Part shown: piece after piece, positions 1 to 64,000 of the stretch | Numbering within the stretch: the stretch's first letter is position 1 | How the letters are laid out: every line of letters starts with the position of its first letter | Assembly: GCF_050920415.1 (NCBI RefSeq) | Contig: NZ_CP169309.1 | Strand: one strand, 5' to 3' | DNA from: Escherichia coli | GTDB taxonomy: Bacteria; Pseudomonadota; Gammaproteobacteria; Enterobacterales; Enterobacteriaceae | Length of the DNA stretch: 64,000 nt | Program-made: the position numbers and the translations under genes | The notes under the pieces: model-generated | What the model was told of the DNA's origin: nothing | Seen by the model: the letters and a program-made list of their open reading frames with translations, nothing else | Databases searched by the model: none

Positions 1-312
1 GGCTGCGACCATTGGCCCCAACATCAGCGAAGTCACATCGCCGACGCCGCCGGTCGAGTGTTTATCAACAATCGGGCCATTCAGATGCAGGCTTTTCCAG
101 TCGAGAACGGTTCCTGAATCTCGCATCGCCATCGTCAGCGAGACACGCTCCGGCATTGTCATATCGTGGAAGAAAATGGTCATCGCGAGGGCGGCAATCT
201 GCCCTTCGGAGATAGTGTTGTCGCGAATACCGTTGATAAAGAAGCGAATTTCTTCATCGCTCAGCGCATGACCATCACGTTTTTTACGAATAATTTCTTG
301 TGCGAGAAACAA
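1..312 (-). CDS. deoA: Thymidine phosphorylase, N-terminal part; gene runs off the window edge; apparent TTG start at 310-312
   Basis: Reverse-strand translation reads [31 protein letters not shown]..., the recalled DeoA N-terminus; position immediately downstream of deoC. Confidence 0.85.
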
Positions 313-409
313 GGTAACCTCCCGTGGAATAAGTTTGAAGGCGTTGTTGCCAGATGGCGGATGTTGTTATTGCCTGATGCTGACCGCTTCTTATCCTGCC
401 TACACGGCA

Positions 410-455
410 ATCGTCCCGTAGGCCGGATAAGGCGTTCGCGCCGCATCCGGCATCC
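410..455. repeat. REP-type palindromic element in the deoC-deoA spacer
   Basis: GCCGGATAAGGCGTTCGCGCCGCATCCGGCA motif, typical of E. coli REP sequences. Confidence 0.6.
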
Positions 456-475
456 ACCCTCTGGCAAAAGGCAGC

Positions 476-1255
476 TTAGTAGCTGCTGGCGCTCTTACCG
501 TCGCCGTGGCCCAGCGCTTTCAGCAGGCTTGCCAGCAGGCTGGAAGCACCAAAGCGGTAGTGACGCGCATCAGCCCAGTCAGCACCGAACAGTTCATCTG
601 CGATGGCAAGATATTTCTGCGCATCTTCCGCAGTACGCACGCCGCCCGCCGGTTTGAAACCAACGGTTTTTTCTACGCCCATGTCGCGAATCACTTCCAT
701 CATGATGCGCGCGCTTTCCGGCGTCGCATTCACAGCCACTTTACCGGTAGAGGTTTTGATGAAATCAGCACCCGCTTTGATGGATATTTCAGACGCTTTG
801 CGGATCAGCGCTTCGTCTTTCAGTTCGCCGGTTTCGATGATCACTTTCAGCAGTACATTCGCTGCCGCGCAAGCCTCTTTACAGGCTTTCACCAGGTCAA
901 AACCTACCTGCTCGTTACCCGCCATCAGCGCACGGTACGGGAACACCACATCAACTTCATCGGCACCGTAGGCGATTGCCGCGCGGGTTTCGGCCAGCGC
1001 GATTTCGATATCGTCGTTACCGTGTGGGAAGTTGGTTACCGTAGCGATACGGATTTCCGGGGTACCCTGCTCTTTCAGCGTTTTGCGAGCAATTGGGATA
1101 AAGCGAGGATAGATACAGATAGCGGCGGTATTGCCGACCGGAGTTTTGGCCTGATGACACAGGGCGATCACTTTCTCGTCGGTGTCGTCGTCATTCAGGG
1201 TGGTCAGGTCCATCAATTTCAGTGCACGCAGGCTGCTTGCTTTCAGATCAGTCAT
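476..1255 (-). CDS. deoC: Deoxyribose-phosphate aldolase (259 aa)
   Basis: ORF 476..1279 contains [33 protein letters not shown]...; start trimmed to the MTDLK methionine. Confidence 0.95.
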
Positions 1256-1299
1256 TTCATTCTCCTGGCTTGTCGCCAATAAAATTCACCTTGCGAGTT

Positions 1300-1315
1300 T
1301 GTTAGTATTCTAACA
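1300..1315. promoter_or_regulatory. DeoR operator O2 at deo promoter P2
   Basis: 16 bp palindrome TGTTAGTATTCTAACA (reverse complement TGTTAGAATACTAACA) about 45 bp upstream of the deoC start. Confidence 0.8.
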
Positions 1316-1513
1316 TCGACTCCGCAACACACTTCGATATACATCACAATTAAGGAAATCTACTTACAAAATTGCATTACTGTAATGCGATCTGGTTCAA
1401 ATAATTCACTTTCAAATGAATGCGTCAGTGGTGGCAAACGCATCAGGATCAAAGTGAACATCACGAAACTTCTTACAATGGCGCATCACCTTCGGCATAA
1501 AAAGGAACAGAAG

Positions 1514-3064
1514 ATGCCCACTTCTCATGAAAATGCACTGCAACAACGTTGCCAGCAAATTGTCACCAGCTCAGTACTTAGCCCGGAGCAGAAGCGCCAT
1601 TTTCTGGCGCTGGAAGCAGAAAACAATCTGCCTTACCCACAGCTTCCTGCCGAAGCCCGCCGCGCGCTGGATGAAGGTGTAATCTGCGATATGTTTGAAG
1701 GTCATGCGCCGTATAAACCGCGCTATGTCTTACCCGATTACGCCCGTTTTTTGGCCAACGGTTCCGAATGGCTGGAGCTGGAAGGCGCAAAAGATCTTGA
1801 TGACGCACTCTCTCTGCTGACCATTCTTTACCACCACGTTCCTTCGGTCACATCGATGCCGGTCTACCTGGGGCAACTGGATGCGTTGTTGCAACCGTAT
1901 GTTAGAATTCTAACACAAGACGAGATCGATATTCGAATAAAACGTTTCTGGCGTTACCTCGACAGAACCCTGCCAGACGCCTTTATGCACGCCAATATTG
2001 GCCCATCTGATTCACCCATTACCCGTGCGATTTTACGCGCAGACGCAGAGCTGAAGCAGGTTTCACCGAACCTGACTTTTATCTACGATCCTGAAATCAC
2101 CCCTGATGACCTGCTGCTGGAAGTGGCGAAAAACATCTGTGAATGTAGCAAACCGCACATCGCCAACGGTCCCGTGCATGATAAAATTTTCACAAAAGGG
2201 AGCTACGGGATTGTGAGCTGTTACAACTCACTGCCGTTAGCGGGTGGTGGCAGTACGCTGGTACGCCTCAACCTGAAAGCCATTGCCGAGCGCAGTGAAT
2301 CGCTGGATGACTTCTTTACGCGCACTCTACCGCACTACTGCCAGCAGCAAATCGCCATCATCGATGCGCGGTGTGAATTCCTCTATCAACAATCACACTT
2401 CTTTGAGAATAGCTTCCTGGTGAAAGAAGGGCTGATTAACCCTGAACGTTTTGTGCCAATGTTTGGCATGTATGGGCTGGCGGAAGCGGTTAACTTGCTG
2501 TGTGAAAAAGAAGGAATTGCCGCACGTTACGGTAAAGAAGCCGCCGCAAATGAAGTGGGTTATCGCATTAGCGCGCAACTGGCGGAGTTTGTCGCCAATA
2601 CCCCCGTGAAATATGGCTGGCAAAAACGCGCCATGTTACACGCACAGTCGGGGATAAGTTCCGATATCGGCACCACGCCGGGCGCGCGTTTGCCGTATGG
2701 CGATGAGCCAGATCCGATCACCCATCTGCAAACTGTCGCCCCGCATCATGCTTATTATTATTCCGGCATCAGCGACATTTTGACGCTCGACGAAACCATC
2801 AAACGTAATCCGCAGGCGCTGGTACAGCTTTGCCTCGGTGCCTTTAAAGCCGGAATGCGTGAATTTACCGCCAATGTCAGCGGTAACGATCTGGTTCGCG
2901 TTACCGGTTATATGGTGCGTTTGTCGGATTTAGAAAAATATCGTGCCGAAGGTTCACGTACCAATACCACCTGGCTGGGAGAAGAAGCCGCACGCAACAC
3001 TCGTATTCTGGAACGCCAGCCGCGCGTTATAAGCCATGAACAGCAGATGCGCTTTAGTCAGTAA
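1514..3064 (+). CDS. yjjI: Glycyl-radical-enzyme-like protein YjjI (516 aa), divergent from deoC
   Basis: ORF 1385..3064; start placed at [11 protein letters not shown] to give 516 aa; conserved position between deoC and yjjW. Confidence 0.8.
1900..1915. promoter_or_regulatory. DeoR operator O1 at deo promoter P1, lying inside the yjjI coding region
   Basis: Perfect palindrome TGTTAGAATTCTAACA, centre 600 bp from O2, matching the known ~599 bp O1-O2 spacing. Confidence 0.8.
2179..2194. promoter_or_regulatory. Candidate DeoR distal operator OE
   Basis: TGATAAAATTTTCACA, 12/16 match to the DeoR palindrome, centre 879 bp from O2 (literature places OE 878 bp upstream). Confidence 0.55.
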
Positions 3065-3899
3065 GATTATCCCCTTCTCCTGCGTTGACGGGCCAGGCAG
3101 TCGTCTGGCTCTGTTTTTACAGGGCTGCAATCTGCGCTGCAAAAACTGTCACAATCCGTGGACGATGGGGCGCTGTAATGATTGCGGTAAGTGCGTGCCA
3201 CAGTGTCCGCATCAGGCGTTGCAGATTATTAACAGCAAAGTAGTGTGGAACGCAGCCGTCTGCGAGCAGTGTGATACCTGTCTGAAGATGTGTCCGCAAC
3301 ATGCCACGCCGATGGCGCAATCCATGAGCGTGGATGAGGTGCTTAGACATATCCGCAAAGCGGTGCTGTTTATCGAAGGGATAACGGTAAGCGGCGGCGA
3401 AGCCACGACCCAGCTGCCGTTTGTGGTGGCGCTGTTTACTGCCATCAAAAACGATCCGCAACTGTGCCATCTCACCTGTCTGGTGGACAGTAACGGCATG
3501 TTGAGCGAAACCGGCTGGGAAAAATTACTCCCAGTGTGCGACGGCGCGATGCTCGACCTCAAAGCGTGGGGTGGCGCGTGCCATCAACAGCTAACCGGAC
3601 GCGATAATCAGCAGATCAAGCGCAGCATTAGTCTGCTTGCCGAGCGCGGCAAACTGGCAGAACTGCGTTTGCTGGTAATCCCAGGCCACGTGGATTATTT
3701 GCAGCATATCGATGAGCTGGCGGCGTTTATCAAGGGTCTTGGCGATGTTCCGGTACGCCTGAACGCGTTTCATGCTCACGGCGTGTATGGCGAGGCGCAA
3801 AGCTGGGCGAGCGCCACGCCGGAAGACGTTGAGCAATTGGCTGATGCGTTACGGGAGCACGGGGTGAGCCGATTAATATTTCCGGCGCTGTATTTGTGA
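3036..3899 (+). CDS. yjjW: Glycyl-radical enzyme activating protein (radical SAM, 287 aa)
   Basis: Cys-rich N-terminus [27 protein letters not shown] and ferredoxin-like CxxC clusters; follows yjjI. Confidence 0.8.
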
Positions 3900-4130
3900 C
3901 ATGGCGGATGCAGCCTACGGTTCGGCACAGACCTGTAGGCATGATAAGACGCGTCAGCGTCGCATCAGGCATTGTGCGTCGACTGCCGGATGCGGTGTGA
4001 CGCCTTATCCGGCTTACGGTTCGGCACAGACTTGTAGGCATGATAAGACGCGTCAGCGTCGCATCAGGCATTGTGCGTCGACTGCCGGATGCGGTGTGAA
4101 CGCCTTATCCGGCTTACGAAGGGCAGACTA
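3900..4130. repeat. Tandem REP/BIME array, two ~96 bp units
   Basis: Near-identical units at about 3925-4020 and 4021-4115, each carrying GCCGGATGCGGTGTGA(A)CGCCTTATCCGGC. Confidence 0.8.
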
Positions 4131-4910
4131 CCCACGAACGTTAAACACCGCATACGTGTTATTAAGCAACACTTCGGCAATCTCATCCGCGGGTTCCGGG
4201 CGTAACTCGCACAGCACGGCAAACACACGGGCGGCCTGTTCAGGGCGATTAGGCTGCCCCTGAAAACCATTGAGCGGCATATCTGGTGCGTCGGTCTCCA
4301 GCAACATCGATGCCAGCGGCAGCTTTGCGATGACATCGCGGGTTTTACTGGCGCGTGGATAGGTGATAGTACCGCCTACGCCAATTTTGTAGCCCAGCTG
4401 CACAAACCGTTCGGCCTGTTGCAGGCTGCCAGAAAAACCATGAACCACACCAGTGCGTGGCAAATTTTGGCGTTTAAGATGCATCGCCAGTTTGTCGTGC
4501 GTGCGCCGTGAATGAAGGATCACCGGCAGATCGTAGCGTTTCGCCAGTTTCAGTTGTTCATCAAGCAACCACTGCTGCCTCTCAAATTGCGGATCGTCAC
4601 CAAAGAGATCCAGGCCGATCTCCCCCACCGCCACCACCTTCGTCGGACGTCTTCCCAACGCCTGCTGTAACTGATCCAGCGATGCATCGTTATGTTTTTC
4701 CAACATCCCCGGATGGAACCCTAAAGCGGCATACAGCGGTTGATAATTTTCCGCTAACGCCTGCACGCGGGCAAAATTTGCCGCCTCGGTGGCCGGAACA
4801 ATGATCTTGCCTACGCCCGCTTGTGCCGCGCGTTGCAGGCTGGCCTCTTCATCGCCACTAAACGGCGGGAAATCAAAATGGCAGTGGGTGTCGATAAAAC
4901 GGCAAATCAA
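4128..4910 (-). CDS. yjjV: TatD-family metal-dependent hydrolase/DNase
   Basis: MICRFIDTHCHFDFPPF... with the TatD HxH motif; conserved synteny. Confidence 0.85.
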   Translation of the reverse strand: MICRFIDTHCHFDFPPFSGDEEASLQRAAQAGVGKIIVPATEAANFARVQALAENYQPLYAALGFHPGMLEKHNDASLDQLQQALGRRPTKVVAVGEIGLDLFGDDPQFERQQWLLDEQLKLAKRYDLPVILHSRRTHDKLAMHLKRQNLPRTGVVHGFSGSLQQAERFVQLGYKIGVGGTITYPRASKTRDVIAKLPLASMLLETDAPDMPLNGFQGQPNRPEQAARVFAVLCELRPEPADEIAEVLLNNTYAVFNVRG

Positions 4911-6016
4911 GCCAAATCCTCATTGTTAAATGTCGGGTCGTTCGCCTGTGGAGCGTCTATCACCTCGGTAACCAGCGTATCGTTGGCGACGGGTGCAGGC
5001 GGAATAACGATCGACTCCGGCGTCACCACCGGCACCAGATGGCGGCTCAGCGGCGCTTTTTCAGTCAATAACTTACCGACCGTTGCCAGAAAATAACGCC
5101 CGCATAAACGCCCAAGTTTATAGTCTTCACGCAGCGCCGGAATCCGACTGCCGAGCGCGATACTATGTAATGGCTTCGGCGGATAAATTTCGAATATCCT
5201 CAACTGGCCCGGTGGTTTCTCAATAAATTGCTGAATCTCACGATAGCTGGTTTCATGATGCTGCACCAGATTGACCAGCGGCTGCAGGCTACTGTCACCC
5301 AGCCAGCGTTCCATGCGTTTGAACCACTGCGGCGTATAGTACATTTGTGACGGCACAGTGCGGATAACGACCAACGTTTTTGCGCCCTGCCTTGCCGCCT
5401 CTTTAACCGGGATCGCATCACTGATCCCGCCATCCAGGTAATTAATGCCTTCCAGCGACACTCCGCTACGATAAAAGCCAGGTATTGCACTGGAGGCGCG
5501 AATCACATCCAGCCAGTTTTGTTTGGTTGGTAAAAAGTAATTCGGCGCGTAGTCATCCTGACGACAGGCGCACATATAAAACGATTTGCCGCTGTCAAAT
5601 AGCCGCGCTGCGGTGTCCATTTGCAACGGCATCTGGCTTGCGGTGGCCTCCACCAGCCAGTCGAGATCGATAAGATTTCCTCCACGGACAAAGCGCAATG
5701 GATCGAAAAATTCGCGTTTTGTGGTATAGCGCATGATGACTTTGCGCGCGTAACCGGGCTGATTGCAGATATACGCCGAGAGGTTCTGCGCCCCGGCAGA
5801 TGTGCCGAGATAAAGATCGAAAGGATTAAACTGCGCGCGCATAAACTCATCCAGCACGCCAGCTGTGAAAATTCCACGCTGCCCGCCGCCTTCGCACACC
5901 AGAGCTATTCGTCCAGGCTGGAACGGCCTTAGCGACAACGGCGCAATATTACCAAGCGTTACAGGTATTCGCTGCCCCACCTCTGCCTTCCTGTTTTTGT
6001 TGTGAAAGAATGACAA
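4907..6016 (-). CDS. yjjU: Patatin-like phospholipase; true start may lie a few codons inside this ORF
   Basis: GGGQRGIF and GTSAGA patatin motifs in the translation. Confidence 0.8.
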   Translation of the reverse strand: MSFFHNKNRKAEVGQRIPVTLGNIAPLSLRPFQPGRIALVCEGGGQRGIFTAGVLDEFMRAQFNPFDLYLGTSAGAQNLSAYICNQPGYARKVIMRYTTKREFFDPLRFVRGGNLIDLDWLVEATASQMPLQMDTAARLFDSGKSFYMCACRQDDYAPNYFLPTKQNWLDVIRASSAIPGFYRSGVSLEGINYLDGGISDAIPVKEAARQGAKTLVVIRTVPSQMYYTPQWFKRMERWLGDSSLQPLVNLVQHHETSYREIQQFIEKPPGQLRIFEIYPPKPLHSIALGSRIPALREDYKLGRLCGRYFLATVGKLLTEKAPLSRHLVPVVTPESIVIPPAPVANDTLVTEVIDAPQANDPTFNNEDLA

Positions 6017-6101
6017 AGTAACGCAATTTATTATTCGCTAAAACCGCAAAAGCCAGTCCGCTGGACTGGCTTTGGATAAAATTTTCTTAATGGTCTGAAA
6101 T

Positions 6102-6263
6102 CTAGGGTCGTTTTCGGCCCATGAACAAACTCACCAGGAACAGAATAATCCCGACGACAAAGACAATTTTAGCTGCGCCTGCAGCAGTACCGGCCAGACC
6201 ACCAAACCCAAGTGCGGCGGCGATTAACGCGATAACCAGAAATATGATGCCCCAACGAAACAT
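6102..6263 (-). CDS. ytjA: Small DUF1328 membrane protein (53 aa)
   Basis: [53 protein letters not shown]. Confidence 0.8.
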
Positions 6264-6391
6264 ATAAGCGTCTCCTTTACCATAGTTAATGTCACCGCTT
6301 GATATGAGCGTGAAAATCACTCAATGCGATATTTTTAGTGTGGTGCACATCGCGCCTCCCGACAAAGTTCGGGAGGACGAATTACGACGAA

Positions 6392-6997
6392 TTACTTAGT
6401 TTTCAGATCATTTTTAACGCTTTTCACACCATCTACCGCTTTGGCGATACTTTCAGCACGGTCACTTTGTGCCTGAGAATCTACGGTACCGGAGAGCTGA
6501 ACCACGCCATCGGTGGTTTCAACTTTCACTTTACGTGAAGGGACGATATCGTCCGCCAGCAGCTTAGCTTTGATTTCACTGGTGGTGGCGGTGTCACCCG
6601 CGTAGCCCTTCACAGAGCCTTCTTTAGCGTCGCGAACGTGCAGTTTGTCGCTGACAGAGGTCACGCCTTCAACGCCTTTCGCCACTTTCACTGCCTCTTC
6701 GGCCTGGGCCTGGCTTTCAACGAAACCGCTCAGGGTCACGACTTTTTGATCGGTTTTGACAGAGATATCGGTGCTCTTGATGTTGTCATGATCCACCAGG
6801 GCCGCCTTCACTTTCGCGGTGATAGCGCTGTCATCCATGAAATTACCGACTTTATTCATAGAGCTATCGACTTTTTGCCCTGCGCTTTCATTGGTTGTCT
6901 GCGCGTTGTTTTCTGCGTAGGCAGAGCCGGTCGCGACGGCAGAGGTCAACATTACAGCCAGCAGAGTTTTCGAAATCTTCAGTCTTGTCATAGTCAT
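6392..6997 (-). CDS. osmY: Osmotically inducible periplasmic protein OsmY (two BON domains)
   Basis: [28 protein letters not shown] signal peptide followed by BON repeats. Confidence 0.9.
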
Positions 6998-7389
6998 CGA
7001 TTTATTCCTGTATGTTTGCTCGTAATTTGAGCCTGGCAACACGAGGTTGCATTGCTGAATAGGGAGAGACTTCACCCTCTACAGAAGTCAACGGTCTCCA
7101 TCACAAAATCGATGGGTGATGAATAACGACCATTACAGCCTCTGAATCAGTTATTAATATCGGTAGAATGACAATCGACGGCTTTAGATACTGATATCTA
7201 CGCATTGAACGGTATTTAACGCCGTCAGAAATGTCATTACTTTGTTAAATATAGATCACAATTTTGAAACCGCTCGGGATATCAGCGAAAACATAAGCAA
7301 AAGTGAATGTTTTAAGAACATTCCGTAAGCGGCTAATAAGGAAGGGAAATTGACAGGGCGCAGCGGCTACCGCGCCCTGGAGGCAAGAA

Positions 7390-8976
7390 TTAATGCTCGC
7401 GAGTCTGGTGGAACTGAACGTCCGGATAACGTTCCTGTGCCAGGCGCAGGTTGACCATGCTGGTAGCGATGTAAGCGAGGTTATCGCCGCCATCAAGCGC
7501 CAGTTGGCTTTCGTTCTTACGCTTGAACTCTTCGAATTTCTTCGCGTCCGCACATTCTACCCAGCGTGCAGTGGCAACGTTGACTGACTCATACACTGCT
7601 TCAACGTTGTATTCGCTCTTCAGGCGCGCTACCACCACATCAAACTGCAGCACACCAACCGCACCAACGATCAGGTCGTTGTTGGAGATCGGACGGAACA
7701 CCTGCACCGCGCCCTCTTCGGAAAGCTGTACCAGCCCTTTGAGCAGCTGTTTTTGCTTCAGCGGATCTTTCAGGCGGATACGACGGAACAGTTCCGGCGC
7801 AAAGTTCGGGATACCGGTGAACTTCATCATCTCACCCTGGGTAAAGGTGTCGCCGATCTGAATAGTGCCGTGGTTGTGCAGACCAAGGATGTCGCCCGGA
7901 TACGCTTCTTCAACATGCGAACGGTCGCCCGCCATAAAGGTCAGCGCGTCGGAGATCACCACATCTTTCGCGGTGCGCACCTGGCGCAGCTTCATACCTT
8001 TTTCATATTTACCAGATACCACACGCATAAACGCCACGCGGTCGCGGTGTTTCGGGTCCATGTTGGCCTGAATTTTAAATACGAAGCCGGTAAATTTATC
8101 TTCGCTCGCCTCTACGATACGGGTATCAGTCTGACGCGGCATCGGCGCAGGTGCCCACTCTACCAGGCCATCCAGCATATGATCGACGCCGAAGTTACCC
8201 AGCGCAGTACCAAAGAACACTGGAGTAATTTCGCCCGCAAGGAACAATTCTTTGTCGAACTCGTTAGACGCGCCTTTCACCAGTTCCAGTTCGTCACGCA
8301 GCTGCTGTGCCAGATCTTCACCAACCGCAGCATCGAGATCCGGGTTATTCAGCCCTTTAACAATACGGACTTCCTGAATGGTGTGACCTTTACCGCTCTG
8401 ATAGAGATAGGTTTCGTCTTTATAAAGGTGGTAAACGCCTTTAAACAGCTTGCCGCAGCCAATCGGCCAGGTGATCGGCGCACAGCCGATTTTCAGCTCG
8501 TTCTCAACTTCATCGAGCAGCTCCATCGGATCGCGGATATCACGGTCAAGTTTGTTCATAAAGGTGAGGATCGGCGTATCGCGCAGACGGGTAACTTCCA
8601 TCAGCTTACGGGTACGATCTTCAACACCTTTTGCGGCGTCGATAACCATCAGGCAGCAGTCCACCGCCGTCAGGGTACGATAGGTATCTTCCGAGAAGTC
8701 TTCGTGCCCGGGGGTGTCGAGCAGGTTAACCAGGCAGTCGTGATACGGAAACTGCATCACAGACGTGGTAATGGAGATCCCACGCTGCTTTTCCATCTCC
8801 ATCCAGTCCGACTTAGCGTGCTGGTTGGAACCACGGCCTTTTACTGTACCGGCAGTCTGAATGGCCTGTCCGAACAGCAGCACCTTCTCGGTGATGGTCG
8901 TTTTACCGGCGTCCGGGTGAGAAATAATTGCAAAGGTTCTTCTTTTCGCTACCTCTGCGGCCAAAAGGCTTGTCAT
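7390..8976 (-). CDS. prfC: Peptide chain release factor 3, with a prophage-supplied 5' end
   Basis: [21 protein letters not shown]... GTPase matches RF3; N-terminus [13 protein letters not shown] differs from the native [14 protein letters not shown] remnant found at 56518-56564. Confidence 0.9.
8915..8928. repeat. Attachment-site core, prfC-proximal junction
   Basis: GGGTGAGAAATAAT identical to 56500-56513, extendable to ~20 bp with one mismatch; lies where the prfC coding sequence changes. Confidence 0.75.
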
Positions 8977-8992
8977 AATTGTTGTCTCTTTG

Positions 8993-9015
8993 ATTATGTA
9001 CAATCATATGTACAA
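8993..9015. repeat. Candidate integrase arm-type binding repeat, left arm
   Basis: ATTATGTACAATCATATGTACAA; near-identical copy at 56314-56335; further TGTACA motifs nearby. Confidence 0.45.
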
Positions 9016-9136
9016 AGAAAAATTCATGCCGCTGATTGTACATTTTGGAGGTATCAGAGCATAGCAGAACATGATCAGTAGGTGTATTTGTAGCCAAAGA
9101 ACATTTGTACATGCAGCAATCTTTACTCTATTGACA

Positions 9137-9180
9137 CTGTTTATTCATACAGTAAAAAATAGTGCTGTATACAAATACAG
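9137..9180. promoter_or_regulatory. Two LexA (SOS) boxes overlapping the promoter of the dinI-like gene
   Basis: CTGTTTATTCATACAG (9137-9152) and CTGTATACAAATACAG (9165-9180) fit CTGT-N8-ACAG; TTGACA at 9131-9136. Confidence 0.6.
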
Positions 9181-9195
9181 TATAGAGGGATTTTT

Positions 9196-9444
9196 ATGCG
9201 TATTGAGATCTGCATAGCCAAAGAGAAAATGACTAAAATGCCAAGCGGTGCTGTTGATGCGTTAAAGGAAGAATTAACTCGGCGCATCAGTAAGCGTTAT
9301 GACGATGTAGAAGTAATCGTAAAAGCCACCAGCAATGACGGGCTTTCTGTTACACGCACCGCAGATAAGGATTCTGCAAAAACATTTGTTCAGGAGACTC
9401 TGAAAGATACTTGGGAGTCTGCTGACGAGTGGTTTGTTCACTAA
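9196..9444 (+). CDS. DinI-like SOS-regulated protein (82 aa)
   Basis: MRIEICIAK...[16 protein letters not shown] resembles DinI (MRIEV...ETWESADDWFV); RBS AGAGGGA upstream. Confidence 0.75.
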
Positions 9445-9688
9445 TAGACACGTAAAATCGGTAACGGCTGGAAATAATTCAATACTCGCACTATCGGAAG
9501 TTCACCAGCCAGCCGCAGCACGTTCTTGCATACGACGTGCCTGCGGTTTCAACTCCCGCCAGCTCCACCACTTTTGATAGGACTGCAACCGGACAGCGGC
9601 AATAAAAACAGCCACTTACGGACACTGACCAGACAGTAAGCGGACTTAAAAAAGACAAAAATATACACGCAAAATGCACGTGCATTTC

Positions 9689-9724
9689 AAAAAAGCCTCT
9701 GATTGTGAAGTCAGAGGCTTTTCT
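9689..9724. terminator. Bidirectional intrinsic terminator between the dinI-like gene and tfa
   Basis: GCCTCTGA...TCAGAGGC hairpin flanked by an A-run and a T-run. Confidence 0.6.
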
Positions 9725-9768
9725 ATTTGTAACTAAGAGTAACAATTCAACATAACGCAACCTACCAA

Positions 9769-10341
9769 TTACGTCACGTCAAACGCTCTGATTGAACGCA
9801 AATCATCCAGATTATTCAGTTGTTCCTTCATCTCGCGCTGGCGTTCGTGGATTTTAAAGCCCTCCGCCACCATGGCCACCATCATGGCATCGTTCAGCGC
9901 AATAAGTTTCTCCCTGGTCAGTATGACGTTGTTATTATCCGCATCAGTCCAGAAAAAACCATCCGGAAGCAGCCCGGCCTGCGCTGTTGCAACCACGGGC
10001 GCAAGGCGTGACTGCGAGGTTTTTCCGCCATCAAAACGACGGCCATCAAACGTGAAAATAAACTCAACGTTTTCCTGACTGTCGCGCCATGCCTCAATTT
10101 CCCGCCTTTTGGCATCCTTTGCCGCTGCAATAAGTTCCGGCGTGACGGTGAACGGGGCGATTTCGCCCCATTTCCCGCTTTGCAGCTCCTGCCAGACATG
10201 CTGGCCTGTCGGGGCCATATCATCCTGTATGGCGGTATACAGGACGAACTCCGTTTCACCTTCAAATAACACCTCGCAGTCAACCGCACCATTTTCAAGA
10301 TAATGCGCGTTTCTGATGCCTTTCACCGCTCTGATTTTCAT
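9769..10341 (-). CDS. tfa: Tail fibre assembly protein
   Basis: 190 aa directly downstream of the side tail fibre gene; Tfa-like sequence. Confidence 0.75.
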   Translation of the reverse strand: MKIRAVKGIRNAHYLENGAVDCEVLFEGETEFVLYTAIQDDMAPTGQHVWQELQSGKWGEIAPFTVTPELIAAAKDAKRREIEAWRDSQENVEFIFTFDGRRFDGGKTSQSRLAPVVATAQAGLLPDGFFWTDADNNNVILTREKLIALNDAMMVAMVAEGFKIHERQREMKEQLNNLDDLRSIRAFDVT

Positions 10342-10355
10342 GTCTTATTTCCTTA

Positions 10356-12446
10356 TTACTCAATGCGTACAAAAAGACCGATATAGCCACGCGTTGTATC
10401 GTGACTAATGCGGGTCCCCGAAAGCGCCGTGTAACGACCGGGGAAGTTGTATTCACCAGCACCGCCAATCACAACCTGCGGTGAGGATGCGTATGTCCCT
10501 GTATCGCTAACCCGTGCACTCATAGCCAGAGGGCCAAGACGGGAACCCGGCACAATATCACCGAGCCCCAGAGACGCATCTGCACCAAAACTCTCCCCCT
10601 GATATGCCGCCATAATCGGCACACCAACGGCCGGGTATTTATAATATGAGCCTGAGCCCGCCATCCTGGACAGCAGGTACGCCAGTGAATCTCCGTCGTA
10701 TACAACTACCCGCGATGACATGTTCCAGCTGTTATCGCTGTCGTTGTACCGGTACTGCATATAGTGAATACAGTGTTCACCCTGATAATACTGGTTGTAG
10801 CACATCAGGGTTTTAAATTTGCGGACTGTGTCGGATTCACTGTTGGCGTACGGTGACCACATCACATCAATAATGCCGTTAAATTGCGTGGTACCGGTAA
10901 GCAGTTGCGAGGAGTCTGTAATACTGACCGCATACCGCCCCGGCGTGACTTTCTTCAACCACTCAACGAAATCAGACAGCCCCTCAAACGCCAGAGCGTC
11001 AGTGCTGGTGAATGCCTGTCCAAACCCATACATCCCGGACAGGGCCAGCCTGCCCGGTGTGCGGTCACGGATATCACTCTGGGGTTCCATCGTCGCAGCC
11101 GCGTTCAGCTCAAGCTCCGTGCGCATGGCTTCAGCCGTGTCATGCGCCAGTAATGCGCGGCCCTTCTCTGACAGCAGAGACAGTGAGGCATTCCCGTCTG
11201 TATTGAAGTACAGAAGATTATCTGCCCGTTGCGTCAGTGCGCTGATTGCCGTTAAGACGTCATTAAGCGGTTGTTTGCCTGCCAGCGCGTTTGTGATTGT
11301 CGTCGCAAAGTTCGGGTCATTGCCCAGCGCCGCAGCCAGTTCGTTCAGGGTGTCCAGAACTTCCGGTGACGAATCAACCAGCGCAGCAAGCAGTTTGCGC
11401 ACAAACGCCGCGTTCGCTGCTTCCAGACCGGCGGCATCATCCTGTGGGGTTGGGGTGGTTGGGGTGCCGGTGAAGGCCGGGCTGTCCAGTGGCGCTTTTG
11501 TTTTCGTCTCCTCCATGACGGTTTTGACAGCCTTTGGCGTGGCAGCCAGTTCCTCGCTGTCGTTATCCGTGTCACTACAGAGTTGCACCAGACCTTTTTC
11601 TGTCGTGGAGGCATTTGTTGCATTCAGGTCATCAACTATCTGCTGCGTCTCATCCCTGTACTGTTTCGCTTCCTGCGCATTGTCTGCACCTGCATCCTGG
11701 CTGGCTTTAGCCTGTCGGGCGTATTCGGCGGCACTGTTTTTGTGCCCCAGCGCCGCATTTGCCGACAGTTCTGAACTGGTCGCTGCTGATGATGCGGCAT
11801 TATGATAAAGGCGGGCGCGTTCGGCGGCATCGACTGATTCGTCCCGCGCTGTGCCTGATGACTGTGCGCTGTTTTCTGCCTCACCCGCAAAACGTTCCGC
11901 ATCATCACGGGCCGTTGCGGTTGTCGTCACATCCTGTGCCGTCTGCTGTGCGTTTCCGGCTGCAGCTTCGGCGCTCTGCTGTGTCTGATTTTTTAGCTCT
12001 TCTGCCTCATCCTTACTAACCGCCGCAGATGTTGCTGCATTGATTGCATCATCAGCAGCTGTTTCTGCTCTCTCCCTGTCACTGACCACCTGCTCAGACA
12101 AGCGAACAACGGTATTTACCATTTCCTCAAAACGCTTCATTACCTCAGGGCGTAAATCACCCTCCTTTGGTGCATCCAGAAAAGCATTCAGCGTATCCGG
12201 CTCATCTGTCGGTGCAACATAAATTTCCCCCGCCTTTACAGGAGGATGCCCTGAGCGGGACAAAAATACATCATAAAATCCCGGCTCAGCATTAATAGTA
12301 TACCCGCCATCACTTCCCGTAAGACAGGTTGCCACAATATTAACCACAACTGTCGGACTGGTTCTTCTGGCTCGCAATTCAATCGCACAGTTTACGACAG
12401 GCTCACCTGCTCCGTCCTTCAGGACACCTGAAATCTTTACTGCCAT
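10356..12446 (-). CDS. stf: Side tail fibre protein
   Basis: N-terminus MAVKISGVLKDGAGEPV like lambda Stf, Ala/Ser-rich repeats, conserved ATPKAVK...KAPLDSPA collar motif. Confidence 0.85.
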   Translation of the reverse strand: MAVKISGVLKDGAGEPVVNCAIELRARRTSPTVVVNIVATCLTGSDGGYTINAEPGFYDVFLSRSGHPPVKAGEIYVAPTDEPDTLNAFLDAPKEGDLRPEVMKRFEEMVNTVVRLSEQVVSDRERAETAADDAINAATSAAVSKDEAEELKNQTQQSAEAAAGNAQQTAQDVTTTATARDDAERFAGEAENSAQSSGTARDESVDAAERARLYHNAASSAATSSELSANAALGHKNSAAEYARQAKASQDAGADNAQEAKQYRDETQQIVDDLNATNASTTEKGLVQLCSDTDNDSEELAATPKAVKTVMEETKTKAPLDSPAFTGTPTTPTPQDDAAGLEAANAAFVRKLLAALVDSSPEVLDTLNELAAALGNDPNFATTITNALAGKQPLNDVLTAISALTQRADNLLYFNTDGNASLSLLSEKGRALLAHDTAEAMRTELELNAAATMEPQSDIRDRTPGRLALSGMYGFGQAFTSTDALAFEGLSDFVEWLKKVTPGRYAVSITDSSQLLTGTTQFNGIIDVMWSPYANSESDTVRKFKTLMCYNQYYQGEHCIHYMQYRYNDSDNSWNMSSRVVVYDGDSLAYLLSRMAGSGSYYKYPAVGVPIMAAYQGESFGADASLGLGDIVPGSRLGPLAMSARVSDTGTYASSPQVVIGGAGEYNFPGRYTALSGTRISHDTTRGYIGLFVRIE

Positions 12447-12511
12447 ATTCACCCCACAAAAAAGCCCGCCTGAACCCGGCGGGCTGTCATAACACTGTGT
12501 TACCTGGCTAA

Positions 12512-13111
12512 TCAGAACTTATAACCGACACCCACGATGAAACCGTCAGTGCGCCAGTCGCCACTGCCGGAGCCTTCATAAGCAATATCAATAGCCACGG
12601 ATTCGGTCGGGTTAAACTGCACGCCAGCTCCCCACGCCAGAGACGTGTTGCTGTGGCGACCGTCATCACTTCCGGTCAGCACATCGTGCGTTTTCCCCTT
12701 ATTGTCAGTTACGCGGAGATAATCCCCGGAGAAAGTCGACACACGGCTGTAAGCCACACCCGCCATCGCATACGCGCTGAACCATTCATTCACGCGCACA
12801 GACGGCCCCGCCATTACGCTGAACCAGCGGTTACGAACGGAATCTTCATGCCAGCGGGTATCGCTGTAACGGGTCAGCTGGCGATTCTTGTCTCCTGCAT
12901 AGCTGAATGACGTCACCATACCCAGTGTGTCCGTAAACTCATAACGGTATTTCACGTTAATCCCGTTCAGATCATCGCTGCCGGGAACGTTCGTCGAGAC
13001 ATGAAGATACCCCGCGCTCAGCGTGGACTGATGTTCAGACGCCCATGCAGGCGCACCGGATAAGGCCAGACAAATGGCTGCGGACAAAATGGCGGCATAA
13101 AGTTTACGCAT
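12512..13111 (-). CDS. lom: Lom-like outer-membrane protein (Ail/Lom/OmpX family)
   Basis: Signal peptide and beta-barrel sequence ending ...GFIVGVGYKF; position after J as in lambda. Confidence 0.85.
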   Translation of the reverse strand: MRKLYAAILSAAICLALSGAPAWASEHQSTLSAGYLHVSTNVPGSDDLNGINVKYRYEFTDTLGMVTSFSYAGDKNRQLTRYSDTRWHEDSVRNRWFSVMAGPSVRVNEWFSAYAMAGVAYSRVSTFSGDYLRVTDNKGKTHDVLTGSDDGRHSNTSLAWGAGVQFNPTESVAIDIAYEGSGSGDWRTDGFIVGVGYKF

Positions 13112-13177
13112 AATTACCTCTCGCTTTTCTGCAATAAAAAAGGCGTCATTTCTGACGCCCGTTATGGGTTATAAAAT

Positions 13178-16100
13178 TCAGCTGATACTGATACCTGCTG
13201 TGGATTTCTTCATCACCACAACCAGCAGATCGCTGATACTGGTTGTTGGTGTCCAGTTATTCGCTCCTGATGAAGATACGGTGAATGTCAGTGTCAGCGT
13301 CCCCTGTCCGGCAGGCATATCTATAACTGAGGAAAATACGCCCTGAGCATCCGTCGTGGACTGATTAAAAATCTCCTGACCATTGCGGGTCACTCTTAAC
13401 CGGCAGGTTGAATACCAGTATGACTGTTGGTTATTACTGTTGAAATTCTCATGCTTACCACCACGGAACAACACTGGCGGTATCATGACCTGCCGGTCAA
13501 ATTTCTGATCATCACTGATTCTTACCGTGATGGTGCCACTGGCATAACTGTTCGTGCGGGGGAAAGACTTGCTGACCGTTTTGACAATATCGCCTTCAAT
13601 CTGGTTGGCTGACAGTTTCCCCTTAATCTGACAGTTCTCATTTATCGTGACGTTGTTGAGCGTCCCGGAGTTCGCATTCACGTTACCGCTGATATCGGCA
13701 TTTTTAGCGGTCAGCTTTCCGTCCGGTGTCAGGGAAAATGCAGGAGGATTACCGCCGCTGGTAATGGTGGGAGCCGTCAGATATTTCAGGAACACTTCAT
13801 TCATGAATATCTGATCACCCTGACCAACAAACATCGGTTTTGTGTTGCCATTTGCAGGATTAATCATCGCAATCCTGTCTGCCGCCAGCAGCACCTGACT
13901 CTGCATGCCGTCGGGGGTGTTCTCAATACCGGCACCGATACCCGCAATATAAAGGCGACCATCCTGCATCTGCTGCAGTTTCACGGCCCACATACTGTTC
14001 AGGTTATTACTGGTGTCCGTCTGAACCTTTTGTATCTGCTGGATGGTGGCCTCCTGATCTCCCAGCTTCTGGTCCGTTGTCGTCATGATTTCACTGCTTT
14101 TTTGATCCACATACTGGCGAACCTGCGCTATCTGGCGTGCATTCTCCTCATTACTCTGACTGACCGTCTGCGTGAGTTCGCTGCTGACGTTATCCACTCT
14201 CTGGCTCACCTGTGATATACCCAGTGACAGCTCATCATTTTTTTTCGCAACCAGCTGTGTGAGGCTGTTTTCTGTCTCCCCGATTTTTTGGGTCACTTCA
14301 GCAATATCACTCTCTATCTGCTGATTGATCTCATCCTCCAGTTGCTCAACTTCACTGCGCAATGCCGAGGCATTAATACGATCGTTCAGCTCCTGCCCCA
14401 GCAGGGTGCTGTTTATTTTCCCTTCAAAAAAATTGAGATACACCTCAGCATCATTAACCGGCTGGCCAACAGCTTCCACAAACGCTGATTTACCGACGAT
14501 GTTCACACTGCGGATATAAAAGTAATAATCATGGCCCGGCCTGATATTAATACTGGCAGCTGTCCAGTACATCGCCGTACCAAGATAGCGGGCTGTGGTT
14601 TCAACCTGCCGGATATCCGTAATCTGATTTTCCGAGAACCAGAACTCAAACTGCACCGTCGGGTCATACACCGCAAGACGCGGGACTGCCGTTATCTGAA
14701 AATACCCCGGTATCAGTTCAATCTGTGACGGCGCTGCCGGGGCGTTAATCCGGAATGAGGTGGTGGCGGGTTCCCCCTGCTGGCCATAACTGTTTATCGC
14801 CCGCACCGTCAGGGTGTATTCCCCCAGTGGCAGACCACTGAAACGGTGCGCCGTGTCTGCAGTGATGGCGTTGGTCACCAGACGGCTGTCTTCACCGCTT
14901 CCACGGTTCAGGCGCAGACTGAAGCGCACACCCTTCACCACCCGCGGCGTGTCCCATTTCGCCTGCGCCAGATACTGGCCATCATCCGCGCTCACCTCCA
15001 CCGTGAGGTGCTGCACTGCCGGAGGAGTGACGCTGTTCAGGGAGCCGGACAGCGGCTCAAAGGTGGCCCCGTTATCCACAATGGCTTCTTTTTCCGGTAC
15101 GTGCTGCACCGCCGTGATGGCAAAGGTGCCGTCCGTGTTTTCCCGGATGGCCACACAGCGGAACAGGCGACGTCGAAGGCCGGGAATTTTCAGCCCCCAT
15201 ACCCCGTATGTCGCCACGCCATCAGGCAGGGCGCTGACCTGTATCCGGTCAGGAGCAGGCTGTGCCGTGATGTCCACACTCACCGGCTTACCGCTGCCAT
15301 TAATCAGGTTCACCGTGGCGGTACCGGTCTCCGGAAGCGTCACCTCCCGGTCCAGCGTCAGGGTGAGACTGGCGGCATCGATGTTCAGAATGCGCCCGCC
15401 GGTCAGGGTCCCGGCGTAGTCGTTATCACAGACTTCAATGATGTCACCGGGCGTGTGGCGCAGCCCCTGTGATCCGAGCGTGAAATCCACCGTCTGCGTT
15501 TCCAGCAGTTCGGTCTTTATCACCCACAGTCCGGCACGGTGAGCCTGACCGCGACTGGTACAGCCGAACGCATCCATCTTCAGCAGATTACGTCCGTAGC
15601 GCAGTATGGCTTCCGGGTCTTCCACCAGTTCAGTGGAGGTCTGCCAACCGTTCTGCGGGTCGGTGTAATTCACCTCCACCGCCGTGTGCCGGTCCTTCAG
15701 GGCGCTGAAGCTGTAGCGGAAGCCCACACCGTTATCATCCACCACCACATCGCTGTTGGTGTAGGGCCACACCACATCCGACGGGCGGTCCTGCACGAAC
15801 GTCAGCGTCTGCCCGTTCCATACCGGCATACAGCGCATCGCCGAGCAGAAATCACTGAGCACATCCCACGCCTTACGCTGTTGTGACAGGTACGCATTAA
15901 ACGTCATCCGCGGTTCGGTCCCCCCGAAGCCATCCGGCACCGGCTGGTCGCAGTACTGCGCAATGGCATACAGAGCCCATTTGTCCACGTCTGCGGCCCC
16001 CAGACGTTTCCCCATCCCGTAGCGCGGGTGGGTCAGCATGTCCCACAGGCACCAGGCCGGGTTGTTGCTCCAGGCCGGTTTCATACACCCGTCCCAGATA

Positions 16101-16873
16101 CCGCTGTAAGTACGTTTTTCCGGGTCATAGTTTGACGGCACCTGAATGATGCGACCGCGGATATGGTAGTTCACAGTTATCTGCTGACCGCCAAACTGCT
16201 CCGCATCCACCTGCAGGCCCACAATGGCCGTGTTCGGGTAGCACTGTTCCACATCGATGATTTCGGTGTATGACGACCACAGCGTTCTGTTCTGCAGCTG
16301 GTCCGTGGTGCTGTCAGCCGTCTCCCTGACCATCCGGATGTTAAAGGGGCGCTCAGGCAGATTATTCAGAATCACCGACGTCAGGTACTGCGAGGTGGTC
16401 TTACCGTTAATGGTGACATCCTTTTCCGTCACCCAGCTACCGTTACGCTGCAGCTGAATCAGCAGACGAACAGAAGCCGGATTACGGTCGCCCCTGGAGG
16501 TGGTCTCCACCAGTGACTGTACCCCGAAGGTGACCCGCAGGCGGTCAATGTTCGCGGACGTGATGGTACGCGTCACCGGCTTTGCCTTCGTCACTTCCAC
16601 ACCCAGCGCAGTTTCAGCCCCGGAGGACTCAAAACCTTCCGGCGGGGTCTGCTCCTGCTCCCCGGCGCGCCAGACGGCGGTCACACCGTGTATCACGGGA
16701 TTGCCGTCCGTGTCCGTCAGCGGGGTTTTATTCACCAGGATACTCTGCAGTCCCTTCACCGGGCCTTCTATCGGTCCCTCTCCAATCGCATCAATCACGC
16801 TCATCATCTGCGTGGACTTAAGATTGTCCTTTGCCTCAACTGGCGTGTGCGCCTTGCCGCCACCTTTTCCCAT
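13178..16873 (-). CDS. J: Tail tip / host specificity protein J
   Basis: Start [22 protein letters not shown] parallels lambda J; about 1231 aa; C-terminal region diverges from lambda. Confidence 0.9.
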
Positions 16874-17116
16874 TGCCTCACCCTTTACTGTGATAACTGT
16901 TACGCACAAAAGAACAGGCCCCCCGGGGATGCCTGTATCATAATGACTGAATAAAAATTCTGAGTTTATTCACATTTCCGGAAACTGACGGTTGCAGGAA
17001 TAACTCCACATTTTTACAGTTCTTCAGCCTGATAAAGGCAATTGGTCAAAACTTAACTAATCAAGGTGACTATTCATTTCTCCCGTAATATTCGTGAGTA
17101 TTACGGGAGATTTTTT

Positions 17117-17761
17117 TTATCCTCTGCCGATAACCACCACTTTCCCGTCACCACCTTCATCACGGGTACTGATGTCCTGGGATATCCGTCGGGAACCAAC
17201 CAGCATTTCACCGTATGGCACCGGCACCGGATTACCCTGAGCAATCATATTGTCCAGCGAGGAAAAGTAGGTGTTCTGTCTGCCGTTATCCGTTGTCCGG
17301 TAATCCGGTGTTTTTGCCTTCGGGGCCAGCATCTGTGCCACCCCACCCAGCGCCATTGCAGTCCCCATGGCAAACATAATATTGCTGGCTGCAATACCGA
17401 TACCCGGCATCCAGATAGCTGCCGCAGCCAGCGCAACGCCAAGAACCGCCTGAAACACACCCCCACTTTTGGCTCCTTCAGTCCGGGGTACCAGATGAAT
17501 GACATCCCCCGGGCTCAGTGGCTCATGCAGTCGGGTCGATATCTGGTCCGGCGCAGTATCCTCACCGGCAATACGTACCCGGTACCAGCCTTCGGTCATC
17601 TGACGGCGGAATCCCGGCAGCTGCAGAGACAGCGCCCGGATGGCTTCCGCTGCCGTGTTCACATACAGGCTGAGGCGGCGGCCAAATCGTTGTAAATCCC
17701 CGTGAAGGCAGATGCGGACCAGTGGCGGTGATGCCAGACAGAATGCGTTCGTCGTTGCCAT
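17117..17761 (-). CDS. I: Tail assembly protein I
   Basis: MATTNAFCLASPPLVRICLHGDLQRFGRRLSLYV... lambda I-like. Confidence 0.85.
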   Translation of the reverse strand: MATTNAFCLASPPLVRICLHGDLQRFGRRLSLYVNTAAEAIRALSLQLPGFRRQMTEGWYRVRIAGEDTAPDQISTRLHEPLSPGDVIHLVPRTEGAKSGGVFQAVLGVALAAAAIWMPGIGIAASNIMFAMGTAMALGGVAQMLAPKAKTPDYRTTDNGRQNTYFSSLDNMIAQGNPVPVPYGEMLVGSRRISQDISTRDEGGDGKVVVIGRG

Positions 17762-18402
17762 TTTTCAGAATACCTCTCCCGTTTACTCAGTTGTTCAGGT
17801 ATATGGTGAAGCAGTTCACCGTTACCGCAGTAAATGGCGGCGTGATTGGCCACCGATGCGCCAAAGCAGCACAGCAGGATATCGCCCGGCTGTGCAGAGG
17901 GCAGGGGCACCCGGTAAAAGCCCGTGGCCTCCATATTGTCCAGGTACAGGTTCTGGCCGTTGCGCCACCACTCATCCTCGCGCGCAAAATCCGGCAGCGT
18001 TATCCCTGCCAGATGGTATGCATCCCGGAACAGGGTGTAACAGTCCGTCACACCATGTTCAAAGCGCCGTCCGGTCAGGTGCGGCACACAGCGGAACTTG
18101 TGAATCGCCCCCCGGCAGACCAGCCACCAGGACAGGGCACTTTTCACCTGCAGCCGCCGGTCCGCCTCGCTCAGCCAGGGCAGACCACCGGGATGACTGT
18201 GGACCAGTGCCACAATCTCCCCCTGCATCTCTGCCCGCAGCCAGTCCTCCGGTGCAATACGAAAATATGCCTCAGGCTCTGCGGAGGTATTCACGCAGGG
18301 AAGATACCTGTCTCCCTCCGGCGTTCTCACCACGAAGCCGCACGACTCCGCAGGCGCACACCGCCGGGCATGCGCCAGAATCGCTGATTCAGTCTGTGTC
18401 AT
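17659..18402 (-). CDS. K: Tail assembly protein K (NlpC/P60-like)
   Basis: MTQTESAILAHARRCAPAESCGFVV... lambda K-like; start trimmed inside ORF 17659..18663. Confidence 0.85.
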   Translation of the reverse strand: MTQTESAILAHARRCAPAESCGFVVRTPEGDRYLPCVNTSAEPEAYFRIAPEDWLRAEMQGEIVALVHSHPGGLPWLSEADRRLQVKSALSWWLVCRGAIHKFRCVPHLTGRRFEHGVTDCYTLFRDAYHLAGITLPDFAREDEWWRNGQNLYLDNMEATGFYRVPLPSAQPGDILLCCFGASVANHAAIYCGNGELLHHIPEQLSKRERYSEKWQRRTHSVWHHRHWSASAFTGIYNDLAAASACM

Positions 18403-18412
18403 AAAATGGGAT

Positions 18413-19111
18413 TTACTGCGAAAGTTTATTAATGGAAAGGAAACCGCCAAAATTAGCGACCATGCCGCGCATCTCACACCCGCGCATGCACTTGCTGCAT
18501 TTGTCCTTACGGATATCTGTGGTGGGTTTATCGAACTCATCCGCCACTGCCGGACCGTTATACCCGCATTCATCTCCCCGGTAATCCCACATACAGGTAT
18601 TCGCCAGCATAATGCGACCGGGAAACAACGCCCCGTCCGTCTCGGTCGGAGTGGCCAGCACAAACGAGGCCGTCATGGCCGTCAGCTCTGACATCTGCTC
18701 CACCACCCAGCGGTCGCTCAGCTCCTGCTCCGGGTCCGCCTCCGGATTGCCCGCAACGAAATTCACCGCATCCAGAAAACGCGCATACACCCGGCGGCGG
18801 ACCACCGTTGCCCCCACCAGACTCTGCAGGTCCTCCGCCATCCCGGTGACAAGGCCAAACAGATTGGACACCGTCAGCGACGGTCTGGCACTGCTGCCCT
18901 TCCCGTTCATCTCAAAGCCGCTGCCGTCAATCGGGTATGCCTGATATTCCCGCCCCTGCCAGGTCACCGGCTCCCCTTTTTCATTCAGCTCATTGCAGAA
19001 AAAATACCGCTCACCGCCCTGCACCGTCAGGTCGATTTCCCAGAGTACCACCCGCGGTGACTGCTCTGATTTAACCGACTCGTTAAGACTTTCTTCGTGG
19101 ATATCCTGCAT
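18413..19111 (-). CDS. L: Minor tail protein L
   Basis: 232 aa, lambda L-like sequence and order. Confidence 0.85.
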   Translation of the reverse strand: MQDIHEESLNESVKSEQSPRVVLWEIDLTVQGGERYFFCNELNEKGEPVTWQGREYQAYPIDGSGFEMNGKGSSARPSLTVSNLFGLVTGMAEDLQSLVGATVVRRRVYARFLDAVNFVAGNPEADPEQELSDRWVVEQMSELTAMTASFVLATPTETDGALFPGRIMLANTCMWDYRGDECGYNGPAVADEFDKPTTDIRKDKCSKCMRGCEMRGMVANFGGFLSINKLSQ

Positions 19112-19440
19112 CAGTTCACCACCTGCTTAAACTCCGCGCTGAACTCAACGCGCAACATCCCGACCCGCGCAGACCACCCGGCACAGGTCACCTTTATCTG
19201 CCGGTATGCATAAGGCGGTGTCCACAGAAACGCCTTCCAGCCACCGTGCTCTGCCAGGAACGCCTCCAGATGCCGGGCCTCCTCCCGGGTCACGGAAAGC
19301 ATCACCCTGTATGTTTTCAGGTCAGCATTCAGTCCCGCCGCCATGCGCTGCGAATACCCGTCACCAAAACGCACTTCACGCACCGATGACTGCGAGTTCA
19401 CCTCCATATCCGGCTTCACTTTCCAGTGAAATGTTTTCAT
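19111..19440 (-). CDS. M: Minor tail protein M
   Basis: 109 aa MKTFHWKVKPDMEVNSQSSVREVRFGDGYSQR... Confidence 0.85.
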   Translation of the reverse strand: MKTFHWKVKPDMEVNSQSSVREVRFGDGYSQRMAAGLNADLKTYRVMLSVTREEARHLEAFLAEHGGWKAFLWTPPYAYRQIKVTCAGWSARVGMLRVEFSAEFKQVVN

Positions 19441-21947
19441 CGCCCGCTCCCTGATAACATACCGCCATCACGTAACTGCAGCCGGAGCTCATCCTGCGCC
19501 CCCTTACGGGCCATGTCATACACCGCTTTCATCAGCTGCGGCCCCGCCTGTCCGTTGATACCGTCGTTCTGAATCACCACGTGATTGTTCTGATTAAAAT
19601 TAATGCCTTCCACCCGCCGCATCTGCGCCGGACTTCCGGCACCACCCACATAACCACCTTCCGCATAGCCATGCATCAGGCGGTACAGGTTGCCGACGCC
19701 AATCCGGCTGGTCGCCTCCTTCGTGAAGACAAACTCCCCGCGGTGAACAATCCCCGCAGGCTCGTATTTGCCGCCAGTACCTGTAAAACCACCACCGGCA
19801 AACCCAATGGCACTACCGATACTCCCGACAATCCCCACCATTGCCTGCTTAAGCAGAATTTCTGTCATCATGGACAGCACGGAGCGGGTGAAGCTGCGCC
19901 AGTTCTGTTCACTGCCGGTCAGCATCGCCGCCATATTCTGCGCAATACCATCAAAGGTCTGCGTGGCCGCGCTTTTAACCTGCGAAAAACTGTCCATGGC
20001 ACTTTCCGCCCACTCACCCCAGCCGGATTTCAGCCCGACCATCCAGCTTCCACGAAGCTGCTCCTCCGCAGACCAGGTGTTCTTCAGTGCAGATGTGGCC
20101 TTCGCCAGCGCATCCGGATTATCACCGTACACGTCACGAAGGCGCTGCTCTTCCGACTCCCGCTGCGCCTGACGGTCGGTGAGGCCGCGGGCTTTTGCGC
20201 TGATGGCGGCCTGCTTCGCGCTCTGCTGCTGTTCAAACCGCGCCGCCTGCTGTGCCAGCTCATTCAGCCGTTTCTGGTGTTCAACCTTGTCGCCCAGGTC
20301 AGCCAGCTGGCGTTTGTACTCCAGCGTCTCTTTCTCATGGGCCAGCAGCGATTTTTCCTGCCCGGATAACTGCCGTTTCGTGGCGGCCTCTTTCAGGACC
20401 GCATACTGATTTTCCGCTTTCCATAAATCACGGCGCTGCTGGCTGATTTTCTCATTCGCACCGGCATGCTTCTCCAGCGTCCTGAGCTCAGTTTCAAGCG
20501 CCAGCATGGCTGCATGCGCCCGGTCTTCCTGACGCTCCCCGGCTGACACTTTGACACCTGACGACTTCGGTTTTTTCAGCGTCGATTCATAATCCTTTTT
20601 CGCCGCCGCCATCAGCGTGTTGTAATCCGCCTGCAGGATTTTCCCGTCTTTCAGGGCATTATTCAGCTCTTCCTGCCGGTCAGTATATTTCTCCAGTGGC
20701 GTCAGCAGGCGCTCATACGCCTTCTGCGCCTCTCCGGTATACTTCAGCTGTGACGCCTCACGCTCAGCCCGGTCCCTTGCCACCAGTTCACCGGCTTTTT
20801 CCATATCCGACTGCAGCGTGGCTGCCGCCAGCCCCAGACGGGCATTTTCACGGTCATCCCATGCACCCTGAAGGTTGGCACGGAAAGAGGAGGTCTTTCC
20901 CCGGCGCTGACTCCGGCTCTGGTACCACTGCCATTTTTTATCCGCCTCATCAAATGCCTTCTGCGCACTGGCGAGCATATCCGCTGAGGATTCAGGACGA
21001 CCGATATCCAGGATGGCATCCCACATCAATTTGAATGCCTTCCCGGTTTTATCCGCCCAGGTTTCCAGCGTCCCCATGTTTTCTTTCAGGCGACGGGTCT
21101 GCTCATCAAAGCCTTTTGTGGCGATATCGTTCGCCGCCTGTAAGGCCCCTGCCTCATCACCCGAACGCTGCAGCTGCGTAACATACGCAATCTGCTCTGC
21201 CGTCACGTTACGGAACTGGCGCGCCATAGCCATCAGTCCCGACGTCGGGTCGGTGGTCAGCTTTCCAAAAGCCTCTGCAACCTTGTCCACTTCCACACCG
21301 GATGCAGAAGCAAAACGCGCCACACTCTGGTTGATGGCATCAAACTGTTCACCACCACGCACACCGGCATTCACCAGGGCTGCCAGTGACTCACTCGCCT
21401 GGTTAAACGTCAGCCCTGCTGCCTGTCCGGCTCTGGAGAGCGTCAGCATGCGAGCGGCAGTCAGTCCGGACTGATTACCGGAAAGAACCAGGGTTTTATT
21501 AAACGCTGAAAGCATGGAATCCCCCTGGTACCAGGCATACGCCAGCGCACCTGTCGCCACCGCCAGCGAGGTGACCCCGACCATCGGCAGGGTGATCGCA
21601 CCGGCAAGCCCCCTGAACATGGGGAGCATCCCGCCGAAGGCGTCCTTCACCTGACCGCCCTGTTGCAGCAGAATAAGCCAGGGATTCTGACCACCGGCAA
21701 GCTGCGTGGCGATATCCGTAAACTGTGCAGGCAGGGTACGCATGGCCGCTTTATACTGCCCGACGGAAATCCCGGCTTTTTGTGCAGCCAGCGCCTGACG
21801 GCTCAGGCCCTGTTCAACAGCACTGGCGGTTTTTCTGGCGTCGGTATCCAGTCCTGAAAAATGACGCCTTACCCGGCTTATCTGCTCATCGAAACGGACC
21901 GCATCCAGACTCAGGTCAATAACAAGATCACCAACCGGCTGGGACAT
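19437..21947 (-). CDS. H: Tail tape measure protein H
   Basis: 836 aa, coiled-coil rich, lambda H-like. Confidence 0.9.
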   Translation of the reverse strand: MSQPVGDLVIDLSLDAVRFDEQISRVRRHFSGLDTDARKTASAVEQGLSRQALAAQKAGISVGQYKAAMRTLPAQFTDIATQLAGGQNPWLILLQQGGQVKDAFGGMLPMFRGLAGAITLPMVGVTSLAVATGALAYAWYQGDSMLSAFNKTLVLSGNQSGLTAARMLTLSRAGQAAGLTFNQASESLAALVNAGVRGGEQFDAINQSVARFASASGVEVDKVAEAFGKLTTDPTSGLMAMARQFRNVTAEQIAYVTQLQRSGDEAGALQAANDIATKGFDEQTRRLKENMGTLETWADKTGKAFKLMWDAILDIGRPESSADMLASAQKAFDEADKKWQWYQSRSQRRGKTSSFRANLQGAWDDRENARLGLAAATLQSDMEKAGELVARDRAEREASQLKYTGEAQKAYERLLTPLEKYTDRQEELNNALKDGKILQADYNTLMAAAKKDYESTLKKPKSSGVKVSAGERQEDRAHAAMLALETELRTLEKHAGANEKISQQRRDLWKAENQYAVLKEAATKRQLSGQEKSLLAHEKETLEYKRQLADLGDKVEHQKRLNELAQQAARFEQQQSAKQAAISAKARGLTDRQAQRESEEQRLRDVYGDNPDALAKATSALKNTWSAEEQLRGSWMVGLKSGWGEWAESAMDSFSQVKSAATQTFDGIAQNMAAMLTGSEQNWRSFTRSVLSMMTEILLKQAMVGIVGSIGSAIGFAGGGFTGTGGKYEPAGIVHRGEFVFTKEATSRIGVGNLYRLMHGYAEGGYVGGAGSPAQMRRVEGINFNQNNHVVIQNDGINGQAGPQLMKAVYDMARKGAQDELRLQLRDGGMLSGSGR

Positions 21948-45532: not shown

Positions 45533-46353
45533 AATCCCCCCCTGAATCCTGCCGGGATCTGGCTGTAGTCCACGTTGTCGTAACTGGCTTTGAAGTACGG
45601 GTCCTCGCGTCTGGCTGCAGATACCGCAGGAACTTCCCAGGATTCTTCGAAATGACGATCCGGACCAAAGAACGTGACAGCCTGTTTCACAAATTGTGTG
45701 CCGCTGTTACCCATCGCAGATACCCAGCCCGCGTAGCGTTTCACACCTTCCAGCATGGTTTCGGGGTTTACTCCCTCATTCAAACGGGCTTTCCAGGCTT
45801 TGAAGGCTGCAGATTTTGAATTGCCACCAGCACGTTTGGGATATGCCAGCCATGCCTGCTCAAACTCCGGAGAGTATTCCGGTCGGTTTGAACGAACTCG
45901 CACGGACTCATCAACTGATGCACCAACAGCTATTGGTTCATTGACTGGTTCTTTGACTGGTTCAAAAGAGTGACTGGTTCTGGGTGAATCTCCTGCACTA
46001 CCCCCTGGTGCAACTCCTGCACTACCTGGTGAATTTGCTGCACCAGATAGTGAATTATTTGCACTACCCCCTAGTGAATCTCCTGCACCATCCAGATGAA
46101 GGAGATAGATATTACTTGAGTTACCTTTTTCACCTTTCCGGGTGACTTTTTTTACCAGCCCGGACTCACAAAGGGCCGCAATATGATTCATCACAGAACG
46201 TTTGCTAATCTCGCACTGGTCAGCAATATGCTGGTAGCTGGGCCAGCACTCACCCTGATCGCTGGCATTATCAGCCAGCTTGATCAGAACCAGTTTTCGC
46301 AATGGATTACCCACTCGAATTTTCATCGCTTTAACCATCAGCTCCATACTCAT
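45529..46353 (-). CDS. Putative replication initiation protein (O-like), containing the iteron-type repeats
   Basis: N-terminal HTH (LADNASDQGECWPSYQHIADQCEISKRSVMNHIAALCESGLV), central low-complexity region encoded by DNA repeats; position downstream of cro/cII. Confidence 0.55.
   Translation of the reverse strand: MSMELMVKAMKIRVGNPLRKLVLIKLADNASDQGECWPSYQHIADQCEISKRSVMNHIAALCESGLVKKVTRKGEKGNSSNIYLLHLDGAGDSLGGSANNSLSGAANSPGSAGVAPGGSAGDSPRTSHSFEPVKEPVNEPIAVGASVDESVRVRSNRPEYSPEFEQAWLAYPKRAGGNSKSAAFKAWKARLNEGVNPETMLEGVKRYAGWVSAMGNSGTQFVKQAVTFFGPDRHFEESWEVPAVSAARREDPYFKASYDNVDYSQIPAGFRGGL
45986..46090. repeat. Candidate origin iterons, four ~20-25 bp imperfect direct repeats
   Basis: TCCTGCACTACCCCCTGGTG / TCCTGCACTACCTGGTG / TGCTGCACCAGATAGTG / TTGCACTACCCCCTAGTG inside the initiator gene, as in lambda O. 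Confidence 0.55.
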
Positions 46354-46574
46354 GCTGCACCTCCGAGATGCTTCATGTTTTTTCCGGAGCGAAAGGCTAT
46401 AAGCGGCATACTGACGCGGTAATTACGGCCCAGCGGTTCACAAATCACCTTCTGACATTCACGGTCAACCAGGCTAACACGTAGAACATGCCCTGCAGGC
46501 GTGGTGTACCACTGACCCGGTCGAGGACAACGGAAAGTCTGATTGGTAAACCGTTTGAAAATATTCCGGATCAT
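46350..46574 (-). CDS. Hypothetical protein (74 aa)
   Basis: ORF only. Confidence 0.3.
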   Translation of the reverse strand: MIRNIFKRFTNQTFRCPRPGQWYTTPAGHVLRVSLVDRECQKVICEPLGRNYRVSMPLIAFRSGKNMKHLGGAA

Positions 46575-47722
46575 TTGCGCCCCCTTACCTCGGAAGAGTT
46601 CAGCGACGAATGAATAAGACGGGCAAGAAATGCCGCATCGTTAATTCGGTCATACAGACTTACAGCCAGCGGTGATTCAGCTTTTTCCAGCATGGGATAA
46701 AGCTGCTGCAACCAGACCTGATGAATTGATGAAATGTAGGAATAGAGTACGCTGGCGTTATGTGCAACGTCGCTCGGTACAGCGGGCTTTGAAAGCTGTT
46801 TCTCCATCTGGTTAAAGGCATTGATGTATGCCTCTTTGAACTGGGCAGCACGTTTACCCGTGAAACCCATAGCAAGAAACGCAAAACCGTCGCGGGTTAT
46901 TTGATAGCAAGGTAGTTTGCGGCCTGTGCAATCGGTGTAATCACTCACCGAAAAATTGCGGGCAGTGAATGATGCGGAGCATTCAAGCGTGCGGATCTTT
47001 TTCAGTACATCGTCATGACGTTTGGAGAAGAAGTTGGCAACAGCCAGGGATGAAGTAACAGCCTGACCATCAACGATGGCAATTTCAGGTTGAGTGAGGG
47101 TTGGGATCGTAGCCATGATGGCAGCCTCTTTGGTGATTTTTAATAACTCACCACCAAGGCTTTCCACGACCTTATTGGTGGTGAGACGTACAGGGGTGGA
47201 AATACCGGTCACCAAAGAACCCGGCCCAACCGAAGTTGGCCCTGCACGCCCCACCATAATTTGGGCGTAATGCTGCTCATGACACAAAAAAACCGCAAGA
47301 GCGCGGTTGTGCGCTTTGGTGAATTCCGGGTTTCCACGCCCGGCACCCGCTTTATAAGGTGCCTGAACAGTGTAACGTCCCGGAATGGCAGAATCAATGT
47401 GCTGGTGGTCCTTCACACTCAACAAAATCACGCCTGAATTTCCACAAAGGGCTAAAGCACTCATGCGGGTAGTCTTTGCGAAGATAGATAACGCGCTGTG
47501 TTTCTGGCTCCCAACGAATAACATGAACATAAAGTCCTCTTCCGTCACGAAACCAGCGGTTAAGTTCCTGCACAACTCGCCCCCCACAGTCAGGTAAAGT
47601 TCTCTGTGGTTACTTACAGCCAGGAGATTTGGTAATCTGCATTCATGCCGTAACAACAGGTGTTCAGCGACGCTGACCACCAGCTGTTGCGACAAATGGT
47701 TATTTGCCGTTAAACTGTTCAT
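46571..47722 (-). CDS. Rha-family phage regulatory protein with an uninterrupted ~200 aa upstream in-frame extension
   Basis: Rha-like domain starts at MATIPTLTQPEIAIVDGQAVTSSLAVANFF (about 47116); the 5' 202 codons have no stop and no recognised family. Confidence 0.5.
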   Translation of the reverse strand: MNSLTANNHLSQQLVVSVAEHLLLRHECRLPNLLAVSNHRELYLTVGGELCRNLTAGFVTEEDFMFMLFVGSQKHSALSIFAKTTRMSALALCGNSGVILLSVKDHQHIDSAIPGRYTVQAPYKAGAGRGNPEFTKAHNRALAVFLCHEQHYAQIMVGRAGPTSVGPGSLVTGISTPVRLTTNKVVESLGGELLKITKEAAIMATIPTLTQPEIAIVDGQAVTSSLAVANFFSKRHDDVLKKIRTLECSASFTARNFSVSDYTDCTGRKLPCYQITRDGFAFLAMGFTGKRAAQFKEAYINAFNQMEKQLSKPAVPSDVAHNASVLYSYISSIHQVWLQQLYPMLEKAESPLAVSLYDRINDAAFLARLIHSSLNSSEVRGRK

Positions 47723-48282
47723 GCGTTAGTTTCTCCACAGACACAAAACGCCACGACGCCCGGAGCTGCACACTCGCGGGCGTCACTCTTTTCTGGAGCG
47801 CAAAAGATTTTGTAGACCAGTGCTGCATGCTCCTGGAGCTTCGAAATTGACAGATACAACTCATCATTAATTGCTGTCTGCTCGTGTGGCTCCACTACCC
47901 CATCTTCGATTGCCGAACGAATCTGCTTTGAGTAACTCCCGATCTGTTCGATGACTTCCAGCAGGCGCTGGTTTATATCGGCGTTCTCTACTTCCTCAAT
48001 TTCAGGAAGCGATACAAACACCCCACCAGCAGACTGTGCGACAGCATCCGCAATGTAGTGAGTGCCAGCCGCGCGCTGTAAAATCATTGCCCATCCCAGC
48101 GGGAAAATCTGATCGCCATCTGCACGAAGGCGGTTGAATAAAGCGTTCTCTGTTACATCCAGCCACTCAGCAGCTTCAGCGTAACCCCCCGGCAACGCCG
48201 CGATAGTTTTTCTGACAGCTTTCACGTACCACTCAGGCTGTTTTTCTACTTTCCAGTGATGCTTACCCACGGTTAGCCTCAT
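47719..48282 (-). CDS. Putative CII-like early regulatory protein
   Basis: 187 aa immediately downstream of cro; assignment by position and weak recollection of the family. Confidence 0.35.
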   Translation of the reverse strand: MRLTVGKHHWKVEKQPEWYVKAVRKTIAALPGGYAEAAEWLDVTENALFNRLRADGDQIFPLGWAMILQRAAGTHYIADAVAQSAGGVFVSLPEIEEVENADINQRLLEVIEQIGSYSKQIRSAIEDGVVEPHEQTAINDELYLSISKLQEHAALVYKIFCAPEKSDARECAAPGVVAFCVCGETNA

Positions 48283-48313
48283 CGTTCTGTGGTTAAAAAT
48301 TAAAGGTGTTCTG

Positions 48314-48514
48314 TTAATCTTTCGGATAGATATCCGGTCTTAAGTCAGATTTCGTAATTGCACCTGACGTGCATTGCTCAAGTTTTTTAGCCAGCACAAA
48401 ACTGGCTTTTTTATAACCATTGAAAACCAGCCGTAAGTAGCCTGGTGTTGAGCCAACTTTTCCGGCCAACTCGCCCTGCTGTTCTTTGGTTAAAGAGTCC
48501 CAATACGCTTTCAT
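48314..48514 (-). CDS. cro: Cro-like repressor (66 aa)
   Basis: MKAYWDSLTKEQQGELAGKVGSTPGYLRLVFNGYKKASFVLAKKLEQCTSGAITKSDLRPDIY; divergent from cI. Confidence 0.7.
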   Translation of the reverse strand: MKAYWDSLTKEQQGELAGKVGSTPGYLRLVFNGYKKASFVLAKKLEQCTSGAITKSDLRPDIYPKD

Positions 48515-48604
48515 ACAATATGTACCTCTTATATACATATTACATGATTGAAATGAACCTTCAAGATACTTGTACCCTATCGGTACAAAGGTTTTAATTT
48601 CGTT
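48515..48604. promoter_or_regulatory. Immunity-region operator/promoter interval (OR, pR/pRM)
   Basis: Divergent cI/cro spacer containing the palindrome TTGTACCCTATCGGTACAA (48570-48588). Confidence 0.6.
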
Positions 48605-49279
48605 ATGAAAACAGTCCATGACATCCGGCGGTCTAACGCCAGAAAACTGAGAGATGGTGTTGGCGGGAATTCTTCCTTTGCCACCATGATTGATCGCGAA
48701 CCAACCCAGACCAGCAGGTTTATGGGAGATGGTGCTACTAAAAATATCGGTGACAGCATGGCACGGCACATCGAAAAATGTTTCGACCTGCCTGTCGGAT
48801 GGCTTGATCAAGAACACCAGACAACGAACATCACAAAAAAACCTGATGTTTCAATCACTAATAAACAAATAACGTTAGTCCCTGTCATATCATGGGTACA
48901 GGCCGGAGCATGGAAAGAAGTTGGCTATTCTGAGGTTGATTTGAGCACAACAGAAACATATCCCTGCCCTGTACCCTGTGGCGAAATGACTTATATATTG
49001 AGGGTGATTGGTGATTCAATGATTGATGAGTACCGTCCGGGGGACATGATTTTTGTCGATCCAGAAGTACCAGCCTGCCACGGCGATGACGTTATTGCAT
49101 TGATGCACGATACAGGTGAAACCACCTTCAAAAGGTTGATAGAAGACGGGACACAGCGTTATCTCAAAGCATTAAACCCCAACTGGCCTGAGCCTTACAT
49201 TAAGATAAACGGTAATTGCTCTATCATTGGTACAGTTATTTTCTCAGGAAAACCAAGAAGATACAAAATTAAAGCCTGA
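48605..49279 (+). CDS. cI: CI-type repressor with N-terminal HTH and C-terminal S24 (LexA-like) autopeptidase domain
   Basis: 224 aa; C-terminal ...YILRVIGDSMIDEYRPGDMIFVDPEV...KRLIEDG... typical of S24 peptidases. Confidence 0.8.
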   Translation: MKTVHDIRRSNARKLRDGVGGNSSFATMIDREPTQTSRFMGDGATKNIGDSMARHIEKCFDLPVGWLDQEHQTTNITKKPDVSITNKQITLVPVISWVQAGAWKEVGYSEVDLSTTETYPCPVPCGEMTYILRVIGDSMIDEYRPGDMIFVDPEVPACHGDDVIALMHDTGETTFKRLIEDGTQRYLKALNPNWPEPYIKINGNCSIIGTVIFSGKPRRYKIKA

Positions 49280-49293
49280 TCAATGTCTATGAA

Positions 49294-49314
49294 CCTGCTT
49301 CGGCAGGTTTTTTT
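49294..49314 (+). terminator. Intrinsic terminator after cI
   Basis: CCTGCTTCGGCAGG followed by T7. Confidence 0.7.
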
Positions 49315-49474
49315 ATACTTGACAATGTACCATTAAGATACATAATGTACCTGCATAAGATATCGAACAGGCAGGACGCCCACGAAGTAGCCGTCCGGGG
49401 CATACGAAGACCGGAATGGTTCGTAAATAAAAAAGCGCCCAAGTGGACGCTTCACTTTTGAACTGGATTTATAA

Positions 49475-49717
49475 TCAATTATTTTCTTCATAAATGTTTT
49501 GTAATGTATTTATGAGATTTGGTATTTCTTTTATGGGAAAAGAATATATTGGACTTTCGATAATTTTATCAGATTCAAATGGTGGTTGTTTGCAGGACAG
49601 TTGAACTATAACTGAATTATGATCTTTAACTGGCACACAGTACCAACCACATACATCAAAAACAGGAGTATTTTGATTATCCATTATGTCCTCGACAACT
49701 AAAAACACTGCGTACAA
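49475..49717 (-). CDS. Small hypothetical protein in an AT-rich segment next to cI
   Basis: ORF MDNQNTPVFDVCGWYCVPVKDHNSVIVQLSCKQPPF...; convergent with cI. Confidence 0.35.
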   Translation of the reverse strand: MYAVFLVVEDIMDNQNTPVFDVCGWYCVPVKDHNSVIVQLSCKQPPFESDKIIESPIYSFPIKEIPNLINTLQNIYEENN

Positions 49718-50347
49718 ACCTCAAAAGCAGGGAGTTATTTATAAAATTTCATAAAGAATAATTACTGATAGCGACAATTCATTGTTCTTGAATTTTGAAA
49801 AATAGCAAGACAAAACAATGTAAACTTATTTAAGAAAAGTTCTTATTATGTAAACAAAACAACCAATTCGTTATATAGGAAAAACAAATAGTACGCAAGA
49901 AAATATTCAACAGGGGTATTACATTCAACCATAAGAGTAATCGTCTCTTTGGTAACTAATACCGAACATTTTATTGTAACACGTCGTATGGCACATGCGT
50001 CGTTAGCGGTCTGGGGACGTTAAAGGGGACAATCCACTCCTTGCTCGGGCAAACAAACCAGGTAGCCGGAATGTGCAAGTCAATGATGATGCTGATAAGA
50101 CGCCTAACCAGCGTGGCGATCCGGTTTGACGCCTGGGAAGAGACCAGGGTGCAACGATGAGGGCATTTATGGAGCCGCGACAAAGTGTGGTGCCATAACT
50201 GGCTAAGTGCTCTCAGCGTTGTGGTAATCCGCGAAATGGCGCGGCGGTAAGTATGGCGGGGTTACTCTTTCCCCGTTGAGGACACCGGATTGTCAGGTTG
50301 ACCATACGCCTGAGTGACAACCCCACCACAACAGCCACTGCTTTGGC

Positions 50348-50382
50348 GGTACCAGCTTGTACCCTTGCTTCCGGCTGGTACC
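50348..50382. promoter_or_regulatory. Candidate left operator (OL)
   Basis: GGTACCAGCTTGTACCC...GGTACC shares TTGTACC / GGTAC half-sites with the OR palindrome. Confidence 0.4.
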
Positions 50383-50391
50383 GTCCTTTTT

Positions 50392-50480
50392 ACAAAACAG
50401 AGAAGAGCATCACCGGACGACGGGCTCATAACCCAATCCATCCGGGCGGCTGCCACCGCAGGTGTTCTTCTCTGTTTTGT
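50392..50480 (+). other. Long perfect inverted repeat (15 bp arms, ~59 nt spacer) in the early-left leader
   Basis: ACAAAACAGAGAAGA at 50392-50406 pairs with TCTTCTCTGTTTTGT at 50466-50480; adjacent CACC/GGTG extends the stem. Confidence 0.5.
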
Positions 50481-50528
50481 GGAGAAACCAACCGGCCTTG
50501 CAGGGTCGATATGATGAGGAGCAGCAAA

Positions 50529-50891
50529 ATGGCTAGCGAACGCAGTACTGATGTGCAGGCATTTATCGGGGAGCTGGACGGCGGCGTATTTGAAACCAAA
50601 ATCGGCGCAGTTCTCAGTGAAGTCGCTTCCGGTGTGATGAACACGAAAACCAAAGGTAAGGTCTCACTCAACCTGGAAATCGAACCATTTGATGAGAACC
50701 GTGTGAAAATCAAACACAAACTCTCATATGTTCGCCCGACTAACCGCGGGAAAATTTCCGAAGAAGACACCACCGAAACGCCGATGTATGTCAATCGCGG
50801 TGGTCGCCTGACTATTCTGCAGGAAGACCAGGGACAATTACTGACTCTTGCCGGTGAACCTGACGGAAAACTCCGCGCAGCAGGTCATTAA
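50529..50891 (+). CDS. YfdP-like prophage protein (120 aa)
   Basis: MASERSTDVQAFIGELDGGVFETKIG...; AGGAG RBS; order matches CPS-53 yfdP-yfdQ-yfdR. Confidence 0.55.
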   Translation: MASERSTDVQAFIGELDGGVFETKIGAVLSEVASGVMNTKTKGKVSLNLEIEPFDENRVKIKHKLSYVRPTNRGKISEEDTTETPMYVNRGGRLTILQEDQGQLLTLAGEPDGKLRAAGH

Positions 50892-50956
50892 TATCGTTCT
50901 TAATTAACTGATTATTTATCTCATCACTGAATATCTTTATATAGTGAGGACTTATT

Positions 50957-51781
50957 ATGTCTCAGAACTTAGACGCAACCGCAATTAATCAAATCCATGC
51001 CCTTATTTCTGCTCAGGGTGTTAATGAAATTATCAGTAAGATTGGTGCCGATGCTGTGGCATTGCCTGAGAATTTCCGCATTCATGATCTGGAAAAATTT
51101 AATTTAAATCGCTTCCGTTTCCGTGGTGCGCTTTCCACTGCCAGCATCGATGACTTTACCCGTTATTCTAAAGATCTTGCAGATGAAGGCACCCGCTGCT
51201 TTATCGATGCTGATAATATGCGTGCCGTCAGTGTGCTTAACCTGGGTACTATTGATGAACCAGGTCACGCAGATAACACCGCCACTCTCAAACTGAAAAA
51301 GACAGCACCGTTCTCTGCCCTGTTGTATGTTAACGGCGAGCGTAACTCCCAGAAGTCACTGGCAGAATGGATTGAAGACTGGGCCGACTATCTTGTGGGC
51401 TTTGATGCTAATGGTGACACCATTCAGGCAACAAAAGCGGCTGCGGCGGTCCGTAAAATCACGATTGAAGCAAACCAGACCGCTGATTTTGAAGATAATG
51501 ACTTCAGCGGCAAACGCTCCCTGATGGAGTCTGTCGAAGCGAAGACCAAAGACATTATGCCAGTGGCATTTGAATTTAAATGCGTTCCGTTTGAAGGTCT
51601 GAAAGAACGTCCGTTTAAATTACGCCTCAGCATTATCACTGGCGATCGTCCTGTACTGGTTCTGCGCATTATTCAGCTGGAAGCGGTGCAGGAAGATATG
51701 GCTAACGAATTTCGTGATCTGCTTGTTGAGAAATTCAAGGACAGCAAAGTAGAAACCTTTATTGGTACTTTCACCGCCTGA
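50957..51781 (+). CDS. YfdQ-like (DUF2303) protein (274 aa)
   Basis: [26 protein letters not shown]...; length and order match CPS-53 YfdQ. Confidence 0.6.
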
Positions 51782-51908
51782 TTTCATTACTGCAAATGCC
51801 CCTGCGGGGGCATTTATGGAAACGTAATTTACTCAATAATCGCCGGATGGTGAGGGATTCTTTTTACCAGAATTCAGCGCGGTGCAGCGCATATACGTGG
51901 AGAACAAA

Positions 51909-52445
51909 ATGTCATTTATCAAAACTTTTTCTGGGAAGCATTTTTATTATGACAGGATAAATAAAGACGACATCGATATTAACGATATCGCGGTTTCCCT
52001 TTCAAATATCTGTCGCTTTGCCGGTCATCTTTCGCACTTCTACAGCGTCGCCCAACATGCGGTTCTTTGCAGCCAGCTGGTGCCGCAGGAATTTGCTTTT
52101 GAAGCGTTAATGCATGATGCAACAGAAGCGTATTGCCAGGACATTCCCGCACCACTGAAACGCCTTCTTCCTGACTATAAACGGATGGAAGAAAAAATAG
52201 ACGCCGTAATCCGTGAGAAATACGGGTTACCCCCGGTTATGAGTACACCCGTGAAATATGCCGATCTCATCATGCTGGCAACCGAACGCCGCGATCTCGG
52301 GCTTGATGATGGCTCTTTCTGGCCTGTACTGGAAGGCATCCCGGCAACAGAGATGTTCAACGTGATTCCACTGGCACCGGGCCATGCCTACGGGATGTTT
52401 ATGGAACGTTTTAACGATTTATCGGAGTTACGCAAATGCGCATGA
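51909..52445 (+). CDS. YfdR-like HD-domain phosphohydrolase
   Basis: MSFIKTFSGKHFYYD... with HD motif (HSVAQHAVLCSQL...HDATEAY). Confidence 0.65.
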   Translation: MSFIKTFSGKHFYYDRINKDDIDINDIAVSLSNICRFAGHLSHFYSVAQHAVLCSQLVPQEFAFEALMHDATEAYCQDIPAPLKRLLPDYKRMEEKIDAVIREKYGLPPVMSTPVKYADLIMLATERRDLGLDDGSFWPVLEGIPATEMFNVIPLAPGHAYGMFMERFNDLSELRKCA

Positions 52446-52798
52446 ATGTTTTCGAAATGGAAGGGTTTCTTCGCGGGAAATGTGTACCGCGAGATCTGAA
52501 AGTGAACGAAACAAATGCTGAGTACCTGGTACGTAAATTCGACGCGCTTGAAGCTAAATGTGCGGCACTGGAAAACAAAATAATACCAGTGTCAACTGAA
52601 CTGCCACCAGCAAATGAAAGTGTTCTGTTATTTGATGCTAATGGAGAAGGCTGGCTGATTGGCTGGCGTTCTCTCTGGTACACCTAGGGACAAAAAGAAA
52701 CCGGAGAATGGCAGTGGACATTTCAGGTCGGGGACCTTGAAAACGTCAATATCACTCACTGGGCAGTAGTGCCAAAAGCACCGGAGGCTGGAGCATAA
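52436..52798 (+). pseudogene. DUF551-like gene interrupted by an in-frame amber codon at 52685-52687
   Basis: ORF 52436..52687 ends at TAG; the same frame continues GQKETGEWQWTFQVGDLENVNITHWAVVPKAPEAGA to a TAA overlapping the next ATG. Confidence 0.45.
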
Positions 52799-53577
52799 TG
52801 ACCACATTTACCAATAAAGAACTGATTAAAGAAATCAAAGAACGAATCAGCAGCCTAGAGGTTCGAGACGATATTGAGCGCCGTGCTTATGAAATTGCTC
52901 TGGCATCGCTAGAAGAGGAGCCGGTGGCGTGGCTGCATTCAGAAAATGGCTTAGGTATTCCGGCAATAACGAGGAGTAAAAACATTGCTGACAGTTGGTT
53001 ATCAAAGGGCTGGTATGTTCAGCCGCTATATATAGCCAAGCCAGTGCCGGTAGTGCCAGATGCTCGTCCGTCTTTAAATAATGGCATAGTCGGTTTTGAT
53101 GAAGGCTGGAACGCCTGCCGCGCCGCCATGCTTCATGGTGCCGAACCTGTAAACCAAACTTACAAGTCACCACACACGCAGTTTGAACAAGTTGCTGACC
53201 TCTACGAAATGCAATTTGATGACGGTCGCACTTGTGCCTTTCACACTGATGCGCAAAAGGCTGCGCAATGGCTTCAGGTGTGCGACGGAAACAGGGTTCA
53301 GGAATACGTTAAGCTGGAACGGCTGCAGAACGCGCTGTCTGGCAACTCTCCGGTAAGTCCAGGTGGTTGGATAAGCTGTAGTGAGCGAATGCCGAATGAT
53401 AAACAGTATGTTTGGTGTTGGGGGAAGTCTTACGGCTGGACTGAGTGCGATACCTTCGAAGGGTATTACGATTGGTCGAGAAACAAATGGTGGGCAGTTA
53501 CTGACAATGAGGAAGAACAGGCATCGAAAGTAACCCACTGGATGCCACTACCGGAGCCGCCGCAGGAGGTGAAGTAA
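52798..53577 (+). CDS. DUF551 domain protein
   Basis: C-terminal ...QYVWCWGKSYGWTECDTFEGYYDWSRNKWWAVTDNEEEQASKVTHWMPLPEPP. Confidence 0.55.
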   Translation: MTTFTNKELIKEIKERISSLEVRDDIERRAYEIALASLEEEPVAWLHSENGLGIPAITRSKNIADSWLSKGWYVQPLYIAKPVPVVPDARPSLNNGIVGFDEGWNACRAAMLHGAEPVNQTYKSPHTQFEQVADLYEMQFDDGRTCAFHTDAQKAAQWLQVCDGNRVQEYVKLERLQNALSGNSPVSPGGWISCSERMPNDKQYVWCWGKSYGWTECDTFEGYYDWSRNKWWAVTDNEEEQASKVTHWMPLPEPPQEVK

Positions 53578-53771
53578 TGAACAACTTAATGACAACTAAA
53601 CAAGTCGCCGATTTCTGTGGTGTTTCAGTATCGACAGTTCTTCGCTGGAACAGCGTAAACAGGAGAACTGGTCAGAAATACAGGCCTGACTTTCCAGATC
53701 CTGATATTAAATCCTGCCCAAATAAATGGGCATCACACAAGATTTACAGATTTGCGGGAGTGATTGAGTAA
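53577..53771 (+). CDS. xis: Excisionase / AlpA-family HTH protein
   Basis: MNNLMTTKQVADFCGVSVSTVLRWN...; last gene of the early-left operon, near int. Confidence 0.7.
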   Translation: MNNLMTTKQVADFCGVSVSTVLRWNSVNRRTGQKYRPDFPDPDIKSCPNKWASHKIYRFAGVIE

Positions 53772-54053
53772 TATGTATTAGCTTAGATGTGAGCTGACAC
53801 ATCTATGCTTAGATGCCAAACCTAATCTGAGCGTCCACTCTTTACCAAGAGCGGACGTTACCAATGACCATATGACATGAATCGATAAGATCAAAACATT
53901 ATCGCCAAGAAATGTCATACCATTGATACAAATAAAATTGATTACCCCCTTACTCTTGTTGAAAAGTTAGTCGTAGAGTACCTATCGCAATGTAATCAGC
54001 TTTAATCATCTGAAAATTACTCCTTAAAAATTAGCTTTTATATACTGAACAAA

Positions 54054-54773
54054 TTAAATCTCTGTTTCTTTTCCTGCTCGGCTCAACCAATACTCCATTG
54101 TTTGAGTATGAATCTTTTCAGCGTATATTTTATCAATTAATTTATCTTGTTTTTCTTTAATGACTTCACGCAGTGAATCATATAACATAAAAAAACGTTC
54201 ATCATCTTCCTCATTATTACCGTAATTTATTTGATTGAGCTCTGAAAAAATATGATAGTACCTTTTTTTCTTGGTCCCCGGCAATATTAAAACCAAGCCA
54301 CATTGATCATATTCGAATTCACCTTTATGGGCAGCAAAGTTATGTCTAACATTCATAATAGAATCATGTAAATCTCTATATTTTTCTGGCACATGCTTTC
54401 TCTGCAATGTGAATCGACGCCCTTTCGCCTCTGTAAAACACTTACCGTAAGTAACAACTTTTGATATAAACAAAGACTTTAATATTAGATTCTTTTCTAA
54501 ATCCGGATAAATAAAGTGTTGTTCTTTATTAATGTTATTACAAATATTTTTTATTATATTCTCCCAACCAATAACATTCCGAAGATCTTTATCAAGCAAC
54601 TGTAAGGCCACATATTGTTCTACAAAGCGGCCTTTTAAAGGTATTCGTGGTAATATTACACCTTTCTGCTTATAAATTCTTTCTATCGTATTATCTGGAT
54701 ATTGGATCTTCCTTATTTCTATTCCGTCTTCTTCTGATACCCTTACTAATGGTTCATTTTTTAACTTTGACAT
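54054..54773 (-). CDS. Hypothetical protein (239 aa), strongly AT-rich, between int and xis
   Basis: Clean ORF co-directional with int; no family recognised; contains RHNFAAH (an R-x5-H pattern). Confidence 0.5.
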   Translation of the reverse strand: MSKLKNEPLVRVSEEDGIEIRKIQYPDNTIERIYKQKGVILPRIPLKGRFVEQYVALQLLDKDLRNVIGWENIIKNICNNINKEQHFIYPDLEKNLILKSLFISKVVTYGKCFTEAKGRRFTLQRKHVPEKYRDLHDSIMNVRHNFAAHKGEFEYDQCGLVLILPGTKKKRYYHIFSELNQINYGNNEEDDERFFMLYDSLREVIKEKQDKLIDKIYAEKIHTQTMEYWLSRAGKETEI

Positions 54774-55012
54774 GTTAACCCTCTTAAATAAAAAACTAAC
54801 TTTATCCAGATAGTGTCCGTTAAGAAGTTTTCGTTACAACTAAGTTTCTAGGTAAATCATGAATCGACCTATAGTATCAAAAACATTTGGTGGTAAACAT
54901 CTGCATTTATCAAATGGCAGGAGCGATTTAGGGGCATAGGGATAGTGATGATATCGATACCCGCCCCCTCTTATGTCAACACAATGGCGTAAACTTAACG
55001 CTCACATCTCGC

Positions 55013-56269
55013 TCAAAGTGTGCTAGGAGATTTGGTTATGTTCAGGTGATACAAACCGTCAGTTTGACAATTAACAATCGATTCAACCCTCTTCCACCAT
55101 GCCAGGTAAGCTTTACGCTGTTCTTCTAGATAATCACTCTTATCATAAACTTGCCATACCCCTGGCAGCTTATGACCAAGCATAATTTCTGCGATATGAG
55201 GCGCAGTAAGATCAGAAAAATTTGTTCGAGCTGTACGTCTCAAGTCATGAAGAGACCAATGAGGGAATTGATATCCTAAACACCGCCATGCGTACTGCAT
55301 TAAATTGTAAGGCAGCGACTGCAATGATGTCCGACCAACGGGTTCCCTGCTTCCTTCCTTAGTAAAAAGCATATCGGAACCATTGTTCATAGAGATAGCG
55401 TACTTTATAAGCTCTTCAACCGGTTCAATAATGGGCCGCTTTAGCGGTTCGCCTGTTATCTCCCCAGTCTTATGTCGTTCTGGTGGTACAGTCCATACTT
55501 TATTAATGAAATCAAAATCGTCCACCCGGGCGGTAATTAGCTCTGAACTACGGCAACCAAAATGCAGCAATAGTTTAATGAAGGCCCGGTATTTAGGAAC
55601 CATTCGAGAACCATCGATCGCAGCATAAAGGATTTTAATTTCATCATGTGTCAGAAACCGTTTCTTCTGACCTTTACGGATATCCATATCTTTACCCGTG
55701 ATATCCGACAGCGGGCGAGTTTCAATGAGCTTTCTCTTATACGCCCAGACATGGGCCTGCTTTGCGTTAATTAGCAATCGGTCTGCTATTGCTGGAGTCT
55801 TAGTGCTAAGAGGCTCCAGGACTTCTAACCAATCATGCAATGTAGCTGCATCGTGAGGGATATTCCCGATTTTAGAGAACAGGTGCAGCTCAAACGAGCG
55901 AAGTATCTGTTCAGAACCTTTTTTATTTTTTACACAATATGCTTCATACCAAGCACGGATCACAGACTCTACCGTCATGGCTTCAGTAGCTTTTCGTTTT
56001 TCAGCCTGCTTGACCAATCGTGGATTACGGTTTGACTCGAGTTCACCACGAAGACGGATAACTTCTTCTCTGGCCTCTTTTAATCCAGTTGCCGGGTAAG
56101 TTCCGATATCAAGACGCTCACCTTTCCCTGCCCATTGATAACGATATTGGAACACTACGCGACCTTTCGGTGATACTCTGACAGACAGACCATCACGATC
56201 GGATTTAACCAAAACCTTATCACGTTCCTTTCCAACGACTGAACGCAACCACGCATCAGACAGCGCCAT
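55013..56269 (-). CDS. int: Tyrosine site-specific integrase
   Basis: 418 aa; C-terminal catalytic region with ...HDLRRT... and ...MLGH...; adjacent to the att core. Confidence 0.9.
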   Translation of the reverse strand: MALSDAWLRSVVGKERDKVLVKSDRDGLSVRVSPKGRVVFQYRYQWAGKGERLDIGTYPATGLKEAREEVIRLRGELESNRNPRLVKQAEKRKATEAMTVESVIRAWYEAYCVKNKKGSEQILRSFELHLFSKIGNIPHDAATLHDWLEVLEPLSTKTPAIADRLLINAKQAHVWAYKRKLIETRPLSDITGKDMDIRKGQKKRFLTHDEIKILYAAIDGSRMVPKYRAFIKLLLHFGCRSSELITARVDDFDFINKVWTVPPERHKTGEITGEPLKRPIIEPVEELIKYAISMNNGSDMLFTKEGSREPVGRTSLQSLPYNLMQYAWRCLGYQFPHWSLHDLRRTARTNFSDLTAPHIAEIMLGHKLPGVWQVYDKSDYLEEQRKAYLAWWKRVESIVNCQTDGLYHLNITKSPSTL

Positions 56270-56313
56270 TACTCACCTTGTACAAATCGCAAAACACCTC
56301 TGCTGTTTTGTAC

Positions 56314-56335
56314 ATTATGTACAAGCATATGTACA
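56314..56335. repeat. Candidate integrase arm-type binding repeat, right arm
   Basis: ATTATGTACAAGCATATGTACA, near-identical to 8993-9015; further TGTACA motifs at 56280-56310. Confidence 0.45.
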
Positions 56336-56499
56336 GATTTTTGATGAAAGCAAGCTGATCGATTTAAAGTTACATGAAAGAGTTTTCAATTAAAGAAGCT
56401 ACATAACCAAATGTATTTAAATGAGTTACATAACTCAACCTAAATTAACTGAAAGGATTTTGAAAGAGTAAAAGAGCTTTAATTTGGGCTTAATTATTG

Positions 56500-56513
56500 G
56501 GGTGAGAAATAAT
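56500..56513. repeat. Attachment-site core, yjjG-proximal junction
   Basis: GGGTGAGAAATAAT, identical to 8915-8928. Confidence 0.75.
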
Positions 56514-56517
56514 GGCA

Positions 56518-56564
56518 AAAGTGCGGCGCTTCGCCACCTCTTGCAAATAAGGAGACAACGTCAT
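56518..56564 (-). pseudogene. prfC: Displaced native 5' end of prfC (the att core 56500-56513 encodes its last residues)
   Basis: Reverse strand reads ATGACGTTGTCTCCTTATTTGCAAGAGGTGGCGAAGCGCCGCACTTTTGCCATTATTTCTCACCC = [22 protein letters not shown], then leaves the prfC frame at the core. Confidence 0.8.
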
Positions 56565-56654
56565 AATTCTTTCTTCTTGAGTAAGCGGCATCGCGCCGCG
56601 CTTGTTGAAAACGAAAAATTGCGGCTATTTTACCCATCAACGGGGGGGAGGCAA

Positions 56655-57332
56655 TCAGTGTTTACACAGGAGCTGCTCCAGTTCGTGCAACGAAGAAACG
56701 GTCCAGGTAGGCGCGATGCCTTCTGGTTGCTCGCGATTGTGAGCATTCAGCCAGCAGGTCGCAAGCCCGGCGTTGATGCCACCGAGAATATCGGACTCGG
56801 CAGTGTCGCCAACCATCAGCACGCGTGAACGGTCAGGATTGCCCGCCTGTTCCAGCGCATAATCGAAAATTTTCTTATTCGGTTTGGCTACGCCAACTTC
56901 TTCGGAAATCACCAACAAATCGAAATAATCACGCAGGCCCGTGCGTTCCAGACGCACTTGCTGCAAGGCGCTAAAGCCGTTGGTGATGATGCCGATTTTG
57001 GCGTTGCCGCGAATGGCATTAAGCAGGGAAACCGCGCCCGGCAGCGGTGTGCAAATTTCCGCCATCGCATTAATGAAGGCCTCGTTGAGTTTACCTGGCT
57101 CGACGTTCAGCCGTTCGGCCCAGCTCTCAAAACGCCCGTGCTGAAGCTGTAATGAAGTGATCGCACCGTTTTGATAATCTACCCACAGGGGCTTGTTAAC
57201 GGCCTGATAGTCCTGAAAATCTTCAGCGGTAAAAGTGACGCTGTAATCAAGAAACATCCGCTGCAGGCCGGTGAACGAGTCAAAAGTAAACAGCGTTTCA
57301 TCGGCATCAAAGAAAATCCAGTCCCACTTCAT
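56655..57332 (-). CDS. yjjG: HAD-family pyrimidine 5'-nucleotidase
   Basis: [15 protein letters not shown]... with HAD motifs; 225 aa. Confidence 0.9.
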
Positions 57333-57346
57333 TATTCCACCTTGTC

Positions 57347-57793
57347 TTACATACTGATTGGCAACGCCATGATGATGGCGTCTTCGCGACCGTCCTTGGT
57401 GGGGTAGTAATTGCGGCGAATCGTCGCCTCGTTAAAGCCTAAACTTTCGTACAGGGCAATGGCGGCAGCGTTTGAGGCACGGACTTCCAGCCATAGTGTC
57501 GCCACGCCGCGTTTTTCCAGTTCGTCGATCAGATGTTCCAGCAGCGCCCTTCCCAGCCCCTGACGCTGATAGTCGGGATCGACCGCAATATTGAACAATG
57601 TAGCTTCATCCAGCACCACTTGCGTAATCGCAAACGCCGCCATTTTGCCGTTTTGCGTTAACTGAAAGTTGAGATAACGCTCGCCCTGGTTGCTGGCAAA
57701 GGTTTTTTCACTCCACGGAAAGGCGTGGGCGCGTTGTTCAATGTGGTAAGCCGCTGGTAAATCAGTCGTTTCGAGGGAAGAAATCGTGTTCAT
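57347..57793 (-). CDS. rimI: Ribosomal protein S18 alanine N-acetyltransferase
   Basis: [32 protein letters not shown]... GNAT fold; 148 aa. Confidence 0.9.
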
Positions 57794-58175
57794 ATGTGCA
57801 AATTTGTTGCCATAACGCGGCGCGTGCCGTTGGGTTTGCCCGTAATTCGGTGAGCGCTGGTGATGCCACCTGAGCGCCTTCCAGTGATAGCGGTTCATCA
57901 GTACCCAACCGCCAGCTGTTGCAGCGACTACCTTGCGGCAGCATCGCGATCTTTTCTGGCGTCAGTTGCAGCACCTGGTCGGGGCTGACGGTTAATGCAC
58001 GCAGAACATCGCTCACTAAAGGATCGGTCAGGGCGGGAAGATCATTTGCCACCATCACCAGACGGACGTGTGCCGGGATCGCAATGGCAATCTCCCCCTG
58101 CAACGCGCCAGGGCGACGCAGCGACCACTGGGTAATGCCCAGCTGCTGTAACTGCCAGTCTCGTCGGGATGTCAT
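57762..58175 (-). CDS. holD: DNA polymerase III psi subunit
   Basis: MTSRRDWQLQQLGITQWSLRRPGALQGEIAIAIPAHVRLVMVANDLP...; 137 aa. Confidence 0.9.
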   Translation of the reverse strand: MTSRRDWQLQQLGITQWSLRRPGALQGEIAIAIPAHVRLVMVANDLPALTDPLVSDVLRALTVSPDQVLQLTPEKIAMLPQGSRCNSWRLGTDEPLSLEGAQVASPALTELRANPTARAALWQQICTYEHDFFPRND

Positions 58176-58277
58176 AGCGAATCGCTCCTGTTGTCAGGGG
58201 CGCAAATATAGCAAATTCGTCGATACCGCGCCAACATATGGCTATAATCGCCGCCAGTATCAATTGAGGAGCATTCC

Positions 58278-59309
58278 ATGTCTGCATTTACCCCGGCAAG
58301 TGAAGTCTTGCTGCGTCACAGTGATGATTTCGAACAAAGCCGTATTCTGTTTGCCGGAGACTTACAGGATGACCTGCCCGCGCGTTTAGATACCGCGGCC
58401 AGCCGTGCTCATACCCAGCAATTCCACCATTGGCAGGTGTTAAGCCGCCAAATGGGTGATAACGCCCGTTTTAGCCTGGTGGCAACGGCGGATGACGTCG
58501 CAGATTGCGATACTTTGATTTACTACTGGCCGAAGAACAAACCGGAAGCCCAGTTTCAGTTAATGAATTTACTTTCTCTGCTGCCGGTGGGGACGGATAT
58601 TTTTGTTGTTGGCGAGAACCGCAGCGGCGTGCGCAGCGCCGAGCAGATGCTTGCAGATTATGCGCCGTTGAATAAAGTCGACAGCGCCCGTCGCTGTGGC
58701 CTCTATTTTGGTCGTCTGGAAAAACAGCCGGTATTTGATGCCGATAAATTCTGGGGCGAATACAGCGTCGATGGCCTGACGGTGAAAACGCTGCCTGGCG
58801 TGTTTAGCCGCGACGGTCTGGATGTCGGTAGCCAGTTGCTGCTCTCGACGTTAACTCCGCACACGAAAGGTAAAGTGCTGGATGTCGGCTGCGGTGCAGG
58901 CGTTCTTTCAGTTGCCTTTGCACGCCACTCACCGAAGATTCGTCTCACGTTGTGCGATGTTTCTGCGCCAGCAGTTGAAGCCAGCCGTGCAACACTTGCG
59001 GCCAACGGTGTTGAAGGTGAAGTCTTTGCCAGCAACGTCTTTTCTGAGGTGAAAGGTCGTTTTGATATGATCATCTCCAATCCGCCGTTCCACGATGGGA
59101 TGCAAACCAGTCTGGATGCAGCACAAACGCTGATTCGCGGCGCGGTGCGTCATCTTAACAGCGGCGGCGAGCTGAGAATTGTGGCGAACGCCTTCCTGCC
59201 TTACCCGGACGTGCTGGATGAGACATTTGGCTTCCACGAAGTGATCGCGCAAACCGGGCGCTTCAAGGTGTATCGCGCCATTATGACCCGCCAGGCGAAG
59301 AAAGGTTAA
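58278..59309 (+). CDS. rsmC: 16S rRNA m2G1207 methyltransferase
   Basis: 343 aa with GCGAG SAM motif ([12 protein letters not shown]) and NPPFH catalytic motif. Confidence 0.9.
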
Positions 59310-59319
59310 GTATCCCGCC

Positions 59320-59500
<181 letters not shown>

Positions 59501-59617
59501 CCCGATGGACATTTTTCCAGCAATTACACCTCCGTCGATAATTAACTATTGACGAAAAGCTGAAAACCACTAGAATGCGCCTCCGTGGTAGCAATTCTTT
59601 TTAAGAATTGATGGTAT

Positions 59618-59704
59618 GCGAAGGTGGCGGAATTGGTAGACGCGCTAGCTTCAGGTGTTAGTGTCCTTACGGACGTGGGGGTTCAAGTCCCCCCCCTCGC
59701 ACCA
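59618..59704 (+). tRNA. leuQ: tRNA-Leu (anticodon CAG), 87 nt
   Basis: GCGAAGGTGGCGGAATTGGTAGACGCGCTAGCTTCAGGTGTTAGTGTCCTTACGGACGTGGGGGTTCAAGTCCCCCCCCTCGCACCA; which of leuQ/P/V each copy is depends on orientation. Confidence 0.9.
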
Positions 59705-59732
59705 AAAACCACGTTGATATTGCTCGCACTGG

Positions 59733-59819
59733 GCGAAGGTGGCGGAATTGGTAGACGCGCTAGCTTCAGGTGTTAGTGTTCTTACGGACGTGGGGGTTCA
59801 AGTCCCCCCCCTCGCACCA
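59733..59819 (+). tRNA. leuP: tRNA-Leu (anticodon CAG), 87 nt, one variable-arm substitution
   Basis: Same sequence with GTGTTC instead of GTGTCC. Confidence 0.9.
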
Positions 59820-59853
59820 AACGAGGCGATATCAAAAAAAGTAAGATGACTGT

Positions 59854-59940
59854 GCGAAGGTGGCGGAATTGGTAGACGCGCTAGCTTCAGGTGTTAGTGT
59901 CCTTACGGACGTGGGGGTTCAAGTCCCCCCCCTCGCACCA
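59854..59940 (+). tRNA. leuV: tRNA-Leu (anticodon CAG), 87 nt
   Basis: Third tandem copy, identical to the first. Confidence 0.9.
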
Positions 59941-59967
59941 ATTATCTTTACTTCCTTCCTTGTTTTT

Positions 59968-60204
59968 TCATCCCTGATTCAAATTCATTATCATCAGCAT
60001 GACGCCAGCAATAAGCACCAGGCACGATGGTAGCAAAATGTAATGCCGTAACTGTTTGTGATACAACATCACCGGCGTCAACACCAATCCCATCAGAATG
60101 ACAATCCGCCACTGATCCGGCGATAAATCCGCATACGTCAGCCCTGCAATCAGCAATCCTGGCAGAAACACTCCCCAGCCACTGCCCAGCATACGTTGCA
60201 ACAT
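59968..60204 (-). CDS. yjjZ: Small DUF1435 inner-membrane protein
   Basis: MLQRMLGSGWGVFLPGLLIAGLTYADLSPDQWRIVILMGLVLTPVMLYH...; start trimmed to the internal Met. Confidence 0.7.
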   Translation of the reverse strand: MLQRMLGSGWGVFLPGLLIAGLTYADLSPDQWRIVILMGLVLTPVMLYHKQLRHYILLPSCLVLIAGVMLMIMNLNQG

Positions 60205-60344
60205 GGTTTCATCTCTTTCATTGATAATGATAACCAATATCATATGATAATTTTTATCATTTGCAAGTCAGAGAAATCCCTTGCTATCGAATAAACCTAT
60301 CGCTAGGATTAGCAATCATTATCATTTAGATTACTATCCCGATT

Positions 60345-61133
60345 ATGGCCTATCGTTCCGCACCGCTCTATGAAGATGTTATCTGGCGAACGCATCTCCA
60401 GCCGCAGGATGCTGGGCTTGCACAAGCAGTACGTGCGACGATCGCCGAACATCGTGAACATTTGCTCGAGTTTATCCGTCTGGATGAACCCGCCCCGCTT
60501 AACGCCATGACGCTGGCGCAATGGTCATCACCGAATGCGTTAAGTTCTCTGTTAGCTGTTTATTCCGATCATATCTACCGCAATCAACCAACGATGATCC
60601 GCGAGAATAAGCCGCTGATCTCCCTGTGGGCGCAATGGTACATCGGCCTGATGGTGCCGCCATTAATGCTGGCCCTGTTAACGCAGGAAAAAGCATTAGA
60701 TGTGACGCCGGAACATTTCCTCGTTGAGTTTCACGAAACCGGACGCGCCGCCTGTTTCTGGGTCGATGTGTATGAAGATAAAAACGCAACACCACATTCA
60801 CCGCAGCAGCGAATGGAAACGTTAATCAGCCAGGCGCTTGTTCCGGTTGTGCAGGCACTAGAAGCAACGGGAGAGATTAACGGTAAACTTATCTGGAGCA
60901 ATACCGGTTATTTGATCAACTGGTACCTCACTGAGATGAAGCAGCTGCTCGGCGAGGCGACGGTTGAATCGCTGCGCCATGCCCTCTTTTTTGAGAAAAC
61001 GCTCACTACCGGTGAAGATAATCCACTCTGGCGTACCGTGGTGCTGCGCGACGGCCTGCTGGTGCGCCGCACTTGCTGCCAGCGTTATCGCTTGCCGGAT
61101 GTGCAGCAATGTGGTGACTGTACGCTGAAATAG
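60345..61133 (+). CDS. fhuF: Ferric-siderophore reductase FhuF
   Basis: 262 aa ending in the C-C-x10-C-x2-C cluster (RRTCCQRYRLPDVQQCGDCTLK). Confidence 0.9.
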   Translation: MAYRSAPLYEDVIWRTHLQPQDAGLAQAVRATIAEHREHLLEFIRLDEPAPLNAMTLAQWSSPNALSSLLAVYSDHIYRNQPTMIRENKPLISLWAQWYIGLMVPPLMLALLTQEKALDVTPEHFLVEFHETGRAACFWVDVYEDKNATPHSPQQRMETLISQALVPVVQALEATGEINGKLIWSNTGYLINWYLTEMKQLLGEATVESLRHALFFEKTLTTGEDNPLWRTVVLRDGLLVRRTCCQRYRLPDVQQCGDCTLK

Positions 61134-61171
61134 AAAAATTTGCCGGGGAAGTAAACCCGGCATTAAGCGTA

Positions 61172-61849
61172 TTAATAGGGGTGCAACACGTTACTTGCTT
61201 CGCAATGACGCATACATAACAGAATGTCTGCGGCCTCCAACAACCCTGCATCAGAACTGACGCCCAGTTTCGACATTACATTAAATTTATGCGCGCGGAT
61301 CGTTTTGATATTGCGTTTAAGCTGCTCGGCAATTTGTGTCATTGAGTAGCCACGCGACATAAAACGCAATATTTCTCTCTCCGTCGGGCTTAGCGTCCGG
61401 CTTTGGTTAATGTACCACTGATTGTTCAATCGGTCGGTCGCCTGACGCACACCATTTAATGACAAAAAGAGTTCCTGATGAAAAATCTCCAGCGTCGACG
61501 CTTTACTTAATACACCGTCCAGCGGTGATGGCGACAATGAACCAATCAGCCGAGCTTCAATATCATCATCCGCAATAACTAAACGTCGGGTACGCGGAAA
61601 CTTAATCGCCAGTTCAGTCAGGCAAGATAATCCCTCTCTGCGTTTACTTCTCATGGCAGAAAAAGAAAAAATGACCGCCGCAAATGAGATCCGCGACATG
61701 GCATCCTGAAATGACTCCTGACTGGTATAGATATGGAGCTTATAAGGGTTACCTGCAAACTTTCTGAATAAACTCTCAATACCGATACTGCTCATGACGC
61801 ATTTTTCTATGAGTGCGACATTTCTCTTCTTAATTCGGCTGTGTTCCAT
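61172..61849 (-). CDS. bglJ: LuxR-family transcriptional regulator BglJ
   Basis: 225 aa with C-terminal LuxR HTH ([45 protein letters not shown]). Confidence 0.85.
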
Positions 61850-62532
61850 TCTGCGGCATCTCCATAAACAGAAGGCAAGTTAAGTTCTCTTGCACCCTGC
61901 GCGCTATTTATCCATGCATACATTTCAGCGTTGCTGTGAATTGCCAGTCGACGCATCGCACTGTTTTTTTGGGCGCTGATAGTTTTATTACTTTTCTTAA
62001 GCAATGAAGCTATCTGGTTGATGCCCCATCCTTTACCTAATAGCCGCAGTACTTTGCGCTCTGAAAGAGTGAGAATAACGGAGCGATAGCTAAAATCATG
62101 CGTTTCAGTCATTGCCGGAGAGGTCAGCATGGCACTGATACGCTCTGCGTGCGTATTGCCAGAACGCACGGTCTTGACCAGATTCTCAATGGGTTCAACA
62201 TCAGACAATAATGTCGCCGTAGGGCACATGAGCAGTTCTACCGCCTGGGAATACCAGGAGCGTGACACCATGAAAACCCAGTGAATTTCCCGATATTGTG
62301 AGATTAAAGAATAATAATGCTCACAAACAGAACGAGGATCTTCACTTTCACCGGCTAAATCTGCAATAACTAATCCGGAACGACGTAATTGTAATAAGGT
62401 AAGGTCCTCCGCAGAGGCGCTGGATATTATTTCATATTCAGGGAAGTGAGTCCTCATGACCTCTTTTAACCCTGCTTGCATAACAGGTATTTTACTGATA
62501 ACAATTCCATTTTTGCAGCATCCTGGCAACAT
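61807..62532 (-). CDS. yjjQ: LuxR-family regulator YjjQ
   Basis: 241 aa with C-terminal LuxR HTH ([41 protein letters not shown]); overlaps bglJ as in K-12. Confidence 0.85.
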
Positions 62533-63152
62533 ATTTCCTCCACATCCACTGTCTAAAAATCATGATGGTCTATTCAGGATATTCATTCCTTAAATGTTTC
62601 CAGCAAATTAATAGATTAAGCGAATAAATTATCCTTTGCATTCACTTTCATATCAGCATACTCCTGCTGCACAATAACTCCACTGCATGTGTCAGAAGGT
62701 TAGCATCAAATGATAACCTGGTGAAATAGCCTGGAGACATTTAAAATATCTACATTAAGTTGTTAGAAATACTTAATGAAAAACAGAATTCTCATTCATT
62801 TAATTTATAATTAAAAAATATTTCTTCTCGCAAAATAAAAAATCACACAATCAATATTTATTCAATAAAATCTGATAGTTTTATCTTTTTTAAAGCCTAA
62901 AAAAGCACTCAGTTATTGATAATCCCGATTCGTAAAAACCAGACCATACATTCATTATGCCGATAATATTCACGTTATAATTTGTTTACAGCTTGAGATT
63001 ATTCGTTTTTTACCCTCCGAGCCTCTCCCGATAACCAGGATTAATCAGCGCAATTTTGATCTTAACCTGCCGCAAAACAACCGCGCTTCATGATACAAAT
63101 GGATTCTCATAATTTGAACAATACGCAGCGCGTCTATGACAAAGGGCGAGTT

Positions 63153-63923
63153 ATGCAAACTGAGCAACAGCGAGCCGTAACACGGCTTTGTATCCAGTGC
63201 GGATTATTTCTTTTGCAACATGGTGCGGAAAGCGCGTTGGTCGATGAACTTTCCTCACGACTGGGTCGGGCGCTGGGAATGGACAGCGTCGAAAGTTCTA
63301 TCTCTTCGAACGCCATCGTACTGACAACCATTAAAGATGGGCAATGCCTGACATCGACACGTAAAAATCACGATCGCGGCATTAATATGCATGTGGTGAC
63401 TGAAGTCCAGCACATTGTGATTCTGGCGGAGCATCATCTGCTGGATTACAAAGGCGTAGAGAAAAGATTTAGCCAAATTCAGCCATTACGTTACCCGCGA
63501 TGGCTGGTAGCCTTGATGGTCGGCCTTTCTTGCGCCTGTTTCTGTAAACTCAATAACGGTGGCTGGGACGGTGCCGTCATCACCTTCTTTGCCAGTACGG
63601 CCGCGATGTATATCCGCCAGCTGCTGGCACAACGTCATCTTCATCCACAGATCAACTTTTGCCTCACCGCTTTCGCCGCCACCACCATTTCCGGTTTGCT
63701 TTTGCAACTTCCCACTTTCAGTAATACCCCCACCATTGCGATGGCCGCCAGCGTTCTCTTGCTGGTACCGGGCTTTCCGTTGATTAATGCCGTCGCCGAT
63801 ATGTTTAAAGGCCACATCAATACCGGACTGGCACGCTGGGCGATCGCCAGTCTGCTGACACTGGCTACCTGCGTCGGCGTGGTGATGGCACTGACGATTT
63901 GGGGGCTACGCGGATGGGTGTGA
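63153..63923 (+). CDS. yjjP: ThrE-family inner-membrane transporter YjjP
   Basis: [30 protein letters not shown]...; start trimmed to give ~256 aa. Confidence 0.8.
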
Positions 63924-64000
63924 TCGAATTTCTGTTAGCGTTGGCGCAGGATATGATCCTCGCCGCCATTCCTGCAGTCGGCTTTGCGATGGTGTTCAAC
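63914..64000 (+). CDS. yjjB: YjjB membrane protein, N-terminal fragment; gene continues beyond the window
   Basis: [29 protein letters not shown]; start overlaps the yjjP stop. Confidence 0.7.

What the first reader, a model, noticed from the sequence alone, without database searches (positions are those of the whole stretch)
1300..2194. All three DeoR operators recovered, two of them inside the yjjI coding sequence
O2 (1300-1315), O1 (1900-1915) and a candidate OE (2179-2194) sit at the literature spacings of about 599 and 878 bp. O1 and OE lie within the divergently transcribed yjjI gene, so deo P1 and yjjI coding sequence overlap.
Basis: partly seen in the sequence, partly recalled or inferred. 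Interest (0 to 1): 0.3.

Follow-up and report, generated by a model that had tools for sequence, protein, structure and literature searches.

The report
Known DeoR operators of deo operon
The three sites are the long-known DeoR repressor binding sites (O2, O1, OE) of the E. coli deoCABD operon; two do lie inside the oppositely oriented yjjI gene, where they are the most strongly conserved silent-site stretches of that gene, so the finding is correct but ordinary.

Summary
Observation and interpretation are both confirmed, and the feature is already known. The window is E. coli: deoC 476-1255 (-), yjjI 1514-3064 (+).

- **Sites.** O2 is at 1300-1315 (1 mismatch to TGTTAGAATTCTAACA), O1 at 1900-1915 (perfect) and OE at 2179-2194 (4 mismatches).
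- **K-12 comparison.** All three 16-mers are identical in K-12, where the spacings are exactly 599 bp (O1-O2), 279 bp (OE-O1) and 878 bp (OE-O2). This window carries a 1-bp insertion just upstream of the yjjI ATG, so its spacings are 600 and 879 bp.
- **Location in yjjI.** O1 covers codons 129-134 and OE covers codons 222-227, both in the same reading phase.
- **Strength of OE.** On sequence alone OE is no better than chance: 4 sites with 4 or fewer mismatches were found in 64 kb, against 2.3 expected. Its exact K-12 spacing and its conservation identify it.
- **Conservation.** Across 69 species-level yjjI sequences that have deoC next door, the OE and O1 windows have the lowest synonymous codon variation in the whole gene (ranks 1 and 4 of 488; ranks 2-3 overlap OE). 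In four Proteus species, where deoC was not found next to yjjI, both sites are gone.

Mechanism (from the literature, not tested here): DeoR occludes the -10 regions of P1 and P2 and loops the DNA between the three operators.

Not novel; low interest.

The parts
476..1255 (-). deoC coding sequence, first gene of deoCABD
   Evidence: RefSeq annotation of a 100% identical genome. Pfam DeoC/LacD aldolase, E = 5e-49.
1300..1315 (-). DeoR operator O2. Reads TGTTAGAATACTAACA in the deo direction and is inferred to span -15 to +1 of promoter P2.
   Evidence: Identical in K-12. Matches the published sequence (PMC5326754). Present with 1-4 mismatches, 35-59 bp from the deoC ATG, in the 72 non-Hafnia/Edwardsiella loci that have deoC adjacent. 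The -15..+1 placement is inferred from the CRP-1 centre lying 40.5 bp upstream.
1307..1312 (-). P2 -10 hexamer TAGAAT. It is preceded by TG at 1314-1315, giving an extended -10 (TGTTAGAAT) contained within O2.
   Evidence: Read directly from the sequence. Promoter assignment is inferred; no transcription start data are available here.
1333..1348 (-). CRP-1 core of deoP2 (TGTGATGTATATCGAA), centred 40.5 bp upstream of position 1300
   Evidence: Sequence reading combined with established knowledge of deoP2 (tandem CRP sites at -40.5 and -93.5). PMC3454398 describes the CRP-CytR-CRP arrangement. Not tested here.
1362..1377 (-). CytR operator region between the two CRP sites. Reads AATGCAATTTTGTAAG here and GATGCAAACTTGTAAG in K-12.
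   Evidence: Alignment to K-12. Literature arrangement from PMC3454398. Boundaries are approximate.
1386..1401 (-). CRP-2 core of deoP2 (TTTGAACCAGATCGCA), 53 bp centre-to-centre from CRP-1
   Evidence: Sequence reading. The 53-bp spacing equals the published difference between -40.5 and -93.5 (own knowledge). Not tested here.
1301..1899 (-). Leader of the P1 transcript up to P2. It is antisense to yjjI codons 1-129, the yjjI 5' region and the yjjI promoter region.
   Evidence: Follows from the O1/P1 position and the yjjI annotation. Inferred; no Rfam family matches here.
1514..3064 (+). yjjI coding sequence (516 aa, YjjI-family glycyl radical enzyme), host gene of O1, P1 and OE
   Evidence: Annotation. 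Pfam PF11230, E = 2e-220, residues 22-504. Full-length orthologues at 71-99% identity in 80 loci.
1900..1915 (.). DeoR operator O1, the perfect palindrome TGTTAGAATTCTAACA. It covers yjjI codons 129-134 (Y V R I L T), contains the P1 extended -10, and is inferred to span -15 to +1 of P1.
   Evidence: Identical in K-12. Retained with 0-2 mismatches at exactly +386 of yjjI in every locus with adjacent deoC, and lost (6-8 mismatches) in Proteus. Synonymous entropy rank 4 of 488, z = -3.4. It accounts for one of only two AGA codons and one of only two CTA codons in yjjI.
1907..1912 (-). P1 -10 hexamer TAGAAT, with TG at 1914-1915
   Evidence: Sequence reading, by analogy with P2. Inferred.
1933..1952 (-). 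Conserved block upstream of P1, about -33 to -52. Reads GCCAGAAACGTTTTATTCGA in the deo direction and probably holds the weak -35 and an A/T-rich upstream element.
   Evidence: Third-position conservation. Uses rare codons CGA-ATA in yjjI. Partly explained by the conserved KRFWR peptide, which Proteus also keeps. Function is inferred.
2179..2194 (.). DeoR operator OE (TGATAAAATTTTCACA; TGTGAAAATTTTATCA in the deo direction). It covers yjjI codons 222-227 (H D K I F T). The conserved block extends over 2178-2199.
   Evidence: Identical in K-12, 279 bp from O1 and 878 bp from O2. The literature places OE about 300 bp upstream of O1 (PMC8053113). The 16-mer is unchanged in most species and has at most 2 changes in every locus with adjacent deoC; it is destroyed (9-10 changes) in Proteus. 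Lowest synonymous entropy in the whole gene, rank 1 of 488, z = -3.7.

Best explanation
These are the three operators of the DeoR repressor that control the two tandem promoters of the E. coli deoCABD (nucleoside catabolism) operon.

O1 and O2 each carry an extended -10 element (TGTTAGAAT) inside the 16-bp palindrome. Bound DeoR therefore occludes RNA polymerase at P1 and P2.

OE is a weaker site 279 bp upstream of O1. It acts as an auxiliary operator. The multimeric repressor binds two or three operators at once and loops out the intervening 279, 600 or 879 bp. This raises local repressor concentration and tightens repression. Deoxyribose-5-phosphate releases DeoR. P2 is additionally activated by CRP at two sites and anti-activated by CytR.

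Shown here:
- The sequences and positions of the sites, and their identity with K-12.
- Their location inside yjjI.
- Strong selection on the DNA sequence of O1 and OE that is independent of the YjjI protein.

Taken from the literature or inferred: DeoR binding, promoter occlusion, looping and induction.
For: - **K-12 match.** All three 16-mers are identical in K-12 and give spacings of exactly 599, 279 and 878 bp.
- **Published sequences and spacings.** The O1 and O2 sequences match (PMC5326754). The promoters are 599 bp apart (PMC3334521). O1 and O2 are about 600 bp apart with OE about 300 bp further upstream, and loops between all sites were seen by electron microscopy (PMC8053113). Looping acts naturally over up to about 900 bp (PMC4217526).
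- **Conservation of O1.** It sits at yjjI +386 with 0-2 mismatches in all loci that have a divergent deoC neighbour.
- **Conservation of OE.** The 16-mer is unchanged or has 1-2 changes in the same loci.
- **Silent-site profile.** The OE and O1 windows are the two lowest-entropy non-overlapping 6-codon windows of yjjI across 69 representatives (0.018 and 0.086 bits against a mean of 1.09; z = -3.7 and -3.4).
- **Natural control.** Four Proteus species have yjjI with no deoC found in the fetched flanks, and both sites have decayed.
- **Tolerated positions.** Three of OE's four deviations from the palindrome are G6-to-A in both half-sites and T4-to-G in one. These changes also occur naturally in orthologous O1 and O2 (TGTTAAAA..., TGTGAAAA..., TGTGAG...). 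The fourth deviation, T3-to-A, has no such precedent.
- **Promoter geometry.** The CRP-1 core lies 40.5 bp upstream of the last base of O2, as expected if O2 spans -15 to +1 of P2.
Against: - No binding, transcription-start or expression data can be produced with these tools.
- The primary papers (Valentin-Hansen 1986, Dandanell 1987, Amouyal 1989, Mortensen 1989) were not available.
- OE is not above chance as a motif match. It is also an 8/10 match to the CRP core.
- The generic promoter scan did not call P1 or P2. That fits weak -35 elements but gives no positive support.
Confidence: 0.93

Rival explanations
1. The 2179-2194 element is conserved for a reason other than DeoR. It could be a CRP site (TGATA-N6-TCACA) or an internal promoter of yjjI, with the true OE lying elsewhere or not existing in this strain.
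For: The 16-mer has 4 mismatches to the DeoR palindrome and is not above chance on its own. It matches 8 of 10 core positions of the CRP consensus (sequence reading). The promoter scan flags a + strand site, TCGCCA-16-TAAAAT with an upstream TG, at 2160-2187, overlapping it.
Against: It sits at exactly 279 and 878 bp from O1 and O2 in K-12, and the literature places OE about 300 bp upstream of O1. No other site with 6 or fewer mismatches exists in 1950-2600. It is lost together with O1 in Proteus, where deoC is not adjacent. The single promoter-like hit is within the shuffle expectation (1 found against 1.6 expected).
Confidence: 0.04
2. The nucleotide invariance of O1 and OE merely reflects constraints on the YjjI protein or on codon usage. 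Their resemblance to operators inside the gene would then be incidental.
For: The encoded peptides (YVRILT, HDKIFT) are themselves fairly conserved within Enterobacteriaceae.
Against: Third codon positions are invariant only at these windows, while the rest of the gene shows a mean codon entropy of 1.1 bits. O1 uses the rare codons AGA and CTA, each only 2 per gene, which goes against codon-usage selection. Where amino acids do change (R to K, R to G, K to N), the changes keep an operator-like sequence. Proteus yjjI encodes different peptides and different codons at both places.
Confidence: 0.01

Closest known systems
E. coli K-12 deoCABD regulatory region: DeoR operators O1, O2 and OE with promoters deoP1 and deoP2
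   Same: All three operator 16-mers are identical. The gene order (yjjW-yjjI / deoC-deoA) and the positions within yjjI (+386, +665) are the same. The CRP-CytR-CRP module at P2 is present.
   Different: A 1-bp insertion upstream of the yjjI ATG makes the O1-O2 and OE-O2 spacings 600 and 879 bp instead of 599 and 878. The region is about 3% diverged overall. This includes 3 substitutions in the CytR operator region, 1 in the CRP-1 spacer and 1 between -35 and -10 of P2.
lac operon auxiliary operators (O2 inside lacZ, O3 upstream) and gal OE/OI (OI inside galE)
   Same: A primary operator at the promoter is combined with auxiliary operators hundreds of bp away. At least one lies inside a coding sequence, and a multimeric repressor acts through DNA looping (established knowledge; looping context in PMC4217526 and PMC8053113).
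   Different: In deo the intragenic operators, and a whole promoter (P1), lie inside a neighbouring, oppositely oriented, functionally unrelated gene rather than inside the regulated operon. Two promoters are repressed by one looped complex, and three-operator double loops are reported.
DeoR operators of nupG and tsx
   Same: Same repressor and the same palindromic motif family (PMC5326754).
   Different: They are at other loci outside this window and were not examined here.

Membership tests
DeoR operator set of the enterobacterial deoCABD operon | 16-bp palindromic operator TGTTAGAATTCTAACA or a close variant | tested here: met
   O1 has 0 mismatches, O2 has 1 and OE has 4. The O1 and O2 sequences equal those quoted in PMC5326754. 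OE is a weak match by itself.
DeoR operator set of the enterobacterial deoCABD operon | Positions: O2 just upstream of deoC at P2, O1 599 bp upstream, and OE a further ~279 bp upstream (878 bp from O2) in K-12 | tested here: met
   K-12 coordinates are 4617263, 4616664 and 4616385, giving 599, 279 and 878 bp. The window has 600, 279 and 879 bp. PMC3334521 and PMC8053113 give 599 / about 600 and about 300 bp.
DeoR operator set of the enterobacterial deoCABD operon | O1 and O2 overlap the -10 regions of deoP1 and deoP2 | tested here: inconclusive
   Both operators contain TGTTAGAAT, an extended -10-like element. The CRP-1 centre lies 40.5 bp upstream of the last base of O2. Transcription starts cannot be measured here, and the generic scan did not call these promoters.
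DeoR operator set of the enterobacterial deoCABD operon | Evolutionary retention linked to the deo operon | tested here: met
   O1 and OE are retained in all loci with adjacent deoC and lost in 4 Proteus loci without it. They have the lowest synonymous variation in yjjI.
DeoR operator set of the enterobacterial deoCABD operon | Binding by DeoR, release by deoxyribose-5-phosphate, and cooperative repression through DNA loops | not testable with these tools
   Literature only (PMC5326754, PMC8053113, PMC4217526).
CRP binding site (considered for OE) | TGTGA-N6-TCACA core with flanking A/T | tested here: inconclusive
   OE reads TGATA-AAATTT-TCACA, an 8/10 core match. O1 (TGTTA-N6-TAACA) is also 8/10, so the resemblance is a general property of the DeoR motif. 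No binding data are available.

The most novel reading that the evidence does not exclude
Because P1, O1 and OE sit inside yjjI, the DeoR system may also gate expression of the orphan glycyl-radical enzyme operon yjjIW. The FNR-dependent yjjI promoter region lies inside the O1-O2 loop. Three routes are possible: DeoR roadblocks at O1 and OE, loop formation, and, when DeoR is released, P1-driven antisense transcription through the yjjI promoter and first 386 nt. This would couple YjjI/YjjW to deoxynucleoside availability. It would also help explain why the yjjI-deoC junction is kept intact across Enterobacteriaceae.
Probability: 0.2. Interest if true: 0.45.

Novelty: already known. Interest (0 to 1): 0.15.

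Why it matters
The deo operators are a classic model of long-range repression by DNA looping, so recovering them adds nothing new. The useful by-product is a clean, quantified example of regulatory DNA embedded in a coding sequence. Two 16-bp operators and a promoter override synonymous drift and force rare codons (AGA, CTA) in an unrelated, oppositely oriented gene across dozens of species. The constraint vanishes where the deo operon is no longer adjacent. This is relevant to interpreting synonymous-site conservation. It also raises the untested possibility that yjjIW expression is entangled with deo regulation.

Tried and rejected
- **Primary papers.** Valentin-Hansen 1986, Dandanell & Hammer 1985, Mortensen 1989 and Dandanell 1987 are not held. 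Full-text searches for the operator sequences and for '878 bp' found nothing relevant. The exact published OE sequence is therefore unverified.
- **Population count in E. coli.** I tried counting genomes with an identical site using 30-mer megablast. This worked for O1: 4493 of 5426 genomes have the identical 30-mer. It was uninformative for OE (61 genomes). Strain-specific SNPs at 2173 and 2201 flank the site and break the 28-base word.
- **Promoter and terminator scan of 1200-2400.** It did not call P1 or P2. It gave one + strand hit overlapping OE, which is within chance expectation.
- **Rfam scan of 1-4200.** It found only REP-derived naRNA4 matches outside the regulatory region.
- **Literature link.** A search for a published connection between yjjI and DeoR or deoC listed none.
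- **FNR site.** I looked by eye for an FNR consensus upstream of yjjI and found no convincing match. This was not pursued.
- **Other motif match.** The only other site in the window with 4 mismatches (59771) lies between tRNA-Leu genes, assuming the window is collinear with the identical genome. I regard it as chance.

Full report
**What is in the window.** The first 4.2 kb is 100% identical to E. coli strain MFDS1022581 and about 97% identical to K-12. The annotation of the identical genome gives these genes:
- deoA (partial);
- deoC at window 476-1255 (-);
- yjjI at 1514-3064 (+);
- yjjW at 3036-3899 (+).

K-12 has the same arrangement: yjjI at 4615515-4617065 (-) and deoC at 4617323-4618102 (+). 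Pfam confirms all three proteins:
- YjjI: PF11230, E = 2e-220, residues 22-504;
- YjjW: a radical-SAM activase;
- DeoC: DeoC/LacD family aldolase.

**The observation.** The three 16-mers are at the stated coordinates.

| Site | Window coordinates | Sequence (+ strand) | Mismatches to TGTTAGAATTCTAACA |
|---|---|---|---|
| O2 | 1300-1315 | TGTTAGTATTCTAACA (reverse complement TGTTAGAATACTAACA) | 1 |
| O1 | 1900-1915 | TGTTAGAATTCTAACA | 0 |
| OE | 2179-2194 | TGATAAAATTTTCACA | 4 |

- The first two equal the DeoR palindromes quoted in PMC5326754.
- With up to 3 mismatches the window holds only these two sites, against 0.18 expected.
- The OE candidate is not significant on its own. The window holds 4 sites with 4 or fewer mismatches, against 2.3 +/- 1.5 in shuffles.
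- It is, however, the only site with 6 or fewer mismatches in 1950-2600.

**Check against K-12.** Aligning window 1256-2260 to K-12 shows all three 16-mers unchanged.
- In NC_000913.3 they start at 4617263 (O2), 4616664 (O1) and 4616385 (OE).
- The window has one extra base just upstream of the yjjI ATG, so here the spacings are 600 and 879 bp.

The accessible literature supports four points:
- the promoters are 599 bp apart (PMC3334521);
- O1 and O2 are about 600 bp apart, with OE about 300 bp further upstream, and loops between all sites were seen by electron microscopy (PMC8053113);
- looping acts naturally over up to about 900 bp (PMC4217526);
- DeoR is released by deoxyribose-5-phosphate (PMC5326754).

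The primary papers were not available. The exact published OE sequence therefore remains unverified. That 878 bp refers to OE-O2 is my recollection plus the arithmetic 599 + 279.

**Overlap with yjjI.**
- O1 starts 386 nt into yjjI and OE 665 nt in. Both begin at the third base of a codon, because 279 = 3 x 93.
- O1 encodes Y-V-R-I-L-T (codons 129-134). OE encodes H-D-K-I-F-T (codons 222-227).
- Each operator contains TGTTAGAAT, an extended -10-like element.
- At P2 the CRP-1 core (1333-1348) is centred 40.5 bp upstream of the last base of O2. The CRP-2 core (1386-1401) lies 53 bp further. This matches the known -40.5 and -93.5 architecture and puts O2 at -15 to +1.
- By analogy O1 spans -15 to +1 of P1.
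- P1 is therefore inside yjjI on the opposite strand. Its transcript is antisense to yjjI codons 1-129 and runs through the yjjI promoter region. These promoter assignments are inferred, not measured.

**Independent evidence that O1 and OE are functional DNA.** I fetched 80 yjjI loci from other Enterobacterales.
- **Synteny.** deoC is the divergent neighbour in 74 of the 80. No deoC was found in the four Proteus loci. Two further loci (L013, L064) were too short upstream to show it.
- **O1.** It is present at exactly yjjI +386 with 0-2 mismatches in every non-Proteus locus, including Hafnia and Edwardsiella, where YjjI identity is only 73-79%. In Proteus it has 6-8 mismatches.
- **OE.** The 16-mer is unchanged in most species and has at most 2 changes in the rest. 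In Proteus it has 9-10 changes.
- **Silent-site profile.** I built a codon alignment of 69 representatives (more than 4% nucleotide divergence from each other, mean 22%). I scored codon entropy among sequences that share the majority amino acid, in 6-codon windows.

| Window | Codons | Entropy (bits) | Rank of 488 | z |
|---|---|---|---|---|
| OE | 222-227 | 0.018 | 1 | -3.7 |
| O1 | 129-134 | 0.086 | 4 (ranks 2-3 overlap OE) | -3.4 |
| All windows (mean, sd) | - | 1.09, 0.29 | - | - |

- **Rare codons.** O1 holds one of only two AGA codons (33 Arg codons in all) and one of only two CTA codons (56 Leu codons in all) in yjjI.
- **Tolerated changes.** Natural O1 and O2 variants (TGTTAAAA..., TGTGAAAA..., TGTGAG...) carry the same substitutions (T4-to-G, G6-to-A) that account for three of OE's four differences from the palindrome. 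The fourth, T3-to-A, has no such precedent.
- **Flanking blocks.** A further conserved block at 1933-1952 lies about -33 to -52 of P1. The conserved block at the gene's 3' end coincides with the yjjI/yjjW overlap.

**Mechanism.** The best explanation is the established one, with confidence about 0.93.
- DeoR bound at O1 and O2 occludes the -10 regions of P1 and P2.
- OE is a weak auxiliary operator.
- The multimeric repressor bridges operators and forms single or double loops of 279, 600 and 879 bp, which gives cooperative repression.
- Deoxyribose-5-phosphate induces by releasing DeoR.
- CRP activates P2 and CytR anti-activates it.

Binding, looping and induction are taken from the literature. 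Sequence, position and selective constraint are shown here.

**Rivals.**
- OE could instead be a CRP site or an internal promoter. It is an 8/10 match to the CRP core, and a + strand promoter-like hit overlaps it. The exact K-12 spacing and its loss together with O1 in Proteus argue against this. The promoter hit is also within chance expectation.
- Pure protein or codon constraint is contradicted by the synonymous profile, the rare codons and the Proteus control.

**Comparison and novelty.** This is the K-12 deo regulatory region itself, in a strain with about 3% divergence and a 1-bp longer O1-O2 interval. It works like lac (O2 inside lacZ) and gal (OI inside galE), in that an auxiliary operator lies in coding DNA. 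It differs in that the host gene is a neighbouring, oppositely oriented gene, and a complete promoter is embedded as well.

The operators and their mechanism are already known. The overlap with yjjI is implicit in genome annotation. I found no listed paper that discusses it.

The only potentially new angle is that yjjIW may be affected by DeoR occupancy, looping or P1 antisense transcription. yjjI is reported as directly FNR-activated, with a ChIP peak at 4,615,181 in that paper's coordinates (PMC3688515). By my recollection of the older K-12 numbering, this lies in the yjjI-deoC intergenic region. This angle is untested.

**Verdict.** Observation confirmed, interpretation supported, feature already known, interest low.

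Noticed in passing
window 2396-2416 (yjjI codons 295-301): This is a third island of suppressed synonymous variation in yjjI (TTCTTTGAGAATAGCTTCCTG; entropy 0.245, z = -2.9). It is conserved in Escherichia, Citrobacter, Salmonella, Enterobacter and Lelliottia. It is lost in Atlantibacter, Hafnia, Edwardsiella and Proteus. It contains only a DeoR-like half-site (TTTGAGAA), and its function is unexplained.
   Followed up: partly
window 1300-1915 and loci L003-L078: Across species the O1-O2 spacing falls into clusters at 567-568, 589-592, 596-604 and 612 bp. The steps of about 11 or 22 bp hint at helical phasing. There are few independent indel events, and the main cluster itself spreads over 9 bp. 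OE-O1 is fixed at 279 bp because it lies in coding sequence.
   Followed up: partly
window ~1505-1510: There is a single-base insertion relative to K-12 between the yjjI ribosome-binding region and the ATG (CATAAAAAGGAACAGAAGATG here, CATAAAAGGAAAAGAAGATG in K-12). It makes O1-O2 600 bp rather than 599. Judging from match lengths, most E. coli genomes have the K-12 length.
   Followed up: partly
window 1318-1380: The deoP2 control region carries five substitutions relative to K-12: three in the CytR operator region (about 1370-1378), one in the CRP-1 spacer (about 1340) and one between -35 and -10 (about 1318). All three DeoR operators are unchanged. The effect on CytR regulation was not evaluated.
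   Followed up: no
window 1256-1513: yjjI is listed as directly FNR-activated, with a ChIP peak at 4,615,181 in that paper's coordinates (PMC3688515). By my recollection of the older K-12 numbering, this is about 70 bp upstream of the yjjI ATG, inside the O1-O2 loop and under the P1 transcript. I could not find a convincing FNR consensus by eye.
   Followed up: partly
window 1900-1915, 2179-2194: The DeoR motif (TGTTA-N6-TAACA) and OE (TGATA-N6-TCACA) each match 8 of 10 core positions of the CRP consensus TGTGA-N6-TCACA. O1 is a perfect palindrome, so it also presents an extended -10-like TGTTAGAAT on the yjjI sense strand.
   Followed up: no
window 3938-4014, 4037-4114 and 421-499: REP-type repeats matching Rfam naRNA4 (RF02564). 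Two full copies pass the gathering score downstream of yjjW. A partial copy lies between deoC and deoA.
   Followed up: no
window ~9200 to ~53700: Going by the annotation of the identical genome, a lambdoid prophage of about 45 kb lies between prfC and the rsmC/tRNA-Leu/fhuF region. It carries tail, capsid, terminase, lysis, Q antiterminator and repressor genes, three tRNAs and several frameshifted genes. From my memory of the K-12 gene map, not checked here, K-12 has no prophage at this position.
   Followed up: no
window 59771-59786: This is the only other 16-mer in the window with 4 mismatches to the DeoR palindrome (TGTTAGTGTTCTTACG). It lies in the spacer after the first of three tRNA-Leu genes, assuming the window is collinear with the identical genome. 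I regard it as a chance match.
   Followed up: partly
loci L073, L074, L077, L078 (Hafnia, Edwardsiella): O1-like and OE-like sites are kept inside yjjI. The intergenic region is about 460 bp, and the best O2-like site (TGTTACTATTTGAACA or TGTGATTATTTGAACA, 4-5 mismatches) lies 185-219 bp from the deoC ATG. This suggests a different P2 layout.
   Followed up: partly

Follow-up and report, generated by a model that had tools for sequence, protein, structure and literature searches.

Does a phage that integrates within the first codons of prfC, the gene encoding RF3, deprive its host of that gene? We addressed this question in a 64,000-nucleotide stretch of Escherichia coli DNA (hereafter the window), in which a lambda-like prophage of 47.6 kb (8929-56499) lies within the first codons of prfC. 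Replacement of the prfC start by an integrated element is common and has been documented both in phages and in SXT/R391. To this we add that the differences between phage copy and native gene in their shared codons are exclusively synonymous; that Int identity and a TGTACA motif link the phage to SXT; that relatives occupy the same codons in five genera; and that a sister integrase serves matching codons of lepA. The locus reveals no new kind of system, and provides a clean textbook example of the way an element can exploit a highly conserved coding target ahead of the P-loop without destroying the gene.

The prophage is bounded by two copies of a 14-bp core

The exact 14-bp repeat GGGTGAGAAATAAT occurs only twice in the 64-kb window, against 0.01 copies expected by chance, and its two copies are 47,585 bp apart (Table 1). 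These 14 bp are common to attP and to prfC codons I18-I19-S20-H21-P22, directly ahead of the GTPase P-loop. A first-pass annotation of this DNA had proposed a prophage in the 5' codons of prfC at a 14-bp core, with the two gene fragments about 47.6 kb apart; the two core copies and a reading of both junctions support this placement and distance. The extent it gave, 8915-56564, is right as to the insertion but not as to its end: the native ATG lies at position 56564, and the end of the prophage is at 56499/56513.

Table 1. Features of the prophage and its junctions with prfC (window coordinates)
Feature	Position	Strand	Basis or remark
Hybrid prfC (RF3, 528 aa)	7390-8976	-	codons 1-16 phage-derived, remainder chromosomal; ORF list and translation
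att core, prfC-side junction	8915-8928		codons I-I-S-H-P of RF3; exact 14-bp repeat
Phage-borne replacement 5' coding segment, 16 codons	8929-8976	-	identical segment adjoins core and int in cdtI and Ayreon
Best candidate promoter for hybrid prfC, TTTTCT-17-CATAAT	8993-9021	-	prediction; PWM score 8.5
Four TGTACA hexamers, putative arm-type Int sites	8997-9111		starts 8997, 9009, 9037, 9106
Promoter of dinI-like gene, TTGACA-18-AAAAAT	9131-9160		consensus scan
Two LexA-box-like sites, CTG-N10-CAG	9137-9152, 9165-9180	+	over promoter of dinI-like gene; sequence reading
DinI-like gene, first gene at prfC-side end	9196-9444	+	NCBIfam NF007893, E=1.7e-20
Lambda-like late genes (tail fibre, Lom, J, tape measure, capsid, portal, terminase)	9769-32287	-	ORF list and NZ_CP169399.1 annotation
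Lysis genes, tRNAs, Q, replication and regulatory genes, cI-like repressor	34171-49279		
cI-like repressor	48605-49279	+	
Excisionase (Xis)	53577-53771	+	phrog_1553 excisionase, E=4e-36; convergent with int
Tyrosine integrase (Int)	55013-56269	-	phrog_1 integrase, E=4.5e-74; transcribed away from att site
Four TGTACA hexamers upstream of int, putative arm-type Int sites	56279-56335		sequence clustering
Candidate promoter of int, TTGAAA-16-TTAAAT	56389-56362		PWM scan
Stranded native prfC 5' end, now 24 codons	56490-56564	-	translation; beside yjjG (56655-57332)
att core, yjjG-side junction	56500-56513		exact 14-bp repeat
Predicted authentic prfC promoter, TTGCCT-16-TAAAAT	56627-56654	-	PWM score 10.9

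The rebuilt prfC opens with a phage-borne coding segment

The resident RF3 reading frame matches the solved E. coli RF3 (2h5e, 529 aa) from residue 8 on with one substitution; relative to the native protein, the change is confined to residues 3-8 and the product is one residue shorter. PGAP calls the same ORF prfC in the near-identical genome NZ_CP169399.1, where it labels the stranded native 5' end an incomplete pseudogene. Over the nine codons shared by phage copy and native gene (EVAKRRTFA) there are eight nucleotide differences, eight of them synonymous and none nonsynonymous, and the ATG of the phage segment keeps the same AATTATGAC context. The earlier claims that the resident gene starts from phage DNA, that the native fragment survives intact beside yjjG and that an RF3 ORF with an altered N-terminus is preserved are thus borne out: phage records carry the MTSLL segment, core and int in one unbroken stretch, the stranded fragment translates to the native start, and the ORF is full length.

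The arrangement recurs in E. coli genomes and in phage records

Of the 5,426 complete E. coli genomes surveyed, 4,717 carry an uninterrupted prfC-yjjG region in which both chromosomal halves are joined. The MTSLL junction is present in 699 and its int-side counterpart in 700, these being separate totals rather than genome-by-genome pairs; an SXT/R391 ICE occupies the same codons in 7 of the 5,426, as against the roughly 700 with a phage-type junction. Some 13% of the complete genomes would make RF3, if at all, from a start and upstream region that a phage supplies. The reconstructed attP, with MTSLL mini-ORF, core and int contiguous, was found at 95-96% identity in 2H10 and cdtI (100% coverage each) and Ayreon (71%), genome records that are uncut at this junction (the cdtI record is circular); cdtI and Ayreon match the mini-ORF exactly. 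Copies of Int in IMG/VR were all 95-100% identical and most were cut at the prophage edge, and so were unusable for assessing Int diversity.

Gene content places the prophage among prfC-integrating lambdoid phages

Lambda-like head, tail, lysis and immunity modules are all present, and the late genes are all transcribed toward prfC. The late region is 88-94% identical to phage 2H10 and Stx1a phages, which have the same lambda-like long-tail late genes, and the early region shows 95% identity over 64% to Stx2c phages integrated at prfC. The prophage has neither stx nor cdt cargo, whereas Stx1a/Stx2c phages carry stx, and cdtI has cdtABC where this prophage has a DUF4376 gene and a tail fibre. 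A TerB-family gene and an ORF at 37528-37815, whose counterpart in NZ_CP169399.1 is annotated DUF3927, presumably sit where the Stx-phage layout would place stx. A defence-system scan of the cargo ORFs returned only a Type II-like DNA methyltransferase, and a low-GC ORF (54054-54773) had no Pfam match.

cdtI, 2H10, Ayreon and the Stx1a/Stx2c prfC phages share the insertion point in prfC, a near-identical Int and an attP of 95-97% identity; by tblastn, Int is 99% identical to that of 2H10 and 97.8% to those of sampled Stx1a/Stx2c prfC phages. By sequence comparison, then, the prophage belongs to the prfC-integrating lambdoid phages of the cdtI / 2H10 / Stx1a-Stx2c prfC type. A Stx1 phage at prfC has been reported to change the RF3 N-terminus and to remove the authentic promoter and ribosome-binding site (Ogura 2007, PMC2323221), and the cdtI and SXT integrases fall in one prfC-targeting cluster (Smyshlyaev 2021).

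Of the ten TGTACA copies in the window, eight fall in the two att arms, and their clustering on both arms suggests that they are Int arm-type sites. Excision would need Int together with the convergently encoded Xis. Five relatives have the motif upstream of int too, and it is conserved in those of Salmonella, Xenorhabdus and Serratia; related elements in these genera and in Pseudomonas and Shewanella occupy the same prfC codons. A relative in Pantoea (Int 56% identical) had no prfC fragment within about 500 bp upstream of int. Our NJ tree, which is without bootstrap support, bears no firm claim.

Predicted and candidate promoters at the two ends of the prophage

The predicted authentic prfC promoter scored 10.9, close to the maximum of 11.2 over 300 background windows; it is now parted from its gene and directed through the stub toward int, and no terminator-like site was found on the minus strand between the two. 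Upstream of the hybrid prfC start, a consensus sigma-70 scan returned no promoter on that strand, and the best PWM candidate (8.5) lies between the background median of 6.4 and the 90th percentile of 9.2. This candidate for a phage-supplied promoter is only moderate, and we claim no promoter here. That prfC expression may be altered in lysogens, as the first-pass annotation suggested, is a reasonable idea. It was left open for a Stx1-phage lysogen by Ogura 2007 (PMC2323221), who noted that prfC is not essential; prevalence is therefore no proof by itself that the hybrid gene is expressed.

A bolder reading joins these elements into a two-way rewiring of transcription, from host promoter to int and from phage promoter to RF3, together with a movement of the integrase clade between prfC and lepA; as a whole we consider it speculative and rather improbable. 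Under it, the authentic prfC promoter may read through the 24-codon stub toward int, and RF3 in about one-eighth of the surveyed genomes may depend on a putative phage promoter that overlaps the Int arm-type TGTACA sites, some 160-200 bp away from the two LexA boxes. The integrase clade may likewise have moved between matching pre-P-loop codons of prfC and lepA, with a matching N-terminal mimic each time. If the rewiring were true, RF3 level and termination fidelity would be under phage control and the lysogen's Int supply under host control. A strict promoter swap for int is weakened because int has its own candidate promoter, a good match, within the phage arm.

Weighing the alternatives

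We hold it highly probable that a lambda-like temperate phage of the cdtI/2H10/prfC-type Stx group integrated in prfC by means of its tyrosine integrase, and that the in-frame phage start would yield a functional hybrid RF3. The phage attP bears its own prfC-like start (ATG, 16 codons) on the far side of the core, so that recombination within the 14 bp joins it in frame to the remaining prfC codons, while the native start stays with its promoter next to yjjG. The hybrid gene would be transcribed from phage DNA just upstream, and the phage would exploit a highly conserved target without costing its host the gene. Integration might instead simply inactivate prfC, the phage start not being usefully expressed and lysogens being RF3-deficient. 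Integration removes the authentic promoter and ribosome-binding site; this, the moderate replacement candidate and the caution in Ogura 2007 are in keeping with inactivation, and Bobay 2013 lists the gene as disrupted by phage integration. We nevertheless judge inactivation quite unlikely: all eight differences in the nine shared codons are synonymous, the context of the ATG is kept, cdtI and Ayreon show no variation in the replacement segment, the body of prfC is undamaged in this window as in sampled lysogens, whose annotation treats it as a normal gene, and in SXT the equivalent segment, which also replaces the prfC N-terminus, is reported to supply a promoter (PMC8409611). Any effect on RF3 level or translation termination is a narrow question.

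Two further readings concern the origin and the present state of the junction. Were the MTSLL N-terminus a natural chromosomal allele, and the distal MTLSPY fragment foreign or duplicated, prophage-free genomes would be expected to carry MTSLL, the outcome that the first-pass annotation had named as telling against phage derivation. The 4,717 uninterrupted sites carry MTLSPY beside yjjG, phage records uncut at this junction join the MTSLL segment to int, and the attL and attR counts agree (699 and 700); with no support found on its side, this reading is refuted and has a negligible probability. It is rather unlikely that the prophage is fixed and no longer inducible, with a junction that is a relic and not a working att system. 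In the closest genome, NZ_CP169399.1, the portal, tail and lysis genes are frameshifted and the xis region is decayed, so decay does occur in this lineage. In the window, by contrast, full-length ORFs are present for int, xis, portal, terminase, tape measure and lysis functions, both att cores are intact, and 2H10, cdtI and Ayreon, which are phage genome records, have int and attP 95-99% identical to those of the prophage. Phage cdtI has been described as inducible.

Kinship with SXT/R391, dusA elements and a lepA phage

SXT/R391 elements use the same target codons (ATCATCTCTCACCC versus ATTATTTCTCACCC) and likewise supply an in-frame replacement N-terminus (MANQDFLNEINKRR...). The two systems also have in common TGTACA at 12-bp spacing, 18-20 nt upstream of the replacement ATG, and convergent xis and int; in SXT/R391, however, int faces att and xis faces away, an order reversed in the prophage, and the two Xis proteins have no detectable similarity. 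SXT/R391 is a conjugative element and not a phage. Its family members have an Int about 99% identical to IntSXT (PMC2791158), whereas the prophage Int aligns with the SXT-type Int of an integrated element at 39% identity across 404 aa (E=1e-90); the tra, setCD and setR backbone is absent, and the prophage genes are phage structural, lysis and immunity genes only. We thus reject membership of this family despite the shared codons. Phages and SXT/R391 ICEs compete for one site through related integrases.

The in-frame replacement typical of elements that target 5' ends (SXT in prfC, the dusA elements) is found in this prophage as well. Elements specific for dusA, such as IMEVchUSA3, similarly enter a conserved gene at its 5' end; experiments have shown that they rebuild the ORF, change its N-terminus and provide a new promoter (PMC8409611). 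They differ in target gene and are not phages.

The same strategy is seen in the lepA-integrating Salmonella phage KK-2013, whose Int is 45% identical to that of the prophage and whose attP holds MKNIRNFSIIAHIDN*, which reproduces LepA/EF4 residues 1-14. It enters matching pre-P-loop codons of a paralogous translational GTPase gene, lepA rather than prfC. In the 1.3 kb read upstream of its int there is one TGTACA, and the repeated motif looks by eye like GGACAC. We take its lepA site to be of the Gifsy-1 type, a link suggested by a weak match of the prophage Xis to the Gifsy-1 Xis model and by a brief reference in Bobay 2013 to lepA among the phage sites of S. enterica.

Integration of the prophage rebuilds prfC with a phage-encoded start

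The 14-bp att core GGGTGAGAAATAAT occurs in two exact copies in the window (8915-8928 and 56500-56513; 0.01 copies expected by chance), 47,585 bp apart, and the element between them is a lambda-like prophage. The resident RF3 gene opens with the codons ATG ACA AGC CTT TTG GCC GCA GAG GTA GCG AAA AGA AGA ACC TTT GCA, continues into the core (ATT ATT TCT CAC CC) and then into the normal gene, while the native prfC 5' fragment (56564-56490) enters phage DNA as NN-stop. The first-pass annotation had placed the prophage in the start of prfC with an MTSLL start taken from phage DNA, on which the core repeat, the ORF reading and records of the joined phage ends (attP) agree, and had placed the native fragment ~47.6 kb away beside yjjG, ending at the core; its description of the junctions was correct in every element (core copies, both prfC ends and spacing).

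Crossover falls at the IISHP codons, directly ahead of the motif HPDAGKT, which from established knowledge of translational GTPases we take to be the P-loop of RF3. The hybrid RF3 is 528 aa long and matches solved E. coli RF3 (2h5e) from residue 8 onward apart from one substitution, so the change is confined to residues 3-8.

The observation of start replacement by integration is therefore confirmed and its interpretation supported, yet it has already been described for phages and ICEs and hence is not new. Ogura et al. (2007; PMC2323221) reported an altered RF3 N-terminus, with loss of the authentic promoter and ribosome-binding site, for an Stx1 phage at prfC, and noted that the gene is not essential. 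Stx1a and Stx2c phages are documented at prfC in CC119 (PMC10132054), and their sequences are 95% identical to the early region of our prophage; SXT/R391 elements insert at the prfC 5' end, and SXT is reported to provide both a new RF3 N-terminus and a promoter (PMC8409611); and the integrases of the cdtI phage and SXT form one prfC-targeting cluster (Smyshlyaev et al., 2021; PMC8138268). Bobay et al. (2013) list prfC among prophage-disrupted genes, a term too strong for this prophage because the ORF is rebuilt. Our additions are incremental: how often each state of the site occurs, the finding that the phage copy diverges only at synonymous positions, an arm-site layout shared with SXT, the distribution of the clade in Gammaproteobacteria and a parallel in lepA.

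The replacement start in phage and bacterial genomes

We joined the chromosomal halves (8629-8928 and 56514-56813) into a test sequence for the empty site, attB, and searched 5,426 complete E. coli genomes. The joined sequence was uninterrupted, with prfC and yjjG annotated on its two sides, in 4,717 of them, confirming attB by the alignment that the first-pass annotation had proposed. Totals for the two junctions, not paired per genome, were 699 genomes on the prfC side and 700 on the int side, and 7 further genomes had an SXT/R391-type junction; these states cover nearly all of the set. Rebuilt from the prophage ends, attP was contiguous in Escherichia phage 2H10 and phage cdtI (100% coverage, 95-96% identity) and matched in part in phage Ayreon; all three records are uncut at this junction, and that of cdtI is circular. 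The mini-ORF and 60 nt upstream of it are the same in cdtI and Ayreon as in the window, except for one base in Ayreon. On these sequence comparisons (attB, junction counts and attP), the replacement prfC start is phage DNA.

Ayreon attP has GCC rather than GCA just before the core, as in chromosomal prfC, which extends its match to attB to ~20 bp and may be a relic of an earlier round of integration and excision. Some E. coli genomes matched the junction queries in 2-3 places, and 4 places lay on records labelled plasmid; these may reflect several elements in tandem at prfC or wrongly assigned replicons.

Coding constraint and transcription

Over the 9 codons that begin with Glu and end at the core, phage and native prfC show 8 nucleotide differences, all of them synonymous, and both copies have the start-codon context AATTATGAC. 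Together with the 528-aa hybrid, these features are evidence that the phage copy would be meant for translation.

After integration, the predicted authentic prfC promoter faces the 24-codon native stub and, 225 nt further, int; no terminator-like site was found on the minus strand between promoter or stub and int, and read-through from the host promoter into int is possible in lysogens. The best candidate promoter for hybrid prfC overlaps one TGTACA site and has a PWM score between the background median (6.4 per 300 nt) and 90th percentile (9.2); a consensus scan upstream of the hybrid start found no promoter on the prfC strand. The candidate is moderate, and expression of hybrid prfC is thus putative. 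About 160-200 bp separate the hybrid prfC start from the LexA-box-like sites at the DinI-like gene, which lie upstream of it on the opposite strand.

Features of the prophage and its junctions
Feature	Position	Strand	Details
Resident prfC ORF	7390-8976	minus	translation
Candidate promoter, hybrid prfC	9021-8993		TTTTCT-17-CATAAT; PWM score 8.5
TGTACA, prfC-side arm	8997, 9009, 9037, 9106
LexA-box-like sites (two)	9137-9152, 9165-9180		CTG-N10-CAG; over TTGACA-18-AAAAAT promoter of DinI-like gene
DinI-like gene	9196-9444	plus	first from prfC side
Late operon		minus	DUF4376 and tail-fibre genes through J, tape measure, capsid, portal, terminase
Lysis genes, two tRNAs, DNA methyltransferase, Q, replication and regulatory genes			beyond late operon from prfC side
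tRNA-Arg(TCT) and CAT-anticodon tRNA	38290-38543	minus	phage tRNAs
PerC-family transcriptional activator homologue	45044-45532	minus	early region; phrog_1324; PGAP 'PerC family'
cI-like repressor	48605-49279
Excisionase	53577-53771	plus	end of early-left operon; phrog_1553
Low-GC ORF, 239 aa	54054-54773	minus	between xis and int; 32% GC kilobase
Tyrosine integrase	56269-55013	minus	phrog_1
TGTACA, int-side arm	56279, 56309, 56318, 56330
Candidate int promoter	56389-56362		TTGAAA-16-TTAAAT; promoter scan
Predicted authentic prfC promoter	56654-56627	minus	TTGCCT-16-TAAAAT
yjjG	56655-57332		adjoins native prfC fragment

Arm sites and integrase relatives

The 64-kb window has ten TGTACA hexamers, eight of them within the two att arms. 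We read these clusters as putative arm-type Int sites, consistent with the precomputed assignment of an arm-DNA-binding domain (PF13356) to the prophage integrase's closest homologues. Homologues adjoin a truncated native prfC start in Salmonella (84% identity), Xenorhabdus (65%), Serratia (60%), Pseudomonas (52%) and Shewanella (51%); in all five genera int points away from the junction, with 1-4 TGTACA upstream of it (one in Pseudomonas). A Pantoea relative (56%) had no prfC fragment within ~500 bp upstream of int.

Salmonella phage KK-2013 (KF879864.1 25300-26600, about locus 930-980) has an Int 45% identical to ours, and its attP carries MKNIRNFSIIAHIDN*, LepA/EF4 residues 1-14; this sister integrase therefore uses the prfC-type trick in lepA. 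Related integrases thus target matching codons ahead of the P-loop in the paralogous prfC and lepA, each with an N-terminal mimic. In a neighbour-joining tree (no bootstrap), SXT branches at the base and the lepA type falls between it and the prfC-targeting phage clade; this is a lead only. The annotated attL of Moraxella phage Mcat28 (KR093652.1 1-22), TGTGTACATAATTGTGTACATA, has two copies of a TGTACATAAT motif also present in the E. coli phage arms and adjoins an Int 41% identical to ours.

Using published SXT primers, we retrieved integrated SXT-type elements. The ICE right end reads ...GTGTGTACAAATCCGTGTACAAACTAAAAGAATTTATAC ATG GCA AAC CAA GAT TTT CTC AAT GAA ATC AAT AAG CGA AGG ACC TTT GCT ATC ATC TCT CAC CC and likewise yields a hybrid RF3 with a replaced start, and the left junction, on an E. 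coli contig, falls within the same GGGTGAGA. Over 404 aa the SXT-type Int shares 39% identity with ours (E=1e-90), the N-terminal 60 residues being the most similar, and in each element a pair of TGTACA sites 12 bp apart ends 18-20 nt upstream of the ATG of the replacement start. By contrast, gene order and orientation differ, the Xis proteins are unrelated, and the content is conjugative in the ICE and phage in the prophage.

Prophage content

No stx or cdt genes were found within the prophage. Across the region the nearest genome, NZ_CP169399.1, shows 97-99.7% identity, and its hybrid gene is labelled by PGAP as ordinary prfC. The low-GC ORF matches phrog_8440 (unknown function) over its full length, has no match in Pfam, NCBIfam or PADLOC, and is a likely moron of foreign origin. 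In a near-identical genome PGAP names the CAT-anticodon tRNA tRNA-Ile and places a third, 'tRNA-OTHER', between the two, which ARAGORN does not report in the window. A stretch of ~1 kb (32900-33900; 41-44% GC), flanked by the small terminase gene and the lysis genes, has no ORF of at least 80 aa and no annotation in the near-identical genome either. Rfam matches on the minus strand comprise a strong hit to STnc100 (148.7 bits; 37260-37458, flanked by the holin gene and the phage tRNAs), and C4 antisense RNA (83.6 bits) and isrK (67 bits) at 47174-47362, which fall within a Rha/anti-repressor-like ORF (46571-47722) or at its 5' part; this region is reminiscent of an immunity module of the P1 c4/ant or Gifsy isrK type. 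Outside the prophage, three minus-strand naRNA4 matches (3938-4114 and 59396-59478) are chromosomal and intergenic.

Follow-up and report, generated by a model that had tools for sequence, protein, structure and literature searches.

Which DNA sites at the ends of a prophage serve its integrase in integration and excision, and are the TGTACA-rich repeats just inside both ends of an Escherichia coli prophage such sites? Arm-type sites determine what the minimal attP is and how the direction of integration and excision is controlled, and a conserved site map (motif, spacing and orientation) would allow prediction of attP and prophage ends in relatives as well as the design of minimal integration vectors that target prfC. 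The window analysed here, that is the whole 64-kb stretch of DNA, contains a prophage of ~47.6 kb inserted in the 5' end of prfC, and we compared its ends with those of free phages and related elements.

Prophage ends and TGTACA clusters

On one side of the prophage is prfC (7390-8975) and on the other the displaced native prfC 5' end beside yjjG. The junctions and the two recombination genes were mapped as follows:

8915..8928, strand not applicable: attL core, a 14-bp identity (GGGTGAGAAATAAT) in common with attR
56500..56513, strand not applicable: attR core, the identical 14 bp (GGGTGAGAAATAAT) as at attL
8929..8975, minus strand: phage-derived replacement for the prfC 5' end, joined in frame to the host gene, ATG at 8975-8973
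56514..56564, minus strand: displaced native prfC 5' end, remaining at attR beside yjjG
55013..56269, minus strand: int, tyrosine integrase of 418 aa (Arm-DNA-bind_3, residues 3-90; Phage_int_M; Phage_integrase)
53577..53771, plus strand: excisionase-like HTH gene, 64 aa (phrog_1553 excisionase, E = 4e-36; weak HTH_17/MerR matches)

The attL core falls in the prfC codons Ile-Ile-Ser-His-Pro, with the crossover inside the 14 bp. Joining of the host flanks in silico restored an empty prfC|yjjG site (attB) that was 100% identical to E. coli genomes. This site was without interruption in 4717 of 5426 E. coli genomes, and the prophage family, which includes Stx1a-, Stx2c- and Cdt-converting phages, was present in 699 of the 5426 complete genomes (~13%).

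The preliminary description reported TGTACA-rich repeats in direct orientation at both prophage ends with extra TGTACA motifs around each, and our mapping bore this out. The 22-mer ATTATGTACAAKCATATGTACA matched nowhere except at 8993-9014 and 56314-56335, in each case on the plus strand, even when up to 3 mismatches were allowed across the 64-kb window, with zero matches expected by chance (100 shuffles). Measured inwards from its junction, the left copy occupies 65-86 bp and the right copy 165-186 bp, and the junctions are where that description implied. Overall, TGTACA was not enriched in the window (10 occurrences in comparison to 12.2 expected), and eight of the ten fell within two clusters of 120 and 62 bp just inside the prophage ends (8997, 9009, 9037 and 9106; 56279, 56309, 56318 and 56330), where ~0.035 would be expected in the combined 182 bp. 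Each side of the core holds four hexamers, at distances of up to 221 and 196 bp. The oriented heptamer ATGTACA occurred eight times in the window, seven of them inside the clusters, on the plus strand at 8996, 9008, 56317 and 56329 and on the minus strand at 9037, 9106 and 56309. The resulting sites, named by their position relative to int, were:

8993..9014, minus strand: P' (int-distal) arm pair, reading TGTACATATGATTGTACATAAT on the minus strand, which comprises two TGTACATA units in direct orientation, spaced 12 bp apart
9037..9043, minus strand: single ATGTACA of the P' arm, found in 2H10, Ayreon and cdtI and absent from the Xenorhabdus (L244) and Budvicia (L273) loci
9106..9112, minus strand: single ATGTACA, second extra site of the P' arm
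56314..56335, minus strand: P (int-proximal) arm pair, reading TGTACATATGCTTGTACATAAT on the minus strand
56309..56315, minus strand: third hexamer, abutting the P pair (TGTACATAATGTACA) and also found in Salmonella and Pantoea relatives
56279..56284, strand not applicable: single TGTACA directly next to the int ribosome-binding site (TGTACAAGGTGAG)
56365..56434, plus strand: second repeat family in the P-arm spacer (TTAAAGAAGCTACATAAC, TTAAATGAGTTACATAAC and a weaker third copy)

For the P' pair, the end is 64 bp away from the core, and the substitute prfC ATG follows at a distance of 16 nt. For the P pair, the start is 164 bp away from the core, and the int ATG follows 44 nt after its end; the int-side TGTACA sites together lie 15-66 nt upstream of that ATG. 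The singles at 9037 and 9106 were found only in E. coli-group sequences among those examined. Palindromes such as TGTACA are less typical of arm sites for monomeric domains; the conserved flank in TGTACATA gives these units an orientation.

Conservation and geometry in free phages and relatives

By the preliminary description's own criterion, absence of the motif from the attP of related phages would refute the arm-site reading; the motif was present there, and the reading survived. The free phage genomes of 2H10, Ayreon and cdtI, which belong to the same group, retained both copies of the 22-mer, flanking the core in an intact and contiguous attP. The window integrase is ~96-99% identical to those of cdtI and 2H10, and the DNA of int with the P arm is 95.7% identical to that of cdtI, with the same attP.

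More distant loci were chosen by integrase homology alone (51-84% identity) and, with the window itself, gave seven sequences. These relatives, from Salmonella (Int identity to the window 84%), Pantoea (83%), Xenorhabdus (65%), Serratia (60%), Vibrio (52%) and Shewanella (51%), were all inserted in prfC, and TGTACA ranked first among the 6-mers of the 230 bp preceding int, with 25 copies in the seven sequences and at least two (about 3-4) in each. Two pattern scans, both selected on the motif itself, extended this range: an Int homologue was encoded at the locus in 54 of 120 viral-contig matches, with Int less than 90% identical at 25 of these 54 loci (lowest 26%), and 12 of 120 genome matches sat 18-55 bp upstream of an Int homologue. 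Overall, TGTACA-N6-TGTACA pairs were found upstream of int genes from Salmonella to Acinetobacter and Moraxella with Int 26-84% identical, and several loci in attP form (L125, L184, L148 and L137) carried pairs on both arms.

The geometry of the sites was also maintained. From the core end to the start of the P pair, eight enterobacterial loci had a distance of 163-164 bp and the Vibrio and Shewanella loci one of 132 bp, across spacers whose identity to the window's spacer was near random (0.65 for Salmonella and Pantoea, 0.58-0.59 for Xenorhabdus and Serratia and 0.49-0.54 for Vibrio and Shewanella, in comparison to a shuffled null of 0.55). In every prfC-targeting relative measured, the single int-side site came 50-52 bp after the start of the pair, as it did in an Acinetobacter-type locus (L124) counted by hand. 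On the other arm, E. coli, Xenorhabdus (L244) and Budvicia (L273) all had precisely 64 bp between the end of the P' pair and the core, although the substitute ATG lay 16 or 13 nt from the pair and the substitute N-termini differed by one codon, indicating that the distance to the core is held fixed and not the distance to the gene start.

This last result bears on a reading in which the 22-mer is mainly a duplicated promoter or operator, with TGTACATAAT supplying a -10 element (CATAAT) for int and substitute prfC, so that the similarity of the two ends would stem from transcription. Both 22-mers do precede minus-strand starts in the same orientation (44 nt for int and 16 nt for substitute prfC), the TAAT after the second hexamer is conserved in many relatives, the prfC of a lysogen must obtain its transcription from phage DNA, and overlap of an arm site with the int -10 is documented in KplE1 (PMC2951348). 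However, a consensus scan of the minus strand in both arms identified no sigma-70-like promoter, the invariant 64 bp to the core contrasts with the variable 13 or 16 nt to the prfC ATG, and these 13-16 nt would leave almost no room for a leader. Furthermore, the distal pair in L124, L139 and L125 lies away from gene starts or is reversed in orientation relative to int. We therefore consider it very unlikely that transcription accounts for the repeats; a promoter role is compatible with arm sites as a second role and does not replace them.

Salmonella phage SW-37 provided a case in which motif and target both differed. Its Int is 45% identical, its attP carries lepA codons 1-14 and its target is lepA. 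The distal pair is TGTCCA-N6-TGTCCA and ends 64 bp from the homologous core, and on the int side TGTCCA, CGTCCA and TGGACA sites start 134 bp from it, so that the arm architecture is retained with the hexamer changed from TGTACA to TGTCCA. The change of target from prfC to lepA offers a clean system in which to study how arm geometry persists as core specificity is altered. The Salmonella prophage with the 84% identical integrase uses TGTACA, and the occurrence of two motifs within Salmonella argues against a host factor as the binder. That the repeats arose by chance or recent duplication, or are host-factor sites with no role in phage recombination, would agree with a TGTACA total in the window that does not exceed expectation; the clustering, wide conservation, fixed geometry and SW-37 motif switch all contradict it, as does a motif that tracks the integrase and not the host from Escherichia to Acinetobacter and Moraxella. 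This explanation is effectively refuted by the clustering, the geometry and SW-37, and we give it almost no weight.

The integrase as the probable binder of the repeats

The prophage Int combines a tyrosine-recombinase catalytic domain (PF00589, E = 4e-17) with a separate N-terminal arm-binding domain (PF13356 Arm-DNA-bind_3, residues 3-90, E = 2e-16) of the P4/SXT type; PF22022 was also found. Residues 1-80 and 1-96 align at low identity with the solved arm domains of the HPI (PDB 3jtz/3rmp, E = 1.4e-6) and HAI7 (3ju0) integrases. The integrases of SXT/R391 ICEs and phage cdtI have been placed in an 'SXT cluster' of the IntSXT subgroup with insertion at prfC (PMC8138268, PMC4344509). With its N-terminal DUF4102 (PF13356), its insertion in prfC and its close kinship with phage cdtI, the present Int belongs to the P4-like/IntSXT subgroup and to its prfC-targeting 'SXT/cdtI' cluster, the tie to IntSXT itself being drawn through PMC8138268.

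The preliminary description had suggested that the repeats are integrase arm-type sites, and this proposal gained support from the free-phage attP, the relatives, the spacing, the SW-37 switch and the PF13356 domain. From this sequence evidence, the 22-mers and the neighbouring TGTACA hexamers are most probably arm-type sites of the heterobivalent tyrosine integrase of this prophage. A search of the literature found no binding or recombination data for this integrase; the comparative evidence for arm sites at these prophage ends is unusually clear.

Alternatively, the repeats may be bound by the recombination directionality factor, here the 64-aa excisionase (53577-53771), with the true Int arm sites located elsewhere. 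The prophage carries this excisionase-family gene, which is convergent with int, and relatives have small HTH_17-like genes close to int. For excisionases of this type, binding to repeated att-arm sites is known, and in KplE1 the sites of TorI overlap with the promoter of intS (PMC2951348). It is important to note that every motif-bearing element examined encodes a small HTH excisionase-like protein, so association alone fails to separate Int from excisionase. The layout of the sites argues the other way: TGTACA pairs lie on both arms at fixed core distances, whereas known directionality-factor sites are usually on one arm between arm sites and core, and TGTACA is the sole repeat family common to both arms. 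The P-arm spacer, the place expected for directionality-factor sites, holds the separate repeats TTAAAGAAGCTACATAAC and TTAAATGAGTTACATAAC, which are candidate sites for excisionase or a bending protein; a sequence scan of the spacers identified no strict IHF consensus. In addition, the motif is kept across Int 26-84% identical in phages and islands that differ in their other genes. Binding by excisionase in place of Int is thus an unlikely explanation of the repeats.

Proposed attP assembly and comparison with known systems

On excision, the prophage ends join into a single attP of ~420 bp. Read on the int strand, this comprises the distal singles, the P' pair (TGTACA-N6-TGTACATAAT), 64 bp with the substitute prfC start, the 14-bp core, a 164-bp AT-rich spacer, the P pair with its abutting hexamer, the single site at the int ribosome-binding site and then int. 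The N-terminal domain of Int (residues ~3-90) would hold the TGTACATA units while the C-terminal domains bind and cut the core, and bending of the spacer DNA would allow arm-bound protomers to contact the core. Such an intasome could be assembled for integration into prfC and, with excisionase, for excision; the assignment of individual sites to one or the other reaction is likewise putative.

These putative arm sites represent a further example of a known, ordinary kind of feature and not a new type of mechanism. As with the arm sites of lambda Int (P1, P2 and P'1-P'3), the paradigm for heterobivalent tyrosine integrases, attP has copies of a short motif on either side of the core, to which the motif is unrelated, the integrase carries an arm-binding domain of its own at the N-terminus and neighbouring units are about one helical turn apart. 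The present system differs from lambda in its arm-binding fold (PF13356, DUF4102, and not the lambda type), in its motif TGTACATA and in its target, a protein-coding gene entered at its 5' end, for which the phage supplies a substitute start. The 3' end of int faces attP in lambda, whereas here it is the 5' end.

In the KplE1 (CPS-53) IntS/TorI and P4 Int/Vis systems (PMC2951348), the promoter of an autoregulated integrase gene overlaps the att arm. They resemble the present prophage in their P4-like integrases, in an int gene transcribed away from att, which would place arm sites in the int promoter and leader, and in a separate excisionase gene that is not co-transcribed with int. They differ in their tRNA targets and arm motifs; autoregulation has been demonstrated there, where an IntS arm site overlaps the intS promoter (PMC2951348), and is putative here. 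ICEMlSymR7A has a 283-bp attP with five P/arm-type sites for IntS (consensus TGKTGGTATC), all of which are required, and attP-bound IntS was proposed to switch off intS (PMC11963761). It resembles the present prophage in integrase subgroup, attP scale, the presence of several arm sites and an intS that adjoins att, in contrast to its motif, its phe-tRNA target and its experimentally tested sites, those described here being predicted. The layout in ICEMlSymR7A and KplE1 serves as a precedent for the arm-site reading. By analogy with KplE1, P4 and ICEMlSymR7A, Int bound to the int-proximal sites may repress int. In SXT, int and xis are convergent as here, but int is driven by the upstream Ps003 promoter under SetCD control and not from an att arm (PMC4344509).

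A broader interpretation, which we raise tentatively and regard as rather doubtful, is that the TGTACA-N6-TGTACA pair with its fixed spacings (64 bp; 132 or 163 bp; a single site 50-52 bp further) constitutes an 'arm code' of a large P4/SXT-type clade, perhaps including the SXT/R391 elements of clinical importance, whose members would have been retargeted repeatedly to the 5' ends of other genes with the architecture kept. The arm sites might then double as operators, through which Int could control both int and the phage-substituted RF3 gene in lysogens. Targets seen in the clade were prfC, its paralogue lepA (entered at the codons of the homologous G1 motif), a gene for a HAD hydrolase and the aspartokinase gene.

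Insertion into prfC and repeats at the prophage ends

The prophage interrupts the 5' end of prfC, where a 14-bp identity (GGGTGAGAAATAAT) occurs at both junctions (8915-8928 and 56500-56513) within the codons for Ile-Ile-Ser-His-Pro, and the host flanks joined across one copy of GGGTGAGAAATAAT are 100% identical to uninterrupted E. coli prfC|yjjG. Among 5426 complete genomes surveyed, this site was intact in 4717 and 699 carried an attR junction of this type, which puts the prophage type in approximately 13% of E. coli genomes. The first 16 codons of prfC and the region upstream are swapped for phage DNA with a substitute ATG at 8975; in the lysogen the gene is severed from its native promoter and is read from phage sequence, its product starting MTSLLAAEV....

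Features of the integration region (coordinates, strand, feature)
Left flank, osmY and prfC; prfC at 7390-8975, minus strand
8993-9014, left copy of the 22-mer ATTATGTACAAKCATATGTACA, same strand as the right copy, exact match
8996, 9008, 56317 and 56329, plus strand, ATGTACA (motif scan)
9037, 9106 and 56309, minus strand, ATGTACA (motif scan)
53577-53771, convergent with int, excisionase-family gene (64 aa)
55013-56269, minus strand, int, starting 44 nt beyond the right 22-mer
56314-56335, right copy of ATTATGTACAAKCATATGTACA, same strand as the left copy, exact match
56365-56434, second, different direct-repeat family in the spacer between the P-arm (int-side) sites and the core
56514-56564, displaced native prfC 5' end
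Right flank, yjjG, rimI and holD

The integrase (Int) comprises Arm-DNA-bind_3 (PF13356, residues 3-90), Phage_int_M and Phage_integrase domains, and its N-terminus aligns with solved arm-binding domains of CP4-like/HPI integrases (3jtz/3rmp, E = 1.4e-6; 3ju0). It is nearly identical to the cdtI integrase and belongs to the P4-like/IntSXT subgroup, which is defined by the DUF4102 arm-binding domain.

The preliminary description of near-identical direct repeats inside both prophage ends proved right in every detail, as ATTATGTACAAKCATATGTACA occurs on the same strand in exactly two copies in the window, with no third copy when three mismatches were allowed and no matches in shuffled sequence. 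The additional TGTACA motifs it placed around each repeat were also found. The hexamer occurs 10 times in the 64 kb, close to the chance number, and eight of these form two end clusters (8997, 9009, 9037 and 9106; 56279, 56309, 56318 and 56330) that together span 182 bp, where about 0.035 would be expected by chance. Similarly, seven of the eight oriented ATGTACA matches in the window fall inside the two clusters. Neither motif is enriched window-wide, and significance is confined to their clustering.

Absence of the motif from the attP of related phages had been named as grounds for rejecting an arm-site role, and the motif is present there. A total of 33 phage records, including Stx1a- and Stx2c-converting phages and the Cdt-I phage, carry this int and arm at 95–99% DNA identity, and in three of them (2H10, Ayreon and cdtI) the prophage ends are contiguous in the free phage genome. 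Their attP order is int, TGTACA sites, 22-mer, approximately 165 bp, core, substitute prfC start, 22-mer and two more TGTACA. This evidence is weak by itself because the phages are about 96% identical, and more distant relatives were therefore compared.

Conserved spacing in divergent relatives

A viral-contig locus search with a three-integrase alignment was saturated by near-identical E. coli prophages (95–100%), and divergent relatives were found instead by protein search and contig look-ups, being picked on protein similarity alone. Six such relatives (Int identities of 84% in Salmonella, 83% in Pantoea, 65% in Xenorhabdus, 60% in Serratia, 52% in Vibrio and 51% in Shewanella) all adjoin a truncated native prfC 5' end. 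Over the 230-bp stretch preceding int, TGTACA ranked top among all 6-mers, with 25 copies in seven sequences and at least two in each. The common element on the int strand, TGTACA-N6-TGTACATAAT, consists of two TGTACATA units in direct orientation at a 12-bp interval and is exactly what the left copy in the window reads on the minus strand.

Measured from the core, the int-side pair begins at 163–164 bp in the E. coli window and in Salmonella, two Pantoea loci, three Xenorhabdus loci and Serratia, and at 132 bp in Vibrio and Shewanella. Spacer identity to that of the window was 0.65 for Salmonella/Pantoea, 0.58–0.59 for Xenorhabdus/Serratia and 0.49–0.54 for Vibrio/Shewanella against a shuffled null of 0.55, so that spacer sequences are close to random despite their kept length. 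A further single TGTACA lies 50–52 bp past the pair start in all measured loci and abuts the int ribosome-binding site.

In E. coli, Xenorhabdus ehlersii and Budvicia aquatica alike, exactly 64 bp separate the core from the end of the pair on the int-distal P' arm, whereas the distance to the substitute prfC ATG is 16 nt in E. coli and 13 nt in the other two, whose substitute N-termini differ from that of E. coli in sequence and by one codon in length. The core distance is fixed and the ATG distance variable, and what is constrained is therefore how far the pair lies from the crossover site rather than from the start codon, as is predicted by a recombination architecture and not by a promoter. 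The alternative that the repeats are primarily promoter elements is further opposed by relatives in which the distal pair lies away from any gene start. Nor is it supported by simple searches for sigma-70 promoters and terminators in the two arms, which gave no minus-strand promoter for int or the substitute prfC and whose sole good promoter match was the plus-strand dinI promoter; we consider this alternative very unlikely.

The breadth of the motif was surveyed by scanning public collections for TGTACA-N6-TGTACATAAT, and since both scans were selected on the motif itself, their value as evidence lies solely in the association with int. Viral contigs gave at least 120 stretches; among the matches listed, 54 of 120 lay in a locus encoding an Int homologue, 25 of these with Int 26–83% identical. 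Scanning one genome per species also gave at least 120 stretches, and among the matches listed 12 of 120 sit 18–55 bp upstream of an Int homologue (33–98% identical; Photorhabdus, Acinetobacter, Marinomonas, Serratia, Xenorhabdus and Escherichia). Four attP-form loci (L125, L184, L148 and L137) have a pair on each arm; the second arm is absent from the poorly delimited Moraxella Mcat19 record and present in the related L148. Pair orientation relative to int varies among relatives.

Int relatives of 37–45% identity, in viral contigs (L125, L184, L196) and Acinetobacter-type loci (L124, L139, L180, L190, L199, L205, L221, L223), insert into protein-coding 5' ends and carry substitute starts. From short peptides, we take one target to be the 5' end of a HAD-hydrolase-like gene (M..IIFDMDG) and another, downstream of alaS, presumably that of an aspartokinase-like gene (MALIVQK...).

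A prfC-inserted island of Vibrio diabolicus (GCA_024748515.1, 3001-7209), with Int 52% identical and the same TGTACA sites, also contains genes for a second tyrosine recombinase, an HTH_17 protein and a type I restriction enzyme. The integration module therefore also serves non-phage islands, possibly defence islands.

A lepA-associated relative with a changed hexamer

The attP of Salmonella phage SW-37 (CP051275, L007 11743-12053), whose Int is 45% identical to that of the window, carries lepA codons 1–14 (MKNIRNFSIIAHID) instead of a prfC start. The lepA target rests on a match of 14/14 residues to E. coli LepA, since a look-up for an SW-37 lysogen gave the phage record only. Its distal pair is TGTCCA-N6-TGTCCA and ends 64 bp from the Ile-Ile-Ala-His codons, on which we infer the core to lie, homologous to the Ile-Ile-Ser-His core of prfC. 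On the int side, sites that begin 134 bp from the core read TGTCCA, CGTCCA and TGGACA (twice). This integrase lineage has apparently switched targets between two paralogues encoding translational GTPases, at an equivalent position in the G1 motif, and the comparison indicates that the hexamer changes along with the integrase while the architecture is kept. Within Salmonella, SW-37 uses TGTCCA and the prophage with the 84% identical Int uses TGTACA, which is evidence against a host protein as the reader; a host-factor site, like chance or recent duplication, is effectively excluded.

Predicted roles of the sites

The earlier proposal that the repeats are integrase arm-type sites is supported by strong comparative evidence of conserved spacing and co-variation. 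The TGTACATA units of both arms are most likely bound by the N-terminal domain of Int, with its C-terminal domains acting at the core and bent spacers uniting arm-bound and core-bound parts in the intasome. Association alone cannot separate excisionase from Int as the binder; however, the occurrence of pairs on each arm at fixed distances, together with a separate repeat family in the spacer, makes excisionase sites an improbable reading of the 22-mers. Excisionase probably acts in the 164-bp spacer, where the second family (TTAAAGAAGCTACATAAC at 56390, TTAAATGAGTTACATAAC at 56417 and a weaker copy near 56365) offers candidate excisionase or bending-protein sites. No IHF site was found in either arm, whether with the strict consensus (WATCAANNNNTTR) or when this was relaxed.

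Three or four sites lie 15–66 nt upstream of the int ATG because int is transcribed away from attP, and Int occupancy would therefore be expected to repress int. Such repression was demonstrated for the IntS of KplE1 and the Int of P4 (PMC2951348) and has been suggested for the IntS of ICEMlSymR7A (PMC11963761). As the left pair lies just upstream of the substitute prfC ATG, Int could, more speculatively, also affect RF3 expression in lysogens.

This layout follows the standard design of heterobivalent tyrosine integrases, of which lambda is the paradigm, and the attP is a well-defined case of a known arm-site design to which rules of conserved spacing and an apparent switch of target from prfC to lepA are added. 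TGTACA arm sites for this integrase group or attP were not found in a literature search that missed some key older work.

Two further genes were observed in the prophage. Between int and the excisionase gene, a 239-aa ORF (54054-54773, minus strand) matches no Pfam family and aligns over its full length only with phrog_8440, a PHROG of unknown function (E = 1e-142); this ORF may represent cargo or a moron within the recombination module. The first phage gene inside attL is a DinI-family gene (9196-9444, plus strand; PF06183, E = 1.5e-19) with a promoter-like site (TTGACA at 9131) and LexA-box-like CTG-N10-CAG sequences at 9137-9152 and 9165-9180 that overlap or follow it, which suggests a phage-borne, SOS-induced RecA modulator; phage Ayreon has other DNA in its place.

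Follow-up and report, generated by a model that had tools for sequence, protein, structure and literature searches.

The dinI-like gene at the prfC side of a lambda-like prophage in this Escherichia coli DNA probably forms a self-contained, SOS-inducible moron that is silenced by LexA in the lysogen and whose product acts on the groove of the RecA filament. The window, that is, the whole 64 kb stretch analysed here, contains the prophage together with its two chromosomal junctions, and the gene lies directly inside the left junction with a promoter and a terminator of its own. The elements of the locus are as follows, in window coordinates.

8915 to 8928, strand not applicable: att core GGGTGAGAAATAAT, a 14 bp direct repeat with its second copy at 56500 to 56513; the first copy lies inside prfC
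8997 to 9111, strand not applicable: att arm adjoining the cassette, with TGTACA at 8997, 9009, 9037 and 9106
9131 to 9136, plus strand: -35 hexamer TTGACA, from the promoter scan; also the left edge of the conserved cassette
9135 to 9154, strand not applicable: LexA box 1, CACTGTTTATTCATACAGTA, occupying the promoter spacer; retained in 55 of 56 related loci
9155 to 9160, plus strand: -10 hexamer AAAAAT, 18 nt past the -35 hexamer, from the promoter scan
9163 to 9182, strand not applicable: LexA box 2, TGCTGTATACAAATACAGTA, over the predicted transcription start; begins 28 bp after box 1
9185 to 9189, plus strand: ribosome-binding site GAGGG, 6 nt 5' of the ATG, read from the sequence and conserved in relatives
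9196 to 9444, plus strand: DinI-like coding sequence with ATG start, 82 amino acids and a TAA stop (Pfam PF06183, PDB 1GHH, phrog_189)
9445 to 9510, plus strand: 3' untranslated spacer, common to most relatives and travelling with the cassette
9511 to 9549, plus strand: G+C-rich terminator hairpin with a TTT tail, recognized from folds and stem variants; right edge of the conserved cassette
9691 to 9722, strand not applicable: strong two-way terminator, from the terminator scan, with 14 pairs and an A-run and a T-run on its two sides

The promoter is of the sigma-70 type, and its two hexamers match 10 of 12 positions in the scan. A pattern search for CTGT-N8-ACAG places two sites upstream of the dinI-like gene, at 9137-9152 and 9165-9180; the 64 kb window contains 8 such matches, compared to 0.77 expected from shuffled sequences, and no shuffle reached 8. 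Box 1 agrees with the LexA consensus TACTGTATATATATACAGTA at 16 of 20 positions and box 2 at 17 of 20. Scored with a symmetrised heterology-index matrix built from about 29 E. coli LexA operators, which gives approximate values only, box 1 has an index of 4.15 and box 2 of 4.09, while the training operators span 2.0 to 11.8. By this measure both boxes score inside the range of the strong natural LexA operators in the training set. Sites with an index of 9 or lower number only four in the 64 kb, compared to 0.05 per shuffle. The gene thus has two operators of the kind that defines the LexA regulon, CTGT-N8-ACAG with a low heterology index, and both overlap the promoter: box 1 lies between the hexamers, and box 2, which begins 3 nt past the -10 hexamer, covers the predicted start of transcription. 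The scan criteria gave no minus-strand promoter between 8979 and 9200, and it is unlikely that these boxes also control the hybrid prfC gene, which is transcribed in the opposite direction.

Both boxes are present in 55 of the 56 related viral loci that have enough upstream sequence, and their spacing is nearly constant (28 bp in 53 loci, 27 bp in 2). Their CTGT and ACAG positions are invariant among relatives, in which third codon positions vary. Calculated on 40 distinct cassette sequences, nucleotide diversity amounts to 0.024 and 0.008 for the -35 and -10 hexamers and to 0.04-0.06 for the LexA boxes, compared to 0.25 just 5' of the -35 hexamer. The values for codon positions 1, 2 and 3 of the gene are 0.001, 0.006 and 0.082, by which measure the coding sequence is under strong purifying selection. 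We also examined nine phage homologues whose proteins range from 99% to 42% identity (those of cdtI, PhiR12_5, Klebsiella P18-100, BP-4795, Kp4882-1, YeP1, PHB10, Aeromonas pAEv1818 and Gifsy-2), and at least one strong LexA box lies upstream in all nine. Among them only the E. coli edge-type clade has two boxes, an arrangement that has partly decayed in BP-4795. A single box, at about -35 to -39, is present in Gifsy-2, PHB10, Kp4882-1 and the Aeromonas phage, and the box of YeP1 is located 5' of an additional upstream ORF. In Gifsy-2, PHB10 and pAEv1818 the dinI homologue has replication genes as neighbours, in the early or nin region.

The preliminary description had placed the gene under SOS control through two well-formed LexA boxes overlapping its promoter. 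Both boxes are found where it put them, and the strength of the operators, their retention in almost all related loci and the LexA control of the Gifsy homologues argue for the regulation that it proposed. For this particular copy we infer LexA binding and derepression from the sequence of its promoter.

The limits of the unit are sharp. Comparison with viral contigs shows that what the window shares with other phages here starts exactly at the -35 hexamer and stops just past the hairpin. In 80 viral contigs encoding a protein at least 98% identical to that of the window, the upstream sequences fall into several unrelated classes that meet exactly at TTGACA; downstream of the gene, about 100 nt are common to relatives up to the hairpin, beyond which they diverge. 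Hairpin pairing was judged from single-sequence folds and inspection of variants: the window copy folds at -20 kcal/mol, 15 of 15 variants fold, and the stem variants GCAG.../...CTGC and GCGG.../...CCGC preserve pairing, with compensated changes in several variants. RNAalifold returned no structure for the hairpin alignment, in which a one-base bulge puts the sequences out of register. The T-run that follows the hairpin is only TTT in the window copy and long in many variants. Further downstream, the two-way terminator separates the cassette from a converging tail-fibre assembly gene (9769-10341, minus strand). The cassette has a G+C content of 42.5%, compared to 54.6% in the adjacent tail-fibre region. 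An own promoter and terminator, mosaic breakpoints at both ends of the unit and lower G+C fit the definition of a moron, the terminator T-run being weak in the window copy. The cassette is the widely shared part of the queried locus 8980-9770, which has matches in 2726 of 5426 complete E. coli genomes, at up to 7 places per genome.

Two further products of the unit were considered and set aside. A second gene or an antirepressor 3' of the dinI-like gene would have to be encoded by ORF 9434-9577 (47 amino acids, TTG start), the only ORF there, which has no family match; since similarity between phages ends at the hairpin, about 100 nt past the stop codon, we reject a downstream antirepressor of the Gifsy kind. 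A small RNA from the 3' region 9445-9549 is unsupported, as the diversity of the spacer (0.10) is about that of third codon positions (0.08) and no extra constraint on it is seen. On the opposite strand, the Rfam family CssrB, a candidate chromosomal small RNA of Shigella, gives a sub-threshold match at 9514-9687 (25.7 bits compared to a gathering score of 76, E 0.006). This match spans the non-coding stretch from the hairpin to the two-way terminator, and its best-aligned part is the hairpin itself.

The prophage extends from 8929 to 56513 (47.6 kb) and is integrated in the 5' end of prfC. Its limits follow from the att repeats and from an in silico joining of the outer flanks, which yields an uninterrupted prfC-yjjG junction. 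Of 5426 complete E. coli genomes, 4717 match this junction across 80% or more of the query (best matches: 100% coverage, 99.7% identity). The minus-strand prfC gene lies directly left of the cassette, and the -35 hexamer sits 203 bp inward of the att core with no gene in between. The dinI-like unit is therefore the first prophage gene on the prfC side, at the tail-fibre end, and its position directly inside the att junction, like its reading as a moron, stands as described in the preliminary account. The second att copy is adjoined by the integrase gene (55013-56269), whose product has an arm-binding domain, and by the displaced native 5' end of prfC. The window has 10 TGTACA hexamers, of which eight fall into the two att arms (8997-9111 and 56279-56335), four in each; this clustering and the arm-DNA-binding domain of the integrase suggest that these eight are probably integrase arm-type sites. 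The last hexamer of the left arm (9106) is 20 bp from the -35 hexamer of the dinI-like gene. That the LexA boxes are themselves parts of the att recombination architecture is unlikely, because the cassette occurs in at least four unrelated upstream contexts and its distance from the record end varies among phages.

Integration also rebuilds prfC. Phage DNA supplies the start codon (8978, minus strand), the first ~17 codons and the upstream region (8915-9003), and the native 5' end of the gene remains beside yjjG (56500-56565). Our scan found no clear promoter for the hybrid prfC.

The product of the cassette belongs to the DinI family, which confirms that the gene is a phage-borne relative of dinI. 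The 82-residue ORF matches Pfam DinI (PF06183) over profile positions 1-63 of 63 with an E value of 1.5e-19 and 70.5 bits (cutoff 24.2), and its whole length aligns with E. coli DinI (PDB 1GHH/7YWA; E 2.9e-13), with 47% identity to the K-12 protein. It also matches phrog_189, "RecA filament binding protein DinI" (E 5.8e-31), covering only positions 71-149 of this 151-position profile, the DinI half. With about 73 bits (73.2), the protein stays below the NCBIfam DinI equivalog cutoff of 111 (NF007893), and we therefore consider it a DinI paralogue rather than an orthologue, whose properties may differ. The RefSeq label "DinI-like family protein" is correct. Recent capture of the host gene was rejected, since the cassette and the K-12 dinI locus are not similar in nucleotide sequence, which makes the phage gene an old paralogue.

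[quoted passage not shown] Their counterparts in the window protein are M15 for L13, L23 for L21, E26 for E24, D71 for E69, W73 for W71, E78 for D76, W79 for W77 and F80 for F78. Five of these eight RecA-contact residues are thus identical and the other three are conservative replacements (L to M, E to D and D to E).

These observations suggest the following mechanism. In the lysogen, dimers of host LexA would occupy the two strong operators, in the spacer and over the transcription start, and keep the promoter tightly shut, as its sequence and the tested homologues would predict. DNA damage would lead to RecA filaments and LexA self-cleavage, upon which the dinI-like promoter would fire. Judging from the conserved contact residues, the paralogue would then bind in the groove of the RecA filament, which is also the docking site of LexA, UmuD and lambda-type CI repressors. 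It would add to the DinI pool of the cell and shift the co-protease activity and filament behaviour of RecA in the SOS response. Our best guess is a higher damage threshold for cleavage of CI and UmuD, or a delay in it, the direction of the effect being the weakest step; cells with more prophage copies would show a stronger effect.

The prophage CI repressor (48605-49279, plus strand) has an S24 peptidase and is of the self-cleaving type. A shared RecA groove and an S24-type CI would place the DinI-like protein where it could alter both the induction of its own prophage and UmuD processing. E. coli DinI stabilises RecA filaments at stoichiometric levels (PMC6590174; PMC9926225), so the DinI-like protein could favour induction instead. 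At high levels E. coli DinI inhibits the co-protease and recombinase functions of RecA, an effect that is concentration-dependent (PMC6590174); with up to 7 matches per genome, dose may therefore matter. A role of the gene in tuning induction is a hypothesis with one negative precedent: after non-polar deletion of the Gifsy-1 and Gifsy-3 dinI homologues, neither the level nor the rate of induction differed significantly (PMC3121763). The prophage also encodes a 383-residue protein with Ash and Rha domains (46571-47722, minus strand), annotated as antirepressor in related phage records. With an S24-type CI and this Ash/Rha protein, induction may have more than one input.

The outcome of the Gifsy deletions would also be expected if the cassette were a lysogen-fitness gene from which the host benefits, extra DinI limiting UmuD cleavage and mutagenesis or aiding RecA storage and recovery, with prophage induction not being the target. 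This reading is possible, though we lean against it. High doses of DinI inhibit UmuD cleavage (PMC6590174) and favour RecA storage structures (PMC6363387), a prophage DinI-like gene belongs to the gene groups linked to evolving quinolone resistance in E. coli (PMC10575684), and about half of the complete E. coli genomes match the queried locus. However, no phenotype is reported for any prophage copy. Such a benefit is compatible with the LexA-silenced moron acting on RecA that we favour, from which it differs only in the selective advantage that maintains the gene.

Alternatively, the gene could serve the phage during lytic growth or fresh infection, for example by managing RecA on phage DNA that is replicating or recombining or by blunting a RecA-dependent host response, with the LexA boxes doing no more than silencing it in the lysogen. 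The position of the homologue near replication genes, in the early or nin region, in Gifsy-2, PHB10 and pAEv1818 fits this idea, and DinI changed the outcome of a phage-defence assay (PMC13192584). The window copy, however, stands alone at the far end of the prophage, runs against the direction of the late genes and is equipped with its own LexA-controlled promoter and its terminator. As LexA is intact on infection, the gene would stay off, and we judge a lytic or infection role improbable.

Still less probable, in our view, is that the gene is a roleless remnant of a LexA-controlled antirepressor module, such as the Tum fusion of phage 186 or the dinI-antirepressor-irsA series of Gifsy, that has lost its partner. 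The restriction of the phrog_189 match to the DinI half would agree with such an origin, as would the DinI-like second half of Tum and the antirepressor gene that follows Gifsy dinI (PMC3121763), and the LexA box ahead of an extra ORF in YeP1. Strong purifying selection (0.001, 0.006 and 0.082 at the three codon positions) argues against a gene that has lost its function, as do the conservation of both operators, of the promoter hexamers and of all RecA-contact residues, and the spread of the intact cassette over phages with different flanks. Finally, chance palindromes in A+T-rich DNA (42.5% G+C) upstream of a constitutive or unexpressed gene are effectively refuted by conservation and almost certainly not the explanation, as 0.05 such sites are expected per 64 kb whereas two lie 28 bp apart exactly on the promoter, with CTGT and ACAG invariant across relatives and the same feature in distant homologues.

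The four strong LexA boxes of the window all lie within the prophage, two at the dinI-like gene, one at a KilA-N gene and one at a methyltransferase gene. The box CACTGTTCATAAATACAGTA (43612-43631, plus strand; approximate heterology index 5.6) stands before the ORF of a KilA-N regulator (42710-43621, minus strand), upstream of or overlapping its start, with a hairpin upstream as at the Gifsy LexA sites. Alignment to the PHROG family suggests that the true start of this ORF is residue 33, which would put the box ~90 nt upstream, and the gene could be a LexA-controlled, antirepressor-like gene. Phages mEp460, SfV and Stx2a_1447 do not have this box; the window carries there a mosaic replacement of ~400 bp that it has in common with SfIV and PhiR49_1. 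The fourth box (39614-39633), with a heterology index of about 5.0, falls within the first codons of an ORF for a DNA adenine methyltransferase (38583-39641, minus strand), just downstream of Q. Between Q and the lysis genes, at 37685-38543 (minus strand), are tRNA-Met, tRNA-Arg(tct) and an ORF with a TerB domain, at the position that the toxin occupies in Stx phages; no stx genes were seen among the ORFs examined in the window.

A 108-residue protein (44069-44395, minus strand) consists of the LexA DNA-binding domain only, with no cleavage site and no S24 or dimerisation domain. It matches Pfam PF01726 (E 2.9e-19) and aligns to residues 4-69 of E. coli LexA, and its recognition helix is largely kept (RSVNAAVEHLRAL compared to RSPNAAEEHLKAL). 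Its gene lies between the methyltransferase gene and rusA in the nin region. The protein is widespread in lambdoid phages (mEp460, SfV, SfII, cdtI and Stx2 phages), where it is annotated as "LexA-like protein" or "transcriptional repressor", and our literature search found no functional study of such a LexA-domain-only phage protein. We think it doubtful that the dinI-like cassette is part of a phage-private circuit in which this protein acts on LexA boxes. If it did bind the same boxes, the dinI-like gene, and perhaps host SOS genes, would be silenced again after the onset of early lytic transcription in a way that RecA could not reverse, and the DinI-like protein would be present only in a brief pulse, from LexA cleavage until the commitment to lysis.

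A prophage dinI-like gene as such is ordinary and already annotated, and the near-identical copies in cdtI and VT1-Sakai are already known. The two operators of the E. coli edge-type copies are an annotation detail and not a new kind of system. The analysis has a modest value in defining the exact mosaic boundaries of a unit made of a dual-operator promoter, gene and terminator, of which we found no such account for the E. coli edge-type copies. With up to 7 locus matches per strain and a dose-dependent action of DinI on the groove used by CI-type repressors, the combined effect of several prophage DinI paralogues on the induction of Stx and Cdt toxin phages becomes a testable question. The presence of several SOS-linked elements in one prophage is less ordinary than the dinI-like gene itself, and they are worth examining together with the cassette.

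Among known systems, the chromosomal DinI of E. coli (b1061; PDB 1GHH, 7YWA) has the same length as the window protein, shares the conserved C-terminal TWESAD(D/E)WFV helix and is also LexA-regulated, but the K-12 dinI gene has a single LexA box, at -39, instead of two. The Tum protein of coliphage 186, which occurs in a split form in PSP3 and Fels-2, is LexA-controlled and has a DinI-like domain (PMC3121763), and it belongs to the same PHROG family. Tum has 146 residues, the N-terminal half being an antirepressor, whereas the window protein, with 82 residues matching phrog_189 at 71-149 only, is the DinI half alone and hence not a fusion of the Tum type.

The dinI homologues of the Salmonella prophages Gifsy-1, -2 and -3 are, like the window gene, phage-borne members of the DinI family with a LexA box on the promoter, and a terminator-like palindrome lies upstream of them. 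Experiments have demonstrated their SOS induction (PMC3121763; PMC8072944): nalidixic acid induces them 23-fold in Gifsy-1, 14-fold in Gifsy-2 and 4.6-fold in Gifsy-3 (PMC3121763; PMC8072944). The Gifsy and window proteins are 42% identical, and the Gifsy genes have one box instead of two and lie near replication and nin genes rather than at the edge. In Gifsy, the dinI homologues head a LexA-controlled operon encoding an antirepressor that is needed for induction (PMC3121763), whereas the window gene lies directly before a terminator in a prophage with a self-cleaving S24 repressor. With neither the downstream antirepressor and irsA genes nor the non-cleavable repressor of that arrangement, it is not part of a Gifsy-type operon.

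The closest counterparts are found in E. coli lambdoid phages. The dual-operator promoter of the E. coli edge-type copies did not come up in our literature search, which on E. coli prophage DinI-like genes returned only annotations and speculation, with no direct tests; papers on Stx phages and on Citrobacter prophages mention such genes as cargo and suggest, as speculation, a limiting effect on induction (PMC8456039; PMC6456863). The DinI-like proteins of cdtI, 2H10, mEp460_4F5, VT1-Sakai and the Stx1a, Stx2a and Stx2c phages are 92.7-98.8% identical to that of the window; those of cdtI (gp30, "RecA filament binding protein DinI"), 2H10 and mEp460_4F5 reach 98.8%, and H0001 of VT1-Sakai 95%. 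The Stx1a and Stx2c phage records show 92.6% DNA identity to the window over promoter, gene and hairpin, and cdtI and related viral contigs have the same promoter with two LexA boxes. In substance, nothing sets the window gene apart from these copies. Its position at the prophage edge is typical as well: most other phage records have the gene at a distance of 0.2-2.4 kb from their end. Both cdtI and 2H10 share the attP arm with the window, and the circular map of cdtI runs integrase, attP, dinI. The cdtI and window prophages part beyond the hairpin, where cdtI carries cdtCBA and cif, whereas the window prophage continues with non-coding DNA and then its tail-fibre genes.

Follow-up and report, generated by a model that had tools for sequence, protein, structure and literature searches.

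The tail tip gene J of the window, the 64,000-nucleotide stretch of Escherichia coli DNA that we analysed, is very probably best explained as the intact, mosaic gpJ of a lambda-like prophage, with a tip that binds the trimeric porin OmpC. The gene is intact, has the full domain architecture, is mosaic in structure, and codes for a receptor-binding domain (RBD) whose sequence is identical to that of a domain solved in complex with OmpC. Dependence on OmpC is known from the literature for A8 particles and for phi330, and would extend to the window prophage by its likeness to them. Judged from its sequence, the expected receptor of this J is OmpC and not LamB.

The J gene, its neighbourhood and the host prophage

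Gene J (tail tip attachment protein/central tail fibre) occupies positions 13178..16873 on the minus strand as an intact ORF of 1231 codons plus a stop. It starts with an ATG at 16873, with GGGTGAGG just before it, and its stop codon lies at 13178-13180. The protein contains six gpJ-specific Pfam domains, all scoring above their cut-offs and arranged in the lambda order:

J aa 86-207: FNIII-A_GpJ
J aa 330-497: Phage-tail_3
J aa 609-712: Ig_J
J aa 714-816: Ig_J_second
J aa 943-1071: Phage_Tail_Tip
J aa 1107-1231: Ig_GpJ_C (PF12421, 'Tip attachment protein J, C-terminal receptor binding domain')

Following the domain naming of Ge & Wang 2024 (PMC11101478), we divided J into these parts (with the evidence in brackets):

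14450..16873, minus strand: hub domains and two FNIII/Ig domains, aa 1-808, closing the tail tube (Pfam, nucleotide identity)
13994..14449, minus strand: alpha-helical shaft (AHS), aa 809-960 (a gap here in the alignments to lambda, 21, 434 and phi330; without Pfam coverage)
13598..13993, minus strand: central straight fibre (beta-prism), aa 961-1092 (Pfam Phage_Tail_Tip, nucleotide identity)
13634..13813, minus strand: conserved linker in the beta-prism part, aa ~1021-1080, the site of module exchange (nucleotide identity)
from ~13633 to 13181, minus strand: divergent phi330/A8-type module, starting at aa 1081 (nucleotide identity)
13181..13597, minus strand: Ig-like RBD, aa 1093-1231 (Pfam Ig_GpJ_C, PDB match, AF2)

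The protein belongs with the lambda-type J proteins by its domain series (the Pfam order, with a shaft that is helical by prediction), by collinear full-length homology in BLASTP with one large gap, which falls in the shaft, and by its position in the tail gene cluster, with Lambda_tail_I upstream and Ail_Lom, phage_tail_N and DUF4376 downstream. The annotation of the closest genome agrees with this position. The gene order is lambda-like (M-L-K-I-J-lom-stf), the upstream set of head and tail genes is apparently complete, and the following features lie downstream of J:

13131..13160, minus strand: intrinsic-terminator-like hairpin and T-run directly after J (consensus scan, sequence)
12512..13111, minus strand: lom, an Ail/Lom outer-membrane beta-barrel, the downstream neighbour as in lambda (Pfam Ail_Lom, E = 1.5e-119)
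10356..12452, minus strand: side tail fibre (Stf-like, 698 aa), an accessory adsorption organelle (Pfam phage_tail_N, Phage_fiber_2)
9769..10341, minus strand: DUF4376 protein, placed where a tail-fibre assembly chaperone would be expected (Pfam DUF4376)

Phages 21 and 434 have a terminator annotated at the same spot behind J. The resemblance of the Stf-like protein to the Stf of phage 21 is limited to the N-terminal ~250 aa (37%), and the DUF4376 gene is found in the same gene order in E. coli MFDS1022581.

The element as a whole is a lambda-like prophage of ~47 kb that sits in E. coli between prfC and yjjG. It is flanked by near-identical 22-bp att repeats, ATTATGTACAA[T/G]CATATGTACA, at 8993-9014 and 56314-56335, and codes for a tyrosine integrase (55013..56269). 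The window also has the portal-sized ORF (28041..29642, 533 aa) and the other head and tail ORFs at full length.

Divergence from lambda, mosaic structure and the long shaft

With the J of lambda (NC_001416, 1132 aa) as the reference, BLASTP identity was 73% for aa 1-854 and 54% for the last ~290-297 residues. When the alignment was divided into blocks of 50 columns, identity was ~0.7-0.86 over most of J, including 0.80-0.82 at aa 999-1098, and went down to 0.40-0.43 over aa 1099-1231. Accordingly, 54/127 positions of the last block are identical to lambda versus 726/997 elsewhere (Fisher p = 3e-11). The initial annotation had claimed that the C-terminal end of J diverges from lambda; this is borne out, with 42% identity over the last ~130 residues and ~73% elsewhere, and the high C-terminal identity to lambda J that it had named as speaking against the claim is absent from the alignment (42%). 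The extent of the divergence needs some trimming. At the nucleotide level, the break from lambda lies at ~aa 1081 (window position ~13633), and the flagged interval 13178..13700 is made up of the stop codon, the divergent domain (13181..13633) and ~67 nt of linker (13634..13700) that are still ~87% identical to lambda DNA. The last ~133-150 residues do diverge, while the first ~67 nt of the interval are conserved linker.

We then mapped the mosaic structure of the gene by sliding nucleotide identity against five J genes. The window J is a mosaic that combines a phi330-like hub, a rare long shaft, a phage-21-like prism and an RBD of the A8/phi330 type:

codons 1-660, hub and first Ig domain: ~90% (nucleotide) to the Stx2a phage phi330; ~75% to lambda/21/434
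codons ~811-960, helical shaft: only PhiR40_1, ~75%
codons 961-1050, beta-prism: 88-94% (nucleotide) to phage 21
codons 1021-1050, first part of the linker: 83-90% to lambda, 21 and 434; 72% to phi330
codons 1051-1080, second part of the linker: 86-88% to lambda, 21, 434 and phi330
codons 1081-1231, RBD: 97-100% to phi330

In amino acid sequence, the RBD is identical to that of phi330 at 131/133 positions and to that of phage 21 at 107/133, and shares ~42% identity with those of lambda and 434. The J of E. coli GB089 has the same shaft (100% aa) and prism (97% aa) joined to another hub (74%) and another RBD (62%). Thus, the hub, the shaft with the prism, and the tip are exchanged independently of each other, and the tip is swapped at the conserved linker. 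The G+C content falls from 0.60 to 0.49 at ~14500. A foreign insertion was considered as its source and rejected; the drop falls where the phi330-like N-terminal part gives way to the shaft-prism-RBD modules and, therefore, reflects ordinary lambdoid mosaicism.

The only unusual feature of this J is its shaft, which lies outside the flagged interval and is rare in databases. It comprises 152 residues (aa 809-960), compared to ~53 (809-861) in lambda (PMC11101478). The net insertion of 99 residues (~14069..14374), by which J reaches 1231 aa versus 1132 aa, is a bigger difference from lambda than that of the tip, and had gone unnoticed in the initial annotation. The hydrophobic period of the shaft is 3.65, and a single-chain AF2 model shows one helix spanning aa ~808-985 with pLDDT >90 for aa ~840-965. 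Its BLOSUM autocorrelation peaks at lags of 29 (z = 7.6), 58, 11 and 18, which indicates about four degenerate 29-residue (11+18) repeats. The shaft was found in only 2/50,697 phage records and in 31 of 5,426 E. coli genomes, with three strong representatives among 1.84 billion proteins. In one representative (P0137), which has a non-Ig C-terminus, the shaft is longer still and clearly contains tandem duplications, suggesting growth through repeat duplication. The architecture is viable, as the plaque-forming PhiR40_1 has a J of 1232 aa with a similarly long shaft. It is conceivable, if rather doubtful, that a repeat-built shaft shuffling apart from the tip serves as an adaptive 'length dial' or alters the relay of the signal to the hub. 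As a length dial, a shaft that, if fully helical, would be ~15 nm longer than that of lambda may let the tip reach porins beneath a long O-antigen or capsule.

The receptor-binding domain and its expected receptor

The best match of J among PDB sequences is 9wca_J, 'A8 gpJ 713' (E = 4e-164), with 100% identity over aa 1065-1231 (167 residues) and 190/191 over aa 1041-1231, the sole mismatch being one linker residue. Modelled by AF2, aa 1062-1231 form an all-beta sandwich (pLDDT 83), for which the top Foldseek matches are 9wcb and 9wca, at 99% identity over 170 columns (9wcb_F, 9wca_F); these are followed at 46-47% by the fibre of lambda, in 8xck and, with LamB, in 8xcj. PDB 9wca is the 'Closed state of A8 gpJ 713 central tail fiber', and 9wcb is titled 'Open state of A8 gpJ 713 central tail fiber with OmpC G17 from E. 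coli EDL933'; 'gpJ713' denotes a gpJ fragment that begins at residue 713, a name from Ge & Wang (PMC11101478). A literature search for a paper on 9wca/9wcb found none, and we take the 'A8 gpJ 713' of the PDB to be the A8 of the Nature paper (Brodel et al., PMC11338833), given the shared name and the OmpC partner from EDL933.

By its sequence identity to this OmpC-solved domain, the RBD groups with the A8/phi330-type OmpC binders. Its similarity to the LamB-binding RBD of lambda is low (42% identity and indels in the last 127 aligned residues). The bottom loops L1-L4 of lambda are described without residue numbers in the text of PMC11101478, and were compared through the alignment indels and the loops of the model. 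We located two variable segments between the conserved strands:

13421..13450, minus strand: variable hairpin, aa 1142-1151, equivalent to phi330 E953-S962; a loop between strands in the model
13247..13264, minus strand: variable loop ANNWTP, aa 1204-1209, equivalent to phi330 A1015-P1020

In phi330, the hairpin is predicted to enter the OmpC barrel and A1015-P1020 to contact the OmpC rim (PMC12502783). Both segments are identical between the window J and phi330, and the two differences between their RBDs are both in the short loop TNSY, which is not among the predicted OmpC contacts (PMC12502783). In an alignment of 27 RBD types, the hairpin and the ANNWTP segment form indel-rich hypervariable blocks between conserved strands; the set of RBD homologues consists mostly of partial proteins of <300 aa and is fit for alignment, not for counts of architectures.

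The OmpC specificity of such RBDs has been studied in two settings. A8 is a lambda gpJ chimera with the gpJ C-terminus of a naturally occurring phage of E. coli (Brodel et al., bioRxiv 10.1101/2022.09.30.509847; Nature 2024, PMC11338833). The recipient in the screen of the gpJ chimeras lacked lamB, and A8 delivers DNA through OmpC, recognising the OmpC of both MG1655 and EDL933 (Brodel et al., PMC11338833). OmpC alleles differ, and A8, 1A2 or both covered 21 of the 23 variants tried (Brodel et al., PMC11338833). As the side fibres of the A8 particles were swapped for an LPS-binding P2 chimera (Brodel et al., PMC11338833), the specificity for OmpC maps to the J tip. For phi330, plaquing on 54 Keio outer-membrane mutants was lost only on ompC (Microbiol Spectr 2025, PMC12502783), and on BW25113 ompC::kan it was restored by Plac-ompC (PMC12502783). 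The different receptor specificity proposed in the initial annotation, thus, finds support in an RBD that, at the level of its residues, is near-identical to the OmpC-binding domains of A8 and phi330.

The sole serious alternative is that the RBD still binds LamB like that of phage 21, its divergence being another solution for the same porin. Indeed, phage 21 natively uses LamB with an RBD as far from lambda's (~42%) as that of the window, so C-terminal divergence alone is insufficient proof of a new receptor. However, LamB use is contradicted by the phi330 and A8 data: phi330, whose RBD matches at 131/133 positions, forms no plaques on an ompC deletion strain that retains lamB, and the A8 chimera, from a screen on a lamB-deleted recipient, acts through OmpC. 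Further, the identical domain has been solved on OmpC, and 26 substitutions separate the window J from phage 21 within aa 1099-1231. We checked the window J for I1025T, the one substitution by which phage 21 gains the use of OmpC, and found it absent, with the Ile kept in GDIVK (aa 1096); hence, OmpC use must reside in these 26 RBD substitutions. Taken together, we regard continued binding of LamB as very improbable.

It could also be argued that the side tail fibres mainly set the host range and that the divergence of the J tip is neutral drift, given the distinct 698-aa Stf with its DUF4376 partner downstream of J, and the binding of OmpC by the Ur-lambda Stf itself. Against this, A8 delivery stayed OmpC-dependent with the Stf replaced by the P2 chimera, and the differences and indels between RBD types cluster in the distal loops and spare the conserved strands, a pattern unlike drift; we find such an explanation extremely improbable. 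Defective lambdoid prophages are common in E. coli, and in the homologous prophage of the closest complete genome the portal gene is frameshifted. J might, therefore, be the relic of a defective prophage that now lacks a role in adsorption, with its sequence telling of possible rather than actual binding. The window, in contrast, has an intact J, full-length portal-sized and other head and tail ORFs, an integrase and flanking att repeats. This makes a relic unlikely, and it would in any case bear on the activity of the prophage and not on the identity of the RBD.

For a functional OmpC-binding J, a mechanism can be proposed from the triggering of lambda as derived from the lambda fibre structures (PMC11101478). 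At the fibre tip, by analogy, the distal loops of the three RBDs would enter the porin trimer through its extracellular mouth. Upon binding, the bases of the RBDs would spread, and the beta-prism would tighten and twist. The helical shaft would then flip back, and the FNIII strings would let the hub go, such that the tube opens and the DNA is ejected. The existence of closed and open states of A8 gpJ713 indicates that the same two-state switch works with OmpC. We infer that the window prophage would make particles and that, as in lambda, this triggering sequence would be unchanged despite a shaft three times longer.

The flagged C-terminus of J is already known as a common variant, with a dedicated Pfam family and with its receptor and complex structure published or deposited. 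DNA at least 95% identical to that of the RBD is present in 1,526 chromosomes or plasmids from 5,426 complete E. coli genomes, as well as in 44 phage records, for the most part of Stx1a- and Stx2a-converting phages. An identical 1231-aa protein is listed by NCBI as 'MULTISPECIES: phage attachment tail tip protein J [Escherichia]'. For annotation, the prophage is to be read as an OmpC-dependent rather than a LamB-dependent lambdoid phage, which bears on the strains that it might lysogenise and on the routes to resistance (through mutations in ompC/ompR instead of malT/lamB). Two known points can also be seen here, namely that lambdoid J RBDs are exchanged at a conserved linker, the junction used for the A8 delivery vector, and that overall similarity predicts the receptor poorly, as the 81%-identical domain of phage 21 uses LamB. 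Beyond correct annotation it is of little importance, the long repeat-built shaft being the sole element possibly worth more work.

Relation to known lambdoid systems

Among the known systems, A8 (PDB 9wca, 9wcb) shares its last 167 residues and the Ig-like fold with the window J, and its receptor is OmpC. A8 is engineered, with its hub, shaft and prism from lambda; the window J, in contrast, is natural and presents the same RBD on a phage-21-like prism and a 152-residue shaft, 99 residues longer. The J of the Stx2a phage vB_EcoS_phi330 (PV189401) is 98.7% identical to the window J in its last 150 residues, but has a short shaft and another prism (86/130 identical, aa 941-1070). A literature search for receptor data on ECOR-derived PhiR phages with this RBD or a long shaft returned nothing relevant.

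Phage 21 (OL657228) is the closest classical phage after phi330, with 81% identity over the last 150 aa. Its prism is 94% identical (122/130) and its RBD 80% (107/133), with the same RBD loop lengths, whereas its shaft, at ~81 residues, is ~71 shorter than that of the window J. Its native receptor is LamB; as it gains OmpC use by the single I1025T substitution, receptor choice is labile in this clade. Phage 434 (OL657226) has a J of the same fold family, with an RBD ~42% identical to that of the window and longer loops, and also uses OmpC (PMC11101478; PMC12502783). Thus, at least two divergent RBD types have come to bind OmpC. Finally, the J of lambda (NC_001416; PDB 8xck, 8xcj, 8iyk) shares the domain order and the gene neighbourhood with the window J and is ~81% identical to it over the prism and linker, but differs in its RBD (42%, with indels in the variable loops) and binds LamB.

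Length, rarity and shuffling of the J shaft

The alpha-helical shaft of the prophage tail-tip protein J comprises 152 residues in the window, as against about 53 in lambda.

13994..14449, minus strand: alpha-helical shaft of J (aa 809-960)
NZ_CP013663.1, 356971..360669: J locus of E. coli GB089 (L008)

About four degenerate repeats of 29 residues make up this shaft (autocorrelation z = 7.6 at lag 29), which displays a hydrophobic period of 3.65 and is predicted to form a single long helix. The long shaft is rare: it was found in 2 of 50,697 phage records and in 31 of 5,426 E. coli genomes, with three strong representatives among 1.84 billion proteins. The J of GB089 matches that of the window in the long shaft and the beta-prism (100% and 97% aa, respectively), whereas its hub differs, as does its receptor-binding domain (62%). 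Among the database proteins with a J-type shaft, P0137, whose C-terminus is non-Ig, has one that is longer still and clearly contains tandem duplications; P0138 combines a long shaft with yet another type of C-terminal domain. Comparison of these sequences points to independent shuffling of the shaft, hub and tip of J.

Surroundings of J

16874..17116: spacer between I and J
10356..12452, minus strand: side tail fibre
9491..10341, minus strand: DUF4376 protein and 89-aa ORF, downstream of the side tail fibre

The I-J spacer measures 243 bp in the window compared to about 60 bp in lambda, and it is equal in length in E. coli MFDS1022581. It features an AT-rich stretch, a hairpin that, together with its T-run, resembles a terminator (~16907-16936), and a perfect 12-bp inverted repeat, TCTCCCGTAATA…TATTACGGGAGA (~17079-17110). 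The likeness of the side tail fibre to phage 21 Stf is limited to the N-terminal ~250 aa (37%), the distal part being unrelated. The 89-aa ORF (9491..9760, minus strand), which follows the DUF4376 protein, had no match in a Pfam search.

Prophage ends and chromosomal flanks

8993..9014 and 56314..56335: 22-bp direct repeat, two copies with one mismatch
55013..56269: tyrosine integrase, adjoining the repeat
54054..54773, minus strand: 239-aa ORF within the prophage, right by its integrase end
3938..4114 and 59396..59478: three Rfam matches to naRNA4 (CssrE, REP-type), chromosomal flanks
59618-59940: leuV-P-Q tRNA-Leu(cag) triplet, chromosomal flank

The ~47-kb prophage is bracketed by the direct repeats (ATTATGTACAA[T/G]CATATGTACA), which are probably attL and attR; the repeat overlaps the 5' end of prfC. 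A Pfam search returned no match for the 239-aa ORF.

Late-region cargo and a putative antirepressor region

37260..39641, minus strand: late-region cargo
37260-37458: STnc100 sRNA match
37685..38116: TerB-domain ORF
38290-38543: tRNA-Met(cat) and tRNA-Arg(tct)
38583..39641: N6/N4 DNA methylase ORF
47174..47362, minus strand: C4 antisense RNA and isrK, side by side (Rfam matches)
46571..47722: Ash/Rha-domain ORF
47719..48282: CII(CP76)-like ORF

No stx-sized ORF lies in the cargo (37260..39641); in Stx phages, stx sits at the matching site. The C4 and isrK matches overlap the CII(CP76)-like ORF, and the Ash/Rha-domain ORF is directly downstream of them in the order of minus-strand transcription. 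This region resembles an antirepressor module of the P1/P7 type, under antisense control, within a lambdoid prophage.

Follow-up and report, generated by a model that had tools for sequence, protein, structure and literature searches.

A 383-codon 'Rha family' reading frame of an Escherichia coli prophage interpreted as an anti-immunity cassette of the immI/P4 type

Described systems and the prophage locus

In the satellite phage P4, the seqA-CI-seqC region, which encodes the immunity RNA, is overlain by the nested genes eta and kil (Forti et al. 1999, J Bacteriol 181:5225, as cited in PMC10111431), and the cassette design considered here is already known from these genes. In Salmonella, the isrK-orf45-anrP locus of Gifsy-1 contains IsrK with a Rho-independent terminator, a processed RNA of about 80 nt (STnc1160), and an antirepressor-like gene (PMC4825925); from its position and size, we infer that STnc1160 is C4-like. 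RNAs of the C4 family are also found in immI of P1/P7 and in N15. The Ash part of certain Stx phage proteins has been treated as a protein domain without known function (PMC8951638).

The window, i.e., the whole 64,000-nt stretch of E. coli contig NZ_CP169309.1 (assembly GCF_050920415.1) that was analysed, contains a 383-codon ORF annotated as 'Rha family phage regulatory protein' (WP_001087304.1). We interpret this ORF as the stacked layers of an anti-immunity cassette of the immI/P4 type, located between the cII-like gene ymfL and the replication genes, within the early-right operon of a prophage resembling e14, SfV, and mEp460. The features assigned to the locus are listed in Table 1. The preliminary description had placed the beginning of a Rha-like part at about codon 203, and this was borne out: M203 ('MATIPTL') corresponds to an ATG at 47116..47114 with its own Shine-Dalgarno sequence, and standalone Rha profiles start at about residues 200-214. 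It had also pointed to 202 open upstream codons with their own ATG and no stop; indeed, these codons contain zero stops in the long frame, versus 13 and 9 in the other two frames.

Table 1. Positions in the window of the genes, RNAs, and sites assigned to the locus
Feature	Coordinates	Strand	Description
ymfL (cII/CP76-like), upstream gene	47719..48282	-	TGA overlaps the long-frame ATG
383-codon stop-free frame	46571..47722	-	383 aa, ATG start; eta-like long ORF
Leader, codons 1-49	47576..47722	-	ORF at the ymfM position, coupled to the ymfL stop
DUF4222 small gene	47394..47573	-	59 aa, GTG start, different frame, inside long-frame codons 50-110
Promoter-like site	47369..47397	-	-35 TTGATT 47397-47392, 17 nt spacer, -10 TACACT 47374-47369, +1 47362
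IsrK/seqA-like sRNA	47286..47362	-	Rfam RF01394; contains b1, a1, and an intrinsic terminator
Box b1	47337-47331		GTGGAAA, inside the IsrK-like sRNA
Box a1	47322-47314		TCACCAAAG, inside the IsrK-like sRNA
Intrinsic terminator	47308-47286		predicted, at the 3' end of the IsrK-like sRNA
C4/CI-type antisense RNA	47174..47261	-	Rfam RF01695; orf45-like AUG; a' loop CUUUGGUGA; b' box UUUCCAC
orf45-like AUG	47257-47255		codon 156, in the C4 region
C4 target boxes	47125..47167	-	b2 GTGGAAA 47167-47161; a2 TCACCAAAGAG 47136-47126
Nested in-frame Rha-family gene	46571..47116	-	M203-K383, 181 aa
Downstream 74-aa gene	46350..46574	-	phrog_1153, weakly DUF4222-like

Genes and regulatory RNAs within the long frame

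The nested start is preceded by AAAGAGG with an N8 spacing to the ATG. The protein encoded from this start matched Pfam Phage_pRha (PF09669; residues 223-308, 106 bits versus 29.9, E 1.3e-30) and TIGR02681 (103 bits), and its pN/pS between the window and ST64B was 0.26, corresponding to ordinary purifying selection. Effectors are exchanged precisely at this nested start: the 278-aa variants, with a recombination junction there, carry another effector, and P4 carries Kil. By analogy with the described systems, the 181-aa Rha is probably the C4-controlled effector, an antirepressor or regulator. Its stop is ATGA-coupled to the 74-aa gene, which is coupled in the same way to a replication gene; the third cassette of locus L054 is likewise ATGA-coupled to a 74-aa gene.

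The DUF4222 gene matched Pfam DUF4222 (PF13973; 51 bits versus a threshold of 27, 9.5e-14) and, over its full length, phrog_1343 (1e-36). DUF4222 was found in 111 phage records, usually directly upstream of a replication gene, and PGAP annotates the gene in a 99.5% identical genome. In the overlap region, the pN/pS values of the DUF4222 and long frames were 0.12 versus 3.1 in the comparison of the window with ST64B and 0.31 versus about 2 in the comparison with e14. As judged from these ratios, purifying selection in codons 50-110 is acting on the DUF4222 frame, not on the long frame. The polymorphisms of loci L006-L085 also favoured the DUF4222 frame, in which 13 were synonymous and 2 non-synonymous; since these loci had been chosen by DUF4222 similarity, frame constraint was judged from the pairwise comparisons with e14 and ST64B, which are free of this bias. 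An identity of DUF4222 with the Icd cell-division inhibitor of P1/P7 was rejected, as no similarity was found by BLASTP and Pfam.

The long-frame ATG (47722) and the ymfL stop overlap as ATGA, with GGAG located 10 nt upstream. A start codon overlapping the upstream stop was observed in all seven diverse phages compared, and the first view of codons 1-102 as a pure mis-annotation was dropped on this ground. The amino-acid constraint on the leader was weak; its pN/pS between the window and ST64B did not discriminate between the long frame (0.37) and another frame (0.43), and its polymorphisms comprised 11 synonymous to 18 non-synonymous. In e14, Eeyore, and a Klebsiella phage, which are cassette-free relatives, the leader ORF stops near the DUF4222 end. 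A cell-division phenotype was reported for the YmfM ORF of e14, which occupies the same position. The window is not taken to contain a conserved YmfM domain, as the 32% gapped similarity to e14 YmfM mainly reflects the shared DUF4222 overlap.

A strict sigma-70 consensus scan of positions 46900-48700 returned zero promoters, the expected PR/PRM region included. Since the scan was blank even at this region, it was regarded as uninformative, and positional conservation was used instead. A candidate promoter was recognised by its positional match to the consensus (8/12), with the -35 element overlapping the DUF4222 stop. The site is positionally conserved in the window, the L054b and L054c cassettes, and P4, with TAnAnT at -12 to -7 and TTGnnn 17-18 nt upstream.

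The IsrK-like sRNA scored 67 bits against RF01394 (GA 50, E 2e-13) and the C4 RNA 83.6 bits against RF01695 (GA 45, E 4e-16); the window and all tested relatives alike scored above the gathering thresholds of both families. Among 12 C4 homologues, 99.1% of cells were paired and 12 of the 27 pairs were compensatory, a pairing level matched by none of 500 shuffles, while slid controls were approximately 40% paired. As RF01695 requires, the structure has a long outer stem with two hairpins inside it. The a' loop and b' box are complementary to a1/b1 in the sRNA and to a2/b2 just upstream of codon 203, where the Shine-Dalgarno GAGG (47128-47125) serving the nested Rha start lies partly within a2. 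Across 12 cassettes with nine different a' loops, or specificities, and four b' boxes, C4 loops and target boxes (all four) change in concert, each loop matching its own a1, a2, b1, and b2 over 7-12 bp. The distance between the a2 end and the AUG was 8-10 nt in 11 of the 12 cassettes; in L011, the automatic match gave 3 nt.

Openness of the frame and a proposed mechanism

Base composition gives a probability of about 5e-5 for 202 open codons, and only 5 of 20,000 dinucleotide-preserving shuffles were stop-free (chance of openness 2.5e-4). Together with the numbers of stops in the other frames, these shuffles demonstrate that the openness of this stretch is not due to chance. It could be partly inherited, because all cassettes are homologous. 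According to one alternative, only the 181-aa Rha (from M203) and the DUF4222 protein are made, and the upstream frame is an untranslated annotation artefact, open as a by-product of RNA constraint and ancestry. The strong Shine-Dalgarno sequence at the nested start, targeted by C4, agrees with this, as do the intrinsic terminator inside the long frame, the lack of amino-acid constraint over codons 51-202, and the fact that PGAP sometimes annotates DUF4222 and a shorter Rha in 99.5% identical DNA. However, the long frame was stop-free in all 29 distinct cassettes over at least 94 codons, whereas the other frames contained on average 2.0 and 5.2 stops. The distance from the IsrK +1 to the nested AUG was 240, 243, 246, or 327 nt among cassettes, always a multiple of three. 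In the L054a cassette, -1 and -2 indels compensate each other, and in L054b the long frame passes C4 in a different phase and is still open. The start overlapping the upstream stop in 7/7 diverse phages also argues against an artefact, as does the premature termination caused by nonsense mutations in P4 eta (Forti et al. 1999, as cited in PMC10111431). An artefact is regarded as unlikely.

It appears highly improbable that the 383 aa form a true multidomain protein in which functional YmfM-like and Ash domains, making up the first 200 residues, are fused to Rha. Such a protein would be consistent with the above-threshold match to Pfam Phage_ASH (PF10554; residues 117-213, 57 bits versus 26), with the gene callers and PHROG 821/995, which give one protein, with the long ORF (382-387 aa, Ash and Rha) kept in hundreds of related genomes, and with the phenotype reported for the e14 ORF. 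Against it, pN/pS in the long frame was 1.5-3.1 over codons 51-202 (1.5 in the RNA region at 90% nucleotide identity, window versus ST64B), and the constraint sits in the DUF4222 frame. The Ash stretch tolerates compensated frameshifts, and the amino-acid conservation expected of a folded domain was not observed there. Both here and in P4, the Ash profile falls on the stretch that encodes the IsrK-like and C4 RNAs, and the RNA structures with their co-varying target boxes explain the nucleotide conservation. An AF2 run on the full ORF gave pLDDT values of 21-35 for residues 1-210; as its alignment was shallow (24 close sequences), the low pLDDT is weak evidence. On the sequence evidence, the 'Ash domain' is the translation of the IsrK-like and C4 RNAs without amino-acid constraint, and the 200-codon extension is a stop-free frame over a small gene, a promoter-like site, and two regulatory RNAs, with no new domain.

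Recent decay, by which a leader ORF, an Ash gene, and rha (two or three genes) were fused in this prophage through stop loss, is scarcely credible: the leader ORF does have a stop near the DUF4222 end in the cassette-free relatives, and in Gifsy-1 a stop separates orf45 from anrP, but the same unbroken frame occurs in the functional phages mEp460, ST64B, cdtI, SfV, and Stx phages, as well as in P4, and persists over at least nine deeply diverged alleles.

The preliminary description had called the extension one of unknown nature, although PF10554 is already assigned to residues 117-213, and had offered two origins for it. Fusion with a novel N-terminal domain is at odds with residues 117-213 being translated IsrK-like and C4 RNAs and with residues 50-110 overlapping the DUF4222 gene, and fusion of two genes via loss of a stop codon conflicts with the layout kept by hundreds of relatives and by P4 eta/kil. 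The same single long ORF in relatives, which the preliminary description had named as counting against its interpretation, was indeed found, in the hundreds noted above. What holds from the earlier interpretation is a Rha unit from codon 203 and several translation units joined without a stop; the novel domain and the accidental stop loss do not.

We consider it likely that the 181-aa Rha is a C4-controlled antirepressor and that the long frame is kept open for read-through of the cassette by upstream ribosomes. If P1, P4, and Gifsy-1 are a guide, transcription from the internal promoter would yield the short sRNA, and read-through followed by processing would yield C4, which would mask the Rha ribosome-binding site, probably provoke termination, and thus switch the antirepressor off. 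The long frame, being stop-free and in phase, would enable upstream ribosomes to translate through the terminator, C4, and the targets, as is suggested by P4 eta, whose translation keeps transcription from terminating. Ribosomes might enter at the ATGA overlap with ymfL or restart near a GTG at 47416 after DUF4222; the candidate translation starts of the long frame are 47722, near 47416, and 47257. PR-type transcripts covered by translation would be insensitive to C4 and could continue into Rha and the replication genes, and the selected trait would be the act of translation, not the peptide. To our knowledge, ribosomes overcoming an intrinsic terminator inside an ORF are not known in this system.

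A broader proposal, for and against which we see equal weight, is that a large class of lambdoid/Stx prophages keeps a 'spacer' frame of about 200 codons purely for translation. Ribosomes coupled from the cII-like gene would cross DUF4222, the promoter, the sRNA terminator, and C4, so that early transcripts would be blind to RNA immunity and reach the antirepressor and replication genes. Ash would be the shadow of RNA, and the at least nine co-varying C4/target alleles would divide E. coli prophages sharing a host into mutually specific anti-immunity types.

The labels 'Rha family', 'peptidase', and 'Ash' are attached to the 383-aa products of thousands of prophage genes in E. coli, Shigella, and Salmonella. 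The proposed reading would correct the true effector to 181 aa and add the DUF4222 gene and two RNAs missing from the records. Given the identity of the region as an IsrK-like/C4 RNA switch, the extreme allelic diversity of the Ash 'domain' may be explained as variation in immunity specificity. The reading would also mean that the circuitry inducing Stx-type prophages includes an antirepressor under RNA control, and it may offer a clean natural case of a reading frame selected for being open and not for what it encodes.

Comparison with P4, Gifsy-1, P1/P7, N15, and Stx phages

In both P4 eta/kil and the window, a long ORF is coupled to an upstream gene and contains an internal promoter (constitutive in P4, putative in the window), the P4 PLE and PisrK being analogues of the promoter-like site. 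A seqA/IsrK-like element is followed by the CI/C4 RNA, with a/b target boxes on either side, and one stop-free frame spans seqA, CI, and seqC into the effector, with Pfam Ash lying over seqA to CI. The kil start, like that of Rha, is nested in frame in an 'EAAIMAT' context with AAAGAGG-N8-ATG, and the downstream target covers its Shine-Dalgarno sequence. The two loci differ in the effector (181-aa Rha-family protein in the window versus 65-aa Kil), the host element (early-right operon of a lambdoid prophage versus the P4 satellite), the linker between the sRNA and C4 (24 versus 107 nt), and the internal terminator (intrinsic versus the Rho-dependent timm of P4). In addition, the long frame of the window has about 100 extra upstream codons, which overlap the DUF4222 gene.

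In Gifsy-1, the first AUG of orf45 is located about 107 nt from the IsrK +1, its counterpart in the window being at 47257, and translation of this small upstream frame feeds the antirepressor, to which the arrangement in the window is likened. However, a stop closes orf45 and translation restarts at anrP, whereas in the window 47 codons run in frame into Rha. According to its published description, the Gifsy-1 locus is outside any longer upstream-coupled frame, unlike the window.

The P1/P7 immI (c4-icd-ant) and N15 (cA RNA-gp31-antirepressor) loci share with the window a C4-family RNA that arises by processing of its own target transcript (putatively so in the window) and targets of the a1/b1 and a2/b2 type. 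Their antirepressors are under the control of the C4-family RNA, as is proposed for Rha. A separate icd lies between c4 and ant in P1/P7, whereas the window has no ORF between C4 and the effector; Ant of P1/P7 carries a KilAC/ANT domain, and the effector of the window is Rha. An IsrK-type terminator element was not detected by Rfam in the P1/P7 and N15 regions examined.

In the ST64B transcriptome, the ncRNA STnc1310 is mentioned near the repressor, at a position not tied to the cassette. At the DNA level, Stx phages rank among the nearest relatives, and their 'Rha/Ash domain' proteins (replication-region types Eru6/7/9, PMC8951638) belong to the same family and occupy the same place beside the repressor and replication genes. 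The Ash region, a protein domain in that work, coincides in the window with the IsrK-like and C4 RNAs.

The 383-codon frame and its prophage setting

The gene is a single ORF of 383 codons with an ATG start, as the preliminary description held, and its Rha unit does begin at codon 203, the Met of "MATIPTL". Pfam placed Phage_pRha on residues 223-308 (E 1.3e-30), and the standalone Rha profiles TIGR02681 and phrog_518 begin at about residues 200-214. The 202 codons upstream of codon 203 lack a stop, as claimed; this stretch was open in only 5 of 20,000 dinucleotide-preserving shuffles and has 13 and 9 stops in the other two frames, so the extension is real and not due to chance. Its supposed unknown nature was not upheld, since Pfam Phage_ASH (PF10554) covers residues 117-213, and the reading as a novel fusion fails because relatives have the same long ORF with a named architecture.

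An e14/SfV/mEp460/ST64B-like prophage carries the locus in its immunity and early-right region, in the order ymfK (LexA-like repressor), ymfT (cro-like), ymfL (cII/CP76-like), 383-codon ORF, 74-aa ORF, replication gene, PerC-like gene, and further genes. ATGA overlaps chain successive genes, including ymfL with the 383-codon ORF and the latter with the 74-aa gene. Identical or near-identical DNA was found in hundreds of E. coli genomes, phages mEp460, cdtI, and ST64B, and many Stx phages. There the ORF is annotated as a 382-387-aa Rha protein, an antirepressor, or a "peptidase". PGAP called the 383-aa ORF in a 100% identical genome; in another, 99.5% identical, it annotated DUF4222 together with a shortened Rha. 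Two E. coli RefSeq loci of essentially the same DNA (L001 and L005) list either a 383-aa Rha or DUF4222 and a 297-aa Rha from M87; IsrK-like and C4 RNAs are unlisted in both records over the stretch equivalent to window 46571-47722.

Elsewhere in the window, the phage N-6-adenine methyltransferase gene has an apparent frameshift, its ORF continuing into unrelated sequence, and is flagged 'frameshifted' by PGAP in an identical genome. Rfam also matched STnc100 sRNA and two tRNAs (minus strand, prophage late region), three tandem 84-nt tRNAs (plus strand, ~59.6-59.9 kb) possibly adjoining the prophage end, and naRNA4/REP-type elements.

Features of the locus and other window elements, with pN/pS against ST64B
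Feature	Window coordinates	Remarks
383-codon ORF	46571..47722 (-)	Rha family phage regulatory protein
Equivalent of e14 ymfM	47394-47722
DUF4222/phrog_1343 ORF, 59 aa, full length	47573..47394	other frame, over codons 50-110; pN/pS 0.12 (DUF4222 frame), 3.1 (long frame)
GTG start (V103)	47416
isrK (RF01394)	47362..47286	67 bits (threshold 50)
C4 antisense RNA (RF01695)	47261..47174	83.6 bits (threshold 45)
AUG, codon 156	47257
Target box a2	47136-47126
Nested ATG, codon 203	47116..47114	AAAGAGG ahead
RNA region, codons 111-203		long frame pN/pS 1.5
Rha, codons 204-383		long frame pN/pS 0.26
74-aa gene (phrog_1153)	46350-46574 (-)	DUF4222 similarity, E 0.008
N-6-adenine methyltransferase gene	44127-45077 (-)
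Other Rfam matches	37260-37458, 38293-38542, 59618-59937, 3938-4114, 59396-59478

RNA genes and the proposed C4 switch

Inside the "Ash domain", and in the orientation of the ORF, the Rfam scan revealed two RNA genes: isrK, closed by an intrinsic terminator (AACCGCGC-UCUU-GCGGUU-U7), and a C4 antisense RNA. The comparison covered twelve cassettes (the window, seven allelic forms from IMG/VR loci, ST64B, three in the prophage L054, and P4). Pairing in their C4 fold reached 99.1%, and 12 of the 27 pairs showed compensatory changes; none of 500 shuffles reached the observed level, and slid controls were ~40% paired. In the window, the second C4 hairpin loop a' (CUUUGGUGA) is complementary to box a1 (TCACCAAAG) within the IsrK-like RNA and to box a2 (TCACCAAAGAG), which overlaps the GAGG Shine-Dalgarno of the codon-203 AUG, and UUUCCAC, the single-stranded b' box, is likewise complementary to GTGGAAA at b1 and b2. 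Nine versions of a' and four of b' occur among the cassettes, every one co-varying with its own four targets, and a2 ends 8-10 nt before the AUG in 11 of 12 (3 nt, by automatic match, in L011). Such pairing defines P1/P7 c4 and P4 CI immunity and marks codon 203 as the regulated start.

A promoter-like site (TTGATT-N17-TACACT-N6) lies just upstream of IsrK, its +1 coinciding with base 1 of the isrK model. Other cassette types have counterparts there: TTGATT/TATATT in L054c, TTGCGC/TATATT in L054b, and TTGCCT/TATAGT in P4. Because a strict promoter scan did not report the window TTGATT/TACACT site, the window promoter stays a prediction.

Selection by frame and exchange of effectors

Selection was assessed as pN/pS between the window and ST64B (~82% identity); nucleotide identity in the RNA region was 90%, above that of Rha. 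Against e14 (60% identical in the overlap region), pS and pN were 0.88 and 0.28 in the DUF4222 frame and 0.26 and 0.43 in the long frame. AF2, run on a shallow alignment, gave residues 1-210 a pLDDT of 21-35 and the Rha core one of 53-73. By pN/pS in each frame and by pLDDT, residues 50-202 show no conservation at the protein level.

The cassettes conserve an open frame and its phase rather than the peptide. All 29 of 29 distinct cassette sequences keep the frame of the nested AUG free of stops over at least 94 upstream codons (minimum 133), against averages of 2.0 and 5.2 stops in the other two frames. The spacing between IsrK +1 and the AUG measures 240, 243, 246, or 327 nt, a multiple of three every time. 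L054a has lost 1 nt within C4 and 2 nt farther downstream; the second deletion offsets the first, and the two yield the frameshifted segment "GFS-PLYVSPPIAV", which several database proteins also contain. The ORF of L054b is open even though its C4 is read in a different frame. L054 (IMGVR_UViG_648276647_000019, 459-2243 and 2736-2924) contains three IsrK/C4 cassettes of three specificities in one prophage, two in tandem within a single 594-aa stop-free ORF and the third ATGA-coupled to the 74-aa gene.

In each of seven diverse phages examined (window, ST64B, e14, a Klebsiella phage, Eeyore, Pantoea AH07, and Yersinia YeP2), the stop of the cII/YmfL-like gene shares bases with a start codon, and the ORF beginning there has at least 53 codons. 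These leader ORFs group into two families of weak conservation (pN/pS 0.4-0.9), and amino-acid constraint on the window leader (codons 1-49) is ambiguous. The eta-like ORF of L054c and P4 begins only ~17-25 codons before IsrK +1, coupled to the upstream gene. Its window counterpart is the GTG at V103, where PHROG families 3960 and 995 begin; the ymfL-coupled and GTG starts may both be in use.

In the E. coli K-12 element e14, the same ymfL-coupled frame is ymfM (L004 3323-3681; 112 aa), which is reported to inhibit cell division and to be SOS-inducible. Its 3' half holds a conserved 59-aa DUF4222 ORF in the other frame (3502-3681; TTG start, AAGGAG Shine-Dalgarno, Pfam 8.6e-19), with purifying selection on that frame; the N-terminal half of YmfM looks weakly conserved as protein (e14, Klebsiella, Pantoea). 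The terms 'frameshift', 'start codon', and 'stop codon' are all absent from the ymfM preprint text, so that no such controls were seen there, and the phenotype could come from either product, YmfM or DUF4222.

The 74-aa gene after Rha is weakly DUF4222-like, and the RNA/Rha cassette is therefore flanked by two DUF4222-like small genes; phages without the cassette have one DUF4222 gene that immediately precedes and overlaps the replication gene. The cassette may, on this arrangement, be an inserted module. In the 278-aa ORFs of L006, L009, L010, L014, and other loci, the leader, DUF4222, IsrK-like RNA, and C4 are kept, and Rha is swapped exactly at the nested ATG for an unrelated 76-aa helical-looking product (MATVPALTRLNDEDLHKL...); in P4, Kil is in the effector position. 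The RNA cassette thus works as a portable regulatory unit whose effector can be exchanged.

Proposed control and comparison with known systems

On the anatomy described, steps of RNA control and ribosome read-through can be proposed. By homology, transcripts from the internal promoter would end as the terminated IsrK-like sRNA or, on read-through, yield C4, which would mask the Rha ribosome-binding site and keep the antirepressor-like protein off. By analogy with P4, and fitting the ATGA-chained operon, ribosomes arriving from upstream would translate through the cassette, so that PR-type transcripts would escape both terminator and C4 and extend into Rha and the genes for replication.

CI/seqA RNAs coinciding with "Bro-network" genes have already been noted in satellites (PMC10111431), and Ash is still a domain of unknown function in the Stx/lambdoid phage literature (PMC8951638). 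The main value here is the annotation correction and a probable case in which translation itself, not the protein, is selected. Gene 32 of N15 (L089 2600-2890), annotated 'transcriptional repressor' (cA), has a Pfam Phage_ASH match and also overlaps a stretch similar to the window RNA cassette; it may be another protein annotation covering an immunity RNA.

The window locus can be placed among the C4/CI anti-immunity systems, and its architecture is of the P4 eta/kil type. The P4 eta ORF (L087 8168-8812 (-)), whose start adjoins the upstream gene's stop, contains isrK/seqA and C4/CI Rfam matches, with Pfam Ash over exactly the same stretch, and its nested start opens the 65-aa Kil; the system is summarised in PMC10111431, which cites Forti et al. 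Both loci share the coupled long ORF, the seqA/CI RNAs, the Ash match, and the nested start "EAAIMAT", whereas the window differs in its Rha effector, lambdoid early-operon host, and extra upstream DUF4222 overlap. Gifsy-1 belongs to the same series, with IsrK, orf45 overlying an ~80-nt processed RNA (STnc1160), and the antirepressor-like AnrP, anrP being fed by orf45 translation (PMC4825925); STnc1160 is a putative C4 counterpart. The first AUG of orf45, ~107 nt from IsrK +1, corresponds to the window AUG at codon 156, the frame of which, unlike orf45, continues into Rha without a stop.

What the first reader, a model, noticed from the sequence alone, without database searches (positions are those of the whole stretch)
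48515..50382. Shared operator half-site TTGTACC at OR and a putative OL
The cI/cro spacer contains the palindrome TTGTACCCTATCGGTACAA. About 1.8 kb away, just upstream of the early-left leader, the sequence GGTACCAGCTTGTACCC...GGTACC repeats the same half-sites. This supports placing pL/OL at about 50350-50390 and defines the repressor specificity.
Basis: seen in the sequence. Interest (0 to 1): 0.4.

Follow-up and report, generated by a model that had tools for sequence, protein, structure and literature searches.

The report
Prophage operator and a terminator hairpin
The palindrome between the prophage's repressor and cro genes is a genuine operator, but the "second operator" 1.8 kb away is the terminator hairpin of a DicF-like RNA in the early-left leader, and the real left operator and promoter lie directly after the repressor gene.

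Summary
The window holds an E. coli prophage with SfV/e14-type immunity: a cI/YmfK-like repressor at 48605-49279 (+) and a cro/YmfT-like gene at 48514-48314 (-).

**Confirmed.** TTGTACCCTATCGGTACAA (48570-48588) is real and is the only perfect match in 64 kb. It is one of three 19-bp dyads of form WTGTAYC-N5-GRTACAW in the spacer.

**Not supported.** The 50348-50382 sequence is not an operator:
- It has no dyad and no promoter.
- Its single TTGTACC is a chance-level match.
- It sits in the loop of a 13-bp GC-rich hairpin (50345-50385) followed by CUUUUU.
- The hairpin is conserved in phages with unrelated repressors, usually as TTGTACA.
- Its position and flanks are homologous to the terminator hairpin of the Qin prophage sRNA DicF.

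**Real pL/OL.** It lies at 49319-49363, just after the cI terminator. TTGACA-N16-CATAAT is overlapped by ATGTACCATTAAGATACAT, the best operator match in the whole window, and by a weaker adjacent site.

**In passing.** The hairpin belongs to a large, covarying, unannotated leader RNA found in about 46% of complete E. coli genomes. One of its hairpin tips matches the initiator-tRNA anticodon arm.

The finding itself is ordinary lambdoid regulation.

The parts
48314..48514 (-). cro-like gene (YmfT/YdaS-type HTH, 66 aa)
   Evidence: ORF. Weak Pfam YdaS_toxin and HTH_3 matches. Annotated cro in SfV and ymfT in E. coli.
48520..48538 (.). OR operator dyad ATGTACC-TCTTA-TATACAT, overlapping the -10/+1 side of the candidate PR
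   Evidence: Repeat family D1. Matrix score 17.7. Among relatives only its spacer and one half-site base vary. Lies inside SfV's annotated 'putative operator region'.
48553..48571 (.). OR operator dyad ATGAACC-TTCAA-GATACTT, overlapping the candidate PR -35
   Evidence: Repeat family D1. Score 15.7. Invariant among relatives.
48570..48588 (.).
   Evidence: Only zero-mismatch match in the window. Score 18.3. Only the spacer varies among relatives.
48537..48564 (-). Candidate PR for cro: TTGAAG (48564-48559), N16, TAATAT (48542-48537)
   Evidence: Best - strand hexamer pair in the spacer, 8 of 12. Inferred, not shown. PRM could not be placed with confidence.
48605..49279 (+). cI-like repressor (224 aa, LexA/S24 autocleavage domain), 99.6% identical to SfV CI; YmfK family
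   Evidence: Pfam Peptidase_S24, 1.3e-26. Identity to SfV CI. RefSeq names it ymfK, LexA family.
49291..49310 (+). Intrinsic terminator of cI
   Evidence: Terminator scan: 8-bp stem followed by TTTTTTTA. Annotated as terminator in SfV and Ayreon.
49319..49347 (+). pL: TTGACA (49319-49324), N16, CATAAT (49341-49346)
   Evidence: Best promoter match in 48200-50700, 11 of 12. The equivalent stretch is annotated 'promoter' in phage Ayreon.
49325..49343 (.). OL operator ATGTACC-ATTAA-GATACAT, lying between the -35 and -10 of pL
   Evidence: Top-scoring 19-mer of the whole window (19.4) with a matrix trained on OR only; 0 of 100 random windows exceed 16.0. Half-sites conserved and spacer variable in relatives.
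49345..49363 (.). Weaker second OL site ATGTACC-TGCAT-AAGATAT over the pL -10/+1
   Evidence: Score 8.4, rank 22, not significant on its own. The left half is conserved and the right half variable in relatives.
49360..49426 (+). 'Module A': conserved structured RNA at the 5' end of the pL transcript
   Evidence: Found directly downstream of at least 9 different promoter/operator cassettes. Covarying closing helix and stem-loop. Present in 45 phage records, unannotated. No Rfam hit.
49427..49967 (-). Inserted AT-rich moron: 80-aa ORF 49717-49475 (-) with its own terminator 49453-49432 (-)
   Evidence: Absent from Ayreon, where pL abuts the leader. ORF, terminator, no Pfam family.
49968..50528 (+). 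GC-rich structured leader of the early-left operon (yfdP, yfdQ and downstream genes)
   Evidence: Conserved block relative to Ayreon and cdtI. Fold z-score -5.65 for 50335-50535. Covariation.
50218..50332 (+). Domain closed by the helix GUUGUGGU (50218-50225) / ACCACAAC (50325-50332), 90% identical to the sequence just upstream of dicF in K-12 Qin
   Evidence: The motif pair is conserved in nearly all relatives. Alignment to Qin gives 106 of 118 identical.
50345..50391 (+). P1: 13-bp GC-rich stem (50345-50357 / 50373-50385), 15-nt loop holding TTGTACC, then CUUUUU (50386-50391).
   Evidence: MFE fold. All 28 diverse relatives have a hairpin of -12 to -32 kcal/mol ending 1-2 nt before at least 5 U, with at least 8 different stem sequences. 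Aligns with the DicF 3' hairpin.
50387..50485 (+). P2: long irregular stem (50387-50411 / 50461-50485) enclosing P2a (50413-50445) and P2b (50446-50459)
   Evidence: Inverted repeat I1. 97.8% of cells paired against 45-55% when partners are slid; 49 compensatory cells against 12.9 in shuffles.
50421..50434 (+). Tip of P2a, CGGGCUCAUAACCC, identical to 14 nt of the anticodon arm of E. coli initiator tRNA-fMet
   Evidence: The tRNA sequence was confirmed at 100% as tRNA-Met, median 4 copies per genome. The 13-mer is present in 61 of 68 family members found through an unrelated 3' motif.
50493..50531 (+). P3 hairpin (50493-50508), Shine-Dalgarno GAGGAG (50516-50521) and the yfdP start codon (50529)
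   Evidence: Fold. P3 covaries, GC to CG. ORF and RefSeq name yfdP.

Best explanation
This is the immunity switch and early-left leader of an SfV/e14-type temperate prophage.

**OR (shown by sequence, binding inferred).** Three 19-bp dyads of form WTGTAYC-N5-GRTACAW (48520, 48553, 48570) lie between the divergent cro and cI genes. They are the sites where the CI/YmfK-like repressor and Cro would bind to control PR and PRM.

**OL/pL (shown by sequence, function inferred).** The left operator and promoter sit immediately after the cI terminator at 49319-49363. A near-consensus promoter has one strong dyad between its hexamers and a weaker one over its -10/+1. Repressor binding would therefore shut off early-left transcription.

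**Path of pL transcripts (inferred).** They begin with a conserved structured element (49360-49426). They then cross an inserted antisense moron and enter a roughly 560-nt structured leader.

The sequence at 50345-50391 is hairpin P1 of that leader. It has a GC-rich 13-bp stem plus a U-run, and it is homologous to the Rho-independent terminator hairpin of the Qin prophage sRNA DicF. It acts at the RNA level on the + strand.

**Most likely role of P1 (inferred by analogy with DicF).**
- It acts as an intrinsic terminator or attenuator. It stops part of the transcription arriving from upstream, including cI read-through in the lysogen.
- It makes the 3' end of a leader-derived RNA.
- Read-through polymerases form the long P2 duplex (a plausible RNase III substrate) and then express yfdP, yfdQ and the downstream genes.

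The TTGTACC heptamer is a variable loop sequence with no link to the repressor.
For: **Gene identities**
- cI carries Peptidase_S24; cro carries a weak HTH; the downstream gene is CII/CP76.
- The repressor is 99.6% identical to SfV CI.

**OR**
- The perfect palindrome is unique in the window.
- The three-site family was found independently by the repeat finder.
- It coincides with SfV's annotated operator region.
- Among relatives, 1 of 40 half-site columns vary against 5 of 15 spacer columns.

**OL/pL**
- Best promoter in the region, 11 of 12.
- Annotated 'promoter' in Ayreon.
- An OR-trained matrix ranks 49325-49343 first in 64 kb, and no random window comes near.
- SfV and Ayreon keep the half-sites while changing the spacers.
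- The conserved element 49360-49426 sits just downstream of at least 9 different pL/operator cassettes in other phages. This fixes the transcription start here.

**P1**
- Stable fold, z = -5.65.
- 28 of 28 diverse homologs keep a hairpin next to a U-run, with at least 8 different stem sequences and hypervariable loops.
- Many G-U pairs fit only the + strand.
- Conserved where the repressor is unrelated and independent of immunity type.
- Flanks are 90% identical to the Qin dicF locus, and the hairpin aligns with the DicF 3' hairpin.
- Relatives give sub-threshold DicF model hits: L123 at 29.6 bits, E = 3.5e-4, and SfV at 15.7 bits.
- The 53-nt DicF 3' end is made by Rho-independent termination, and the 72-nt form by RNase III (PMC5069750, PMC9438474).
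Against: - No binding or transcript-end data exist for this phage, so operator occupancy and termination at 50391 are inferred.
- The 15-nt loop of P1 is larger than in textbook terminators, and the consensus terminator scan (loop 3-8) did not list it.
- The invariant U-run can also pair with the conserved GGAGA at 50481-50485 (helix 1, 100% paired). It may therefore be conserved for structure as well as, or instead of, termination.
- The second OL site is weak and not significant alone.
- PRM was not located convincingly.
- The Rfam DicF model does not hit the window's own copy even at E up to 10.
- The DicF 5' seed is deleted here.
Confidence: 0.85

Rival explanations
1. One reading: 50350-50390 is OL/pL. 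The repressor binds TTGTACC/GGTACC half-sites there and represses an early-left promoter, possibly looping to OR 1.8 kb away.
For: One exact TTGTACC, and a 10-mer CTTGTACCCT identical to the OR palindrome's left half. The site lies upstream of the first early-left gene. The distance is of the order of lambda's OL-OR separation (my own knowledge).
Against: - There is no dyad: the score is -3.2, and the best nearby 19-mer ranks 162.
- There is no promoter-like site.
- The heptamer and 10-mer matches are at chance level.
- The sequence is conserved next to unrelated repressors, and most close relatives, including ones with the same cI, read TTGTACA.
- A far better pL/OL exists at 49319-49363.
Confidence: 0.03
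2. P1 is not a working terminator. It is only a structural helix of a larger functional leader RNA, and the U-run is kept to pair with GGAGA at the base of P2.
For: - The U-run/GGAGA helix is 100% paired, with U-A to U-G changes.
- P1 lies inside a multi-domain RNA with long-range helices.
- Its loop is large.
- Three such hairpin-plus-U-run units occur in tandem in some relatives. That would be very polar if all of them were efficient terminators.
Against: - The stem-plus-U-run geometry (1-2 nt gap, at least 5 U) is kept in 28 of 28 relatives despite wholesale stem replacement.
- The homologous DicF hairpin is an experimentally shown Rho-independent terminator (PMC5069750).
- A related unit ends the STnc100 sRNA family.
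- The two roles are not mutually exclusive.
Confidence: 0.1
3. The element encodes a functional DicF-like trans-acting sRNA that inhibits host cell division by pairing with ftsZ mRNA through its loop or 3' region.
For: Homology of position, flanks and hairpin with dicF. In DicF the 3' region pairs with the ftsZ ribosome binding site (PMC5069750).
Against: - The DicF 5' seed (UUUCUGGUGACG) is absent from the window copy.
- Predicted duplex energy with the ftsZ leader (-28.6 kcal/mol) is weaker than the mean for shuffled sequences (-33.2).
- The loop is hypervariable across relatives.
- There is no Rfam DicF hit.
Confidence: 0.05

Closest known systems
Lambdoid immunity region (OR/OL operators of lambda, P22, HK022); specifically the SfV / e14 (YmfK-YmfT) immunity type
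   Same: - Divergent cro and cI genes with three tandem dyad operators in the spacer.
- A second operator cluster overlapping pL.
- An S24 (LexA-like) autocleavable repressor.
- The spacer is almost identical to SfV's annotated 'putative operator region'.
   Different: - Sites are 19-bp dyads (7-N5-7) with half-site WTGTAYC.
- Two OR sites overlap by 2 bp.
- OL has one strong and one weak site rather than three.
- cI and the early-left operon are co-directional, so pL follows directly after the cI terminator.
- No N gene follows pL (PMC3851460).
- Pfam finds no HTH in the repressor's N-terminal domain.
DicF sRNA of the Qin prophage dicBF operon (Rfam RF00039)
   Same: - Same genomic logic: a repressor gene, then a co-directional repressor-controlled early operon that contains the element.
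- About 115 nt upstream are 90% identical.
- UUUGGCGGUAYCAGYUU...CCGYCCUUUUU aligns with the DicF 3' hairpin and U-run.
- DicF's 3' end is made by Rho-independent termination, with RNase III as an alternative.
   Different: - The 5' single-stranded DicF seed is deleted.
- The loop is longer and different.
- There is no ftsZ complementarity.
- The Rfam model does not score the window copy.
- It is followed by the P2 module and yfdP instead of dicB.
STnc100 sRNA family (Rfam RF02076), of which the window carries a full copy at 37260-37458 (-)
   Same: The SfV-type version of the leader unit shares the hairpin CACCGGGAGGCACCCGGCACCA, and a terminal hairpin plus U-run, with the 3' two-thirds of STnc100 (28.8 bits, E = 7e-5).
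   Different: The score is below the family threshold of 47 bits. The window's own leader has a different P0 hairpin and gives no STnc100 hit at that place.
HK022 put RNA (cis-acting antiterminator of an N-less lambdoid phage), compared with module A at 49360-49426
   Same: About 65 nt, structured, and located immediately downstream of pL in phages that lack N.
   Different: - No detectable sequence similarity to HK022 putL or putR.
- Only one copy in the window, with none downstream of pR.
- Antitermination activity is untested.

Membership tests
   TTGTACC-CTTGC-TTCCGGC scores -3.2. The best 19-mer in 50330-50400 scores 4.4, rank 162.
   No promoter-like site on either strand near 50300-50420.
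   Conserved in mEp460 and Stx2a_1447, which have an unrelated repressor DNA-binding domain and different operators. TTGTACC is found in 9 of 21 SfV-type loci and 20 of 40 others.
Lambdoid repressor operator (applied to 48520, 48553, 48570 and 49325) | Repeated dyads overlapping early promoters next to the repressor gene, with half-sites conserved and spacers free to vary | tested here: met
   SfV and Ayreon annotations.
Lambdoid repressor operator (applied to 48520, 48553, 48570 and 49325) | Specific binding by the cognate repressor and Cro | not testable with these tools
   Needs EMSA or footprinting. I found no published operator mapping for SfV CI or YmfK.
Intrinsic (Rho-independent) terminator (P1, 50345-50391) | GC-rich hairpin immediately followed by a U-run on the transcribed strand | tested here: met
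   13-bp stem at -22 kcal/mol, a 1-nt gap, then UUUUU. The same geometry holds in 28 of 28 relatives. The - strand has no U-run.
Intrinsic (Rho-independent) terminator (P1, 50345-50391) | Short loop, typically 3-8 nt | tested here: not met
   The loop is 15 nt, and 13-45 nt in relatives. For this reason the consensus scan missed it.
Intrinsic (Rho-independent) terminator (P1, 50345-50391) | Transcripts end in the U-run | not testable with these tools
   Shown only for the homologous DicF hairpin (PMC5069750).
DicF sRNA (Rfam RF00039) | Covariance-model score at or above the gathering threshold (48 bits) | tested here: not met
   The window gives no hit at E up to 10. SfV scores 15.7 bits and L123 scores 29.6 bits.
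DicF sRNA (Rfam RF00039) | Location inside the repressor-controlled early operon of a lambdoid prophage, with homologous flanks | tested here: met
   Same gene order as dicC / dicA / ydfABC-dicF-dicB. 106 of 118 identical upstream.
DicF sRNA (Rfam RF00039) | 5' single-stranded seed and 3' region complementary to ftsZ mRNA | tested here: not met
   The seed is deleted. The duplex with the ftsZ leader is no better than shuffles.
HK022-type put antiterminator RNA (module A, 49360-49426) | About 70-nt structured RNA just downstream of pL in an N-less phage | tested here: met
HK022-type put antiterminator RNA (module A, 49360-49426) | Sequence or structure homology to putL/putR, and a second copy downstream of pR | tested here: not met
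   No blastn-short match beyond 9-mers. Single copy in the window.

The most novel reading that the evidence does not exclude
It would have three kinds of part:
- a put-like element at the very 5' end of the pL transcript (49360-49426), which makes RNA polymerase read through;
- one or more DicF/STnc100-type terminator units;
- a long duplex module whose invariant tip copies the anticodon stem-loop of initiator tRNA-fMet (50421-50434).

Sister phages carry near-complete tRNA-like inserts in the same stems. The tRNA mimic could act as a decoy or sensor for anticodon-loop nucleases, as an RNase P/RNase III processing signal, or as a translational control element. In many relatives the loop CUCAU is complementary to the AUGAG at the downstream start codon.
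Probability: 0.3. Interest if true: 0.65.

Novelty: already known. Interest (0 to 1): 0.25.

Why it matters
For annotation of this prophage, the correction matters in three ways. It moves pL/OL about 1 kb, to 49319-49363. It gives a usable operator consensus (WTGTAYC-N5-GRTACAW) for the very common SfV/e14 (YmfK) immunity type. It also prevents a terminator hairpin from being read as a repressor site.

Beyond that, the finding is ordinary lambdoid regulation. What could matter more is the by-product. A covarying, unannotated leader RNA occurs in about 46% of complete E. coli genomes. It links DicF, STnc100 and tRNA-like modules into one family of terminator-containing units. A conserved element at the pL transcript start could explain how N-less SfV-like phages read through those terminators.

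Tried and rejected
- **Operator at the second site.** Rejected by the dyad matrix, the promoter scan, chance estimates, cross-immunity conservation and the 2x2 table of loop state against immunity type.
- **Third OL site at 49289-49307** (ATGAACC in the cI terminator). Score -2.95, rejected.
- **Operator-like 19-mer inside the moron ORF** (49638-49656, score 11.0). Within the range of random windows (mean maximum 13.0), so treated as chance.
- **Rfam.** No family covers P1/P2 or module A in the window.
- **ARAGORN.** No tRNA in any leader.
- **Paralogs of P1, P2 or module A elsewhere in the window**, for example on the pR side. None found.
- **HK022 putL/putR similarity to module A or the leader.** None beyond 9-mers.
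- **DicF-like targeting of ftsZ.** The duplex is no better than shuffles.
- **Folding of 49348-49470 alone.** Not more stable than shuffles (z = -0.37). The case for module A rests on comparative covariation instead.
- **Literature.** No experimental operator mapping was found for SfV CI or YmfK. The SfV genome paper and Faubladier & Bouche 1994 are not held.
- **PRM.** Not located. The only candidates are 7-8 of 12 matches.
Full report
**Setting.** The region is the immunity module of an E. coli prophage.
- A cI-like repressor lies at 48605-49279 (+). It has 224 aa, carries Peptidase_S24 (1.3e-26) and is 99.6% identical to phage SfV CI.
- A cro-like gene lies at 48514-48314 (-).
- A CII/CP76-like gene lies at 48282-47719 (-), followed by an Rha antirepressor.
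- RefSeq names the two regulators ymfK and ymfT, the e14 family.
- To the right of cI lie yfdP (50529-50891), yfdQ/DUF2303 and further early-left genes. An excisionase-like ORF and an integrase lie at 53.6-56.3 kb.

**The observation.** The palindrome TTGTACCCTATCGGTACAA is at 48570-48588. It is the only perfect match to TTGTACC-N5-GGTACAA in the window. The second sequence is also present: GGTACC at 50348-50353, TTGTACC at 50357-50363 and GGTACC at 50377-50382.

The sharing between the two is not above chance.
- TTGTACC occurs 5 times against 5.6 expected.
- The shared 10-mer CTTGTACCCT is one of 14 exact 10-mer matches between the 90-bp spacer and the rest of the window, against about 8 expected.
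- 35% of random windows have such a match within 2.5 kb.

**What OR looks like.** The spacer holds three related 19-mers:

| Position | Left half | Spacer | Right half |
|---|---|---|---|
| 48520-48538 | ATGTACC | TCTTA | TATACAT |
| 48553-48571 | ATGAACC | TTCAA | GATACTT |
| 48570-48588 | TTGTACC | CTATC | GGTACAA |

- The repeat finder grouped the first two with a fourth copy at 49322-49343.
- The GenBank record of SfV annotates a 'putative operator region' that maps exactly to 48520-48588.
- Among distinct variants of this spacer in related loci, 1 of 40 half-site columns vary, against 5 of 15 spacer columns and 5 of 56 other columns. This is the pattern expected when the central bases are not contacted.
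- The best candidate for PR is TTGAAG-N16-TAATAT on the - strand (48564-48537). It is overlapped by the first two sites.
- I could not place PRM with confidence.

**Where OL and pL really are.** Directly after the cI terminator (49291-49310) lies the best promoter match of the region, TTGACA-N16-CATAAT at 49319-49346, with 11 of 12 matches. The same stretch is annotated 'promoter' in phage Ayreon.

I trained a half-site matrix on the three OR sites only and scanned the window.
- 49325-49343 (ATGTACC-ATTAA-GATACAT) is the top 19-mer of all 64 kb, with score 19.4.
- The highest score in 100 random windows was 16.0.
- The adjacent 49345-49363 (ATGTACC-TGCAT-AAGATAT) is weak (8.4), but its left half is conserved.

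SfV and Ayreon, which have essentially the same repressor, support this. Their sequences at the same place are ATGTACC-CATGA-GATACAT / ATGTACC-CAAGA-GAAACAA and ATGTACC-CTTGA-GATACAT / ATGTATC-TAAAA-GAAACAT. Half-sites are kept and spacers change.

There is also independent positional support from the element at 49360-49426.
- Its core is CGAACAGGCAGGACGCCCACGAAGUAGCC, followed by a covarying stem-loop and a closing helix.
- It is found immediately downstream of at least nine different promoter/operator cassettes in other phages.
- It shows covariation.
- It therefore marks the start of pL transcripts.

**What the second site is.**
- The two GGTACC copies are the arms of one inverted repeat.
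- As RNA on the + strand, 50345-50385 forms a 13-bp GC-rich stem with a 15-nt loop that contains TTGTACC. It is followed after one base by UUUUU.
- The stretch 50335-50535 folds at -89 kcal/mol, z = -5.65.
- The hairpin is retained in mEp460 and Stx2a_1447. Their repressor shares only the protease domain with this one, and their operators are of a different type (TTGCGCAA-like). In them the loop reads TTGTACA.
- ST64B has a different-sequence hairpin at the same place, followed by the same U-run.

A scan of viral contigs for a downstream core motif gave more than 100 loci. I analysed 28 diverse representatives.
- Every one has a hairpin of -12 to -32 kcal/mol ending 1-2 nt before at least five U.
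- There are at least eight different stem sequences and loops of 13-45 nt.
- TTGTACC versus TTGTACA in the loop is unrelated to immunity type: 9 of 21 SfV-type loci against 20 of 40 others.

The operator matrix gives -3.2 for the 19-mer at 50357, and 4.4 (rank 162) for the best 19-mer nearby. No promoter-like site exists there. The operator reading is therefore not supported.

**Homology with DicF.** A relative (L123) gave a sub-threshold hit to the Rfam DicF model exactly on this hairpin, at 29.6 bits with E = 3.5e-4. SfV gave 15.7 bits. The window copy gave none.

The K-12 Qin prophage has the same layout: dicC (-), dicA (+), then ydfA-ydfB-ydfC-dicF-dicB on the + strand.
- Window 50218-50335 is 90% identical (106 of 118) to the Qin sequence just upstream of dicF.
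- UUUGGCGGUACCAGCUU...CCGUCCUUUUU aligns with the DicF 3' hairpin UUUGGCGGUAUCAGUUU...CCGCCCUUUUU.
- The 5' DicF seed (UUAUCAAUUUUCUGGUGACG) is missing from the window.

For DicF, the 3' end of the 53-nt form is made by Rho-independent termination at this hairpin. A 72-nt form is made by RNase III cleavage of read-through RNA (PMC5069750 and PMC9438474). The SfV-type version of the unit also resembles the 3' two-thirds of the STnc100 sRNA family (28.8 bits). The window carries a full STnc100 copy at 37260-37458. I found no better-than-random complementarity to the ftsZ leader. I therefore do not propose a DicF-like division-inhibitor function for this copy.

**How it most likely works.**
- Shown by sequence and comparison: the dyads and their positions on PR and pL; the hairpin-plus-U-run and its structural conservation; the + strand polarity, because of the many G-U pairs.
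- Inferred:
  - CI binds OR and OL to silence PR and pL.
  - On induction, pL transcripts start at about 49355 and carry the conserved 5' element.
  - They cross the inserted antisense moron (49427-49967, absent from Ayreon) and enter the leader.
  - P1 terminates a fraction of transcription. It also insulates the early-left genes from cI and moron read-through, since cI and the early-left operon are co-directional.
  - Read-through RNA forms the roughly 25-bp P2 duplex, a plausible RNase III substrate by analogy with DicF.

SfV-type phages are reported to lack N, cII and cIII homologs (PMC3851460). No + strand ORF follows pL here. This makes a cis-acting, put-like role for 49360-49426 attractive. 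However, it has no detectable similarity to HK022 putL/putR and no second copy in the window.

**The wider leader.** Downstream of P1, the alignment supports P2 (50387-50411 / 50461-50485), P2a (50413-50445) and P3 (50493-50508).
- 97.8% of cells are paired, against 45-55% when partners are slid.
- 49 compensatory cells are seen, against 12.9 in shuffles (0 of 500 shuffles reach the observed value).

The tip of P2a, CGGGCUCAUAACCC (50421-50434), is identical to 14 nt of the anticodon arm of E. coli initiator tRNA. I recalled the tRNA sequence and confirmed it at 100% as tRNA-Met, with a median of four copies per genome.

To avoid circularity I re-collected the family through an unrelated 3' motif.
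- 61 of 68 members keep GGGCUCAUAACCC.
- Three have GGGUUCAUAACCC.
- A small divergent group has a different loop.

In other phages the same CACAAC...GUUGUG long-stem modules are repeated and enclose tRNA-like pieces. One of these scores 28.5 bits against the tRNA model, whose threshold is 29. ARAGORN calls none of them.

P1-P2 is present at 80% coverage or more in 2,480 of 5,426 complete E. coli genomes, with no RNA annotation.

**Verdict.** The OR operator is confirmed and was already annotated as putative in SfV. The proposed OL is rejected and replaced by 49319-49363. The 'second site' is a DicF-type terminator hairpin of a conserved leader RNA. As a finding it is ordinary and scores low. 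The leader RNA noticed in passing deserves separate study.

Noticed in passing
window 49360-49426 (+): A conserved structured RNA sits at the very start of the pL transcript. Its core is CGAACAGGCAGGACGCCCACGAAGUAGCC, followed by a covarying stem-loop and a closing helix. It occurs directly downstream of at least 9 different promoter/operator cassettes in other phages. It is present in 45 phage records from Escherichia, Salmonella, Shigella, Klebsiella, Yersinia, Pantoea and Pectobacterium. It is unannotated and absent from Rfam. It may be a put-like antiterminator for N-less phages.
   Followed up: partly
window 50413-50445 (+), tip at 50421-50434: The hairpin tip CGGGCUCAUAACCC is identical to 14 nt of the anticodon stem-loop of initiator tRNA-fMet (three G-C pairs plus the CUCAUAA loop). 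It is kept in 61 of 68 family members that were found through an independent motif. In many relatives the downstream start codon context is AUGAG, which is complementary to CUCAU.
   Followed up: partly
window 49968-50528 (+); relatives L123 4897-5021, L096, L022, L029: The early-left leader is a mosaic of repeated long-stem modules of form CACAAC-AGNNAAGAGCA...UGCUCUUNNC-GUUGUG. In other phages these modules enclose tRNA-like inserts with T-arm GGUUCGAUUCC and D-arm GUAGCUCAAUUGGUUAGAGC. One insert scores 28.5 bits against the Rfam tRNA model (threshold 29) with a 57-nt insertion. Mosaic joints flank P1 at 50324, 50344 and 50381.
   Followed up: partly
window 47174-47362 (-): A C4 antisense RNA (83.6 bits) and an isrK-like RNA (67 bits) lie just upstream of the Rha antirepressor coding region. 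This resembles a P1/P7 immI or Gifsy-1 IsrK-type control module on the pR operon. The 383-aa ORF 46571-47722 probably fuses this non-coding stretch to the real antirepressor, whose Rha domain starts near 47131.
   Followed up: partly
window 49427-49967: An AT-rich insertion relative to phage Ayreon. It carries an 80-aa ORF on the - strand (49717-49475, no Pfam family) with its own terminator (49453-49432, -). This is a moron that pL transcription must cross in antisense.
   Followed up: partly
window 37260-37458 (-) and 38290-38543 (-): A full-length STnc100 sRNA (148.7 bits) lies next to phage tRNA-Arg(UCU) and tRNA-Met(CAU) genes. Its 3' part shares the CACCGGGAGGCACCCGGCACCA hairpin and a terminator unit with SfV-type early-left leaders.
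   Followed up: partly
window 50298-50528 (+): The yfdP reading frame stays open upstream to a TTG at 50298, giving a 197-aa ORF. It runs through the structured leader. The upstream part is Cys/Arg-rich and is probably not coding, so gene callers could over-extend yfdP.
   Followed up: no
window 48605-48880 (+): The N-terminal, presumed DNA-binding part of the repressor (residues 1-92) matches no Pfam HTH family at E up to 0.01. Only the C-terminal S24 domain is recognised.
   Followed up: no
window 59618-59940 (+), 3938-4114 (-), 59396-59478 (-): Three tandem tRNA-Leu(CAG) genes and naRNA4/REP-type elements lie outside the prophage. The integrase at 55013-56269 (-) marks the nearby prophage end.
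   Followed up: no
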